From Patescibacteria group bacterium (GTDB lineage: Bacteria > Patescibacteriota > Minisyncoccia > Phycocordibacterales > UBA12079): 26,338 bases of DNA. Positions 1-26,338 of this stretch are shown here, piece by piece. Below the pieces are notes generated by a model. That model was not told the DNA's origin. It saw only the letters and a program-made list of their open reading frames with translations, and did not search any database. A program made the position numbers and the translations under genes. Within the stretch, counting starts at the first letter, position 1. The number at the start of each line of letters is the position of its first letter. Where the stretch lies: contig JAHIOZ010000098.1 of NCBI GenBank assembly GCA_018894995.1, positions 1-26,338 of the forward strand, in the 5' to 3' direction.

Positions 1-450
1 AGGTTTTTTGAACCAAATAATTTTTTTGTGATTAGAAATGGTCTTTGGATCTCTCTAAATTTCCGTAATTACATTTTGTCGGTTGCGGAAAAAATTCTGC
101 CAATTCAACTGCCGAGTCATATTCCGGGTTTTGATTTGCCGAAAAGAATTAATGATGCGGAAATCCGCGCCAAGCTCGGCGACAACCATCTTTTTGAAGA
201 TGCGAGTGAATTTTGCTCGTGTCTTGCGGGAATGATTTCTCGCCAAGCCAATGGCGAGGAGGGAGATCTCCTCAATAACGGATCCTCGAACATTTTTTAT
301 GTTTGCGGAAAGGAAGGCGAGGTTTTTGCGGTTTTTGCGTCTTGGGCTGTCGACGATCGGAGGTGGGATGTGTCTGCGCTTCGGCTGGGCGGCCTTTCGT
401 GGCTTGCGGGCCGTCGTGCTTTTTCTCGCAACAGTATCTTGGGCAAATAG
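1..450 (+). CDS. 5'-truncated hypothetical protein; C-terminus resembles a DGR target variable region
   Basis: Frame is open from base 1 to TAG 448-450. C-terminal W..D.R.W.V.A.RL...W.AG.R.FSRN pattern; only 4 A in 321-429. Confidence 0.75.
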   Translation, partial: RFFEPNNFFVIRNGLWISLNFRNYILSVAEKILPIQLPSHIPGFDLPKRINDAEIRAKLGDNHLFEDASEFCSCLAGMISRQANGEEGDLLNNGSSNIFYVCGKEGEVFAVFASWAVDDRRWDVSALRLGGLSWLAGRRAFSRNSILGK

Positions 451-480
451 TCCTTTGAACTTGGACTCTTTGTCTCTTTG

Positions 481-530
481 ACCCTTGGTCATTCCAACGA
501 AAGTTGGAGTGATCAGGGGTTTTGTTTTGT
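481..530 (+). terminator. Stem-loop with GAAA tetraloop and T-tract (intrinsic terminator and/or DGR cis hairpin)
   Basis: CCCTTGGTCATTCCAAC-GAAA-GTTGGAGTGATCAGGGG gives 17 bp with 3 G.U pairs, followed by TTTTGTTTTGT. Confidence 0.7.
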
Positions 531-763
531 AAAAAATAAAATATTTTGATATTCTAAACAATGAAGTTTTTGTATTTGTCTCGGTCACGGCTTAGGCGGA
601 AGATTTTGAACATATTAAACATCAGAATTGTTTCGGTTAAGGCTTGAGCAAGCGTATGTTTGGTATGTTGTTGAAAAAATAATAAGGTGGAAAATTTGGT
701 TTGGTTATGTCATAATTGCCACCATCTTATTCATCATTACAAAGATGCAAAAGATAAATTCAT

Positions 764-837
764 GGAGGCATTGGTGTAGGAGTAACACTACAGCCTGTGG
801 AGCTGTCATCGTGGGTGCAAATCCCGCATGCCTCCCA
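764..837 (+). tRNA. tRNA-His (GTG) with encoded G-1
   Basis: Acceptor stem GAGGCAT/ATGCCTC, G-1 (764) opposite discriminator C835, D stem GTGT/ACAC, anticodon stem ACAGC/GCTGT with loop CTGTGGA, T stem GTGGG/CCCGC. Only CA follows the discriminator. Confidence 0.92.
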
Positions 838-857
838 GTAAAAAGTTCCCAATAAAA

Positions 858-884
858 AAAAGCTGGCCACCGGGGTCAGCTTTT
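858..884. terminator. Probable bidirectional terminator between tRNA-His and the convergent ORF
   Basis: AAAAGCTGGCC...GGTCAGCTTTT hairpin with A- and T-tracts. Confidence 0.6.
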
Positions 885-905
885 GGGTTGTGGGCGGGAG
901 TGATT

Positions 906-1229
906 TCAAAATTTTCTTATTTTCGCCAACATTTCGTCGGTTATTATTCTGACTACCTCACTGCTACTTAGTTTTTTGTAACCGGAAAAACGGTATTCTG
1001 TTAATTCGCAACAGATACACATTCTTCTTGGATAGTAAGATGTAGCCACTGCAATCATTGACTCTCCTCTTGGTTTTTGGCAGGTTTCAATAACTTCTTT
1101 GTGAGGGCAAGTTTCCCTCAGCAATACGCGATCTGATGCCACATTTTTCTCCAAAAGTTTTATCTCAGCTGAATTTTTTAGAATTCTGTTTTTAATTTCT
1201 AACAATTCGGATTCAGTTATTTCAGACAT
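906..1229 (-). CDS. Hypothetical protein, possible Zn-binding (CPH...CxCC)
   Basis: 107-aa ORF with AAGGAG SD upstream of ATG; downstream hairpin. Confidence 0.7.
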   Translation of the reverse strand: MSEITESELLEIKNRILKNSAEIKLLEKNVASDRVLLRETCPHKEVIETCQKPRGESMIAVATSYYPRRMCICCELTEYRFSGYKKLSSSEVVRIITDEMLAKIRKF

Positions 1230-1391
1230 TTTTCACTCCTTTGTTTTGGTTATTGTTTTTATACTTTTCCTGATTCGTATTATAGGTAAATACTTTTAAA
1301 AAGCAAATTATTTAAAAAACAATTTTGCTTGCTTTAACAAGCCCTAATACTAACCTCTGATACTCAATTTTTTGGCTCTGTCAAAAAATTG

Positions 1392-1419
1392 TTGACTTAT
1401 TTTTTAAAAAGAGTAGTAT
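1392..1419 (+). promoter_or_regulatory. Candidate sigma70 promoter for secE-nusG
   Basis: TTGACT-16 bp-TAGTAT. Confidence 0.4.
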
Positions 1420-1603
1420 ATTGACATAAGACCCGAAAGGGTTTTTAAAAATGAAAAATTTTATCTAATTAGCACATAACTTTGTCGTTTTAGAAAAAAT
1501 TTTAGAAATATTTGGTTTTTGTAAAGTTTTACAAAGCTTCTAACTAAATTTAAAAATCAGTTTGGCTGTCGGCTATGAGCTTTCAGCTATAAGCTTAAAA
1601 AAT

Positions 1604-1783
1604 ATGAAATTAATAGACTACATTAAAGATACAAAAAGCGAGTTAAAACATGTAACTTGGCCGACTAAACAACAGGCGGTTTGGTTTACAATTTTGGTTA
1701 TTATCATTTCCTTAGTTGTTTCTTTTTACCTCGGATTTTTTGATTTTATTTTTTCATTGGGAATTGAAAAATTTATCATTTAA
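1604..1783 (+). CDS. secE: Preprotein translocase subunit SecE
   Basis: ELKHVTWPT motif plus a single TM helix, upstream of nusG. ATG at 1604 preferred over TTG at 1562. Confidence 0.93.
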   Translation: MKLIDYIKDTKSELKHVTWPTKQQAVWFTILVIIISLVVSFYLGFFDFIFSLGIEKFII

Positions 1784-1919
1784 TATTTTTTAATTTTTGG
1801 AGAAATTAAAAAATCACGGAAGGTCGCGGAACGAACGCAGAATTACGCAGAAATAAAAATTTGCTTCGCAAATTTTTATCCATAAATTCTAAATCATAAT
1901 TTAAAATCTAAACAAACAT

Positions 1920-2492
1920 ATGGACAATCAACAAGAAGAACAAAAAATAACAAAACAGGATTCCAGTGCCGGCAGAAATTGGTATGCAATCCATACTTAT
2001 GCCGGGTATGAAAATGCTGTTGTGAGAAATCTTAAACAAAGAATTGAGTCTTTGTGTATGCAAGACTTGATTTTTGATGTGGTTGTTCCGGTGGAAAAAA
2101 AGATTAAAATTAAAGGAGGAAAAAGAGTTGAAGAACAAGAAAAAATTTACCCCGGATATATTTTGGTTGATATGATTGTAACCGATGATTCTTGGTATGT
2201 TGTCAGAAATACACCGAGAGTTACAGGTTTCGTAGGAGCGGGAGTTAACCCGGTTCCTGTGAGTGAGGAAGAAATGTCCGAGCTTACCAAAAGAATGAAT
2301 ATGGATGTCACTAAACATGAGGTTGATTTGCAAATTGACGAAGCGGTTATCATCACCGACGGACCGTTTAAAGATACAGAGGGTAAGGTTATAGAAATTG
2401 ACGAGAAGAGCGGAAAAGTTAAAGTTCTTATTTCAATGTTCGGAAGAGAAACTCCAGCTGAGTTGGACTTTTTACAAATAAAGAGAATTTAG
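1920..2492 (+). CDS. nusG: Transcription termination/antitermination factor NusG
   Basis: WYAIHTYAGYE N-terminus, IYPGYILV, VRNTPRVTGFVG, C-terminal KOW domain (GPFKD...FGRETP). Confidence 0.97.
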   Translation: MDNQQEEQKITKQDSSAGRNWYAIHTYAGYENAVVRNLKQRIESLCMQDLIFDVVVPVEKKIKIKGGKRVEEQEKIYPGYILVDMIVTDDSWYVVRNTPRVTGFVGAGVNPVPVSEEEMSELTKRMNMDVTKHEVDLQIDEAVIITDGPFKDTEGKVIEIDEKSGKVKVLISMFGRETPAELDFLQIKRI

Positions 2493-2527
2493 AAAAACAA
2501 AGAGTGAAGCGATTATGTTTTTCTTAA

Positions 2528-2799
2528 CCCTGTTAAGTTCAAATTTCGCAGAAATTTGAAACATTTAAACTTTTAGCAGTTTGTCATTTGGGTGGTCAGG
2601 TAGCCTGTTGTGTTTACCCAACACTCTGATAATCAATAAAAGTTTAAATGATACTTAACTGGGGTATGGTTAAATAAATTTATTGAGTTAATTAAAATTT
2701 AGAGTATTGCGGGTTAGAAAGTAGCCCTAGTGAAATATCTTTTATTTTTTCTTAAAAATAAAAGTTTCATTTGCTTGAGGCAAATGAATTTCACAGGGC
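2528..2799. other. Two nested multi-stem inverted-repeat structures in the nusG-rplK spacer
   Basis: Stem pairs 2528-2538/2653-2663, 2538-2560, 2562-2575/2637-2650 (perfect 14 bp), and a three-way junction at 2724-2799. Confidence 0.6.
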
Positions 2800-2835
2800 C
2801 ATAATTTTCTAATTCGCTTCGCTCATAAGAAAATT

Positions 2836-3258
2836 ATGGCAAAAAAAGCAATAAAAAAATTAAAATTACAAATTCCTGCAGGTAAAGCTACACCGGCTCC
2901 TCCTGTTGGACCGGCTTTGGGACAAGCCGGAATTAATATCGGTGAATTCGTAAATCAATTTAACGGTGCGACTAAAGAAATGATGGGGGATATCATCCCG
3001 GTTATAATTTCTGTTTATGAAGACAGAACTTTTGATTTTGTTCTTAAGACTCCGCCGGCATCAAGATTGATTTTGAAAAAAATGGGAATCGCAAAAGGTT
3101 CCGGCAAAAATCTTACAAAGAAAGCTGGGACTATTACAAAAAATCAAATTAGAGAAATTGCGGAACAAAAAATGGCTGATTTAAGCGCGAATGATATTGA
3201 AGCGGCGATGAAGATTATTGAAGGGACAGCTAGGAGTATGGGCGTCGAAGTTAAGTGA
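2836..3258 (+). CDS. rplK: 50S ribosomal protein L11
   Basis: [21 protein letters not shown]...GTARSMG signature. Confidence 0.98.
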
Positions 3259-3329
3259 TTTTTTAAAAAAACAAAAATGCCGACTTAGGTCGGCATTTTT
3301 GTTTTTTTAAAAAATCACTTAACTTCGAC
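3244..3329. terminator. 41-bp perfect inverted repeat (terminator-like) overlapping the rplK 3' end
   Basis: 3244-3284 is the exact reverse complement of 3289-3329; loop TTAG. Confidence 0.8.
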
Positions 3330-3334
3330 CGCAA

Positions 3335-3368
3335 AAGGTCGCGGAACGAACGCGGAATTACGCGGAAA
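3335..3368 (+). repeat. 10-nt-period repeat CGCRGAACGAACGCRGAATTACGCRGAAA; copies at 1820-1853, 17515-17551 (degenerate) and 18498-18527 (minus strand)
   Basis: Direct sequence comparison. Confidence 0.8.
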
Positions 3369-3388
3369 CGACGACGAGACGACGACGA

Positions 3389-3466
3389 AACGACGAAAGG
3401 CTTTGCCTTTCGTCGTTAACGATAAAACTCTGCTATCGTCTTTGCGAGCCGAAGGCGTGGCAATCT
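3389..3466. repeat. GACG...CGTC triloop hairpin followed by a CGTC-tagged REP-like element
   Basis: AACGACGAAAGGC-TTT-GCCTTTCGTCGTT (3389-3417); CGTCTTTGCGAG-CCGAAGG-CGTGGCAATCT (3437-3466). Confidence 0.75.
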
Positions 3467-3583
3467 AGGAGTTTCGTAATAGTTTTCTTGACTCCGCCCT
3501 CGCAAATAACTATACTCAACGCAGGTTAGTAGTATTGAAAAAGGAAATTTTTTCCTAAAAAATATAAAAGAAAGGAGACTTGG

Positions 3584-4126
3584 ATGAACAAAAAACAAAC
3601 AATAACAACAAAGAGAATTGATTGGGACACACTTTTTATGCTCCATGTTCGTGCTTATGCGATGAGGAGTGCCTGTGTAAATTACAAGGTTGGTGCGGTT
3701 TTTACCAAAGACAATAGAGTTCTGACGGGAGGTTTTAATGGACCACCGAGAAAGGAACCGAATTGTTGCGAGGTTGGTTGTGCAAAGCGTGATGCAGGCG
3801 GAAAAATAATGCCTGCCGGCTCAGGTCTTTGCAGGGGTGCTCATGCTGAAATGAACAGTTTGGCAAATGCTTGCATTGGCGGTGTTGGTTTAAGCGGTGT
3901 GACAGTTTATTGTTCTTTTAGTCCTTGCTGGGATTGTGCCAAACATTTGGTTAATCTTGGTATCTCCCGTTTTGTGTACGAGGTTGAGTATACTGAAGAA
4001 GAAGGTCAGCGAGCCCTTGATTTGCTGAAACGCCGAGGTGTCGAATTGGTTCATTTTACTTTTGACGAATCAGTTTTACTTGATTTTCAGAATTTTAACC
4101 CCGTAGCAAAGGAGAAAAGCAAATGA
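3584..4126 (+). CDS. dCMP (deoxycytidylate) deaminase-family protein
   Basis: HAE and PCWDC zinc motifs, KVGAV, GFNGPP; AAGGAG SD. Confidence 0.9.
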   Translation: MNKKQTITTKRIDWDTLFMLHVRAYAMRSACVNYKVGAVFTKDNRVLTGGFNGPPRKEPNCCEVGCAKRDAGGKIMPAGSGLCRGAHAEMNSLANACIGGVGLSGVTVYCSFSPCWDCAKHLVNLGISRFVYEVEYTEEEGQRALDLLKRRGVELVHFTFDESVLLDFQNFNPVAKEKSK

Positions 4127-4896
4127 GTAAATTCAATTTTCTTGAAGAATACGATCTCGGTAATGCTTGGTTTTCTGCCCTAGATACTATTATGTCGAAA
4201 GGTCGAAGATATCTTATTACGAGTGGGAGTTATGAAGGTATCCACAGAATTGGTATGCCTACTTTGATTAATATCGAAAATCCCGGAAATAGACCTCTTT
4301 TTCCGATAATTCCTGATGGAATTCCGGCTCCGACTAACGAAGAAGATATTAACGAATATGTCGGGTATCTTGTAAACGGAGAAAAACAACCTAACGAGCA
4401 TTATACCTATGGGGAAGACTTGCACTGGCTTGTTGAGTGGACTATCAAGCATTACAAGAATTTTGGTCATGGGAATAATCATTGTTATATGACTGTCGGG
4501 CGTCCCGAAACTGTTCATTTTTACGATCGGGATGTCAATTATTCTGAAGATATTAAGGTCGTTAGCGCACCGGATATTTCTAGAATTCATCACATTGATA
4601 ATGCATGGAATAAAAATCATGCCATCAAAACAAGCTCCCAATGTCTTCGCGGTATTGATACATGGATTGACGATGGTAAACTTCATTTCTGGGTTTACTT
4701 CCGGTCCTGGGATTTGTGGGGTGGTTTTCCTGTCAATCTTGGTGGAATTCAGCTTCTCAAAGAATATATGGCGGCGGAGATTGGCGTCGGTGACGGCTCA
4801 ATGACCGTTGCTTGTAAAGATCTTCATGTGTACGAACACACTTGGGTTGTTGCGCTTATGCGTCTTAAAAAAGACGAAAGTCTCCTCAAAAGATAA
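4123..4896 (+). CDS. thyA: Thymidylate synthase-like protein (short, archaeal-like ThyA)
   Basis: QCL catalytic Cys, YFRSWD, FPVNL, LHVYE motifs; ATGA overlap with the deaminase. Confidence 0.82.
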   Translation: MSKFNFLEEYDLGNAWFSALDTIMSKGRRYLITSGSYEGIHRIGMPTLINIENPGNRPLFPIIPDGIPAPTNEEDINEYVGYLVNGEKQPNEHYTYGEDLHWLVEWTIKHYKNFGHGNNHCYMTVGRPETVHFYDRDVNYSEDIKVVSAPDISRIHHIDNAWNKNHAIKTSSQCLRGIDTWIDDGKLHFWVYFRSWDLWGGFPVNLGGIQLLKEYMAAEIGVGDGSMTVACKDLHVYEHTWVVALMRLKKDESLLKR

Positions 4897-4909
4897 AATT
4901 TGTTTCTCC

Positions 4910-4940
4910 AAAGCCTCCACTCGAAAGGGTTGGGGCTTTT
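4910..4940 (+). terminator. Intrinsic terminator
   Basis: AAAGCCTCCACTC-GAAA-GGGTTGGGGCTTTT. Confidence 0.7.
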
Positions 4941-5002
4941 CTTATGTCTTTTTTTCGGTTAATATTTACCTAATGGATTAAACAAAGCGAGTTAAACAAA
5001 AA

Positions 5003-6760
5003 ATGATTAAAAACGAATTGGAAAAAATAATAAAAAAAGCTTTGGCGGATTTGGGAATTGAAGCCGAGAGTGTTTGCTTGGATCATCCTGTTGATTTGGC
5101 TATGGGAGATTATTCAACAAATGTCGCGATGGTTTATGCAAAAAAAATCGGACAAAATCCCCGCGAACTCGCCGAAAAAATCGCCGAGAAAATCAACTTG
5201 GAAACCCGGTTTCCAAGTGAAATGTTGGAAAAGGTGGAACCGGCTGGGGCTGGTTTTATAAATTTTTATTTGAGCAAAGACTTTTTTGAAAATAATATAG
5301 CTGAAATTTTAAAAGCGGGGGAGAAATATGGAAGCAATGAAAGTTTGAAAGGGCAGAAAATTTTGATTGAGCACAGCTCACCAAACTTGTTTAAAGAATT
5401 TCATATTGGGCATATGGTTAATAATTCAATCGGTGAAGCAATTACAAGAATTATCAAAAATTCCGGTGCTGATGTAAAAGTCATTTCTTATCCGTCGGAT
5501 GTTGGGCTTGGGATTGCAAAAACTATTTGGGCTATAAAAAACTATGATATTACTGGATTAGAAAAAGATTTTTTATTTAACAATAGTAAAATACTAGATG
5601 AAAAAATTAAAATTCTGGGAGTTGCTTACACTTTAGGTAATTTAGCGTATAAAGATCACGGAAATGAAAAACAAGAAATAGATGAAATAAACAAAAAAAT
5701 TTATAACAAATCTGACGGGGAAATAAATAAAATTTATAACGAAGGTAAAAAATTAACTCTCGAACACTTCGAGATCATCGTTAAAAAGTTAGGTTCAAAA
5801 TTTGATGATTATATTTTTGAAAGTGAGGCAGGAGAAATTGGGAAAGAAATTGTAAAAGAAAAAATAGGAGAAGTTTTTGAGGAAAGCGAAGGGGCTGTGG
5901 TATTCAAAGGAGAAAAATATGGTTTACATACTCGCGTTTTTTTAAATTCTCAAGGGTTACCAACTTATGAAACAAAAGATTTAGGTTTGCTCAAGTTAAA
6001 ATTTGATAAATATCATCCAGATAAGTCTATTTTTATAACAGACAATGAGCAGAATGAATACATGAAAGTCATGTTGAAAGCAGGAGAACAGATAAATTCT
6101 GCTTGGGCAGAAAAAACAAAACATATTGGACATGGACGGCTTCGTTTTCTAGACGGGCGACTTTCTTCAAGGGAAGGTAATGTTTTGACAGCACTTAAAC
6201 TTCTCGGCGACATCCAGATGAAAGTTTGGGATAAAATGAATTCTTCAAAAAATATAACTAAAAACGAAATATCAAAAGCTTCCTTTTGTGTTTCTGGTGG
6301 GGCTGTAAAATACGCAATATTAAAATCATCAACGGGAAAAAATATTATTTTTGATAAAGAAAAAGCTTTAGCTTTAGAGGGGAACACCGGACCATACTTG
6401 CAATACACCTATGCTCGAGCGAAATCGGTTATTGAAAAAGCAAAAAAAGAAAACATCGCAACTTGGAAACCGGGTTTCCAAGTGGAATTAAGGCTGTTGA
6501 ACAGCCTTAGTGAGGTTGAAAAATTGCTTTATCGTTTTCCGGAAGTTGTTGAGAGGGCGGGGGAGGAATATGAACCGCATTATATCGCGACTTATTTGTT
6601 TGAATTGGCACAGGCTTTTAACTCTTATTATGGGAATAATAAAATTGCGGACAAAGAAGATGAAAATGCACCTTACAAAGTTGCATTGACGGAAGCGGTT
6701 GCTCAAACAATCAAAAACGGACTTTGGCTTTTGGGGATTGAGGCGCCGGAAAAACTATAA
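5003..6760 (+). CDS. argS: Arginine--tRNA ligase
   Basis: GDYSTNVAM, GAGFINF, SPNLFKEFHIGH (HIGH), GPYLQYTYAR, C-terminal LLGIEAPEKL. Confidence 0.97.
   Translation: MIKNELEKIIKKALADLGIEAESVCLDHPVDLAMGDYSTNVAMVYAKKIGQNPRELAEKIAEKINLETRFPSEMLEKVEPAGAGFINFYLSKDFFENNIAEILKAGEKYGSNESLKGQKILIEHSSPNLFKEFHIGHMVNNSIGEAITRIIKNSGADVKVISYPSDVGLGIAKTIWAIKNYDITGLEKDFLFNNSKILDEKIKILGVAYTLGNLAYKDHGNEKQEIDEINKKIYNKSDGEINKIYNEGKKLTLEHFEIIVKKLGSKFDDYIFESEAGEIGKEIVKEKIGEVFEESEGAVVFKGEKYGLHTRVFLNSQGLPTYETKDLGLLKLKFDKYHPDKSIFITDNEQNEYMKVMLKAGEQINSAWAEKTKHIGHGRLRFLDGRLSSREGNVLTALKLLGDIQMKVWDKMNSSKNITKNEISKASFCVSGGAVKYAILKSSTGKNIIFDKEKALALEGNTGPYLQYTYARAKSVIEKAKKENIATWKPGFQVELRLLNSLSEVEKLLYRFPEVVERAGEEYEPHYIATYLFELAQAFNSYYGNNKIADKEDENAPYKVALTEAVAQTIKNGLWLLGIEAPEKL
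5196..5218. repeat. 23-nt palindrome in frame inside argS (copy 1)
   Basis: ACTTGGAAACC-C-GGTTTCCAAGT. Confidence 0.85.
6461..6483. repeat. 23-nt palindrome in frame inside argS (copy 2)
   Basis: ACTTGGAAACC-G-GGTTTCCAAGT. Confidence 0.85.
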
Positions 6761-6804
6761 TTCAGTTTTTAGTTTTTAGTTGATAGTTTTTAGCATAAAA
6801 AATT

Positions 6805-6835
6805 AAAATCGTAAAAGCGAAGCTTTTGCGGTTTT
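6805..6835. terminator. GC-GAA-GC hairpin after argS; related perfect copy at 25832-25870
   Basis: AAAATCGTAAAAGC-GAA-GCTTTTGCGGTTTT. Confidence 0.65.
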
Positions 6836-6882
6836 TGATTGTCGGCTTTTTAAATTTCTCATTTTAATGTATTATTTCTTTT

Positions 6883-9800
6883 ATGGATAATGAAAAAAAT
6901 ATAGATAATAAATCCGAAACTGCCCAAAGCGAGGAAAAGATTTTGGAGTTTTGGCGGGAGAATAAAATTTTTGAAAAGTCGTTGGACTCTAAACCTTCGG
7001 ACGGGCGAGGAAAAGAAGCGCCCAAAGGTGATTTTGTTTTTTACGACGGTCCGCCTTTTGCGACTGGTTTGCCTCACTATGGGCATATTTTGGCTGGAAC
7101 AATCAAAGATATTATTCCGCGTTATCAGACAATGCTCGGCAAAAAAGTTTCTCGTCGTTGGGGTTGGGATTGTCATGGTTTGCCGATTGAAAATTTGATT
7201 GAAAAGGAACTCAATTTAAAAACTAAACAAGATATTTACGATTACGGAGTGGAGAAATTCAATGAAGCTGCCAAACAAAGCGTACTTCGTTATGATGTTG
7301 ATTGGAAAAAGATTATTCCGCGAACGGGTCGCTGGGTGGATATGGGTTCAAGTTATCAAACAATGGATACTTCTTATTCTGAATCCATTTGGCATATTTT
7401 TAAAACTATTTATGATAAAAATTTAATTTACGAAGGACATAAAGCGATGCATCTTTGTCCTCGTTGTGAGACAACTCTTTCAAACTTTGAAGTTAATCAG
7501 GGGTATAAAGATATTAAAGATTTAACGGCGACGGTGAAATTCAAACTTGATGTCGGACAAAAAATTGGTGATTTTGTTGCAGATGATAATACTTACATTT
7601 TGGCGTGGACGACTACGCCGTGGACTTTGCCTGGAAATGTTGCACTCGCAGTAAATGATGGAATCATTTATGCTCGAATTCAAAAATCAAATATCAAAAA
7701 TCAAAATGAAAATGCAAAATTAAAAAATAACGAGACATATATTGTTGCTAAGGAAAGAATTGTTGGTGTTGTTGGTGATGAAGAATACGAAATAATTGAA
7801 GAATTCAAAGGTTCAGAATTGATTGGAAAATCTTACAAACCACTTTTTGATTATTATTTAAAAGATGAAAATTTGGAAAATCGCGAGAATGCCCGCCCGC
7901 AACGCCTGAGCGAGGCTCAGCCTAGCGATGGCGGGCGGGGTTGGAAAATTTACGGTGCGGATTTTGTGACTACTGAAGATGGAACTGGAATTGTTCACAT
8001 CGCTCCTGCTTTTGGTTCTGACGATATGGAGTTGGGGAAAAAAGAAAATTTACCGTTTATTCAGCATGTTTCAGTTGATGGAAAATTCAAACCGGAAGTT
8101 GGTGATGGCTTGGCTGGGTTGTATGTAAAACCTAAAGATGATTCTGCGAATGGACAAGACCATATGTCGACCGATATTGAAATAATAAAATTGTTGGCTA
8201 AAAAAGAAGCTCTGTTTTCAAAAGAAAAAGTCACTCACTCTTATCCTCATTGTTGGAGATGTGAAACACCTCTTTTAAATTACGCGACTTCGTCGTGGTT
8301 TTTGAAAGTTACGGGAATTAAAGATGAAATGATTAAAGTTAATCAAGGTGTTAATTGGGTGCCGGAAAATATGCGAGATGGAAGATTTGGAAAGTGGCTT
8401 GAAGGAGCGAGAGACTGGGCGATTTCAAGGACAAGATTTTGGGGGGCACCGTTGCCTGTTTGGAGGTGCCAAACTGGGAAATTCGAAACCTTAAATTCTA
8501 AATCCGAAACAAATTCAAATGGCCAAAATTTAAATGTTCAAAAAAATATCGGTTGCGGGGCGATGAGGGTTGTTGGTTCAATTGCCGAGTTGAAAGAGAA
8601 TTTGCCGAAAAGAAATAATATTTTTGTGATGCGACACGGAGAGGCGGACAACAACACTAAAAATGTAATCAGTACTCAAAAACTCAACGAGCATCATTTA
8701 ACCGAGAAAGGAAAAGAGCAGGTTTTGGGGGCGATTGGAAATTTAAAAAATCAAAAAATTGATTTAATTATTTCTTCTCCGTTTGTAAGAACAGTTGAAA
8801 CAGCTGAATTGGTAGCTGAAGGTTTGGGTTTAAAAAAAGAAGAAATTATTTTTGACGAGAGAATCGGAGAAATTAATTTGGGGGATATGGACGGAAAGAG
8901 TAATAAAGATTATCACAAATATTTTGAATCCCAATTGGAAAAATTCACTAAAACTCCACCAAACGGAGAAAGTTTGACCGACTTGAAAAAACGAGTCGCG
9001 GAATTTCTTTTTGAAATTAATGAAAAGTATGAAGGCAAAAATATTTTGGTTGTAACTCACGAATATTCTTTTTGGATGATGATGACCGTTTCTGATGCTT
9101 TGACGGATACTCAATCTGTAAAAATGAAAGACGATGAAAATATTGTTCAAAATGCGGAAGTCAGAGATTTGGATTTCAGAAGTTTACCTCATAACAAAAA
9201 TTACGAGATTGATTTGCATATGCCTTACATCGATGAGATTAAATTCAAATGTGCTTGCGGTGGAGAAATGAAAAGAATTCCTGAAGTGTTTGACTGTTGG
9301 TTTGAATCGGGGGCGATGCCTTATGCTTCCAATCACTATCCTTTTGAAAATTTGGATAAATTTAATCCTGAAAAAGAAATCGGTTTTCCGGCAGATTTTA
9401 TTGCCGAGGGTCAAGACCAAACACGAGGGTGGTTTTACACTTCGCTTGTTTTGGCAACCGCTTTGTTTGGAAAAACTTCTTATAAAAATGTAATTGTAAA
9501 CGGAATGGTTTTGGCGGAGGACGGAAAGAAAATGTCAAAGAGTTTGAAAAATTATCCTGACATTAATTATATTTTGGATAAATATGGAGCTGATGCGATG
9601 CGATATTATATGATAAATTCGCCGATTGTTCGGGCGGAAGATTTGAATTTCTCGGAAAAAGGAGTGGACGAAGTTTTGAAAAAAATTATTTTGAAAGTAA
9701 AAAATGTTTATTCGTTTTATGAATTGTATAAAGATGCTTTAAAAGAAAAAATTAATCCGCAGGATAGTAAAAATGTCTTGGATATTTGGATTTTATCCAG

Positions 9801-10659
9801 ATTGAATCAGTTGAACAATGAAATCACAACAGGATTAAATAACTACGAATTAGATCGAGCTTCACGACCGATTATGGATTTTGTGGATGATTTGTCTACT
9901 TGGTATATCCGTCGTTCTCGTGACAGGTTTAAGGGTGAAGATGAAAAAGATAAAAATTTTGCTTTGGCGACAACACAATTTGTATTGGTGGAATTTTCAA
10001 AATTGATTGCTCCGTTTATGCCGTTTTTGTCAGAAGAACTCTGGCAGAAAATTGAAAATGAAAATCTCAAAATGGAAAATGATAATGTAAAATTTAAAAT
10101 TACATCGGTGCATTTGCAGGATTGGCCAAAAGCGGGAAATGTTGATGAAAAAGTTTTGGAAGATATGAAAAAAGTTAGAGGGGTTGTTTCAATGGTATTA
10201 GAAGTAAGGGCAGAAGCTGGTTTGAAAGTTCGTCGACCGTTGGGTAAAGTTACAATTTATGGTTTATCTTATGAAAAAATAGATAAACAATTGCTGGATA
10301 TTATAAAAAATGAAGTTAATGTAAAAGATGTTGTTTTTGAAAAAGGAGATAGTAGAGTAGAGCTTGATGAAAAAATTACACCCGAATTAAAAATTGAGTG
10401 GCAATACCGAGAACTTTTTAGACATATTCAAAGAATGAGAAAAGATGCCAGACTTGTGCCAAGTGATGTTGTCGGCTTAATCGTTGAAACTTCCGATGAC
10501 GGAGAAAAATTGATTAAGAAATTTGAAGAAGATTTGAAAAAAACCACTGGAATTAAAGAAATTAAATTTGAGAAAAATATTGAAGATTTTGAAAATTCAA
10601 TCGTGCAAGGAGGAATTAAAATCGATGATTTGGAATTCAAACTGAGAATTGAAAAATAA
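6883..10659 (+). CDS. ileS: Isoleucine--tRNA ligase, type 2, with an inserted histidine-phosphatase domain
   Basis: FYDGPPFATGLPHYGH, GWDCHGLP, WTTTPWTLPGN, GTGIVHIAP, KMSKS; RHG domain at about aa 577-766. Confidence 0.97.
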   Translation: MDNEKNIDNKSETAQSEEKILEFWRENKIFEKSLDSKPSDGRGKEAPKGDFVFYDGPPFATGLPHYGHILAGTIKDIIPRYQTMLGKKVSRRWGWDCHGLPIENLIEKELNLKTKQDIYDYGVEKFNEAAKQSVLRYDVDWKKIIPRTGRWVDMGSSYQTMDTSYSESIWHIFKTIYDKNLIYEGHKAMHLCPRCETTLSNFEVNQGYKDIKDLTATVKFKLDVGQKIGDFVADDNTYILAWTTTPWTLPGNVALAVNDGIIYARIQKSNIKNQNENAKLKNNETYIVAKERIVGVVGDEEYEIIEEFKGSELIGKSYKPLFDYYLKDENLENRENARPQRLSEAQPSDGGRGWKIYGADFVTTEDGTGIVHIAPAFGSDDMELGKKENLPFIQHVSVDGKFKPEVGDGLAGLYVKPKDDSANGQDHMSTDIEIIKLLAKKEALFSKEKVTHSYPHCWRCETPLLNYATSSWFLKVTGIKDEMIKVNQGVNWVPENMRDGRFGKWLEGARDWAISRTRFWGAPLPVWRCQTGKFETLNSKSETNSNGQNLNVQKNIGCGAMRVVGSIAELKENLPKRNNIFVMRHGEADNNTKNVISTQKLNEHHLTEKGKEQVLGAIGNLKNQKIDLIISSPFVRTVETAELVAEGLGLKKEEIIFDERIGEINLGDMDGKSNKDYHKYFESQLEKFTKTPPNGESLTDLKKRVAEFLFEINEKYEGKNILVVTHEYSFWMMMTVSDALTDTQSVKMKDDENIVQNAEVRDLDFRSLPHNKNYEIDLHMPYIDEIKFKCACGGEMKRIPEVFDCWFESGAMPYASNHYPFENLDKFNPEKEIGFPADFIAEGQDQTRGWFYTSLVLATALFGKTSYKNVIVNGMVLAEDGKKMSKSLKNYPDINYILDKYGADAMRYYMINSPIVRAEDLNFSEKGVDEVLKKIILKVKNVYSFYELYKDALKEKINPQDSKNVLDIWILSRLNQLNNEITTGLNNYELDRASRPIMDFVDDLSTWYIRRSRDRFKGEDEKDKNFALATTQFVLVEFSKLIAPFMPFLSEELWQKIENENLKMENDNVKFKITSVHLQDWPKAGNVDEKVLEDMKKVRGVVSMVLEVRAEAGLKVRRPLGKVTIYGLSYEKIDKQLLDIIKNEVNVKDVVFEKGDSRVELDEKITPELKIEWQYRELFRHIQRMRKDARLVPSDVVGLIVETSDDGEKLIKKFEEDLKKTTGIKEIKFEKNIEDFENSIVQGGIKIDDLEFKLRIEK
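7891..7938. repeat. GC-rich 48-nt imperfect palindrome in frame inside ileS
   Basis: CCCGCCCGC...CTGAGC-GAG-GCTCAG...GCGGGCGG; encodes ARPQRLSEAQPSDGGR. Confidence 0.75.
8611..9180 (+). other. Histidine phosphatase (PGM/CobC-like) domain nested in IleRS
   Basis: R584-H585-G586, SSPFVR636T, E663, VVTH726. Confidence 0.85.
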
Positions 10660-10675
10660 ATTCCGTCGGCACCAT

Positions 10676-10772
10676 CGTCTTTGCGAGAAAACAGGCGTGA
10701 AATTTTGGCGTCTAAAATGGACGGTCGTCCATTTTAGACGCCAAAATTTCACGCCTGTTTTCGTGGCAATCC
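10676..10772 (+). repeat. CGTC-tagged REP-like element enclosing a 37-bp perfect inverted repeat
   Basis: CGTCTTTGCGAG-[74 nt]-CGTGGCAATCC; arms 10687-10723 and 10726-10762. Confidence 0.85.
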
Positions 10773-10797
10773 GGAAACTTTCGCAGTTAAAACTTTA

Positions 10798-10843
10798 TAG
10801 ACCCGCACCAATTTTTTTACAAAAAAGTTGGTGGCGGGTAGAC
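10798..10843. repeat. 36-nt hairpin insertion flanked by a TAGAC duplication
   Basis: TAGAC at 10798-10802 and 10839-10843; empty-site version at 13081-13115. Confidence 0.65.
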
Positions 10844-10867
10844 TTTCAACTTTACAAACTTTATACT
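10839..10867 (+). promoter_or_regulatory. sigma70-like promoter, leaderless arrangement
   Basis: TAGACT-17 bp-TATACT, 6 nt before ATG 10874. Confidence 0.6.
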
Positions 10868-10873
10868 TAATTT

Positions 10874-11572
10874 ATGATTTACAGACACAAACATTTTCAA
10901 TTGGACACAAAAAGCAGAAAAGTTTTTGACCAAAACGGGAAAGAATTGATGATAACTGGTAATGCTTTTAGATTGCTTGCTTTTCTTTGTGAACACAAAA
11001 ATGCAACAATCACCGAAATAGGGGAATATTTGGATCACGCTAAAGAATATACCGAAAATCATATTCGTCAGTACAGATACAAAATAAAATCAATTATAGG
11101 AGAAGAAATCATCGATTATAAAAATTCAATTTATTCAATTGTCGGTGATATTGAAACCGTTGAAAAACTCAACTTGGAACTCCGAGTTCCAAGTAAAACA
11201 GGAAAAGACGACCGTATTACGGATTTATTACACCCTAATAGTTTAATATTTGGCATAAGAATGAAAAATATCAGCAAAAAACCGGCGATAATCGTATCAA
11301 TTTTATTATTACTCACATTTTTCCCGTGGGCTTATGGTTATTATACGGTTTTGCGATGGGCGGTAAGTTTGGTTTCAATTTATTACATAATCGGTTTTTA
11401 CAGCAAAACAAAAGTTTTTGATTTCAAAATCTGGACACTTGTTGCCATCGCCGTCCTGTTCAATCCAATCGCTCCGATTTTTTTGCAAAGTAAAACAGTT
11501 TGGGGATTTTTTGACATCATAGTCGCCGGATTTTTCGTTTATTTGATAATTAAAACTAAAGAATTGAAATAA
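10874..11572 (+). CDS. N-terminal OmpR-like winged-helix domain fused to a DUF6804-like membrane domain
   Basis: FQLDTKSRKV...FRLLAFL...IRQYRYKIK wHTH pattern; C-terminal AYGYYTVLRW...LFNPIAPI...W..D hydrophobic domain. Confidence 0.65.
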   Translation: MIYRHKHFQLDTKSRKVFDQNGKELMITGNAFRLLAFLCEHKNATITEIGEYLDHAKEYTENHIRQYRYKIKSIIGEEIIDYKNSIYSIVGDIETVEKLNLELRVPSKTGKDDRITDLLHPNSLIFGIRMKNISKKPAIIVSILLLLTFFPWAYGYYTVLRWAVSLVSIYYIIGFYSKTKVFDFKIWTLVAIAVLFNPIAPIFLQSKTVWGFFDIIVAGFFVYLIIKTKELK

Positions 11573-11576
11573 AATT

Positions 11577-11804
11577 ATGAAAAAAGAGATAATCGAATCG
11601 TTAATAAATGATTTTGAGTCCGTTTCGCAAAAAACTGAGGATGGTTTGGAATTTTGGTTAGCTCGTGATTTGCAACATTCACTCGGTTATTCCAAATGGG
11701 ATAATTTTTTAAGTGTTATTTCAAAAGCAAAAACATCCTGCGAAATTTCAGGATATAATGTCAGAGATCATTTTGCCGATGTCGGCAAAATGGTAAAAAT
11801 ATAA
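11577..11804 (+). pseudogene. dinD: Truncated DinD (Bro-N-like) N-terminal fragment
   Basis: EFWLARDLQ..LGY.KW.NF..VI.KAK.SC...DHFADVGKMV, then a stop at 75 aa. Confidence 0.75.
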
Positions 11805-11903
11805 GTTTAAAAGTAAAAATGAAAATAAAAAATGAATATCGTTTTGCCGATACTAGGAAAACGATAAAATAAAAAGTTTTATAAATTAAAAATAATTAAA
11901 AAT

Positions 11904-12590
11904 ATGAAAAAGGAAAATTTTAAAAATGCTTATCAATTCAAAGTTTTGTTAGAAGGAGCGAAACCGCCGATTTGGAGAAGAATACAAGTTCCTGAAAATT
12001 TTAATTTTGAAGATTTGCACAAAACGATTCAACTGGCAATGGGTTGGTGTGATTGCCATTTACATCAATTTATAAATGTTGATCCAAGTCAAAATTATGG
12101 AAATAGAAAATTTATTAAAATACCGCACCCTGATGATTTTGATTTTGGCTCTGAAAAAACTTTTGATGAAAGGAAGGAAAAAATTTTTGATTGGTTTTTT
12201 TTGGACAAAGACGGTAAATCTAAGATGAAGTATGAGTATGATTTTGGCGATGGTTGGGAACATATGGTTACTCTTGAAAAAATTTTATCTGAGGAGAAGG
12301 GTGTTAAATATCCCCGTGTTGTAAAAGGAAAGGGTGCTTGCCCTCCTGAAAATGTTGGGGGTATTTGGGGTTATATGGATATTGTGGAAGCGATGAAAAA
12401 TCCAAAAAGCAAAGAAAGTCAAAAGTTTTTTCAAGAAATCTATGGCAGTTTTAAAGAATTTAAAGATTGGATGGAAGAGTTTGCTTGCGTTGATTTGGGT
12501 GAATTTGACCCAGAAAAATATGAAATTGAAGACGATGGTTTTTTGGAGTTAAAAGGGTATATTGGCATGAACGATTATATTGGGGAATAA
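11904..12590 (+). CDS. Plasmid pRiA4b ORF3-family protein
   Basis: IWRRIQVP...LH..IQ.AMGW.D.HLH.F, YEYDFGDGWEH, ACPPENVGG.WGY. Confidence 0.88.
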   Translation: MKKENFKNAYQFKVLLEGAKPPIWRRIQVPENFNFEDLHKTIQLAMGWCDCHLHQFINVDPSQNYGNRKFIKIPHPDDFDFGSEKTFDERKEKIFDWFFLDKDGKSKMKYEYDFGDGWEHMVTLEKILSEEKGVKYPRVVKGKGACPPENVGGIWGYMDIVEAMKNPKSKESQKFFQEIYGSFKEFKDWMEEFACVDLGEFDPEKYEIEDDGFLELKGYIGMNDYIGE

Positions 12591-12651
12591 TTTTAAAAAA
12601 TATTAAATTTGCATCATAAAAAATTTTACTTAAAAAACCTTTATTTTGTTT

Positions 12652-12926
12652 GTAACCACTCACACCTATAAACACCAAACTCATCAAAATCGATAACTGA
12701 CCTGGATCGCCACACTTTTCCGCTTCGCTCCGAAGTTCGCGAAGACGAAATGCCTTCGGCATTTCGTCGACGGATTTTCTTCTAGAAAATCCGTCTTCGC
12801 GAGCATGACACCATTTTTAAGTTTTTTGAAAAACAAAGTTTTTCAAAAAACTTAAAAATGGTGTCATGCGTGGCGACCCAACACTTATTAATTGGTCGTG
12901 GGAAGTCAACAAGTGTGAGTGGTTAC
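12652..12926 (+). mobile_element. MITE-like element copy A (275 bp)
   Basis: 14-bp TIR GTAACCACTCACAC/GTGTGAGTGGTTAC; flanks TTTTGTTT/CTTTGTTT (7/8 match). Confidence 0.85.
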
Positions 12927-13030
12927 CTTTGTTTACCCACACACCTAAAATTTTAGGTGTACGGGTTTATGAAAAAGGAATAAGGAAAATATAGAAACAC
13001 AGAAATTGAGGAATTTAGAGATAGAGAAAC

Positions 13031-13073
13031 AAAAAACGACGGAAATTTGCGGAGCAAATTTCCGTCGTTTTTT
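13031..13073. repeat. 20-bp perfect hairpin with GGA loop
   Basis: AAAAAACGACGGAAATTTGC-GGA-GCAAATTTCCGTCGTTTTTT. Confidence 0.8.
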
Positions 13074-13086
13074 TTGTTTTACTTTA

Positions 13087-13115
13087 TAGACTTTCAACTT
13101 TACAAACTTTATACT
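13087..13115 (+). promoter_or_regulatory. sigma70-like promoter, leaderless arrangement for recO
   Basis: TAGACT-17 bp-TATACT, 7 nt before ATG 13123; identical to 10839-10867. Confidence 0.6.
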
Positions 13116-13122
13116 CTTACAT

Positions 13123-13740
13123 ATGGAACACAACATCTACACCACCAAAGGAATAATTTTAAACAGTTTTGGCATTGGCGAGGCGGATAAACTTTTTCGA
13201 ATTTTTACGAAAGATTTCGGTTTGATTGATGCGACAGCTCAAGGAGTGAGAAAAATTGAATCAAAAAATCGTTATGGTTTGCAAGATTTTTCGGTTTCTG
13301 ATTTTTCGTTGGTGCGAGGCAGGGATATTTGGAGAATTACTAATGTGGCACCTATAGAAAATTTATATTTTGTTTTTAGTAATAATTTGGACTGCACAGA
13401 AAATAATAAAAAATTTAATACAGTTTTGAATATTTTTTCTTTAATTCGAAGATTTATTCAAGGTGAGGAAAAAAACGAAAATCTTTTTAATTTGATTTTA
13501 AACGCAATAACTTTTTTAAAACAAAATAATTTGGAAGATAAAGATTTAAGAAATTTTGATTTGATTGTTTCCATAAAAATATTAAATAACCTCGGTTATT
13601 TTGATGAAAAAAATCAAAAAGAAATTTTTTCAAAATTTTTGAAAAATGAAATAAGCAAAGATTTGATTGTTGAGATGGGGAGTTTGAAATTTCAAGCAGA
13701 AAAGGTGATAGGGGAAGCTGTGGAAGAGAGCCACCTTTGA
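13123..13740 (+). CDS. recO: DNA repair protein RecO
   Basis: T.GIIL...IGEADKL..IFTKDFGLI.A.AQGVRK..SK.R..LQ OB-fold N-terminus. Confidence 0.9.
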   Translation: MEHNIYTTKGIILNSFGIGEADKLFRIFTKDFGLIDATAQGVRKIESKNRYGLQDFSVSDFSLVRGRDIWRITNVAPIENLYFVFSNNLDCTENNKKFNTVLNIFSLIRRFIQGEEKNENLFNLILNAITFLKQNNLEDKDLRNFDLIVSIKILNNLGYFDEKNQKEIFSKFLKNEISKDLIVEMGSLKFQAEKVIGEAVEESHL

Positions 13741-13884
13741 GTAATAAGTATTAAGTAATAAGTAGTAAGAACGACGAAACCCTCTGGGTTTCGTTGTTCG
13801 GTAAAAAACAAGTTTAACGGGGCAAGCAGAGATGAATTCCTTTTGGGAATTCGTTGACGAAGTTTTGCTTCGCAAAACTTCGTC
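13741..13884. repeat. 7-nt-period tract plus a cluster of triloop hairpins
   Basis: GTAATAA/GTATTAA units; hairpins at 13769-13799, 13831-13855 and 13856-13884. Confidence 0.75.
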
Positions 13885-14125
13885 GTCGTGTTTAGAAATT
13901 AAAAATTCAGATTTATTTAAAAATTAAAAATTAAAAATTAAAAAATTTTAAACATTCGCATAATATTAGTATGTTTACCTCGTTTATTCGTATCATCCGT
14001 CGTTCTAAAAACTAAAAACTATCGACTGAAAACTTTTTAAAGTATTCGGATTATATACACAAATTTTACCAATTACCCACTACAATAACTGTAAACTATC
14101 AATTAAATTTGCTATACTTTTACCA

Positions 14126-16042
14126 ATGCCAAACAATGAAGAAAAAAACAGAATAGAAAAATTAAAAGACAGGCTTTACTCCAAGAAAGATATTATTCGC
14201 AGGGAGAGGTCGCAGTTCCCCAGAAAAATTTATGATGTGAAAGTTGCTTGGGAAGACAAAGATAATAATCAGGTTTTCCCTGATAAAAATGATTTAAAAA
14301 AAATGAAAAAAAAGACATTTTTAGAAAAAACATTAGTCGCTGCAGTTATATTTTTTTTGATATCGGCTATTGTTGTTTTTGTCGCAGTTTTTGGAGGAGC
14401 AACAAATGTTTCTTCTGATAATGTGGAAATATCTGTGACAGGGCCTTCTACTATTGAAAGTGGGGGGGAACTATTAATGCAGGTTTCCATTAAAAATAAC
14501 AATTCAGTTGATTTGGAATTGGCCGATTTGATAATTGAATATCCGGAAGGAACTCATTCTGCAAGCGGGGACATTCAAGATCTAAATTCGGTTAGAGAAT
14601 CAATGGACATTATATCTGCCGGAAAAAGTGTCCGAAAAGAATATAAATCAATTTTATACGGCGAAGAGAATAGTGAGAAAGATATTGTTATAAGTCTTGA
14701 ATACAGAATCGCAGGGTCAAACGCTATCTTTTTTAAAGATAGAAAATATGAAATAAAAATCAGTTCCTCACCAATCAATTTAATAGTTAGCCCATTAAAA
14801 GAAGTTATTTCAGGTCAAGACATTGAACTTTCAGTTAGTGTTGTATCTAATACTCCCAACGAAATTAATGATTTGTTGGTTAGTATTGAATATCCTTTTG
14901 GTTTTGAATTCAAGAGTGCTAGTCCTGAACCGGAATTTGGCAATAATGTTTGGAAAATAAAAAGTATTGATTCAAGCAGTCAAAATGTTATAAAAATAAA
15001 AGGTACCATAACAGGACAAGATGATGAAGAAAGGGTATTTAAATTCAGTAGTGGTACGAGAGATTTTAAAAATGAAAAAGAAATAGGAGCACTTTTTGCT
15101 TCTGTGACAAAATCTTTGTTAATAAAGAAACCTTTCTTAGGTATTGATATTGCTCTTAATGGAGATACTTCTGCTACCTATGTTTCTCAAAGAAATAAAT
15201 CAATTAGAGTTGATGTGATGTGGTCAAATAATTCACCGGCTACTATAATTGATGGTGAAATCCTCATTAAATTAAAAGGGGATATATTGGATAAATCTAG
15301 TATCTCAGTTGATAAAGGATTTTATCGTTCTTTTGATAACACAATAGTTTGGAATAAAACAACCAGCGGTGAGTTGTCCGAGATAAACTCGGGAGAAGGC
15401 GGTCGTTTCAGTTTTTCTTTTTCACCGTTATCTCTTTCTGCAAAAAGCGGTTTTGTTGACCCTGAAATCTTAATAAATGTCAGTGCAAAAGGAAATAGAA
15501 TTTCTGAAAACGAAACTCCGGAAGAAGTTATTTCCACCGTTTCAAAAGTTGTTAAAATATCTTCGGATTTGATGATTGCTCCGAGGGCGACTTATTATAC
15601 CGGACCTTTTGTTAATACGGGATCAATTCCACCAAAAGTCGATAAAGAAACAACTTATACTATTACATTAACGGTAACAAACACAACAAATAATGTATCT
15701 GATGTTAAAGTTTCGCTTTCTTTGCCCGCTTATGTTCGTTGGATGGGGGTCGTTTCGCCGACTTCTGAAAATATTTCCTATAATTCTATCGGAGGAGAGA
15801 TTGTTTGGAATATTGGAGACGTAAAACCTGGTGCAGGGACTAAGGAAGTGTATTTCCAAGTGGCTTTGTTGCCAAGTATCAGCCAGGTTGGTGAAAGTCC
15901 TAAGTTGACGAGTGATATTGTTATGGAAGGAATAGATCAATTTACAAATGCAATTATAAGAAAAACAGAAAAGGGTGTTTCCACTACTCTAAATACTGAT
16001 TCCGGATTTACCGGTTCAGGAGATGCGAGAGTGGTTCAATAG
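14126..16042 (+). CDS. Membrane-anchored hypothetical protein with beta-rich (Ig-like/DUF11-like) extracellular domains
   Basis: 638-aa ORF with one TM at about aa 68-90, then Ser/Val/Ile-rich beta-strand patterns. Confidence 0.8.
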   Translation: MPNNEEKNRIEKLKDRLYSKKDIIRRERSQFPRKIYDVKVAWEDKDNNQVFPDKNDLKKMKKKTFLEKTLVAAVIFFLISAIVVFVAVFGGATNVSSDNVEISVTGPSTIESGGELLMQVSIKNNNSVDLELADLIIEYPEGTHSASGDIQDLNSVRESMDIISAGKSVRKEYKSILYGEENSEKDIVISLEYRIAGSNAIFFKDRKYEIKISSSPINLIVSPLKEVISGQDIELSVSVVSNTPNEINDLLVSIEYPFGFEFKSASPEPEFGNNVWKIKSIDSSSQNVIKIKGTITGQDDEERVFKFSSGTRDFKNEKEIGALFASVTKSLLIKKPFLGIDIALNGDTSATYVSQRNKSIRVDVMWSNNSPATIIDGEILIKLKGDILDKSSISVDKGFYRSFDNTIVWNKTTSGELSEINSGEGGRFSFSFSPLSLSAKSGFVDPEILINVSAKGNRISENETPEEVISTVSKVVKISSDLMIAPRATYYTGPFVNTGSIPPKVDKETTYTITLTVTNTTNNVSDVKVSLSLPAYVRWMGVVSPTSENISYNSIGGEIVWNIGDVKPGAGTKEVYFQVALLPSISQVGESPKLTSDIVMEGIDQFTNAIIRKTEKGVSTTLNTDSGFTGSGDARVVQ

Positions 16043-16066
16043 ATTTTTAGATAACTTATATTTATT

Positions 16067-17512
16067 ATGAATAAAAAAGAACAAGATAACAAAAATTTGA
16101 ATTCACAAAATGAATCGGACAAGATCCTAAATTTGCAAAGCAAATCGGACAAGATGGAAAAAATAGTTTCTTTGGCAAAGAGAAGAGGTTTTGTTTTTCC
16201 GTCTTCAGAAATTTATGGCGGTTTTGCCGGTGTTTATGATTTTGGACCAATGGGAGTTGAATTGGAAAATAATATAAAAAATCACTGGTGGAAATGGATG
16301 GTTCAAAAAAGAAGAGATATTGTTGGGTTGGATTCGGGAATTTTTATGAATCCAAAAATTTGGGAAGCTTCGGGACACACCAAAGGTTTTTCTGACCCGA
16401 TGGCGGAGTGCAAGGAATGCAATACAAGAATTAGAGTTGATAAAATTTTGGAAGAAATTGGAATTATCGCTGACGAAAAAATGTCTGAAGAAGAAATCAA
16501 TAAATTGTTTGATGAGAATAGAGATAAAATAAAATGTTCAAAATGTGGCAAGAAAAATTTTTCAAAGGTTCAAAAATTTAATCTTTTGGTTCAATCAAAC
16601 CTCGGAGATTTTACTGAGAAAGGCGACAACCCCGCTTATTTAAGAGGGGAGACTTGTCAGGGTATTTATGTAAACTTTTCAAATGTTGTTGATTCAACTC
16701 ATATGAAGTTGCCTTTTGGAATTGCCCAAATTGGTAAAGCTTTTAGAAATGAAATTTCTCCGCGACAGTTTTTGTTCAGAGGGAGAGAGTTTGAACAGAT
16801 GGAAATGCAATATTTTACTCATCCGGAAGACGAAATGAAAGAATACGAAAAATTGAAAGAGTATCGCTGGAAAGCAGTTTTGGATTTGGGATTAAGAGAA
16901 GAAAATCTTCGTTGGAAAAAACACGAGAATTTGGTTTTTTATGCAAAAGACGCTTGGGATATTGAATATAATTTCCCTTGGGGTTTTGATGAATTGGAGG
17001 GGGTGCATGCACGCGGAAATTACGACTTAACTCAACATTCTGAAGGAAGCGGAAAAACGCAAGATTATTATGACCAAGAAAAAAACGAAAGATTTATTCC
17101 GCATATTATAGAATCTTCCGGCGGAGTTGGGCGCTATGTTTTTGCGGTTTTGAATGATGCTTATACTGAAGAGGAAGTAAATGGAGAGATGAGGGTAGTT
17201 TTGAAATTAGACAAAAAAATTGCTCCTGTAAAAGTTGCTGTGTTGCCGTTGTCTAAAAAAGATGAATTATCAAAACCAGCTTTGGAACTTTTTGAAAAAT
17301 TGAATGAAAATTTTATTTGTCAGTATGATGAAACCCAGTCAATCGGGAAGAGATACAGAAGGCAAGACGAAATTGGCACCCCTTATTGCGTCACTTTTGA
17401 TTTTGATTCGCTTGAAGATAATTCTGTAACTGTTCGTGACAGAGACACAATGCAACAGGACAGGATTAAGATTGATGAGTTGGTTGGATATTTGAAAGAG
17501 AGATTGAGTTGA
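16067..17512 (+). CDS. glyQS: Glycine--tRNA ligase (alpha2, GlyQS type)
   Basis: AKRRGFVFPSSEIYGG, LRGETCQG, IGKAFRNEISPRQFLFR.REFEQME, SIGKRYRRQDEIGTP. Confidence 0.97.
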   Translation: MNKKEQDNKNLNSQNESDKILNLQSKSDKMEKIVSLAKRRGFVFPSSEIYGGFAGVYDFGPMGVELENNIKNHWWKWMVQKRRDIVGLDSGIFMNPKIWEASGHTKGFSDPMAECKECNTRIRVDKILEEIGIIADEKMSEEEINKLFDENRDKIKCSKCGKKNFSKVQKFNLLVQSNLGDFTEKGDNPAYLRGETCQGIYVNFSNVVDSTHMKLPFGIAQIGKAFRNEISPRQFLFRGREFEQMEMQYFTHPEDEMKEYEKLKEYRWKAVLDLGLREENLRWKKHENLVFYAKDAWDIEYNFPWGFDELEGVHARGNYDLTQHSEGSGKTQDYYDQEKNERFIPHIIESSGGVGRYVFAVLNDAYTEEEVNGEMRVVLKLDKKIAPVKVAVLPLSKKDELSKPALELFEKLNENFICQYDETQSIGKRYRRQDEIGTPYCVTFDFDSLEDNSVTVRDRDTMQQDRIKIDELVGYLKERLS

Positions 17513-17574
17513 TGCGGAACGAACACGGAACTATGCAGAACACACGCGAAAGAATTAGGTGAAAATTAAAATAA

Positions 17575-17602
17575 AAAAATGTGTCGCAAGCGACACATTT
17601 TT
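17575..17602. terminator. Probable bidirectional terminator
   Basis: AAAAATGTGTCGC-AA-GCGACACATTTTT between convergent genes. Confidence 0.7.
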
Positions 17603-17609
17603 GACTAAA

Positions 17610-18080
17610 TTATTTAATGAGATGAAAGATTTTTTGCGGGTCAAATCCTTGAATAATTAATAAAATTTCTAAAAAATCTTTTTTGCTCATTTGCCATCTG
17701 AAGATGATGTTGAAACAGTCGTTCCTTGTTTCTTTTGCTGTGAGAAAGAAACCTTTATCTTTTTCGGGGTTGGGATTTTCGCACTCGTGCAATTTATCCG
17801 GAGGTCTTATTTTTGAAAGTTTTTCTGCAAATTTATCCCAAAAACATAGGCATAAAATAAAGGCATGTTCTTCGGATGACCCTGTTGTTGGGTGAGCACC
17901 GCAAATAACATTTAAATGAGAAGTTTCTACTCTGAAAATTTCTTCTTCTCCTGGAAATTGATACAGGGTAGCTACCTTTCTACCGCATTTTTTACAAATA
18001 AATTTTGTTGTGTCAGGTACTGTTTCTTTTTTTGAACACATTTTACCAACAATATTATTATCATACTTCGCTGTTATCAT
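17610..18080 (-). CDS. Hypothetical protein with CxxC motif (156 aa from the second ATG)
   Basis: ORF; AGGAGG SD precedes the ATG at 18080; CKKC motif. Confidence 0.65.
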   Translation of the reverse strand: MITAKYDNNIVGKMCSKKETVPDTTKFICKKCGRKVATLYQFPGEEEIFRVETSHLNVICGAHPTTGSSEEHAFILCLCFWDKFAEKLSKIRPPDKLHECENPNPEKDKGFFLTAKETRNDCFNIIFRWQMSKKDFLEILLIIQGFDPQKIFHLIK

Positions 18081-18178
18081 AATCTTTCCCCTCCTCATAT
18101 TTAATTGTTATCAAAAATTTCCCGATTTCTGCATATTACTATATAATAGATTGATACTAAAAAGCAATAGTTAGAGAA

Positions 18179-18463
18179 GTAACCACTCATACTTGTTGAA
18201 TTTTCATAACTAATTAATAAGCGATGGATCGCCACGCATGACACAATTTTTAAGTTTTTTGAAAAACTTTGTTTTTCAAAAAACTAAAAAATGGTGTCAT
18301 GCTCGAGAAGACGGATTTTCCAGAGGAAAATCCGTCGACGAAATGCCGAAGGCATTTCGTCTTCGCGAACTTCGGAGCGACAGCGGAGAAGTGTGGCGAT
18401 CCAGAGTAACATCGTCAATTATCGATTTTAATGAGTTTGATGTTTATAAGTGTGAGTGGTTAC
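18179..18463 (-). mobile_element. MITE-like element copy B (285 bp), inverted relative to A
   Basis: TIRs GTAACCACTCATAC/GTGTGAGTGGTTAC; flanks TTAGAGAA/TTAGGGAA (7/8); colinear with A. Confidence 0.85.
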
Positions 18464-18566
18464 TTAGGGAATTTAATAATCAATTTTTCAGTTTGGTTTT
18501 CCGCGTAATTCCGCGTTCGTTCTGCGACAATCCGCGATTTATTCGACTGGAAGGAGAATAAATACT

Positions 18567-19841
18567 ATGAAATACAACAAAAAAATATTAAAAAACGGAT
18601 TAAGAATAATTACTGTGCCGATGCAGGATAACAATACTGTGACAGCTTTGGTGTTGGTGGAGGCCGGTTCCAAATATGAAAACGAAAAGAATAACGGGAT
18701 TTCTCACTTTTTGGAGCATATGTGTTTTAAAGGTACTGACAACCGTCCCAATCCGGGTGATATTTCTCACGAGCTTGACGCTTTGGGTGCTCAGTCAAAC
18801 GCTTTTACTTCTCAGGAATTTACCGGTTATTATGCCAAAGCTCACACAAAGCAAACCCATAAATTAATTGATATTATTTCTGATTTGTATTTGAACCCAA
18901 TTTTCAACGATGCGGAAATTGAAAAAGAAAAAGGTGTGATTATTGAAGAAATGAATATGTATAAAGATTTGCCGATGAGAGACATCCACGATGTTTTTAT
19001 GCGTTTGTTGTATGGTGACAGTCCAACCGGGAGAAATATTGTTGGAACAAAAGAAATCATTAAATGTGTAATTAAAAAAGATTTTGAAGATTATCGAAAA
19101 AATCACTATGTTGCTTCGGCGACGACCGTTGTGGTGTCGGGGAAATTTGATGAGAAAAAAGTAATTAAAGACATTGAAGAAAGGTTTAAAAATGTCAGTG
19201 TAGAGAAACATCATAAAAAAGAAAAAGTTAAAGAAAATCAAAAAGCCCCGCAAATTGCAATTAAAAATAAAAAACTTGACCAATCCCATTTGATTTTGGG
19301 AGTGAGGGCTTTTGATTTATTTAAAAAAGACAGTGCCGTTGTTTCAGTTATCGCGGGTATTCTTGGCAAGGGGATGAGTTCTCGATTGTTTTTCAAATTA
19401 AGAGAAGAAATGGGAGTTTGTTATTATGTGCGAGCGGGGAATAATGCTTTTACCGATCACGGTTTTTTCAATATTTCAGCGGGAGTTGACAACAGTAGGG
19501 TGGAGGAAGTGGTCGGGGTTTTGTTGGAGGAAATGAGAAAGTTAAAAAAAGATTTGGTGAGTAATTTTGAATTAAAAAAAGTTAAAGAATATATGACTGG
19601 TAGTTTGTTTCTCGGCCTTGAGTCTTCCGATGATTTGGCGGAATATTACGGAATTCAAGAAATTTTAAATCAAGAAATAAAAAAACCAAAAGAAAAAGCC
19701 AAAAGAATCAGAGAAATTACCGCTCAAGACATAAAGAGAGTGGCAAACAAAATTTTTAAAAATGAAAGTCTAAACCTAGCGGTTGTCGGACCGATAGATG
19801 ATAAGAAGAAAGAGGAGATTAAAAAGATGTTTGGAATTTAA
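18567..19841 (+). CDS. M16 family (pitrilysin/insulinase) zinc peptidase
   Basis: GISHFLEHM (HxxEH), NAFTS.E.TGYY, EKEKGVIIEE, SSRLF.KLREE.G..Y. Confidence 0.95.
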   Translation: MKYNKKILKNGLRIITVPMQDNNTVTALVLVEAGSKYENEKNNGISHFLEHMCFKGTDNRPNPGDISHELDALGAQSNAFTSQEFTGYYAKAHTKQTHKLIDIISDLYLNPIFNDAEIEKEKGVIIEEMNMYKDLPMRDIHDVFMRLLYGDSPTGRNIVGTKEIIKCVIKKDFEDYRKNHYVASATTVVVSGKFDEKKVIKDIEERFKNVSVEKHHKKEKVKENQKAPQIAIKNKKLDQSHLILGVRAFDLFKKDSAVVSVIAGILGKGMSSRLFFKLREEMGVCYYVRAGNNAFTDHGFFNISAGVDNSRVEEVVGVLLEEMRKLKKDLVSNFELKKVKEYMTGSLFLGLESSDDLAEYYGIQEILNQEIKKPKEKAKRIREITAQDIKRVANKIFKNESLNLAVVGPIDDKKKEEIKKMFGI

Positions 19842-19864
19842 GTAAAATTTTTTCCAAAAATTTT

Positions 19865-20012
19865 AGAATTAAGAATTAAGAATAACGAATTATGAATGAT
19901 GAATCTAGAATACGACGACGGATTTTGCTTCGCAAAATCCGTCGTTTAATAGTTTAAAAACCTAAAATTAAAAAACGACCAAATGTGGCGACCGTCACAT
20001 TTGGTCGTTTTT
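19865..20012. repeat. 7-nt-period tract plus two hairpins
   Basis: AGAATTA-type units at 19865-19911; hairpins at 19915-19945 (TTC loop) and 19971-20012. Confidence 0.7.
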
Positions 20013-20034
20013 GAGTCATTAAATTTCAAAATAA

Positions 20035-20057
20035 AAAGCCCACTTACAGCGGGCTTT
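20035..20057 (-). terminator. Terminator for the minus-strand orphan
   Basis: On the minus strand AAAGCCCGCT-GTA-AGTGGGCTTT followed by Ts. Confidence 0.5.
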
Positions 20058-20078
20058 AGTCTTGAGAAAGAAAATAAA

Positions 20079-20450
20079 TTATGGTTCAATCACTACAACC
20101 ATATTTCTTGTTTTTTCTTTGCAAATAATAAAAATATTGTAACCTTTCTCACCATCGCCATCAATACTACCTTTTCGAACATTTTCAAGGGTTTCGCAGA
20201 TATAGCTCAAAATGTGGTTTGTAAAATCTTTACTCTTCACATTTTCAGCTACATAGGACAAAATTTTGACGGAGTTCCTCGTCACAGAGATTACATTTAT
20301 TGCCTCTGATATAACCTGCACCCAATTTTTCTCGTTGAAGGTAAAACCTAGAGGGGTTGACTCCGGTTCAATCGAAGGCCCGAGCAATGTTACTAACTCT
20401 TTTTGAACTAATTGTTCTTTGAATAAAATACCTTCCATTAATTGGTTCAT
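20079..20450 (-). CDS. Hypothetical protein (123 aa, start MNQLMEG)
   Basis: ORF; AAGGAG SD 5 nt before the ATG at 20450. Confidence 0.6.
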   Translation of the reverse strand: MNQLMEGILFKEQLVQKELVTLLGPSIEPESTPLGFTFNEKNWVQVISEAINVISVTRNSVKILSYVAENVKSKDFTNHILSYICETLENVRKGSIDGDGEKGYNIFIICKEKTRNMVVVIEP

Positions 20451-20649
20451 TTTGTTCTCCTTGGGGTTATCCCTTTTGAGTTTTTTAAGAATAACTTTAT
20501 TACTGATATCCGAAAGAAGTGTATAAAAAAATAATCGGTAAGTCAATTTAAGAAAACCCAAGTTCAAAAATTAGTTGCAACACCTAAGTCTATTAATTAA
20601 GATTTAGGCAATATGAAAAATAAAAAAGCAGGTATTTAATCAGGTTTAC

Positions 20650-20684
20650 AAAAAACCACGGAAGCAAGGCTTCCGTGGTTTTTT
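20650..20684. terminator. Terminator downstream of the DUF378 gene
   Basis: AAAAAACCACGGAAGC-AAG-GCTTCCGTGGTTTTTT, 16 bp perfect. Confidence 0.75.
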
Positions 20685-20718
20685 ATTGAAATACCCGTAA
20701 ATTTAAGAGAGCTGAGTA

Positions 20719-20940
20719 TTAAGCGCAGGAACATTTTCTGCAACTTATCAGCATAGTGATTGCTGAAATTCCAACAAGAAGATATACAATATTTTCAACT
20801 GTAGGCCATTGACCTGCAATCAAATTTACAATATTCCAATTTCCTCCTAAGAAATATCCCAAACCTGTTAACCCCCAGTTAAGTGCCCCGATGAACATTA
20901 ACCAGTAAGCGATAGTTCCTGTTGTTGTTTTACATTTCAT
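20719..20940 (-). CDS. DUF378-family small membrane protein
   Basis: IGALNWGL.G...N.V..I...IVY.LVGISA motif. Confidence 0.88.
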   Translation of the reverse strand: MKCKTTTGTIAYWLMFIGALNWGLTGLGYFLGGNWNIVNLIAGQWPTVENIVYLLVGISAITMLISCRKCSCA

Positions 20941-21022
20941 AACAAAAATTATTTATATATTTATAATAATTCGACTCAATTAAATTATAACAGTTTTAAA
21001 TAATTGTCATAGTTGATAACTA

Positions 21023-21222
21023 GTAACCACTCACACTTATAAACATCAAATTCAATAAAATCGATAACTGACATTAGTTAGTCTGGATCGCCACACTTCT
21101 CCGCTTCGCTCCAAATTTCGTCGACGGATTTTCCTCTGGAAAATCCGTCTCTGCGAGCGATAGTGTGGCAGTCTAGAAATTTATTCATAATCCGTAAGGA
21201 TTTAACAACTGTGAGTGATTAC
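21023..21222 (+). mobile_element. MITE-like element copy C (200 bp)
   Basis: Left TIR GTAACCACTCACAC, degenerate right TIR CTGTGAGTGATTAC; perfect 8-bp TSD GATAACTA. Confidence 0.85.
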
Positions 21223-21265
21223 GATAACTAAAGTCGGCAGTCTGAAAATGACAAAACTATAAAAC

Positions 21266-21322
21266 ACGACGAAACCCAAAGGGTTTCGTCGTCACTTACT
21301 ACTTACTACTTATTACTTAATA
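21266..21322. repeat. Hairpin plus 7-nt-period tract, reverse-complement relative of 13747-13799
   Basis: ACGACGAAACCC-AAA-GGGTTTCGTCGT, then CTTACTA/CTTATTA units. Confidence 0.7.
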
Positions 21323-21334
21323 CTTTTTTCTCCC

Positions 21335-21363
21335 TTGCTACTTATTCTTCACTATTTTATACT
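21335..21363 (+). promoter_or_regulatory. sigma70-like promoter, leaderless arrangement
   Basis: TTGCTA-17 bp-TATACT, 6 nt before ATG 21370. Confidence 0.65.
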
Positions 21364-21369
21364 ATAGTT

Positions 21370-22404
21370 ATGGATAAAGAACTTACAATCAACATAACTT
21401 CCGGGACAATTGTTAAAACAATATTGTTTGTTTTGCTTGTCGTCTTACTGTATTTTTTGAAAGATTTGGTTTTGGTCATATTAACCGCGATTGTGATTGC
21501 TTCTTCTGTTGAGCCGATAACCAAATGGTTTATTCAAAGAAAAATTCCAAGACTGGTTGCTGTTATTTTGATTTATTTTTCCGTAGCTTTTTTGGTTGCA
21601 GGACTTTTCTTTTTGCTGATTCCTCCTTTATTGGATGATGCCTCCAGTCTTATGGCAACCCTCCCTCAATATTTTGAGGACATAAAATTGAATACTTCTT
21701 TAGGAACGGGAATAGATACAACTTTTTCTTTAAGAGAATTTGTTTCTGAATTTAGAGATGGGATAACAGGTGCGACCGGAAGTGTCTTACAAACAGTCAG
21801 CTCAATTTTTGGTGGTGCAATCAACTTTGTTCTTATCATCATACTTTCCTTTTATTTGGCAGTTCAAGAGTTTGGAATCGCCAGTTTTTTGAGGATTATA
21901 ACTCCGGTCAATAAAGAAAAATACATTATAGATCTGTGGAAAAGATCGCAGTTTAAAATCGGTTTGTGGATGCAAGGGCAACTGCTTTTAGCTTTAATCA
22001 TTGGAGTATTGGTGTATCTCGGACTTACAATCTTGGGTATTAAGTATGCTTTCCTTTTTGCTTTATTGGCTGCTATTTTGGAGCTTATCCCTTTGTTTGG
22101 CCCCGTAATTGCGGCTGTCCCTGCTATTATTGTTGGTTTTGTTGACGGAGGGGCAACTCTCGGTTTTCTTGTTACAGGATTTTATATTATTATTCAACAG
22201 TTTGAAAATCATCTGATTTATCCTTTGGTTGTTAAAAAAGTGGTTGGGGTTCCTCCTTTACTGGTTATTCTCGCTCTTATTATTGGAGCGAAGTTAGCCG
22301 GTTTTTTGGGTATACTTTTGTCAGTTCCTGTGGCTGCTGCTCTTATGGAATATGTTCATGACATAGAAGCAGAAAAGAAAAAATTGATGCAGGAGAATTC
22401 TTAA
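21370..22404 (+). CDS. AI-2E family (PerM/UPF0118-like) transporter
   Basis: Multi-TM protein with LELIP.FGP, QQFENHLIYP.V...VG.PP...ILAL..G..L.G.LG..LSVP.AA. Confidence 0.92.
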   Translation: MDKELTINITSGTIVKTILFVLLVVLLYFLKDLVLVILTAIVIASSVEPITKWFIQRKIPRLVAVILIYFSVAFLVAGLFFLLIPPLLDDASSLMATLPQYFEDIKLNTSLGTGIDTTFSLREFVSEFRDGITGATGSVLQTVSSIFGGAINFVLIIILSFYLAVQEFGIASFLRIITPVNKEKYIIDLWKRSQFKIGLWMQGQLLLALIIGVLVYLGLTILGIKYAFLFALLAAILELIPLFGPVIAAVPAIIVGFVDGGATLGFLVTGFYIIIQQFENHLIYPLVVKKVVGVPPLLVILALIIGAKLAGFLGILLSVPVAAALMEYVHDIEAEKKKLMQENS

Positions 22405-22437
22405 TCTTAATTGATGATAATTTGTTGTCGTCTTTGT

Positions 22438-22521
22438 GTGTGGATTTTGGGTGGTTTTTTTTGAACGCCCCACCCTCTAAAGAGGGTGGGGCGTTCAAAA
22501 AAAACCGCCCAAAATCCACAC
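22438..22521. repeat. 40-bp inverted repeat with one G.T pair, between the AI-2E gene and metG
   Basis: 22438-22477 pairs with 22482-22521; loop TAAA. Confidence 0.8.
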
Positions 22522-22567
22522 GACAACCCAAAATCACTTTAACTTTATATAATAATATAAACCAGTT

Positions 22568-24124
22568 ATGGAAAATCTAAACAAAAAATTTTATATTACA
22601 ACCGCCATTGATTATGTGAATGGCAAACCTCATTTAGGCCACGCTTTGGAAAAAATACAGGCGGATGTTTTGGCTCGTTACAAAAGATTGATACTAGGAG
22701 ACGATGATATATATTTTTTGACAGGTGCAGATGAGCATGGGTCTAAAATATTTAGAACAGCTGAAAAACAAGGTAAAGAAGTTCAATCTTTTGTCGATGA
22801 AAACACAGAAGTTTTTAGAAATCTTTGGAAGACATTGAATATTTCAAATAATGATTTTATCAGGACTTCCGATAAAAAAAGGCATCGGGTTGGTGCTCAG
22901 GCTTTGTGGAACAAAATTTTTGAAGCCGGTGATTTGGAGAAAGCAAAATACAGCGGTTTGTATTGTGTTGGTTGCGAAGCTTTTGTCACGGAAAAAGATT
23001 TGATTGACGGAAAATGTCCCAATCACGATACTGCACCGGAAAAAATAGAAGAAGAAAATTATTTTTTTAAAATTTCCAAATATATTGAAGATGTAAAATC
23101 AAAAATTGAATCTGATGAATTGCAAATAATTCCTGCCGGCAGAAAAAATGAGATTTTGGCGATGATTGAGAGGGGGGTGGAAGATATCAGTTTTTCTCGT
23201 CCTAAAGAAAAATTGAGTTGGGGAGTTGATATTCCCAATGATGATTCTCAAGTAATGTATGTCTGGTGTGACGCTTTGGCAAACTATATTTCTGCTTTAG
23301 GTTTTGGTTCAGATGGTGATGATAATTTTAAAAAATATTGGCCGGCTGATGTTCATATGATTGGAAAAGACATTTTGCGTTTTCATGCAATTGTTTGGCC
23401 TGCGATGTTGTTGTCGGCAGGGTTGCCCTTGCCTAAAAAAATATTTGTTCACGGATTTTTGACTTCTGATGGTAAAAAAATGTCTAAAAGTTTAGGTAAT
23501 GTTATTGACCCGGTTGATTTGATTAACGAGTACGGAACGGAAGCTTTGAGGTATTTTCTCTTGCGAGAAGTAACTCCTTTTGAAGACGGAGATATCACTT
23601 TAGAAAAATTTAAAGAAGCTTATAATGCCAATCTCGCCAACGGTTTGGGAAATTTGGTGAGTAGAATTTTAACAATGACACAAAATTCAAACGTTAATAT
23701 AGCTATTGCGGAAAGTAATAAAGATGTATTGTTTGAGCAGTTTAAGACAGATAAATTTTCAGGAATTAGAAATACTGAAACTGGAGCTGGTGGAGAAAAT
23801 TTTATAGAAAAAAAGATGCCGAGCTATCTTTTTTATGAAAAAGAACACTTTTTTATTTTTGGTGATACACTTGATTTTTTTGATTTTCAAAAAGCAATGG
23901 ATCGTATTATGGCTGATGTAAAATCAATGGATGTTTTTATTACTAGAACAGAGGTATACAGAAAAGATTCAAAAGATAGAGATAAAAATCTAATGCGACT
24001 TTTAATCAATTTAAAAAATGTAGCTTTGTCTTTGCAACCTTTTATGCCCGAAACTTCTGAAAAAATTCAACATCTAATTAAAGAAAACAAATCTCCGGAG
24101 ACACCTTTATTTAAAAGGAAGTAG
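22568..24124 (+). CDS. metG: Methionine--tRNA ligase (short form, no C-terminal Trbp domain)
   Basis: YITTAIDYVNGKPHLGH, GADEHG, CVGCE...CP.H knuckle, YVWCDAL.NY, KMSKS. Confidence 0.97.
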   Translation: MENLNKKFYITTAIDYVNGKPHLGHALEKIQADVLARYKRLILGDDDIYFLTGADEHGSKIFRTAEKQGKEVQSFVDENTEVFRNLWKTLNISNNDFIRTSDKKRHRVGAQALWNKIFEAGDLEKAKYSGLYCVGCEAFVTEKDLIDGKCPNHDTAPEKIEEENYFFKISKYIEDVKSKIESDELQIIPAGRKNEILAMIERGVEDISFSRPKEKLSWGVDIPNDDSQVMYVWCDALANYISALGFGSDGDDNFKKYWPADVHMIGKDILRFHAIVWPAMLLSAGLPLPKKIFVHGFLTSDGKKMSKSLGNVIDPVDLINEYGTEALRYFLLREVTPFEDGDITLEKFKEAYNANLANGLGNLVSRILTMTQNSNVNIAIAESNKDVLFEQFKTDKFSGIRNTETGAGGENFIEKKMPSYLFYEKEHFFIFGDTLDFFDFQKAMDRIMADVKSMDVFITRTEVYRKDSKDRDKNLMRLLINLKNVALSLQPFMPETSEKIQHLIKENKSPETPLFKRK

Positions 24125-24129
24125 TGCGT

Positions 24130-24175
24130 TTGCTTTTTCTTTTTTTTATTACTATAATCAATATTAATTAATATT
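24130..24175 (+). promoter_or_regulatory. TA-operon promoter with a palindromic operator candidate
   Basis: TTGCTT-17 bp-TATAAT (24130-24158); perfect palindrome AATATTAATTAATATT at 24160-24175. Confidence 0.6.
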
Positions 24176-24190
24176 AATCAAAATAAAATT

Positions 24191-24427
24191 ATGGTAACAA
24201 CAATGCCTATTACAAAAGCAAGGATTAATTTAGGGGCGGTGGTTAAAAGAGTCAGTTTAAATAAAGAAAGAATAATCTTGGAAAAAGATGGTTTTCCGGT
24301 TGCCGTTATCGTTGATTTGGAAACATTTGAGGATATTGTTGATTCTGTTGATTTAGAAAAAGCAGTTGGAACATCAAAAAGAGAGTTTATAAGCATAGAA
24401 AATGCAATGAAGAAATATGCTCTATAA
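24191..24427 (+). CDS. Phd/YefM-family antitoxin
   Basis: MPITKARINL..VVKRV....ERIILEKDG.PVAVIV pattern; upstream of and overlapping the toxin. Confidence 0.85.
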   Translation: MVTTMPITKARINLGAVVKRVSLNKERIILEKDGFPVAVIVDLETFEDIVDSVDLEKAVGTSKREFISIENAMKKYAL

Positions 24428-24683
24428 AGTTCTTCTTGATAAATCAGCAGATAAATCTTTAGAAAAAATAAACAAATCAGACAAACAGATTGGTCAAAAG
24501 ATTTTACTTGCTTGTTTGGAATTAAAAAATTTTTCAGAAACCTCTGCTGGAATAAAGAAACTGCACTGCCCTTTTGTTGGTTTTAGAAGAAGAGTTGGCA
24601 GGTATAGGATTTTATTTTTAGTAAATAATAAATCTGTTGAAATTTATAAAATAGGATTGAGAAATAATGTTTATAAAAAATGA
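24417..24683 (+). CDS. RelE/ParE-family toxin
   Basis: YKV.L.KSA.K.L.K...IKKL....FR.RVG.YRILF......VEI.KIG.R.NVYK. Confidence 0.88.
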   Translation: MLYKVLLDKSADKSLEKINKSDKQIGQKILLACLELKNFSETSAGIKKLHCPFVGFRRRVGRYRILFLVNNKSVEIYKIGLRNNVYKK

Positions 24684-24744
24684 TGGATTTTAATTTAAAA
24701 AGATATAATATTTAATTAAATTTATTTTGTGAAGGTCTGTTTTT

Positions 24745-24964
24745 GTAACCACTCACACTTATTAAATTTATACGATTATTGAAATTGCTCGTATATTTGA
24801 TATAGTTAGTCTGGATTGTCGCGCTATCGCTCGCAGAGACGGATTTTCCTTTGGAAAATCCGTCGACGAAATTTGGAGCGAAGCGGAGAAATGTGGCGAT
24901 CCAGACTAATTAATATCAATTATCGATTTTAATGATTTTGATATTTATAGGTGTGAGTGGTTAC
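24745..24964 (-). mobile_element. MITE-like element copy D (220 bp), inverted relative of C
   Basis: 14-bp perfect TIR; perfect 8-bp TSD CTGTTTTT. Confidence 0.88.
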
Positions 24965-24987
24965 CTGTTTTTGGTCTGTATAATATT

Positions 24988-25782
24988 ATGAAAATAAACT
25001 ATTTCGACATTCATTCACACTTAGAATCTTCTAAATTTGACCAAGATAGGGAAGAAATTATCTCTCGTATGAAAGACGAGGGTGTTTTTACAATTACTGT
25101 TGGAACGGATTTGGAAAATTCAAAAAAAGCGGTTCGGTTGGCAGATAAATATGAAAATATTTTTGCTTCAATCGGTTTGCACCCTACAGATGTAAAAGAA
25201 GATTTCAAAGAAGAAGACTATTTGGAATTGGTAAAAAATAAGAAAGTAGTAGCAATAGGAGAGTGTGGTTTGGAGTTTTTTAGACTCGGGGAAGATGCTG
25301 AAGATGAAAAACAAAGACAAATTGATATTTTTAAAAAACAAATTGATTTTGCAGTTAAATATGACAAGCCCTTGATGATTCACTGTCGTGATGCACATAC
25401 AGAAGTAATAAATATTTTAACTGAAAAGAAAAAAGAGTATGGCGAAAGACTGCGGGGAAATATTCATTTTTTCTCCGGGGATGTTGATATGGCTCAGGTT
25501 TATTTAGATCTCGGTTTTATGATGTCTTTTACCGGAGTGATAACTTTCACCAAAGATTATGATGAAGTGATTAAATTCATACCTTTGGATAAAATAATGT
25601 CAGAAACGGATGCTCCTTTTGTCGCACCAGTGCCATATCGAGGGAAAAGATGCGAGCCAACTTATGTAAAAGAGACGGTTAAAAGAATTGCAGAAATTAA
25701 AGAATTAGACGAAGAAGTCGTCAAAAAAGCGATGATTGAAAATGCCCAAGAGTTTTTTAAAATAAAAAACTTAAAGATTTAA
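24988..25782 (+). CDS. tatD: TatD-family hydrolase
   Basis: DIHSHL, GLHP, AIGECGL, IHCRDA, HFFSG, ETDAPF. Confidence 0.96.
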   Translation: MKINYFDIHSHLESSKFDQDREEIISRMKDEGVFTITVGTDLENSKKAVRLADKYENIFASIGLHPTDVKEDFKEEDYLELVKNKKVVAIGECGLEFFRLGEDAEDEKQRQIDIFKKQIDFAVKYDKPLMIHCRDAHTEVINILTEKKKEYGERLRGNIHFFSGDVDMAQVYLDLGFMMSFTGVITFTKDYDEVIKFIPLDKIMSETDAPFVAPVPYRGKRCEPTYVKETVKRIAEIKELDEEVVKKAMIENAQEFFKIKNLKI

Positions 25783-25785
25783 GAA

Positions 25786-25870
25786 GACGAATTTTGCCTT
25801 CGGCAAAATTCGTTGACAAAAAAATTAAAATAAAAAAAACCGCAAAAGCGAAGCTTTTGCGGTTTTTTTT
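25786..25870. terminator. Two triloop hairpins after tatD (second is terminator-like)
   Basis: GACGAATTTTGCC-TTC-GGCAAAATTCGTT; A8-CCGCAAAAGC-GAA-GCTTTTGCGG-T8 (18 bp perfect). Confidence 0.7.
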
Positions 25871-25969
25871 GGTTGTTTAATAGGAGTTACTTTGTTTTTG
25901 CCAATTGTTCCCGGTTCAGGTTTGAATCTAAAATTTTGTTTTTTTGTCTTTGTGTAATATAATACATCT

Positions 25970-26155
25970 ATGAAATTAATTTCTTATTTAGGTATAGTGG
26001 TGGCAGTAATCCCTTTTTTAGGTATTCCTAATTCTTGGAAAACAGTTTTTTTTGTTGTCGTTGGTCTGACAATTTTTTCTCAAGCCTATTTGTTAAAATT
26101 AAGAAGCAGAAAAAAAGATTCAAATATTGTTTTTACACAAAATAATCCTGAGTAA
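25970..26155 (+). CDS. Small two-TM hypothetical protein (frame stays open past the TAA to 26236)
   Basis: LGIVVAVIPFLGIP.SWKT.FFVVVGL hydrophobic pattern; TATAAT 6 nt upstream of ATG. Confidence 0.75.
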   Translation: MKLISYLGIVVAVIPFLGIPNSWKTVFFVVVGLTIFSQAYLLKLRSRKKDSNIVFTQNNPE

Positions 26156-26238
26156 ATCAGAAGTGAATTTAATTATGGTGAAGAAGAAAAAATTGATTCC
26201 ACTGATATTGGTAATGATAAAAAAAATTTTGAATAAAA

Positions 26239-26338
26239 ATGGTTAATGGTAAAGAAAAAGAAAAAGATGCAAAAATTTCTACAAAACCTATTTTTGTAGG
26301 CTTTTTTTTGATGGCTTCTCTAATTGTCTCTTACACAA
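26239..26338 (+). CDS. 3'-truncated ORF with an N-terminal hydrophobic segment
   Basis: MVNGKEKEKDAKISTKPIFVGFFLMASLIVSYT, open to the window end. Confidence 0.45.
   Translation, partial: MVNGKEKEKDAKISTKPIFVGFFLMASLIVSYT

Follow-up and report, generated by a model that had tools for sequence, protein, structure and literature searches.

An adenine-poor 3′ tract in a Patescibacteria gene as the probable variable region of a remote diversity-generating retroelement target

Diversity-generating retroelements (DGRs) are enriched in CPR bacteria, where many classes of variable region (VR) are unclassified and the target proteins are reported to be without recognisable domains, transmembrane segments or signal peptides (PMC8144416, PMC5758913). 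The “CPR set” with unclassified, UVR-type variable regions is that of Wu et al. 2018, who found mostly single, adjacent targets in the CPR clade (PMC5758913), and DGR clade 2 is that of Roux et al. 2021, according to whom surveys that require the reverse transcriptase (RT) to adjoin the VR miss remote targets (PMC8144416). In phage DGRs, the target requires a hairpin past the VR whose loop reads GRNA (PMC3240598).

The window analysed here is the whole 26,338-nt stretch of contig JAHIOZ010000098.1 of a Patescibacteria group bacterium. It begins within a gene, ORF1, whose positions 322–432 we consider, with a probability of roughly 0.8, to be the VR of a gene targeted remotely by a CPR-type DGR. 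As in the described CPR systems, the relatives of this locus have a short RT, a template repeat (TR) between target and RT, mismatches specific to A and small targets without recognisable domains, transmembrane segments or signal peptides, and the setting is groundwater. Unlike in those systems, the window holds the target alone, and the members of the family are dispersed, one TR of a related genome (G043) matching members on two contigs. With the prototype, the DGR of Bordetella phage BPP-1 (mtd-avd-TR-brt), the locus shares a C-terminal VR, adenine mutagenesis that is concentrated in AAY codons and, past the VR, a hairpin whose GAAA loop fits GRNA (PMC3240598). It differs from BPP-1 and other phage DGRs in that the stem is of 18 bp and contains AT pairs, rather than of 7–10 bp and GC-rich, and in that the hairpin lies ~50 nt from the VR end, rather than 4–34, and apparently doubles as a terminator. 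It differs from BPP-1 further in an 8-nt array lying between VR and hairpin, and in that no solved structure matches ORF1 by sequence and the likeness to the C-type lectin fold of Mtd is weak (Z 3.5).

Adenine depletion in ORF1 and the family of its product

The sequence-only reading of the window had pointed to a 3′ end of ORF1 nearly free of adenine, and its counts were reproduced when the tract was recounted. Positions 321–429 contain 4 A (353, 356, 361 and 368), 25 C, 42 G and 38 T; there is no A across 369–429, and all 36 codons of 322–429 carry T, G or C at the third base. Codons ending in A make up 18% of the remaining ORF1 and 33–36% of nusG and rplK of the same window, and the GC content drops from 61% within the tract to 42% over the remaining ORF1 and 34% over the window. 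When both strands of the 890,876-base genome were scanned, the count of A (or T) per 109-nt segment had a mean of 34.9 (sd 8.5), and 321–429 was the sole 109-nt segment with four or fewer A (fraction 5.7e-7) and thus the most A-poor of all. The shortage of A is therefore real and far beyond chance. It is limited to A, T being plentiful in the tract (38/109).

The runner-up segments carry 6 A and lie mostly on GC-rich contigs that are probably foreign. Other low-A segments, on contigs C112, C116 and C164, were considered as DGR tracts and rejected, being GC-rich or T-rich and unrelated to DGRs. Over the stretches read, C112 and C116 have ~65–70% GC, compared with 36% in the bin, and are probably contaminants from another organism.

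The features of the locus are collected in Table 1. The predicted VR can be aligned with the TR of a related cassette (locus L011), which reads VFAVNVNWNADNRKWNCNANRLDDNRWNAGNRAFS where the window reads VFAVFASWAVDDRRWDVSALRLGGLSWLAGRRAFS, and the variable codons alternate with fixed codons for W, V, A, R and G. The tract would be nearly free of A because the template avoids A at its fixed positions and because, in this allele, another base was written at 21 of the ~25 template adenines. Four of the 25 A positions of the L011 TR still carry A in the window, which fits the expected retention of about a quarter (p 0.21); this is less than the family average of 45%, but near the values for L068 and L059. 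The Asn-rich string that the sequence-only reading had obtained by back-mutation closely matches the real TRs of homologous cassettes, that of L011 among them.

Table 1. Coordinates of the features at the ORF1 locus (window positions) and of related features elsewhere (prefixed by contig or locus)
Feature	Position	Strand	Remark
ORF1, probable DGR target gene	1–450	+	5′ end cut by contig start; upstream part on contig C158
Predicted VR, homologous to TR/VR repeat of related cassettes	322–432	+	Codon-for-codon alignment to L011 TR; starts at the VFAV codons and ends with a conserved boundary motif, TCTCGCAAC (424–432)
Variable codons	334–336, 340–342, 346–348, 352–357, 361–363, 367–369, 373–375, 379–381, 388–396, 403–405, 412–414	+	
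CDS 3′ end and 3′ UTR, candidate target-end element	413–488	+	Nearly exact match to other loci of the same genome
8-nt array	451–488	+	About five degenerate units, from stop codon to hairpin
Hairpin, 18 bp, GAAA loop (499–502)	481–520	+	Followed by T-run 521–530
C108 DGR locus (L009)	C108:3095–6760		
C108 RT	L009:1369–2538	+	
C108 bAvd	L009:2839–3186	−	74.8 bits
C108 TR	C108:5632–5749		88% identity to C108 VR over 118 nt, A-specific
C108 VR	C108:6358–6475		
tRNA-like repeats	L011:1189–1322, 4145–4260		
tRNA-like repeats	L012:7142–7302, 7973–8075, 10743–10845		

Contig C158, joined to the window through an exact overlap of 141 nt (window 1–141), adds 122 nt upstream of ORF1. The complete product is a protein of 191 aa that starts with MADKK, and a ribosome-binding site is present upstream. 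The first difference of a second allele found in groundwater runs (see below) is at position 142, exactly where C158 ends; the assembly graph thus branches at 142, which explains the contig break at the window start. A tRNA-His gene lies at 765–836, 315 nt past ORF1, and was the sole Rfam match in 1–3000.

No signal peptide or transmembrane segment was evident in the ORF1 product, and searches of Pfam and NCBIfam for a family and of PDB for a related sequence gave no match. A word-indexed search retrieved 13 relatives (36–53% identity, about 130–220 aa, some of them partial), and in the homologue comparisons identity of ORF1 to family members was 42–58%. With a profile search of 1.84 billion representatives, 3456 clusters matched the ORF1 family at E<=1e-3. 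A scan of one genome per species yielded 54 loci of the family, every one in CPR/Patescibacteria MAGs; a few of these loci bear obviously wrong automatic labels, and the typical family protein has ~200 aa. In the ESM Atlas, only unnamed Minisyncoccota clusters matched the family, and a search of a viral contig collection found no relative of it. Comparison by hhalign of the family with two other target types, including the target of a second DGR of the same bin (C108), revealed no significant relation. The near-identical proteins P0004, P0006 and P0009 differ from each other at fixed C-terminal positions that are interspersed with invariant W, V, A, R and G residues. One representative protein, P0015 (926 aa), carries five tandem copies of the ORF1-family domain.

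Cassettes of relatives and allelic variation in groundwater

In the relatives, the C-terminal tract aligned with that of ORF1 is a VR paired with a TR in 20 cassettes. Downstream of the gene for P0004 (L011) come a 106-nt repeat and an RVT_1 gene, and the gene for P0012 (L012–L014) adjoins a repeat, a bAvd gene and an RT; the mismatches between TR and VR fall on TR adenines in 13 of 13 and 13 of 14 cases, respectively. Among the 54 family loci, 20 have a TR ~300 nt past the stop codon in the order VR, TR, RT, and in 18 of these 20 an RT with 55–87% identity to the L011/L012 RTs follows the TR within the locus. Summed over the 20 pairs there are 349 mismatches, 319 at TR adenines and 30 at other bases, and the 319 substituted adenines are out of a total of 584. 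No TR or RT was found within 6 kb of the remaining 34 loci. The RTs of the cassettes are of 326–354 aa, the TR of ~110–120 nt lies between target and RT, and bAvd is encoded on the opposite strand where checked (L012–L014). An RT of the L011 type was found in three of six same-genus genomes. The contigs carrying these cassettes are often merely 3–4 kb long and appear to break at repeats, which would favour their loss from bins. Repeats resembling tRNA, with T-arms of the GTTCGAATCC type, flank target genes and cassettes in two relatives, L011 and L012 (Table 1).

In genome G043, the TR beside family member L028 matches the VR of this member, with 18 of 21 mismatches at A. It has a second match in the family member L039, which lies on a different contig; there, 17 of the 19 mismatches are at A. 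Since one TR matches members on two contigs, dispersed members can be templated in trans, and comparison of the repeats demonstrates such templating of dispersed paralogues in this relative.

Variation of the tract itself was followed by aligning Logan contigs of three groundwater runs, X1, X2 and X3, to window 1–900; the counts below refer to these contigs and not to raw reads. Run X1 contains the window’s allele of 189–443 (depth 14.3) and a second allele (depth 11.5), and a third allele (record 10) is present in X2. Within 322–432, alleles in the three runs differ at 21 substitution sites, of which 20 are at codon position 1 or 2 and 19 coincide with adenine positions of homologous TRs (hypergeometric p 9e-14). 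Three letters each occur at sites 347, 374, 403, 404 and 413, and all four A of the window’s tract are variable sites. With few exceptions, the variable sites lie in codons that are AAY or GAY in the homologous TRs. Position-specific hypervariability, which the sequence-only reading had proposed to look for, is borne out in the contigs. The proposal of this reading that ORF1 is a DGR target is upheld by the 20 homologous cassettes with a VR and by allelic variation on template-adenine codons, and the homologues display position-specific variability as well as TRs and RTs. At the level of sequence, these comparisons demonstrate the family membership of ORF1, the position of its VR and the adenine-site pattern of allelic variation.

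The second allele, which is the commonest alternative, differs from the window at non-A sites too, namely at 408 and 409 and by an indel pair, and has 12 further differences upstream of the VR; it therefore comes from another lineage or a paralogue rather than being a fresh variant. Record 10 could not be aligned upstream of 287 at 80% likeness, and its 30 readable bases upstream encode a related but clearly different peptide. Within 322–432, record 10 and the window have only 15 differences, all at positions homologous to TR adenines. Identity at the non-adenine VR positions of genes that are otherwise divergent suggests a shared template.

Search for the template and weighing of alternative explanations

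The bin comprises 186 contigs and is 80% complete. The near-identical TR that was looked for by whole-genome BLASTN was not found in it: BLAST and an A-tolerant ungapped scan with window 300–450 returned only A-rich noise, and a protein search with the C-terminal 58 aa for a TR-encoded ORF gave no candidates. RT and TR lie outside the window, as the sequence-only reading had inferred, yet neither a cognate TR nor an RT of the matching, L011 type was found in the 80%-complete bin. The degenerate scaffold pattern of the window’s VR had no match in JGI metagenome contigs.

Record 17, a contig of run X3 (306 nt, depth 4.5; read in part), spans 368–432. At 374, 389, 392, 403 and 404 it carries A instead of the window’s C, G, G, C and T. 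Past the common boundary ...CTCGCAAC, it runs on as TCAATTATTTCTCCCAC... The flank of record 17 contains zero 8-nt units, is very similar to the TR flanks of same-genus members and carries the motif TTCTC[CT]C; this motif lies no further than 35 nt from the end of the TR in 11 of 20 cases and from the end of the VR in 0 of 20. At three codons that are variable among the other alleles, record 17 has the same CTT, CTT and CGT as the window; it is therefore either a template with less A than the TRs of the relatives or a copy of another kind. This low-depth contig appears to be the one direct trace of a TR for the window’s VR. Its 30-nt flank was found neither in the bin nor in JGI metagenome contigs.

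It is almost certain that the tract was written by a DGR. An alternative to present-day servicing is that ORF1 carries an orphaned VR, whose cognate TR and RT have been lost from the lineage and which is frozen but has not yet drifted to an AT-rich composition; alleles in the groundwater runs would then be older products in different strains or paralogues. The lack of TR and matching RT in the bin agrees with such a loss, as do the differences of the second allele outside the VR. Whole-MAG searches for a TR were likewise negative for family members in G003 (100% complete), G006 (98%), G041 and G042, while the known TR of G043, used as a positive control, was recovered; since four MAGs are without a TR, orphan copies may be common. 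That orphaning and decay occur in the genus can be seen from G005, a single-contig genome without any RT, whose family member (G005:C1:263861–264277, L079) has an AT-rich VR-equivalent tract with A at third codon positions and looks like a long-orphaned relic. The same drifted tract, set against the clean tract of the window, argues for recent templating of the latter: with 0 of 36 codons ending in A and no A at fixed positions in a window of 34% GC, templating would have been very recent. Further points against an orphaned VR are the TR-flanked copy of the same scaffold in X3, the identity of the divergent gene of record 10 at all non-adenine VR positions, and the short cassette contigs of the relatives (3–4 kb), which may be easily lost from bins. 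We therefore regard an orphaned VR as unlikely, though it is the best of the alternatives.

A second explanation is that ORF1 is serviced by the DGR located on contig C108 of the same bin. Two RT genes were found in the bin. One of them, on C178 (L010:883–2430, minus strand), encodes a 515-aa RVT_1 protein; judging by eye we take the neighbouring gene to be an Mrr-type restriction gene, and this RT is presumably defence-associated and not of a DGR. The other, on C108, is a DGR-type RT that is accompanied by bAvd and has the motif-4 sequence IGNLTSQ, which we take to be DGR-typical; it belongs, however, to another lineage than the RTs of the ORF1 family and goes with an unrelated TR. The C108 RT is convergent to target-avd-TR, and the VR scaffold reads ...WLSEPH...RFRAVFRP. 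C108 thus resembles the DGR expected for ORF1 in belonging to the same organism and in having an A-specific TR/VR pair, there within a complete cassette, and differs in RT lineage, VR scaffold and the absence of the 8-nt array. Its RT is the sole DGR RT found in the bin, and the closest relative, G006, has a C108-type RT 32 kb from its ORF1 homologue on the same contig. Against servicing by C108, its TR matches its own VR only and has no similarity to window 300–450, the flank of its VR is without the 8-nt array, and RTs adjacent to ORF1-family genes form a separate group, with 55–63% identity among themselves and 33–35% to the C108 RT. Servicing of ORF1 by the C108 element is thus very improbable.

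The least probable explanation, with hardly any chance of being correct, is that no DGR is involved and that the tract is a compositional oddity, such as a horizontally acquired GC-rich segment, or reflects ordinary diversifying selection on a surface patch, for although it has 61% GC in an AT-rich genome, depletion hits A alone with T abundant, the variation keeps away from third codon positions and falls where homologous cassettes have template adenines, and in 20 cassettes the corresponding tract is a proven VR.

We therefore favour a VR that is likely still serviced by a TR and RT present in the population, with rewriting probably ongoing. We infer that a TR-Avd-RT cassette of the L011/L012 type exists in the organism outside the bin and still acts on ORF1. 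Such a cassette is expected to contain the TR, then a TTTCTCCC hairpin, avd on the opposite strand and the RT. The TR would carry the same scaffold as the VR, and most of its adenines would lie in AAY or GAY codons. After transcription of the TR, an Avd-assisted DGR RT would copy the RNA into cDNA, with misincorporation opposite template adenines, and the cDNA would replace the VR as far as the conserved TCTCGCAAC boundary, which is common to TRs and VRs of the L011-type RT clade. What tags the gene as a recipient may be the 3′ element specific to VRs, the array of 8-nt units and the hairpin with the GAAA loop.

Downstream elements, predicted fold and implications

The region from 413 to 488 is a candidate IMH-like element at the target end, as suggested by its recurrence in the genome: a paralogue on C67 matches 413–480 at 97%, and the ends of contigs C42 and C43 match 452–480 at 100%. 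Because C42 and C43 each have one end within this 3′ UTR, at least one further copy is missing from the assembly. The C67 paralogue (C67:92–856, minus strand; L002) shares with the window the last ~35 coding bases, the 3′ UTR and the hairpin type, its protein is otherwise 32% identical to ORF1, and its VR-equivalent tract is not A-poor. It was considered as the template and rejected, because it is itself a coding gene and its mismatches lie at positions other than A.

The array between the stop codon and the hairpin is built of 8-nt units of the types TCCTTTGA, CTCTTTGT and CCCTTGG, and similar tandem degenerate units (GACCCTTGG, GTCTCTTTG and the like) follow VR-bearing genes of relatives. 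Downstream of 51 family genes (L015–L068) the motif occurs 2.6 times per 70 nt, against a background of 0.14 in the same loci (~18-fold). It is rare in TR flanks (0.25 vs 3.15 per 70 nt). The array is also present after VRs of other scaffolds belonging to the same RT clade in G003, G001 and G037, and absent after the C108-type VR.

The hairpin has a fold energy of −16.1 kcal/mol (z −4.1). A GAAA-loop hairpin with compensatory changes in the stem follows the C67 paralogue and four of the five same-genus members shown; in L078 the loop differs. The hairpin looks like an intrinsic terminator, and its loop agrees with the GRNA sequence of phage targets, yet this agreement is not specific. By analogy with phage systems, it may also act as a DGR target hairpin or cruciform.

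To judge from their distribution, array and hairpin accompany targets of the L011-type RT clade but not the C108-type target, and we suggest that the 3′ array, hairpin and 3′ element may mark a gene as recipient. More speculatively, and at considerably less than even odds, array, GAAA hairpin and TCTCGCAAC together could be a recipient signal by which one TR-Avd-RT cassette, maybe located on a separate or poorly assembling element, rewrites dispersed and divergent genes in trans. If so, a poorly assembling cassette would explain the occurrence of clean-looking VRs in near-complete genomes without cognate TR (G003, G006).

An AlphaFold2 model of the ORF1 product, built from an 80-sequence alignment, had a pLDDT of 95 and a pTM of 0.89. 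The protein would be a small, apparently cytoplasmic alpha/beta domain. In the model, the variable residues alternate along strands 108–116 and 121–128 and fill the loop 130–138. Read from this alternation and not measured on the model, they would form one exposed face, comprising one side of a beta-hairpin and the loop, which presumably binds a ligand. [quoted passage not shown] In the exhaustive aligner (VIA) the best rows had Z of 3.5–3.9, all below 4 and within the noise band of the tool. About 30 of the top 50 VIA rows were C-type-lectin-like folds, including an FGE paralogue (Z 3.8), TvpA (3.6) and Mtd (3.5). In the AlphaFold DB, the sole confident structural neighbours were uncharacterised CPR proteins. 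The predicted fold may therefore be a minimal C-type lectin variant or a separate fold. Unassigned VR domains of CPR are expected to be divergent C-lectin variants (Roux et al. 2021, PMC8144416), and the model fits this expectation without proving it.

A DGR target can thus be recognised from its composition alone even though the retroelement is off the contig. The family to which ORF1 belongs is very large, with its 3456 representative clusters; its small proteins appear to be cytoplasmic, match nothing in Pfam or NCBIfam and have a confidently predicted fold. Conserved non-coding elements past the VR are candidate signals for target recognition. The family-wide 3′ repeat array and the dispersed targets in the CPR clade seem to be new. 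The locus is one more example, of an already established class, of DGR-written and probably ongoing diversification of a binding surface in CPR bacteria.

Follow-up and report, generated by a model that had tools for sequence, protein, structure and literature searches.

A CGTC-tagged palindromic repeat with a conserved shell and a variable, often expanded inner hairpin in a groundwater patescibacterium

A frame that recurs throughout the genome of a groundwater bacterium of the Patescibacteria (0.89 Mb, in a fragmented bin that is 80% complete) is probably the constrained shell of a non-autonomous CGTC-tagged REP, whose inner hairpin evolves freely and has been remodelled and nested in this genome. 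The initial annotation of the window, i.e., the whole stretch of 26,338 nucleotides that was analysed, had noticed a frame recurring with different inserts (X), assigned it to the CGTC-tagged palindromic repeats, and proposed that its loop is a slot that acquires or grows new palindromes. The recurrence was verified at every coordinate of the six frames it had named, and the perfect stems of 37 and 32 bp that it described are real, with DNA fold z-scores of -13 and -16. The slot is partly supported, in a limited sense set out below. The mirrored partner frames of the four composite copies had been missed (Table 1).

Table 1. Positions of frames, composite copies and associated hairpins in the window
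Feature	Position	Strand	Description
GACG...CGTC hairpin	3390-3416	+	12-bp stem, 3-nt loop; ~20 nt upstream of the frame at 3437
Solo frame, short core	3437-3468	+	TTGC/GCAA basal stem, X = CCGAAGG (3449-3455), CTAG tail; downstream of rplK
Solo frame, 74-nt X (10688-10761)	10676-10774	+	37-bp perfect stem; directly after the ileS stop codon
Composite MITE copy A	12652-12926	+	14-bp TIR GTAACCACTCACAC, 8-bp TSD (7/8 match), head-to-head frame pair
Mirrored partner frame, copy A	12702-12747	-	21-nt X, apex mini-hairpin GCGAAGC
Two GACG...CGTC hairpins	12744-12795	+	Between both frame heads of copy A
Frame in copy A	12792-12881	+	65-nt X (12804-12868), 32-bp perfect stem; in the 17-copy CATGACACC cluster
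Composite MITE copy B	18179-18464	-	Inverted relative to copy A
Frame in copy B	18224-18313	-	65-nt X, 2 arm mismatches; X family as in the frame at 12792-12881
Partner frame, copy B	18358-18404	+	22-nt X
Composite MITE copy C	21022-21222	+	Perfect 8-bp TSD GATAACTA
Truncated partner frame, copy C	21083-21120
Frame in copy C	21146-21176	+	X = CGATAG (21158-21163)
Composite MITE copy D	24745-24964	-	Perfect 8-bp TSD CTGTTTTT
Frame in copy D	24811-24841	-	X = CGATAG
Truncated partner frame, copy D	24867-24904

The shell and its variable core

The frame reads CGTC-TYYGCGAG-[X]-YGTGGCRRYCCAG. Its extraction genome-wide, a check that the initial annotation had proposed, yielded about 133 copies by relaxed matching, and thus further variable-insert copies; the exact pattern has 38 matches versus 0 for a reversed-pattern control. 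The shell comprises, in order, 1) an unpaired CGTC head, which begins with C in 112 copies and with T in 20, whereas GTC (positions 2-4) is invariant in 132-133 of 133; 2) a T; 3) a basal stem of 4 bp, YYGC/GCRR, that covaries (TT/AA in 50 copies, TC/GA in 37, CT/AG in 26); 4) a fixed GA/GUG internal loop; 5) a closing G-C pair, which also covaries; and 6) a CCA(G) tail, with C, C and A in 130, 130 and 120 of the 133 copies, respectively. X is a hairpin in every copy and falls into three size classes, of 5-10 nt (n=25), 21-22 nt (n=31) and 65-80 nt (n~60), lengths between 22 and 60 nt being rare. It can exceed 86 nt, its inner stems reach 42 bp, and its median length is 65 nt in this genome versus 6 nt in a congener (G005). 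Perfect stems of at least 12 bp number 507 in the 0.89 Mb, versus 1 after shuffling, and two thirds of those of at least 28 bp (50/75) fall within frames.

Most copies (114/133) are intergenic and many lie directly 3' of stop codons, with no orientation bias relative to the flanking genes (29 ++, 20 --, 12 +- and 11 -+) and no depletion in divergent intergenic regions. Several candidate identities were rejected: an intrinsic terminator, since X is followed by CGTGGC and not by a T-run and there is no co-orientation; and, by eye, a kink-turn or hammerhead core, whose consensus nucleotides are absent, an integron attC, given the lack of cassette arrays, the two orientations and the copies inside genes, and a promoter, given the variable spacing. 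In Rfam 15 the sole match above the gathering score in the window is a tRNA-His, the frames giving chance-level hairpin matches only. No gene recurs as a neighbour of the frames in the 31 + 80 loci compared.

Four of the six frames first named lie inside MITE copies with 8-bp TSDs, and in a Woesebacteria genome, as in G067, the same terminal repeat adjoins a frame. Both observations would suit a scenario where the frames are internal cargo of a GTAACCACTCACAC-ended MITE, and the solo frames its decay products. Yet the genome has 20 matches to the terminal repeat versus 133 frames, and the TIR and TSD are restricted to the composite copies A-D. The solo frames have neither; their borders at CGTC and CCAG are sharp, and those within genes entered in frame, as units of 46-93 nt. 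Most other genomes contain simple dimers without the GTAACCACTCACAC terminal repeat. We therefore regard the cargo scenario as very unlikely. GACG...CGTC hairpins commonly precede frames.

Copying, remodelling and nesting of the core

A number of observations show that the frame is mobile. First, the 17 copies of the CATGACACC family of X have unrelated flanks and borders exactly at CGTC and CCAG, and therefore the whole unit of frame plus X was copied. Most copies with a common X derive from this process. Second, the frame after ileS is absent from four congeners (G002, G003, G005 and G006, compared over the 3' flank; the G001 locus stops at the stop codon). Third, frames have inserted in frame in murB (twice), leuS, alaS, mutM and murI, where they are translated as SSLR..AWQS; the peptide of the opposite strand we take to be LDCFVASLLAMT-like. 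When checked against congeners, the insertions in murB, mutM, alaS and murI are lineage-specific.

Once in place, the core changes. The frame at murB site 1 has an X of 65 nt in G000 versus 5 nt in G001, and that of mutM has 21 versus 9 nt between sister species, each by growth or deletion. The palindrome at the end of rplK differs at its apex among three species, and its arms co-vary. For strain comparison, self-BLAST of the bin gave too few redundant contigs, a metagenome scan returned only relatives of 45-65% identity, and an exact look-up of the rplK protein gave no match. Within the genome, 13 X are unique, with a nearest relative that is 57-79% identical, and the arms are 93-100% complementary in 12 of them; perfect arms in singleton X require homogenisation in place. 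Spacers are inverted within X clusters, and chimeric arms are present. One outer stem may be shared with several inner modules and one inner module with several outer stems. In a series with common outer stems, X has 10, 29 and 69 nt. No complete set emerged from a four-combination test for full re-assortment between outer and inner modules, and modular exchange is therefore argued only from the shared modules and the chimeric arms.

Template switching is documented to make the arms of inverted repeats uniform, to flip their spacers and to enlarge them (PMC8604942, PMC8794818, PMC13100816). Switching of this kind during replication fits the observed arms, both perfect and chimeric, and the inverted spacers. 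The likeness to the inverted repeats of the Ripley model extends to palindromes that reach into neighbouring unique sequence; the difference is that template switching has not been described so far as acting systematically on a REP core, or as densely as here. The two hairpin-processing functions searched for, SbcD and ExoVII, were not found in any of the seven genomes of the genus (7/7), with positive controls, which suggests a link between reduced repair and hairpin-rich genomes.

The apex of X also receives other elements. All five copies of an element of ~95 nt (E2), two of the four intergenic copies of a RAYT-linked REP (linked to the Y1 gene on contig C107) and one TIR element are each positioned precisely at the apex of an X, with guests nested up to three levels deep. 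These insertions prove that the site can be targeted, and they would agree with a true cassette slot, where the long palindromes are an independent mobile hairpin family that integrates into the loops of short frames, each by a separate acquisition. So would the presence of one X cluster on two or three frame haplotypes, the orthologous frames with short versus long X, and the multimodal lengths of X, which fit discrete insertions better than gradual growth. Against such a slot, the major families of X (e.g., CATGACACC) were only seen inside frames, their flanks stop exactly at the frame borders as expected for whole-unit movement, long X replace the short loop without leaving a remnant or a duplication, and the arms are perfect even in singletons. 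We thus consider separate acquisition of each long palindrome to be unlikely. What stands of the slot first proposed is that orthologous X differ, modules are shared and apexes receive insertions; what does not is its application to most copies with the same X, which arose by copying of frame and X together. Nor are the 74-nt and 65-nt palindromes as unrelated as they had seemed, since both follow one AT-rich design, which a congener shows too.

Spread across phyla and relation to known systems

The shell is not lineage-specific. Its exact 25 bases occur in at least 118 stretches, including CPR lineages, Proteobacteria, Clostridia and Dependentiae, with a patchy distribution within the order (13 of 401 genomes) and with 1 to >130 copies per genome. 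The X of other phyla are short hairpins of 5-24 nt, and 87 frames from several phyla have 57 distinct X, all with compensating pairing. Dimers are head-to-head in the composite copies, in G005 and in G006, and tail-to-tail heterodimers are found in other genomes. That the families are an assembly or amplification artefact made of chimeric inverted joins is practically negligible as an explanation: the bin is fragmented and halves of frames are ~2x commoner near contig ends (6.2% vs 2.8%), but the families are found again at many loci, each with flanks of its own, inside intact reading frames, and in independent assemblies of other studies, including a closed genome of 752 kb. This excess of frame halves near contig ends suggests that the repeats are one cause of the breaks in CPR assemblies.

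The conservation of the shell raises the alternative that it is a site, in DNA or in the transcript, where a ubiquitous host factor binds or acts in processing; selection would maintain the site, and X would be a spacer hairpin that is tolerated. This alternative is modelled on the proposals of gyrase or IHF at the REP/BIME of E. coli, or of stabilisers of mRNA 3' ends, and would account for the identity of the 25 shell bases from phylum to phylum, next to an X that varies with compensation, for the covariation of the basal stem, and for the many copies just 3' of stop codons. It is at odds with the lack of orientation bias and of depletion in divergent regions, with in-frame copies in housekeeping genes that differ between species, with the patchy distribution and wide range of copy numbers, and with a hairpin that has no Rfam match and no T-run. 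Taken together, these arguments make a host-factor site improbable.

The frame fits within the known CGTC-tagged REP superfamily (Di Nocera, De Gregorio, Rocco 2013, BMC Genomics 14:522; PMC3733652), which includes RPE-4 and RPE-6 of Rickettsia, while the expanded palindromic core would be new. Alike are the unpaired CGTC (sometimes TGTC) head, the CCA(G) tail, the inverted dimers, the in-frame intragenic copies, the occurrence in several phyla and the lack of a dedicated transposase; none is associated with the frame in the 80% complete bin. The published families have stems of 8-9 bp with A/T pairs in the first two positions and loops of 4-5 nt (PMC3733652). A-T pairs also lie at the base of our stem, where 50 copies begin with two T-A pairs and the others with mixtures of T-A and C-G, but the stem has 4 bp, an internal loop and one closing pair, and in place of the loop stands a hairpin of 5 to >86 nt with nested elements. 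The comparison with CGTC-1 to CGTC-4 is with their description in the text, their consensus being given as a figure. The survey (PMC3733652) covers no CPR hosts, and in the literature that we searched, neither REPs of CPR bacteria nor REP loops able to expand are reported.

REPIN-RAYT systems (Bertels and Rainey 2011, PMC3116915; E. coli TnpA-REP, PDB 4ER8) resemble the frames in their inverted hairpin doublets and high copy number. This genome encodes three RAYT-like Y1/HUH proteins with the RAYT/IS200 fold, but the REPs beside or within their genes, on contigs C71, C107 and C170, are three other perfect palindromes (AAATCCACAGT..., ACTTGGAA... and AAGTGGG..., respectively) and not the CGTC frame. 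The Y1 genes inspected in relatives are likewise flanked by palindromes of their own. Frame dimers do lie 0.2-3 kb from Y1 genes in four genomes (G379, G016, G097 and G068); a link between them was dropped because each Y1 gene has its own, different palindrome and because G023 and G067 have frames and no Y1 match.

Rickettsia palindromic elements (RPEs) are said, after Ogata et al. in 2000 and 2002 (cited in PMC3733652), to be inserted in frame in housekeeping genes. The intragenic frames are similarly read through as extra loop peptides; the host phylum differs, and here a conserved shell surrounds a hypervariable core in mostly intergenic copies. IS1397 and ISKpn1 are insertion sequences that target REP. 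In these cases, as in ours, the REP hairpin is a landing site for other mobile DNA, except that here very small non-autonomous hairpin or TIR elements are the guests, and they land on the apex of a palindrome that has expanded. Targeting of REP loops by insertion sequences is also attributed to Tobes and Pareja 2006 in PMC3733652.

How the element may evolve, and what it means

We favour the reading of the frame as the shell of a non-autonomous REP. Conservation is confined to the shell, presumably because this is the part that a copying or binding agent recognises on single-stranded DNA, X being constrained solely to pair with itself. Three processes would then shape X: 1) copying of whole units of frame and X to new sites, which would give rise to subfamilies; 2) remodelling of X in place, most likely by template switching, which would homogenise arms, invert the spacer and produce chimeric arms, and could lengthen palindromes; and 3) attraction of small nested elements by the single-stranded apex of long hairpins. 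The absence of SbcCD and ExoVII may be a permissive condition. Some facts sit less well with this reading: the frame has no enzyme linked to it, the multimodal lengths of X recall insertion more than growth, and template switching alone leaves the origin of new arm sequence unexplained. The identity of the shell across phyla is also unusual for selfish DNA and may point to a host factor as its reader. A bolder version, which we put forward tentatively and think rather unlikely, is that the shell is a universal socket, read on single-stranded DNA by a ubiquitous host activity, which would explain the cross-phylum identity without a transposase; in a lineage lacking the hairpin nuclease SbcCD and ExoVII, its hairpin cargo would grow by template switching to perfect palindromes of 30-40 bp, in which RAYT-REPs and miniature transposons would in turn be caught.

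Widespread, present inside genes and with no known mobilising enzyme, the CGTC-tagged REPs have long been a puzzle. That the same 25-base shell is found from CPR to Proteobacteria and Clostridia narrows down what a mobilising or binding factor must recognise. Annotated proteins gain spurious-looking peptides from these repeats. The expansion of the core by more than 10-fold, together with its role as a landing pad, offers a natural system in which to study the origin, perfection and nesting of palindromes. If the socket were indeed universal, these genomes would harbour a self-reinforcing "palindrome nursery", producing both new hairpins and new protein loops.

A conserved shell around a variable hairpin

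The source genome is a fragmented bin (0.89 Mb in 186 contigs, 36% G+C, 80% complete), of which the window is one entire contig (C110), and the metagenome runs containing this contig come from groundwater. Re-reading the window sequence confirmed the six frames of the initial annotation, with their coordinates, inserts, and perfect 37-bp and 32-bp stems. Four of the six lie inside four copies (A-D) of a composite MITE of 200-285 bp, which ends in 14-bp terminal inverted repeats (GTAACCACTCACAC) and is flanked by 8-bp target-site duplications, perfect in C and D and matching at 7/8 positions in A and B. Every copy contains a head-to-head pair of frames, whose partner members had been overlooked. 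The MITEs make two inverted pairs, 89-93% identical: A/B brackets 5.2 kb with recO and neighbouring genes, and C/D brackets 3.6 kb with an AI-2E transporter and its neighbours. The enclosed genes could be inverted through these pairs. The MITE terminal repeat also adjoins a frame in a Woesebacteria genome (locus L140).

Coordinates of repeats and other features in the window
Feature	Position (strand)	Description
Frame	3437-3468	
Frame	10676-10774	
Frame	12792-12881	in copy A
Frame	18224-18313	in copy B
Frame	21146-21176	in copy C
Frame	24811-24841	in copy D
MITE copy A	12652-12926 (+)	
MITE copy B	18179-18464 (-)	
MITE copy C	21022-21222 (+)	
MITE copy D	24745-24964 (-)	
Partner frame	12702-12747	copy A, X of 21-22 nt
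Partner frame	18358-18404	copy B, X of 21-22 nt
Partner frames		copies C and D, truncated
rplK palindrome	3244-3329	41-bp perfect; left arm is the last five rplK codons and the stop codon
23-nt perfect palindrome	5196-5218, 6461-6483	in argS
23-nt perfect palindrome	11172-11194	in a DUF6804 gene
His_Phos_1 domain	8620-9087	complete, inside isoleucyl-tRNA synthetase (residues 580-735), Pfam E = 2.9e-33
A-rich stretch	10048-10102	~55 nt inside ileS; 80-92% identical to >20 places in congener G006; possibly a further dispersed repeat, or else low complexity
Imperfect inverted repeat	22402-22557	77-nt arms, 26-bp perfect core, apex CCCTCT-AA-AGAGGG

The exact degenerate pattern matches the genome 38 times, against 0 for the reversed control, and relaxed matching yields 133 credible copies, or 1.1% of the genome. 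The shell reads CGTC, T, YYGC, GA, G-[X]-C, GTG, GCRR, T, CCA(G). Its basal-stem YY/RR positions covary (TT/AA 50, TC/GA 37, CT/AG 26, broken 20), as does the closing pair (G-C 94, A-T 16, G-T 19), and DNA folding recovers the basal stem, an internal loop, and the X hairpin (z-scores -4 to -16). X is self-complementary in every case and multimodal in length (5-10 nt, n=25; 21-22 nt, n=31; 65-80 nt, n=~60). The frame has a second insertion point in its 3' half, where a 20-45-nt CCTGCC...GGCAGG palindrome separates GCRA from TCCA at loci L081, L085, L092, L093, and L095 of congener G005 and downstream of rplK in G006 (L049). Palindromes with the CCCTCT-AA-AGAGGG apex occur at least eight times in the source genome, some in degenerate frames (contigs C71 and C88).

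Mobility and the search for an enzyme

A number of observations bear on whether the frame acts as an oriented RNA signal, and they show it to be mobile DNA instead. First, 114 of the 133 copies are intergenic, while only ~25% of the genome is. Second, orientation relative to flanking genes is unbiased (++ 29, -- 20, +- 12, -+ 11), frames are not depleted in the divergent spacers of this genome, and none matched Rfam. Third, in-frame copies, translated SSLR...AWQS, occur inside murB (twice), leuS, alaS, mutM, and murI; among the four genes compared with congeners, murB, mutM, and alaS have orthologues that are shorter precisely at the frame positions, and the MurI product of G003 is ~13 residues shorter. 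Fourth, the locus 3' of ileS has a frame in the source genome and an ordinary palindrome or no hairpin in the four congeners whose 3' flank was compared.

The genome encodes four Y1/HUH genes, and the structure model of one product has matches to both IS608 TnpA and the REP-associated transposase of E. coli. Each of the three ~230-residue Y1 genes is flanked by its own, different perfect palindrome, which also invades the genes on C71 and C107, and in three relatives the Y1 genes that were inspected show the same pattern. Apparent proximity in four genomes had made frame and Y1 gene a candidate cognate pair, which we dropped because each Y1 gene carries its own palindrome. No neighbour gene recurred beside frames in the two sets of loci examined (31 and 80), and no enzyme cognate to the frame was found in this 80% complete bin, whose Y1 genes have other palindromes. 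The 23-nt palindrome of the window (ACTTGGAA..TTCCAAGT) has 21 copies in the genome, of which 17 fall within ORFs. Because it both flanks and invades the RAYT-like Y1 gene on C107, it is the cognate REP of that gene. On C54 and C76, two copies stand at the apexes of frame palindromes.

Copying and remodelling of the core

The initial annotation saw X as a slot that acquires or grows new palindromes. This stands in part: the core alone is tolerant, fast-changing, and insertion-prone, but most X diversity is explained by unit copying and in-place remodelling. The CATGACACC X occurs in 17 copies whose flanks are unrelated and whose borders fall exactly at CGTC and CCAG, so the whole unit of frame and X was copied; X cluster and frame haplotype correlate strongly but incompletely. 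Orthologous sites differ between congeners. At murB site 1, G000 (the source genome) and G001 have an orthologous insertion in common, with the upstream hairpin remnant and the 5' half shared and the 3' half degenerate; X measures 65 nt in the former and 5 nt in the latter. The site holds a further palindromic derivative in G002 and nothing in G005 and G006. At the mutM site, G003 carries a GACG...CGTC hairpin alone; G002 has in addition a frame whose X is 9 nt, the frame of G000 has an X of 21 nt, and G001 and G005 lack any insertion. The contrasts in X length at the two sites may reflect growth or deletion. The outer stem AAAACAGGCGTG is combined with four or more inner modules, several outer stems share one inner module, and a series with common outer stems has X of 10, 29, and 69 nt.

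Other elements have entered the centre of X. E2 measures ~95 nt, is not palindromic, and has short AAAATTAT-type inverted ends; all five of its copies (C88, C145, C146, C171), which occur in both orientations, are centred in X palindromes, each of a different family. Of the C107-linked REP, two of the four intergenic copies lie precisely at a cluster-7 X apex. Another apex is interrupted by a larger TIR element, and nesting reaches three levels.

A hypertrophied, self-perfecting palindromic core sets this genome apart. Its median X is 65 nt, against 6 nt in a sample of the closed G005 genome, which nonetheless contains two long X built on a similar AT-rich design. The source genome has 507 perfect hairpins with stems of 12 bp or more, against 1 after shuffling, and 50 of the 75 stems of at least 28 bp are in frames. 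The 13 unique X are 57-79% identical to their nearest relatives, and 12 of them have arms 93-100% complementary. Within X clusters the spacer alone flips (AAA/TTT, GGTC/GACC, CGAG/CTCG); in the sole family with an asymmetric base (GTTTTTTTG...CAAAAAATC) the asymmetry is unmoved with either spacer. Some X copies have chimeric arms. Such features, together with those of the rplK palindrome described next, are the ones published for template switching during replication, namely arm homogenisation, spacer inversion, and expansion (PMC8604942; PMC8794818, PMC13100816), which makes this the probable mechanism. A palindrome at the end of rplK occupies the same place in three species, including G005 and G006, and includes the last five codons in each; its distal arm tracks the synonymous and stop-codon differences of each species, and its apex is unrelated between species. 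Searches for SbcD (TIGR00619) and the ExoVII large subunit (PF02601) found neither in the seven genomes of the genus (G000-G006), one of them closed, and were positive in control genomes. In E. coli, SbcCD and ExoVII cleave hairpins and keep template switching at quasipalindromes in check.

Distribution and kinship with CGTC-tagged REPs

Within the order, 13 of the 401 sampled genomes, scattered over several families, carry the exact shell, mostly as inverted dimers with short X. Its 5' half has 46 and 62 copies in two congeners, where the 3' half is a CGAAGC variant. When one genome per prokaryote species was scanned, the exact shell turned up in at least 118 stretches, from many CPR lineages, Alpha-, Beta-, and Gammaproteobacteria, Melainabacteria, Dependentiae, Clostridia, and a flavobacterium. 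Among 87 such frames, the majority tail-to-tail heterodimers, there are 57 distinct X, every one a short hairpin with compensating changes. Since an exact shell and compensated, varied X recur across many lineages, the frame is an element that is ancient or spreads by horizontal transfer. It shares with the CGTC-tagged REP superfamily, as outlined by Di Nocera et al. (PMC3733652), the head, the CCA tail, dimers, intragenic copies, and the lack of a transposase, but the families published there have 8-9-bp stems and 4-5-nt loops, unlike the frame. The repeat is a CGTC-type REP with a pan-bacterial shell, and this case adds to the class an expanded core and an identity of the shell across phyla.

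Follow-up and report, generated by a model that had tools for sequence, protein, structure and literature searches.

The window, by which we mean the whole 26,338-nucleotide stretch of Patescibacteria DNA analysed here, encodes a type-2 isoleucyl-tRNA synthetase (IleRS) whose CP3 zinc knuckle hosts, by its sequence, a small histidine phosphatase akin to PhoE, PspA and GpgP that is complete and keeps every catalytic residue. This IleRS-phosphatase architecture is real and common in Patescibacteria. According to its residues and predicted fold, the nested phosphatase is apparently active, and the protein would be bifunctional, one polypeptide with two active sites that both appear competent. The explanation of its role that we place first, tentatively and with somewhat less than even confidence, is a translation-linked one, exercised in cis with class Ia synthetases.

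A histidine phosphatase in the CP3 zinc knuckle of IleRS

The ileS gene (6883..10659, forward strand) is found directly downstream of argS (5003..6760, forward strand, assigned with Pfam), and its reading frame encodes 1258 amino acid residues with no internal stop. The protein matches the ileS equivalog model TIGR00392 with 849.7 bits (cut-off 621.4) and shows the synthetic motifs HYGH (residues 65-68) and KMSKS (residues 883-887), as well as the CP1 editing motifs TTTPWT (residue 243) and GTGIVH (residue 367). Judged by these features it is a genuine type-2 IleRS with synthetic and editing motifs intact, and its closest solved structures are those of Priestia megaterium IleRS2 (PDB: 8C8U) and Thermus thermophilus IleRS (PDB: 1ILE). 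A tblastn search of the window's genome, an 891-kb bin fragmented into 186 contigs, found one ileS only, the remaining matches being ValRS, LeuRS and MetRS. The window protein is therefore predicted to act as the cell's IleRS and, in a bin that is 80% complete, is probably the only one.

The phosphatase sits upstream of KMSKS, with C529 and C558 of the zinc knuckle before it and C790 and C792 after it. A zinc motif in CP3 has been described for T. thermophilus IleRS (PMC7191050). The first Cys pair of the window protein (C529 and C558; 8467..8556, forward strand) is separated by a low-complexity spacer of 28 residues, rich in Q, N, S, T and K, which is shared only with the nearest relatives (P0002, P0004 and P0008), whereas most homologues show CxxC. 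It is followed by the entry linker GAMRVVGSIAELKENLPKRNN (8557..8619, forward strand), which contains the invariant N578 and has a column identity of 0.52 in the alignment of homologues. The same alignment places the return into CP3, which includes PHNKNYEIDLHMPYIDEIKFKCAC and the second Cys pair, C790 and C792, at 9181..9258 (forward strand); in this segment H779, P781 and D784 are invariant, and both cysteines are conserved in at least 90% of the homologues. The first-pass annotation had located the insertion between the Zn-binding Cys pairs upstream of KMSKS, and both this location and the flanks that it gave agree with our results, CGAMRVVGSIAEL corresponding to residues 558-570 and DLHMPYIDEIKFKCACGGEMKR to residues 777-798. 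The first of those pairs, normally CxxC, is itself the one split by the spacer in the window's lineage.

The nested domain (8620..9180, forward strand) belongs to branch 1 of the histidine phosphatases. Pfam His_Phos_1 (PF00300) matches residues 580-735 with an E-value of 2.9e-33 and 115.6 bits against a gathering cut-off of 21.7, a sequence match far beyond chance, and the fold extends to about residue 766. The catalytic set, all on the forward strand and invariant in 110 of 110 homologues, consists of the RHG motif R584-H585-G586 (8632..8640), which holds the nucleophilic histidine; R636, the second phosphate-binding arginine (8788..8790); E663, the proton-donor glutamate (8869..8871), followed by I-N-L-G; and H726, the second catalytic histidine (9058..9060), followed by E-Y-S. 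An AF2 model of the domain (pLDDT 92, pTM 0.87), compared with PDB by Foldseek, predicts the alpha/beta/alpha fold of the family. Foldseek returned 300 matches at E <= 0.001, and the 50 matches listed contain family members only, the folds nearest to the model being PspA (PDB: 4IJ5), GpgP (PDB: 4PZ9 and 6S2Q) and PhoE (PDB: 1H2E). The earlier reading of this stretch as an intact histidine phosphatase inside a genuine IleRS is thus borne out by the Pfam and TIGR00392 matches; the residues that it had named, R584-H585-G, R636, E663 and H726, are each found where it had put them, and its limits for the domain, 8611-9180 (residues 577-766), coincide with the folded domain in the AF2 model.

Conservation, gene order and phylogeny of the phosphatase

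A search for the architecture gave 524 matches; the 120 that were listed are all IleRS with PF00300 and come from many Parcubacteria lineages. The insertion site is the same in 110 aligned homologues, in which N578, R584, H585, G586, G610, S632, R636, E663, E696, R704 and H726 are invariant. Column identity across these 110 relatives is 0.64 in the insert, 0.66 in the anticodon domain and 0.70 in the editing domain; at the sequence level, conservation of the insert thus nearly equals that of the anticodon-binding domain. These data bear on two doubts that the first-pass annotation had itself raised, that the insert might be a chimera created in assembly, or a structural relic that has lost catalysis. 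Apart from the fragmentation of the bin into 186 contigs, no positive support was found for either, and their joint probability is negligible. A chimera is contradicted by the recurrence of the same junctions in more than 500 Patescibacteria IleRS from independent assemblies, including one-contig genomes such as G077, and a dead domain by the invariance of the full catalytic set in the 110 homologues together with the confidently predicted fold.

The domain is retained in complete, very reduced genomes, and the sole PF00300 domain found in the complete genome G232, as in the window's own genome, is the nested one. However, PF00300 is missing altogether from 43 of the 251 genomes sampled from the class, which shows that IleRS can do without the phosphatase. 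The distribution across synthetases of the candidate phyla radiation (CPR), a check that had been proposed earlier, extends beyond IleRS, since some ValRS carry a phosphatase copy at the site homologous to that of IleRS. Two synthetase-linked copies are found in each of two genomes: in G071 both IleRS and ValRS have a nested copy, and in G207 ValRS has a nested copy while the second phosphatase is a free gene that follows argS and precedes ileS by about 900 bases. Other guests were also observed: a NUDIX domain accompanies the phosphatase in the same host synthetase in L027, a GNAT domain in the same host IleRS in P0044, and IleRS also hosts an insert of 180 residues that is unassigned.

Free-standing relatives were collected by whole-genome searches, since a word-index search with the domain alone gave only seven, too few for use. 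Of 20 free-standing phosphatase genes sampled, seven are immediately followed by an ileS that has no insert, and these are the most similar to the insert (120-202 bits, vs 53-95 bits for the other sampled free-standing phosphatases). The row argS-phosphatase-ileS, with the free-standing gene between the two synthetases, is found in relatives L011, L012, L013, L015, L022 and L038; in L012 the phosphatase frame (6755-7309) overlaps the start of ileS at 7306, with its stop codon over the start codon. When this free-standing phosphatase was paired with two segments of the L012 IleRS in a complex prediction, the score was 0.00 with no answer, which counts neither for nor against an interaction. In the phylogenetic tree, nested and upstream-of-ileS copies form one clade with moderate support (SH-aLRT 94), and the window's domain falls inside it. 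From synteny and tree we infer that the nested domain belongs to a single phosphatase clade tied to ileS, whose members would lie inside ileS in most other families, as here, and form a separate gene in some. In the best tree the ValRS copies fall outside the IleRS clade, and free forms are intermingled with nested ones; however, AU tests rejected neither a common origin of the ValRS copies with the IleRS lineage (p 0.455) nor a single fusion event (p 0.307). For this reason, independent capture by ValRS and repeated fusion to IleRS are not claimed, and neither is a recurrent, independently selected fusion.

The same data are open to a reading without any functional tie to aminoacylation, which we regard as quite possible, although we would not bet on it. 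An independent housekeeping phosphatase from the argS-ileS operon would have entered, by recombination, a surface loop of IleRS that tolerates it, and the only gain would be to share the expression of an essential gene that is strongly expressed. Such a passenger agrees equally well with the conserved gene order and with co-expression. It is also favoured by the genomes that have no PF00300, by a single origin of the nested form, which the AU tests do not reject, and by the unrelated guests (NUDIX, GNAT and the unassigned insert), which are those expected of a permissive host. Furthermore, the fold and zinc content of CP3 vary between IleRS lineages (PMC7191050), so this region may merely tolerate insertions. 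On the other side, stop-codon loss joins genes end to end and never mid-gene, so that a rarer event was needed to insert the upstream gene into ileS without breaking the frame; in two very reduced genomes there are two copies, both of them linked to class Ia synthetases; and the most obvious housekeeping job, that of phosphoglycerate mutase, is excluded by the evidence given below.

Candidate roles of the nested phosphatase

A glycolytic role would make the nested domain the cofactor-dependent phosphoglycerate mutase (dPGM) that acts between phosphoglycerate kinase (PGK) and enolase in a genome lacking the independent enzyme (iPGM). The window's genome invites this reading, as it has PGK and enolase, neither iPGM nor apgM (PF01676 or PF10143 mutases), and no PF00300 besides the nested domain; moreover, of nine genomes sampled in its order eight lack iPGM_N, and dPGM_arch is the best NCBIfam match of the insert. 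That match, however, reaches 93 bits against a cut-off of 225 (NF038349), and TIGR01258 pgm_1 reaches 33.9 against 81.7. In dPGM, the substrate-binding residues are R-H-Y-G beside the catalytic Glu and G-N beside the second His, whereas the 110 homologues show I/V-N/D-x-G after E663 and E/N-Y/T-P after H726. The distribution also speaks against it: PF00300 is found in 157 of 192 genomes with iPGM (82%) and in 51 of 59 without (86%), most carriers of the nested form also encode a full iPGM, and three complete genomes of the same order (G021, G059 and G232) keep the nested domain without enolase, iPGM or dPGM. In two others of this order, G090 and G211, the dPGM model cut-off is reached by a separate frame, which in G090 is fused to a dehydrogenase. 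On distribution across 251 genomes, retention without enolase, residues and model scores, the stand-in was rejected; as far as sequences can decide, the nested domain as the missing glycolytic mutase is largely refuted, and we consider it highly improbable.

The histidine-phosphatase superfamily includes protein phosphatases such as SixA, PGAM5 and Sts-1, and class I synthetases are known targets of the toxin kinases HipA and HipT, which modify GltX and TrpS by phosphorylation close to KMSKS. A protein phosphatase that undoes the phosphate placed by a HipA/HipT-like kinase on its own KMSKS loop is thus conceivable, and in the window this loop (9529..9543, forward strand) lies 117 residues downstream of the insert. 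The folds nearest to the insert are nevertheless small-molecule phosphatases, and a search of 251 genomes of the class found no HipA_C kinase, which makes such self-repair very unlikely. A counter to cell-encoded HipA kinases accordingly finds no support, foreign kinases not being covered by this count. The first-pass annotation had proposed a bifunctional synthetase, possibly one removing phosphates from tRNA ends, nucleotides or proteins; the two apparently competent sites uphold its bifunctionality as far as sequence allows, but for the variant in which the cell's own HipA-type kinases are reversed, no such kinase was found in 251 genomes. A link to RelA/SpoT homologues that make (p)ppGpp or pyrophosphorylate tRNA was also rejected. 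PF04607 occurs in 196 of the 251 genomes, as long RSH proteins, and PF00300 shows no association with it, being equally frequent with it (164 of 196 genomes) and without it (44 of 55).

The translation-linked explanation that we tentatively prefer would place the phosphatase outside central metabolism, as a partner of class Ia synthetases. It would hydrolyse a phosphomonoester on a molecule that the synthetase encounters, for instance on a tRNA whose 3' end is phosphorylated or on an adenine nucleotide that arises as a by-product or acts as an inhibitor, and nesting in CP3 would tether this activity to the charging enzyme. A narrower form of it, translation repair in cis, in which the tRNA CCA end, or an adenine nucleotide at the active site, is freed of a blocking 2'/3'-phosphate just before charging, seems to us rather unlikely as it stands; in the Nudix-bearing enzymes, the phosphate removed would then be the remnant of a pyrophosphate. 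If such repair takes place, the IleRS and ValRS of these minimal cells would be self-sufficient against phosphorylating damage or toxins.

Aminoacyl-tRNA synthetases are among the best-studied enzymes, and here a large bacterial radiation carries a second, apparently active enzyme within the catalytic body of IleRS, and sometimes of ValRS, that survives extreme genome reduction. Should the phosphatase act on tRNA or on a ligand of the synthetase, it would represent a new quality-control or repair step in translation. Should it be a passenger only, it would clearly show that an essential enzyme can, in nature, accommodate a second enzyme in full, which is useful for domain-insertion engineering. 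The options are narrowed in either case, as the domain is probably not a missing glycolytic mutase and shows no tie to cell-encoded HipA kinases or to RelA/SpoT.

Comparison with known systems

The window's IleRS belongs by sequence to a kind known since 2013, class Ia synthetases of CPR bacteria that have a histidine phosphatase within them or next to them. An 'unusual isoleucine-tRNA synthetase' of candidate phylum SR1 was described in a single sentence, which does not analyse site, origin or function (Kantor et al. 2013, mBio, PMC3812714). As in the window, a CPR IleRS is there interrupted by phosphoglycerate-mutase-family (histidine phosphatase) domains, and its Nudix domain resembles that of the sampled relative L027. 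The SR1 enzyme, however, shows the Nudix domain and two such domains, whereas the window's has a single one, in CP3, and the window's genome, unlike SR1, is Parcubacteria-type with the standard code. Full-text literature searches found no study of the architecture beyond that sentence, and a 2026 survey of domain insertions does not mention it (PMC13114784). The statement of the first-pass annotation that no characterised function was known agrees with these searches, although the architecture itself was already in print.

Among solved structures, PhoE (PDB: 1EBB and 1H2E), the phosphoserine phosphatase PspA (PDB: 4IJ5), GpgP Rv2419c (PDB: 4PZ9 and 6S2Q), HFP (PDB: 9MMH) and CobC (PDB: 6E4B and 6NRU) share the fold of the insert, with Foldseek E-values of 6e-14 to 2e-10 and TM-scores of 0.6-0.78. 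These small branch-1 phosphatases also resemble it in length (about 190-210 residues) and in the RHG/R/E/H set, but they are free-standing, whereas the window's phosphatase is nested in a synthetase. Since sequence identity is only 22-27% and no NCBIfam model of theirs reaches its cut-off, none of their substrates can be transferred to the insert.

The IleRS of T. thermophilus (PDB: 1ILE and 1JZQ) and IleRS2 of P. megaterium (PDB: 8C8U-8C9D) align with the window protein over its full length, with E-values of about 1e-200. The zinc knuckle aligns around the gap, CEGC of P. megaterium IleRS2 corresponding to C529...C558, and about 15 residues of 8C8U (463-478) stand against about 235 residues of the window protein (533-768), which comprise spacer and phosphatase. 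An enzyme domain nested in IleRS is also known from the curated family NF040702 'ileS_w_GNAT'; its guest, however, is a different enzyme, an N-acetyltransferase, at a different site, the CP1 region, and the window's IleRS is not a member, because its score of 294 bits is far below the cut-off of 1999.

The same activity, built in or as a separate gene, is seen in the INS domain of ProRS and the free YbaK/ProXp proteins. Likewise, the CCA-adding enzyme of E. coli carries an HD-domain phosphatase and is a precedent for a phosphatase on an enzyme that handles tRNA 3' ends. INS/YbaK/ProXp and the HD domain have known substrates and other folds than the nested phosphatase, but they share with it the arrangement described here, either as a neighbouring gene or built into a tRNA enzyme.

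The isoleucyl-tRNA synthetase and its inserted domain

The source genome bin has 891 kb and is 80% complete, and the window (about 26 kb) is of low GC (29-42% per 1-kb step). Its ileS gene (6883-10659, forward strand) is a stop-free reading frame encoding 1258 amino acid residues, which scores 849.7 bits against the NCBIfam ileS model TIGR00392 (cut-off 621). The protein shows the IleRS signature motifs HYGH (residue 65) and KMSKS (883), as well as the editing motifs TTTPWT (243) and GTGIVH (367). Among solved structures, type-2 IleRS match it best: Priestia megaterium IleRS2 (PDB: 8C8U, E 5e-203), that of Thermus thermophilus (1ILE) and those of the eukaryotic cytoplasm. No second ileS was found by tblastn across the whole bin (80% complete), therefore this gene must provide IleRS activity. 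In the CP1 editing domain, a GC-rich in-frame segment (7891-7938, aa 337-352, and about 6994-7010) encodes ...ARPQRLSEAQPSDGGRG and breaks the 8C8U alignment from query residue 325 to 352.

One strand of the window carries four tRNA-synthetase genes in a span of 20 kb: ileS, argS (5003-6760) directly upstream of it, a class II synthetase gene of the ProRS/ThrRS type (16067-17512) and a MetRS-like ORF (22568-24124). Just downstream of ileS are genes encoding a DUF6804 protein (10874-11572) and a plasmid pRiA4b ORF-3-like protein (11904-12590; PF07929, E 4e-55).

The first-pass annotation had placed an intact histidine-phosphatase domain at 8611-9180, inside IleRS. The Pfam scan bears this out, with a His_Phos_1 (PF00300) match at aa 580-735 (E 2.9e-33), and each residue it named (R584, H585, G586, R636, E663 and H726) sits at the position and coordinates assigned to it. 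The 8C8U alignment ends at query residue 533 and restarts at 768, so about 15 reference residues are replaced by about 235 in the window IleRS. The insert is flanked by cysteines C529/C558 and C790/C792, a putative zinc knuckle; in T. thermophilus IleRS, this knuckle is part of CP3, the subdomain that connects CP2 with the second Rossmann-fold half (PMC7191050). The first cysteine pair is split by a 28-residue low-complexity stretch rich in Q, N, S, T and K (8470-8553, aa 530-557). Most homologues have CxxC at this pair, and a comparable spacer is found only in the three nearest relatives (P0002, P0004 and P0008).

The AlphaFold2 model of aa 560-795, built with 80 homologues as input, has a pLDDT of 92 and a pTM of 0.87. 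The solved structures closest to it in fold are small branch-1 phosphatases (PspA 4IJ5/4IJ6, GpgP 4PZ9/6S2Q, PhoE 1H2E, HFP 9MMH and CobC), together with the short S. pombe cofactor-dependent phosphoglycerate mutase (dPGM) 1FZT. PhoE is the closest by sequence (E 1e-13).

A query spanning both junctions (aa 540-800) matched 524 proteins. The 120 matches listed all contain IleRS domains and PF00300, nearly all have 1050-1325 residues (a few are partial frames), and a wide range of Parcubacteria lineages is represented (Campbell-, Nomura-, Wolfe-, Taylor-, Lloyd- and Yonathbacteria, among others). This recurrence in many independent assemblies disposes of an assembly chimera. Across 110 aligned full-length homologues, N578, R584, H585, G586, G610, S632, R636, E663, E696, R704 and H726 are invariant, which argues against a catalytically dead domain. 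Mean column identity in this alignment is 0.64 for the insert, 0.66 for the anticodon-binding domain and 0.70 for the editing domain. As judged from sequence, the window protein can be firmly predicted to be an essential IleRS whose CP3 zinc knuckle contains a small histidine phosphatase that is intact and maintained by selection.

The rejected phosphoglycerate mutase reading

The window genome has phosphoglycerate kinase and enolase, its sole PF00300 domain is the IleRS insert, and no PF01676 or PF10143 mutase was found in it (80%-complete bin). Since the top NCBIfam match of the insert is moreover dPGM_arch, under its cut-off, a housekeeping mutase was an attractive reading. We rejected it on the distribution of the domain, its retention without glycolysis, its residues and its model scores.

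Among 251 genomes of the class, each at least 80% complete and cross-tabulated by hand, PF00300 is present in 157 of the 192 with iPGM_N, the cofactor-independent mutase domain (82%), versus 51 of the 59 without it (86%), which shows no complementarity; full iPGM is also present in most genomes with the nested form. Eight of the nine sampled genomes of the window's order do not have iPGM_N. Searches of G021, G059 and G232 (same order, 100% complete) found neither enolase nor iPGM/apgM nor dPGM, so part of this order appears to lack lower glycolysis. All three retain the nested domain in IleRS, and G232 has no other PF00300 domain. The insert does not carry the dPGM residues at the positions following E663 and H726, and scores far under the dPGM cut-offs. 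Separate frames that reach the cut-off of the dPGM model occur in two genomes of the same order, one in G090 and one in G211. The G090 frame (L030: 3057-4778, forward strand) encodes a 574-residue fusion of a D-2-hydroxyacid/phosphoglycerate dehydrogenase-like protein and a bona fide dPGM domain (TIGR01258, 164 bits; cut-off 81.7), and that of G211 is similar, with 486 residues.

Linkage to class Ia synthetases and possible roles

In all sampled genomes of the window's order, ileS comes after argS and contains the domain. Twenty free-standing small PF00300 genes were fetched from the class sample: seven lie directly upstream of an insert-less ileS and share its strand, in most cases as argS-phosphatase-ileS. 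These seven resemble the insert most (120-202 bits against the insert profile; 53-95 for the remaining genes). In locus L012, the phosphatase ORF (6755-7309) overlaps the start codon of ileS (7306-10110) by 4 bases. Such an overlap is typical of translational coupling and suggests it here. In locus L013 (G115), the phosphatase is a separate gene between argS and ileS, with two further ORFs before ileS; its IleRS (474-3932, reverse strand, 1153 residues) has no nested phosphatase, and its extra CP1 segment of about 180 residues (between window-equivalent aa 267 and 279) matches no Pfam family.

PF00300 is also nested in ValRS, at a site equivalent by homology to that in IleRS, in three sampled genomes (L024, L025 and L026 of G071, G088 and G207; open frames of 928-1211 residues, valS models 840-967 bits). 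No insert is present in the ValRS of the window genome (contig C88). In G071, IleRS and ValRS each contain a nested copy, and G207 combines the argS-phosphatase-ileS order with a further copy in ValRS. In some IleRS, the CP1 region holds a second guest domain in addition to the phosphatase in CP3: NUDIX (aa 221-337) in L027 (2678-6775, G096) and GNAT (aa 285-415) in P0044.

In a tree of 56 domains, nested and ileS-upstream copies form one clade (SH-aLRT 94) with the other paralogues outside, and on this phylogeny the insert falls, with moderate support, in a phosphatase lineage tied to ileS as upstream gene or insert. AU tests were compatible with one shared origin for the copies in ValRS and those in IleRS (p 0.455) and with only one fusion event in IleRS (p 0.307), therefore recurrent independent fusion is not claimed. 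A single ancestral fusion also fits a phosphatase that is merely a co-expressed passenger in IleRS, a possible but somewhat doubtful reading to which the variable, probably permissive CP3 and the complete absence of the PF00300 family from 43 of the 251 genomes also point. We tentatively, and only by a narrow margin, favor a function connected with class Ia synthetases, because the ileS linkage is kept from family to family, even the most reduced genomes retain the domain, one genome can hold two copies, each on a class Ia synthetase, the host is shared with a Nudix domain, and the most obvious role in metabolism is excluded.

The 251 genomes yielded no HipA-type kinase. RelA/SpoT-domain genes, as long RSH proteins, are present in 196 of them and show no association with the phosphatase, which is present in 84% of genomes with RelA/SpoT and 80% of those without.

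Full-text literature searches found no study of such IleRS beyond one sentence in Kantor et al. 2013 (PMC3812714), on an IleRS of candidate phylum SR1 with a Nudix domain and two domains of the phosphoglycerate-mutase family; the window's synthetase is of the already known, uncharacterized kind mentioned there.

Follow-up and report, generated by a model that had tools for sequence, protein, structure and literature searches.

MITEs with predicted IS66-type (ISBst12-group) ends and a REP-like interior in a groundwater Patescibacteria genome

Four short elements, A to D, lie within the window, i.e., the whole 26,338-nt stretch of Patescibacteria DNA analyzed here, and their 14-bp ends are very probably the recognition ends of a single-ORF IS of the IS66 family (ISBst12 group). 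The elements are 200–285 bp long, with termini GTAACCACTCACAC / GTGTGAGTGGTTAC, and contain no transposase, in line with the initial annotation, which had described them as non-autonomous, bounded by TIRs and TSDs, and presumably mobilized in trans. In the mechanism we propose, a DDE transposase of the ISBst12 group would be supplied in trans and would bind both GTAACCACTCACAC ends. Insertion would occur where the target is cut with a stagger of 8 bp, and repair of the stagger would generate the 8-bp duplication. The hairpin interior would be a separate repeat system carried as cargo, with its central palindrome swapped or lost from copy to copy.

When up to two mismatches are allowed, the 14-mer GTAACCACTCACAC has eight matches in the window, arranged as four inward-facing pairs at the ends of elements A to D. 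By contrast, 0.04 matches are expected in a shuffled window, and eight were reached in 0 of 100 shuffles; the four elements and their 14-bp TIRs are therefore where the initial annotation had placed them. The TIR consists of 14 perfect base pairs followed by an imperfect extension to ~21 bp. Element A (12652–12926, + strand; 275 bp) has two perfect TIRs, an asymmetric “alpha” arm on its left, and a core (12702–12881) with two hairpins, H1 (12744–12768) and H2 (12769–12795), plus a long AT-rich palindrome. Its TSD copies, TTTTGTTT (12644–12651) and CTTTGTTT (12927–12934), agree at 7/8 positions. Element B (18179–18463, − strand; 285 bp) is 89% identical to A and has the same set of modules, with H2 at 18310–18336, H1 at 18337–18361, and the alpha arm on the right. 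In B, one mismatch is present in the left TIR, and the TSD copies, TTAGAGAA (18171–18178) and TTAGGGAA (18464–18471), also agree at 7/8 positions. Elements C (21023–21222, + strand; 200 bp) and D (24745–24964, − strand; 220 bp) are short forms with H2 alone, at 21123–21149 and 24838–24864, respectively. The right TIR of C has two mismatches, while both TIRs of D are perfect; the TSD copies are identical at 8/8 positions in each case, being GATAACTA for C (21015–21022 and 21223–21230) and CTGTTTTT for D (24737–24744 and 24965–24972). The alpha arm is conserved in all four elements, on the + strand in A and C and on the − strand in B and D. Thus, the slightly degenerate ends of B and C, the flanking 8-bp direct repeats, and the shared asymmetric arm in both orientations, all reported from the sequence alone, hold on closer analysis. 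The same is true of the setting: each element is intergenic, with Pfam-supported genes on both sides, and none of the ORFs in the window matches a transposase family. The MITEs also account for spurious GC-rich ORFs annotated in spacers, e.g., 18238–18561. The length of the duplication is specific. Across 30 elements from five genomes, the 8-nt register matches at 8/8 positions in 12 elements and at 7/8 in five, whereas registers of 7, 9, and 10 nt gave no match for the same 30 elements.

Full-length elements that share these ends occur in metagenomes and in CPR genomes other than that of the window. They are single-ORF IS66-family elements of the ISBst12 group (the single-ORF definition of the group is taken from PMC12898284), 1.47–1.6 kb in length, with ends of the form GTAAC(C/T)NCTCACAC and perfect 8-bp TSDs. 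The inverted repeats of these partner IS begin with GTAA, the direct repeat is 8 bp, and there is one ORF of 487–494 aa without tnpA/tnpB accessory genes. The partner transposases have a DDE_Tnp_IS66 domain (PF03050 at E 2.5e-37 to 6.8e-30), and in their alignment, the D, D, and E positions are invariant and a QLCWAH motif is present. In a Ca. Taylorbacteria MAG (G045), a 416-aa ORF matches PF03050 at E 2.5e-37 and scores 213 bits against NF033517 (cut-off 180), with its stop codon located inside the GTAACCCCTCACACC terminus; two other partner transposases score 157 and 172 bits against NF033517, below the cut-off of 180. Full-length relatives of 1483 bp (L024) and 1559 bp (L032) have the same ends and a perfect 8-bp TSD, as do the nine or more full-length copies, mostly of 1556 bp, in one complete chromosome. 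A metagenome search returned 80 loci, of which 73 were examined; 65 of these have IR pairs, nearly all of them bounding elements of ~1.47–1.6 kb whose ends are of the GTAAC(C/T)NCTCACAC type.

An ORF-containing element with the same ends, which the initial annotation had named as a way to check its reading, therefore exists in other CPR genomes and metagenomes but not in the window's own assembly, where no IS66-family transposase or fragment was detected by an HMM search with PF03050, by tblastn queries with five transposases from CPR genomes, or by blastn queries with two IS. The likeness between the MITEs and the IS is confined to their tips: beyond nucleotide 15, the MITE arms have no significant similarity to the ends of six IS (all |z| < 2). 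When representative genomes were searched for an exact pattern in which the transposase C-terminus runs into the TIR, there was one match, in an archaeon, which is probably due to chance. In OY969576, where the IS is multi-copy, a search for MITEs recovered just the ends of full-length or longer copies. Two long TIR pairs in relatives were rejected. One, of 1870 bp in G045 (L009), falls within a helicase ORF and matches by chance; the other, of 900 bp (L001), consists of a MITE and a solo end around a pilin-like gene.

Short elements with the same TIR and 8-bp TSD at their boundaries also occur elsewhere in the order, in four other genomes, and their interiors are unrelated, save for REP-like palindromes in some. 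The same-ended MITEs of other CPR lineages have different hairpin cores. Between the five genomes compared, the palindromic interiors surrounded by the same 14-bp ends differ; G000, G045, and G067 have the interior motif outside MITEs too. In the window's genome, the MITE interior is a REP-like hairpin frame, found at ~77 genomic loci, many of which lack MITE ends. The inner core is built of GC-rich hairpins arranged as inverted pairs, with the core repeat CTGGATCGCCAC. The host genome also encodes four Y1_Tnp ORFs (RAYT-like), and whole elements fold far better than shuffled sequences (z of −12 to −17). These observations could be taken to indicate that the elements are REP/BIME-like palindromes spread by RAYT (Y1) transposases, with the TIRs being no more than the outer stem section of one long hairpin. 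For the inner core alone, a REP/RAYT reading is reasonable. As an account of the whole elements it is very unlikely. The 8-nt TSD register is specific, and fixed 8-bp target duplications are not known from REP/RAYT spread; because of the TSDs, the reading is refuted for the outer unit. Moreover, the outer 14-mer is kept across lineages with unrelated interiors and is shared with the ends of DDE transposons. A more speculative extension of the IS66-type reading, which we consider improbable, is that an IS66-type end pair repeatedly captures REP-like hairpin repeats already resident in the host lineage. If true, a REP doublet could be required in cis, e.g., to assist transposition or retention structurally or through a link to replication; DDE-type MITEs and the RAYT/REP system could also cooperate, giving a recurrent chimeric class rather than chance nesting. 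Separately, the host genome carries several hairpin gene cassettes. An origin of this MITE family from gutted 23S-rRNA-IVS-protein cassettes is not supported: the IVP cassettes of the genome have heptamer-array ends and lack the MITE TIR, and the larger MITE copies checked have no open frame >91 aa.

The initial annotation had named IS1595, ISL3, and IS256 as possible parent families. These families make ~8-bp TSDs, and the window's own genome has no transposase of any family beside the MITE ends, both of which would fit MITEs derived from one of these or a similar 8-bp-TSD family. Nevertheless, we give such a parentage hardly any probability, since all full-length elements recovered with these ends encode a DDE transposase of the IS66 family (ISBst12 group). 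A GTAA start is, in addition, a signature of IS66 (PMC11946415), and one IS66-family IS (L068) has the window's exact 14-mer, GTAACCACTCACAC, at both ends. The host of L068 is GC-rich, and the L068 IS occurs in 14 runs, none of them listed among the runs that hold the window's genome.

The host genome is a Patescibacteria/CPR MAG from groundwater, with 0.89 Mb assembled in 186 contigs and 80% completeness. Genome-wide, there are 30 TIR matches with ≤1 mismatch, and nhmmer detected 23 alpha arms and 23 beta arms. The MITE layout comprises an alpha arm of ~60 nt, the REP-like hairpin frame, and a beta arm of ~40 nt. Among the aligned copies, all but a beta-beta copy on C5 have the alpha-core-beta order. 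Since the copies share one architecture, a single short founder multiplied as a short element. The contrary idea, that each element is a full-length IS66-type IS deleted internally in situ and that the short form never transposed, is compatible with the lack of an active partner in the assembly but merits next to no probability, given that the same alpha-core-beta junctions recur across the 14 copies aligned and the 23 pairs of arms, which is unexpected from independent deletions, and that no MITE copy retains any transposase-derived sequence.

MITE copies range from 183 to 528 bp, and their open frames are repeat-derived and encode up to 107 aa. The single open frame examined had no match in Pfam, and Rfam holds no family matching the elements. 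Sequence divergence between copies is ~10–25%. Because of this divergence and the lack of a matching transposase in the assembly, the family probably stems from an old burst and has since been orphaned; another option is that the driver resides in unassembled DNA. Among the papers searched, none describes MITEs in CPR bacteria, and this family may be uncatalogued.

We also searched for empty sites, and none was recovered. Element B is missing from the syntenic spacer in two genomes of the same genus, with spacers too diverged for the 8-mer to be read. Exact matches to flanking proteins led to an assembly 99.5–99.97% identical to that of the window, in which C and D are both present, and to other contigs that break within or before the MITE. 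The exact empty-site pattern for D had no matches in metagenome contigs, and a comparison of G157 with G045 yielded no usable empty sites, as the sequences are too diverged and rearranged.

Although CPR/Patescibacteria are considered to have streamlined genomes, this 0.89-Mb assembly holds at least 23 MITE copies, ~77 REP-like loci, four RAYT-like genes, and several hairpin cassettes. MITEs with IS66-type ends are ordinary selfish DNA, unusual here only in being so dense in the tiny genome of a groundwater bacterium. MITE arms are often located at contig ends; since the repeats lie at many such ends, they probably contribute to the fragmentation of the 186-contig assembly. The link between the MITEs and the ISBst12 group also provides a testable transposase-substrate pair in a transposon family that is mechanistically poorly characterized.

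Among the closest known systems is the ISBst12 group, and the link corrects the earlier notion that the end sequence is of an unrecognized type. ISDge4 of Deinococcus geothermalis belongs to the ISBst12 group and has one transposase gene (449 aa). Its ends are GTAACTGCTCAGCA, its direct repeat is 8 bp long, and its transposition has been observed (PMC12898284). IS66-family inverted repeats begin with GTAAGCG and are accompanied by 8-bp direct repeats (PMC11946415). As in ISDge4, the ends start with GTAAC, and GTAACTGCTCAGCA agrees at 11/14 positions with the CPR IS ends, GTAACTGCTCACAC. Likewise, insertion is accompanied by an 8-bp direct repeat, and the CPR full-length elements with MITE ends have a single DDE_Tnp_IS66 transposase ORF of about 450–495 aa. 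Unlike ISBst12-group elements, those in the window are 200–285 bp and non-coding, have just the terminal 14–15 bp in common with the IS, and reside in CPR/Patescibacteria hosts, with no partner IS in the same assembly. The likeness to REP/BIME repeats with RAYT lies in the inner core, with its paired inverted GC-rich hairpins that are abundant outside MITEs and the four Y1_Tnp genes in the genome, whereas the DDE-type terminal repeats and 8-bp TSDs of the outer unit are absent from REPs. Finally, like the bacterial MITEs described previously, e.g., the Cardinium MITE (PMC9769881) and MITEPsy1/2 (PMC3189936), the elements are short, non-coding, TIR-bounded, TSD-flanked, multi-copy, intergenic, and highly structured; they differ from these in that the predicted parent family is IS66/ISBst12 and in having a modular REP-like interior that is free-standing elsewhere in the genome.

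Four short non-coding elements, MITEs A (12652–12926, 275 bp), B (18179–18463, 285 bp), C (21023–21222, 200 bp) and D (24745–24964, 220 bp), each open with GTAACCACTCACAC and close with its reverse complement. When the window was searched for this 14-mer with up to two mismatches, eight sites were found, i.e., the four inward-facing pairs of A–D, compared with 0.04 expected by chance from dinucleotide-preserving shuffles of the window. Together with direct reading, this search bears out the coordinates proposed in the initial annotation and the degeneracy that it described in the terminal inverted repeats (TIRs) of B (left end, one mismatch) and C (right end, two mismatches). The 8-bp flanking repeats, said to differ for each element, were read at all four sites as target-site duplications (TSDs): TTTTGTTT (left) and CTTTGTTT (right) for A, TTAGAGAA and TTAGGGAA for B, GATAACTA on both sides of C, and CTGTTTTT on both sides of D. 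Pairwise identity is 89% for A and B, and 90% for C and D.

The elements are intergenic, as had been claimed, each lying between genes with Pfam support: A between a PRiA4_ORF3-family gene and RecO, B between an unassigned ORF and an M16 peptidase, C between a DUF378 gene and an AI-2E transporter, and D between a ParE-like toxin and TatD. Likewise, no window ORF matches a transposase family, consistent with the absence noted initially. A 107-aa open frame (18238–18561), mostly within B and with no Pfam match, is probably a spurious ORF made by the GC-rich repeat. The PRiA4_ORF3-family gene beside A (11904–12590) is absent from the syntenic locus in six same-genus genomes and may be an acquired gene. 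Directly upstream of D, at 24191–24683, a PhD/YefM antitoxin is paired with a ParE-like toxin. Elsewhere in the window, an isoleucyl-tRNA synthetase (6883–10659) has a His_Phos_1 (histidine-phosphatase) domain inserted at residues 580–735.

The window genome, found in sequencing runs from groundwater metagenomes, is represented by a 0.89-Mb assembly of 186 contigs that is 80% complete, the window being contig C110. Its groundwater source and a Ca. Taylorbacteria MAG in the same order place this genome in the Patescibacteria/CPR. A genome-wide search, proposed in the initial annotation, showed the TIR to be multi-copy, with 30 matches at ≤1 mismatch versus none for a reversed control. Fifteen complete elements (183–528 bp) were extracted; profile searches identified each arm, alpha and beta, 23 times, often at the ends of contigs. 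Alignment of the copies revealed a single order of parts, with the exception of a beta-beta copy on contig C5: an alpha arm of ~60 nt (GTAACCACTCACACYTATAAACATCAAACTCATTAAAATCGATAAYTGAC), a frame (CTGGATCGCCAC ... GTGGCGATCCAG) containing GC-rich hairpins (one or two) together with an AT-rich palindrome that is exchangeable (three versions) or absent, and a beta arm of ~40 nt. Copies diverge by ~10–25%. Because the junctions are common to so many copies, the family derives from a short founder that multiplied in short form. Perfect 8-bp duplications also flank copies on C125, C144 and C167, and 7/8 duplications flank those on C44, C77 and C158.

Among related genomes, the 14-mer (position 7 variable) was found in none of 6 same-genus and none of 12 same-family genomes searched. 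Its distribution in the order is patchy, with multiple copies in four genomes, G045 (a Ca. Taylorbacteria MAG of this order), G114, G067 and G269. There, the 14-mer bounds elements of 141–249 bp with 8-bp duplications, and the TSDs of the 15 elements listed are perfect in 7 cases and match at 6/8 positions in 2. The interiors of these short elements are unrelated to those in the window genome. At one locus in G114 (L011, on contig C1), two MITEs (3084–3272 and 3281–3450) lie head to tail with one 8-mer, GGCTAGAG, between them, which doubles as the perfect duplication of the second. Across 30 elements from five genomes, the 8-nt register gives 8/8 matches in 12 and 7/8 in 5, with no match in the 7-, 9- or 10-nt registers.

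The combination of GTAA ends and an 8-bp duplication is one that we take to be suggestive of the IS66 family, which was therefore tested as a lead. G045 encodes a 416-aa ORF with a DDE_Tnp_IS66 domain (E = 2.5e-37; NF033517, 213 bits against a cut-off of 180) that terminates within a GTAACCCCTCACACC terminus. An IS982-like element (locus L004 on contig C20, 3935–4917; DDE_Tnp_1_3 ORF, 27-bp inverted repeats) is inserted in the 5′ side of this IS66-type element. In representative genomes, related transposases are encoded by complete elements: L024 (1483 bp, TSD GAGCTATT, one in-frame stop), L032 (1559 bp, TSD TACCTAAT, intact 489-aa ORF), L025 (1527 bp, 487-aa ORF), and at least nine copies on one complete chromosome, most of them 1556 bp long and carrying an ORF of 494 aa, with perfect 8-bp duplications in seven of eight copies examined. 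Scanning metagenomes added 80 loci, of which 73 were examined. Inverted-repeat pairs are present at 65, nearly all bounding 1.47–1.6-kb elements with ends of the type GTAAC(C/T)NCTCACAC, and 12 loci have perfect 8-bp duplications. The ORF-containing element with the same ends that the initial annotation had suggested seeking exists in metagenomes: both ends of L068 are exactly GTAACCACTCACAC. L061 and L062 carry the GTAACCGCTCACAC variant seen in G045 and G114 MITEs. Each full-length element has a single ORF, the defining trait of the ISBst12 group, to which we therefore assign them.

The inner frame and hairpins occur at ~77 loci in the window genome, many without outer arms; the hairpin of the G045 MITEs is present 232 times, versus five paired MITEs and a few solo ends, and the G067 core motif likewise occurs outside MITEs. 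This abundance indicates that what lies nested inside the MITE is a resident REP-like repeat system, one that differs between lineages, in agreement with separate hairpin observations in the initial annotation. Four Y1_Tnp (PF01797, RAYT-like) ORFs in the 0.89-Mb genome (C83:245–568, C71:3147–3368, C170:2350–2589 and C107:1778–2008) are candidate movers of this frame. Single-strand folding of whole elements is strong (z = −17 for A, −12 for D), which such nesting of palindromes would be expected to produce and which does not count as evidence of RNA function; no Rfam family matches the elements.

Other repeats share this genome. PF05635 (23S rRNA intervening-sequence protein) has eight matches, two or three with stops, including C67:13124–13441, C41:2677–2985, C108:8235–8549, C77:702–1007, C163:1590–1901 and C78:1470–1780. 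The four loci whose flanks were examined lie in hairpin cassettes of ~400–500 bp with heptamer-array arms (e.g., GGTTAAC/GAGTTAAC, GTGGGTA, TAGGGTT). Regarding the MITEs as gutted versions of these cassettes does not fit, given the cassettes' array arms and different ends and the lack of any open frame of >91 aa in the larger MITE copies checked; the cassettes are a separate mobile family, not bounded by the MITE TIR. Inverted copies of a TAAGTAG-like array with a GACGAAACCC...GGGTTTCGTC hairpin (13739–13797 and 21266–21332, one 44 bp from C) resemble the cassette arms. A near-perfect 93-bp palindrome (22434–22526), with the AI-2E transporter gene on one side and the MetRS gene on the other, has copies on C88 and in one same-genus genome, and another repeat family (13963–14105) has 99% identical copies on C71, C8 and C179, mostly near contig ends.

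The defining MITE features tested were all found apart from empty sites. Gene order is conserved in same-genus genomes, whose ProRS-M16 spacer does not contain B; 65–80% divergence and other repeats in this spacer make a single 8-mer unreadable. The exact empty-site pattern for D had no matches in metagenome contigs, and a 99.5–99.97% identical assembly (GCA_022012895.1) contains both C and D. MITEs and insertion sequences share only the terminal 14–15 bp, and the MITE arms resemble none of the sampled IS ends. PF03050 has no match in the window genome, nor is there any transposase trace in its 80%-complete assembly; the L068 element is GC-rich, and the runs listed for it do not include those with this genome.

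Functionally and by membership, the window elements are MITEs of the IS66 family, ISBst12 group. They are real but of an ordinary class; what chiefly sets them apart is how densely they populate a very small genome and that IS66-type ends repeatedly enclose REP-like cargo specific to each lineage. The literature searched contains no description of MITEs in CPR bacteria or of IS66-derived MITEs. The same ends and duplication suggest that an IS66-type transposase would mobilize the MITEs. Hallmarks of the IS66 family are 8-bp direct repeats and inverted repeats that begin with GTAAGCG (PMC11946415). Taken with this literature and that on ISDge4, the full-length elements with matching ends and duplications point with good confidence to the ISBst12 group of the IS66 family as the parent type. 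The ISBst12-group element ISDge4, for which transposition has been demonstrated, has GTAACTGCTCAGCA at its ends and, like the window MITEs, an 8-bp direct repeat (PMC12898284).

Follow-up and report, generated by a model that had tools for sequence, protein, structure and literature searches.

A MITE with repeat cargo

The window, by which we mean the whole stretch of 26,338 nucleotides analysed here (positions 1 to 26,338 of contig JAHIOZ010000098.1, assembly GCA_018894995.1), is contig C110 of a Patescibacteria genome bin of groundwater metagenome origin, G000, that comprises 0.89 Mb in 186 contigs, has 36% G+C and is 80% complete. The segment at 12700-12880 is the interior of one of four copies (A, B, C and D) of a MITE in the window; it is the cargo of a non-autonomous DDE-type transposon, and this cargo is itself made of smaller repeats. 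Copy A (12652-12926, plus strand, 275 bp) is bounded by terminal inverted repeats (TIRs) at 12652-12665 and 12913-12926, and is flanked by an 8-bp duplication, TTTTGTTT (12644-12651) and CTTTGTTT (12927-12934), in which 7 of 8 positions match.

Two REP units, arranged head to head, make up the interior of copy A, with two hairpins as their spacer. The left unit (12702-12746, minus strand) is made up of a CGTC tag, TTCGCGAA, a 21-nt imperfect hairpin loop (22-nt spacing class) and then TGTGGCGATCCAG, while the right unit (12793-12881, plus strand) contains GTCTTCGCGAG (12793-12803), a palindrome in its loop, and a C followed by GTGGCGACCCAA (12869-12881). Between them lie hairpin 2 (12744-12768; 11-bp stem, loop TTC), the outer foot of which is the CGTC tag of the left unit, and hairpin 1 (12769-12795; 12-bp stem, loop TCT), the 3' foot of which, CCGTC, is the tag of the right unit. 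The palindrome in the right unit (12804-12868) is a perfect one of 65 nt with 31-nt arms and the loop AAA, and is called pal67 when taken with its closing G-C pair. Both hairpins are bracketed by TCGCGAA (12736-12742) and TTCGCGA (12796-12802), and a single-strand fold of 12700-12882 reaches -77 kcal/mol, compared with -21.9 +/- 3.1 for shuffled sequences (z = -17.8), with the two REP tails pairing to close a branched structure.

Copy B (18179-18463, minus strand) has the layout of copy A, with a palindrome at 18236-18302 that is 94% self-complementary. Copy C (21023-21222, plus strand) has hairpin 1 only, a 7-nt loop (CGATAGT) in its right unit and a perfect 8-bp duplication, GATAACTA; copy D (24745-24964, minus strand) is arranged like copy C and also has a perfect 8-bp duplication, AAAAACAG when read in the orientation of the element. 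In all four copies CTGGATCGCCACA..CCGCTTCGCTCC is found at the left and GCGAG..GTGGC at the right, around hairpin 1, GACGGATTTTCY-nnn-RGAAAATCCGTC (A, 12769-12795; B, 18310-18336; C, 21123-21149; D, 24838-24864). The original prediction described these sequences as inward-facing, REP-like halves; they are present in every copy, but the left one, for example, corresponds to the unit at 12702-12746, and the two are complete inverted units rather than halves.

The second hairpin, GACGAAATGCC-TTC-GGCATTTCGTC, occurs in copies A and B (12744-12768 and 18337-18361), as had been proposed, together with the TCGCGAA/TTCGCGA closure and a palindrome that, counted with 32-nt arms (12803-12834 and 12838-12869 in copy A), shows arm complementarity of 100% in A and 94% in B. 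Copies C and D had been described as devoid of both the palindrome and hairpin 2, and they do have no palindrome and no complete hairpin 2. The 3' half of the stem of this hairpin, ATTTCGTC, is nevertheless retained in both, which makes them deletion derivatives as far as hairpin 2 is concerned; the 27 nt missing from copy C, for example, correspond to half of hairpin 2 plus the head of the left unit. No other difference in cargo is a plain deletion.

The same kinds of repeat also occur in the window outside the MITE copies. A solitary REP unit on the plus strand (10677-10774), outside any MITE, directly follows ileS and has a different, 74-nt perfect palindrome in its loop, and a solitary unit of the short form (3436-3468, plus strand; loop CCGAAGG) lies downstream of a gene that ends at 3258. 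Positional conservation of the unit after ileS was considered and set aside, since the DNA downstream of this gene differs in five congeners. A free-standing copy of hairpin 1, with the stem top GC-TTC-GC, is found at 19917-19943, in neither a MITE nor a REP unit.

The carrier element across the genome and beyond

The MITE ends, GTAACCACTCACAC and its complement (a 14-bp TIR), occur 37 times in the genome at two or fewer mismatches, compared with 4 times in shuffled genomes, and pair into 13 complete copies of 183-528 bp, none of which has coding capacity. An 8-bp duplication is perfect at six of the 13 (including C and D) and matches at 7 of 8 positions at five others (including A and B). The element thus combines the features by which a MITE is recognised, namely TIRs, a target duplication, small size, the absence of an ORF and several copies. 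Contigs with exact copies of the genes that flank copy A come from the source samples and end inside the MITE, and so show no polymorphism; for the gene beside copy C no such contig was found.

Among 41 genomes the MITE arms have matches solely within G000 and none in its 40 relatives, whereas the interior does match relatives. In addition, a JGI metagenome contig carries an identical TIR and an 8-bp duplication, AATACTAA, around an unrelated interior. Since the same ends enclose another interior there, and the REP cargo exists in genomes without the arms, the arms are a vehicle able to carry different cargo. This agrees with the original proposal of a TIR element as the vehicle of hairpin elements of a second class: there are about 119 REP units in the genome, of which 79 are solitary, and units are also present in genomes where MITE arms were not found.

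An autonomous IS with these ends was not found in the 80%-complete bin, the GTDB representatives or the JGI contigs, which counts against the explanation favoured below. The search of GTDB representatives with an 18-nt TIR gave nine single, chance-like matches in unrelated phyla, and that of the JGI contigs with the TIR gave a single match, which is another MITE. An unpaired TIR on a further contig of the bin (C5), considered as a candidate parent IS, also turned out to belong to another MITE.

Across the genomic copies, arms and cargo do not track each other. Similarity of the left arms and similarity of the right arms among MITE copies are uncorrelated (r = -0.05) and, for example, the copies on contigs C44 and C158 have identical left arms (the TIR set aside), right arms that are only 65% alike and different sequences in the loop of the REP unit. 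The MITE copies are clearly recombinant.

Anatomy and distribution of the REP unit

REP units were called from an L block, GTCTTTGCGAG, and an R block, GTGGCAATCCAG, on either side of the palindrome. The genome contains 126 L-R pairs, of which 119 have no more than 130 nt between the blocks, and the spacing falls into classes of about 7-10 nt (n=14), 22-23 nt (n=26) and 40-95 nt (n=68). Each unit runs from a CGTC tag to a TCCAG tail; in between, TTGC/GCAA forms the base helix and GAG/CGTG an internal loop, topped by a variable loop, X, that measures between 5 and about 100 nt. The tag before L is CGTC in 95 of the 119 units and TGTC in 19, and the first C of the CCA tail is kept in 115.

The base helix is continuous for 4-5 bp before the GAG/CGTG internal loop and occurs in three principal forms, TTTGC/GCAAT (n=33), TTCGC/GCGAT (n=32) and TCTGC/GCAGT (n=18), with few mixed cases; in the main type both of its first two pairs are T-A, with covariation to C-G in the two others. 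Short REP units show no folding advantage over shuffled sequence, so the case for the base helix is made by covariation among three haplotypes only, a pattern that could partly reflect descent.

Most units are solitary (79), and the dimers comprise 12 head-to-head, 3 tail-to-tail and 5 tandem arrangements. The two units of the dimer in copy A are separated by GACG...CGTC hairpins, of which there are one or two per MITE and the feet of which supply the tags. A perfect hairpin of this kind was considered as an obligatory part of the unit and discarded, since no more than about 29% of units have one. At 16 of the 119 units CGTC is directly repeated, as a 4-bp sequence on either side; this is an enrichment, but the repeat may belong to the head of a decayed unit next to it.

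Units lie between genes in 110 of 119 cases, in both orientations and in every gene context, with a mild excess on the strand of the upstream gene (55 vs 37); no T-tract follows the unit. When Rfam was searched with gathering and E-value thresholds, tRNA-His alone passed, and the remaining matches were microRNA-like, below the gathering score and on long hairpins.

The strict motif is present in 8 of the 41 genomes searched (G000 and seven relatives) and is patchy within a genus, while among 400 other genomes sampled across the phylum there was none, apart from one isolated match in one genome. Its loops are short in two relatives, G002 and G023 (for example, CGAAG and GCGAAGC), and filled by medium palindromes in a third, G016, in which one medium palindrome is found in frames with different heads. 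A variant tail, GAAGCAATCCAG, occurs in four genomes (G005, G006, G008 and G012).

A layer of palindromes inside the REP loop

The 68 units with long loops fall into 29 palindrome clusters at 85% identity, and the genome contains a total of 171 palindromes with arms of at least 20 nt. Stem positions in the long-loop units comprise 2405 Watson-Crick pairs, 75 G-T pairs and 335 others (loop and edge positions are counted in the latter two), and units of 66-81 nt mostly have at most one non-paired position. Such pairing, with G-T almost absent, is the signature of a DNA palindrome, unlike that of a selected RNA stem.

The palindrome of copy A, pal67, is present in 18 copies, 14 of which are identical over 65 nt and all 18 of which sit at the CGAG|CGTG junction. 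These copies are distributed over two helix types and nine tail variants, and have unrelated outer flanks. Relative to the frame, 12 copies have the loop AAA and six have TTT. Mean pairwise identity is 98.8% in the arms and 100% in CGAG plus CGTG, falling to 90.5% in the rest of L, 76.6% in the rest of R (the tail) and about 30% beyond.

Homologous MITE copies differ in what they carry at this junction. In the right unit, five complete MITE copies have a 7-nt loop; copies A and B, along with truncated MITE copies on three other contigs (C14, C72 and C162), have pal67; four copies (C44, C77, C167 and C177) have a second palindrome and one (C121) has a third. A fourth palindrome lies in the left unit of the MITE copy on C125. 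Deletions from one ancestor cannot give a pattern in which homologous copies hold different palindromes, or none, at the same junction. Moreover, pal67 is more uniform than the REP units that host it, which, together with the occurrence of differing palindromes at one junction, indicates that the palindrome layer has its own history. The proposal of a two-tier mobile system is supported for the MITE and REP tiers, but it is incomplete; the layers number at least three (MITE, REP unit and palindrome), with a fourth elsewhere in the genome, and movement of the inner ones is something we infer from their distribution.

Maintenance of symmetry

The structure of the cargo had been predicted to be under selection or actively repaired, and several observations agree that it is maintained. 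For example, the loop-closing pair of hairpin 1 is T-A in copy A and C-G in copy B, the compensatory change noted at the outset, and among 24 genomic copies with the exact stem there are 16 different stem tops, with Watson-Crick pairing kept in 23. Copy B has a change in one arm of its palindrome that copy A has in both arms. The three covarying forms of the base helix and the nearly pure Watson-Crick pairing of the palindromes are of the same kind.

Loops are reverse-complemented between copies of all three structures, TTC/GAA in hairpin 2, TCC/GGA in hairpin 1 and AAA/TTT in the palindrome; the 13 genomic copies of hairpin 2 with the exact stem have the loops GAA (8), TTC (3) and AAA (2). 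In one MITE copy (C144) the interior is a single perfect palindrome with 38-nt arms, whereas other copies are asymmetric. Homogenisation of arms and inversion of the spacer are published marks of intrastrand template switching (PMC8604942, PMC8794818). In addition, no SbcD was found in 21 genomes of the group, one of which is a 99%-complete single contig, by a search that in a control matched 13 of 14 well-known genomes.

REP units inside genes

Nine units lie within long ORFs. Host genes confirmed by Pfam encode AlaRS (two units), MurB (two units, with palindromes of 66 and 69 nt), LeuRS, Fpg and an Asp/Glu racemase, and the Pfam domains are split around the in-frame inserts. When MurB was aligned with its counterparts from five congeners, both inserts were absent from all five, and the second insert corresponds to the unit from L through R, predicted to be translated as SSLR...RGNPA. 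Similarly, ileS of G002 contains two short units in frame, which had initially been placed downstream of the gene, and ileS of G000 contains none. These comparisons show that whole REP units are insertions, placed in frame within essential genes at sites that are empty in congeners.

Y1 transposase genes and a 23-nt REP

Four HUH/Y1 genes are present in the genome, on contigs C71, C83, C107 and C170, each above the cut-off for Pfam Y1_Tnp; their best NCBIfam match is 'REP-associated tyrosine transposase', below the cut-off of that family. None of the four is flanked by CGTC-type units. In addition, units occur in G023, where no Y1 match was obtained, and Y1 genes occur in many relatives that are devoid of strict units, giving no clear pattern between the presence of a Y1 gene and that of units across relatives. 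The missing flanking units and the separate occurrence of genes and units both count against the mechanism that we favour.

One of these genes (on C107) has three in-frame copies, and one upstream copy, of a 23-nt palindrome, ACTTGGAA..TTCCAAGT, that is different from the CGTC REP. This 23-nt REP has 21 copies in the genome, 17 of them in genes, and is present in the window at 5196-5218, 6461-6483 and 11172-11194. It also occupies the exact centre of two long palindromes within CGTC units (on C54 and C76), of which sister palindromes that share the outer arms have other tips. Hairpins within hairpin loops would be expected if single-strand-specific enzymes insert into single-stranded loops.

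How the nested repeats may have arisen

These results support a nested set of selfish repeats, in which a MITE contains a dimer of CGTC-tagged REP units and the REP unit contains an exchangeable palindrome. To explain it, we consider it probable that the MITE with its REP-dimer cargo and exchangeable loop palindromes reflects several processes acting together. The MITE would be moved in trans by a transposase absent from the assembly. REP units and palindromes would spread as hairpins of single-stranded DNA, entering targets that are themselves single-stranded (the foot of a CGTC hairpin or the loop of a REP, for instance), probably by the action of an HUH/Y1 enzyme (RAYT-like), of which the genome encodes four. 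Intrastrand template switching would keep the arms identical and flip the loops, and a lineage in which no SbcD was found would tolerate long palindromes.

A more specific version of this mechanism, which we regard as possible but rather unlikely, treats the REP unit as a docking frame, with the loop and CGTC feet as preferred landing sites for hairpins moved by HUH/Y1 enzymes and the palindromes as cut-and-paste, non-coding cassettes recognised by their structure, as attC sites are. If this reading is true, hairpins accumulate within hairpins (the 23-nt REP in a long palindrome, this in a CGTC REP and this in a MITE), unchecked where no SbcD is found.

The main open rival holds that the palindromes were homogenised by gene conversion rather than moved. 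According to this account, which we judge unlikely, palindromes cannot move by themselves; transposition involved only complete REP units or complete MITEs, ectopic gene conversion homogenised the 65-nt palindromes while their short flanks drifted, and MITE copies came to differ through homologous recombination with other REP units. It is consistent with the finding that insertions within genes are whole L-X-R units, that the MITE copies are recombinant and that one tail is common to six of the 10 pal67 units of the TTCGC/GCGAT helix type. Furthermore, 65 nt is sufficient for conversion and flanks of 11-13 nt are not, so conversion confined to the palindromes could yield the contrast in identity without any movement of cassettes. 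However, conversion between like palindromes cannot replace a different palindrome or a 7-nt loop with pal67, and it is exactly there that homologous MITE copies differ. The presence of pal67 in two covarying helix types and of the G016 palindrome in frames with different heads also argues against this view, as does the need for any recombination that swaps X to resolve within 4-13 nt on each side.

Two further accounts dispense with nested mobility. It is scarcely credible that a single ancestral element gave rise to the copies by simple deletion, with no selection on structure, the outcome that had been put forward as refuting the prediction. The half-stem ATTTCGTC kept in C and D, and the loss of 27 nt by deletion, would fit it, but homologous copies have four unrelated palindromes, or none, at one junction, there is covariation in hairpin 1, the REP helix and the palindromes, and the inner units are abundant outside MITEs, even in genomes where the arms were not found. 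It also appears very improbable that the units are functional RNA or DNA signals of the host (3' stabilisers, terminators, protein-binding sites or DNA-uptake sequences) spread by selection. Such signals could account for the intergenic position of 110 of the 119 units and their same-strand excess, and for a motif conserved across genera with 'dialects'; roles in termination and mRNA stabilisation are credited to REPs in the literature (PMC3733652). Against this account stand the occurrence of both orientations in every gene context, the lack of a T-tract, the scarcity of G-T pairs, unlike RNA stems under selection, and the patchy presence of the motif within a genus. In addition, copies are in frame in essential genes and absent from the orthologues, the Rfam matches are sub-threshold, microRNA-like and attributable to chance, and an uptake sequence needs no covarying paired flanks.

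REPs are among the oldest unexplained bacterial repeats, and we know of no enzyme that mobilises the CGTC superfamily. This genome is an unusually legible case, with a small conserved frame, a loop that serves as a slot for many perfect palindromes, and one palindrome that can be traced across diverged frames and copies of its carrier MITE. The CGAG|CGTG junction and the CGTC tag are thus concrete sites for tests of cleavage and joining by HUH enzymes. The system also illustrates the extent of hairpin spread in tiny-genome Patescibacteria in which no SbcD is found, since aminoacyl-tRNA synthetases and MurB hold units, some with 66-69-nt palindromes, that are predicted to be translated in frame.

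Comparison with known systems

The general kinds of element and process involved (MITE, REP, RPE-like insertion within genes, template switching) are known. An expandable loop that serves as a slot for many perfect palindromes, with traceable exchange of palindromes, was not found described; palindromic elements in the candidate phyla radiation were likewise not found described in the literature searched, where Patescibacteria and miniature inverted-repeat elements appeared together only in unrelated contexts.

The closest likeness is to the CGTC superfamily, which includes Neisseria dRS3 and Rickettsia RPE-4 and RPE-6 and is reported from five phyla, Patescibacteria not being among the taxa named in the available part of the survey (Di Nocera, De Gregorio and Rocco 2013, PMC3733652). 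As described there, these REPs have an unpaired CGTC or TGTC tag (CCTC is allowed), A-T at the first two stem positions and a CCA tail, and form mostly head-to-head dimers, some with two stem-loops in the spacer; copies occur inside genes, and some dimers are embedded in larger palindromic repeats (PMC3733652). These features have counterparts here when the two are compared by description, in the case of the A-T pairs in the main helix type, and the tag, the CCA tail and the predominance of head-to-head dimers are found in the present units. There is also no dedicated transposase in the published view (PMC3733652), and the CGTC units here are likewise without a flanking one, a likeness that counts against our favoured mechanism. 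The published families have a continuous stem of 8-9 bp, a 4-5-nt loop and a length of 20-40 bp, families with other loop lengths being noted (PMC3733652); the size fits the 28-33-nt units of G002 and G023 and 14 units of G000, and is exceeded by the 45- and 89-nt units of copy A and the 68 long-loop units. Unlike the published families, the units here have a base helix of 4-5 bp followed by an internal loop, and a terminal loop of up to about 100 nt that is occupied by perfect palindromes; these belong to 29 families and behave as exchangeable cassettes would (PMC3733652).

The REPIN-RAYT system offers a second parallel, as there, too, a pair of inverted REPs and the variable spacer between them fold into a single long hairpin, and the system is mostly extragenic, lineage-restricted and long-lived (bioRxiv 10.1101/2021.07.10.451892); the HUH/Y1 genes of this genome and the 23-nt REP in and beside one of them extend the likeness. 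It differs in that a REPIN population has one RAYT, whereas there are four Y1 genes here and none is flanked by CGTC units (bioRxiv 10.1101/2021.07.10.451892). In addition, the REP palindrome is conserved and the spacer varies in REPINs, whereas here the unpaired frame is conserved and the paired part varies.

Template switching at quasipalindromes produces homogenised arms, inverted spacers and growth of inverted repeats, all of which are seen here (PMC8604942, PMC8794818, PMC7202029). It is a mutational process and not one of dispersal, however, and leaves the presence of identical palindromes at 18 loci unexplained.

Rickettsia palindromic elements are palindromic repeats inserted in frame in protein genes. 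They resemble the present units in being hairpin repeats in essential protein genes that are read as extra peptide loops, and differ in the phylum of the host and in the modular loop content found here. In architecture only, the units are also like the attC sites of integrons, which have a conserved paired base, an unpaired central part and a terminal hairpin variable in length and sequence, and function as a folded strand. They differ from attC in that no R''/R' sites (RYYYAAC/GTTRRRY) are visible, the conserved ends being TYTGCGAG and CGTGGCAATCCAG, and in that they occur in both orientations, are scattered rather than arrayed, and have a non-coding variable part with no gene cassettes.

Bacterial MITEs with structured cargo, such as the Correia elements of Neisseria, likewise code for nothing and combine terminal inverted repeats with a target duplication, and IS1397 and ISKpn1, which target REP loops, are a precedent for insertion into the loop of a palindromic unit. 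The element described here differs from these in its 8-bp duplication, in a TIR starting GTAACC and in having no identified parent IS and, unlike the insertion sequences that enter REP loops, the occupants of its loops are non-coding palindromes.

Palindromes and a probable cognate transposase

A 23-nt palindrome, ACTTGGAA..TTCCAAGT, is found at positions 5196-5218, 6461-6483 and 11172-11194 of the window and on a second contig of the same genome bin (C107, 1520-2246), and 17 of its 21 copies in the genome are intragenic. The C107 copies are associated with a Y1/HUH transposase-like gene, one of four Y1/HUH genes in this bin, which contains three of them in frame and has another just upstream. 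Because of these three in-frame copies and the adjacent upstream one, this gene is probably the cognate REP-associated tyrosine transposase (RAYT) of the 23-nt palindrome.

Longer palindromes are also present in the window. One with 46-nt arms (3239-3334) overlaps a gene whose end is at 3258: the left arm takes in the final codons and stop, and the right arm contains the reverse complement of these. This palindrome looks to have grown outward into unique DNA. Another, with 41-nt arms (22438-22521), lies in a degenerate frame, GTCTTTGT..GACAACCCA, and its tip (AGAGGGTGGGGCGTTC and its complement) is also central in at least seven other palindromes of the genome. A search for the SbcD model TIGR00619, which matched 13 of 14 control genomes, found no SbcD in this genome or 20 relatives (0/21), one of these genomes being a 99%-complete single contig.

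Possible repeats within ileS, and findings in related genomes

Within ileS, a GC-rich hairpin (7891-7938) is similar to the sequence that fills the loop of one REP unit from a related genome (G003, C5:20022-20101). This hairpin may be a decayed REP unit, since TCGCGAG precedes it. An A/T-rich stretch of ~52 nt in the same gene (10048-10102) matches 23 places in the relative G006 and a few more in G001, G003 and G004, all at 79-92% identity, and may represent a further dispersed repeat with insertions into genes.

In G008, contig C67 contains dense arrays of tandem and nested REP units whose tail is the variant GAAGCAATCCAG (L021 and L027), duplicated ~1.15 kb apart. The G006 MurB protein (L063) has an additional insert of ~50 residues at a third site, which is unused in G000, the source bin.

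The MITE and its neighborhood

A gene for a PRiA4_ORF3-family protein (11904-12590; Pfam E = 3.9e-55) adjoins MITE copy A on its upstream side, and this family is frequently linked to mobile elements. A JGI metagenome contig contains a MITE (L046, 1452-1724) that has the same terminal repeat as the window MITE, an 8-bp duplication (AATACTAA), and a REP-free interior unrelated to that of the window element.
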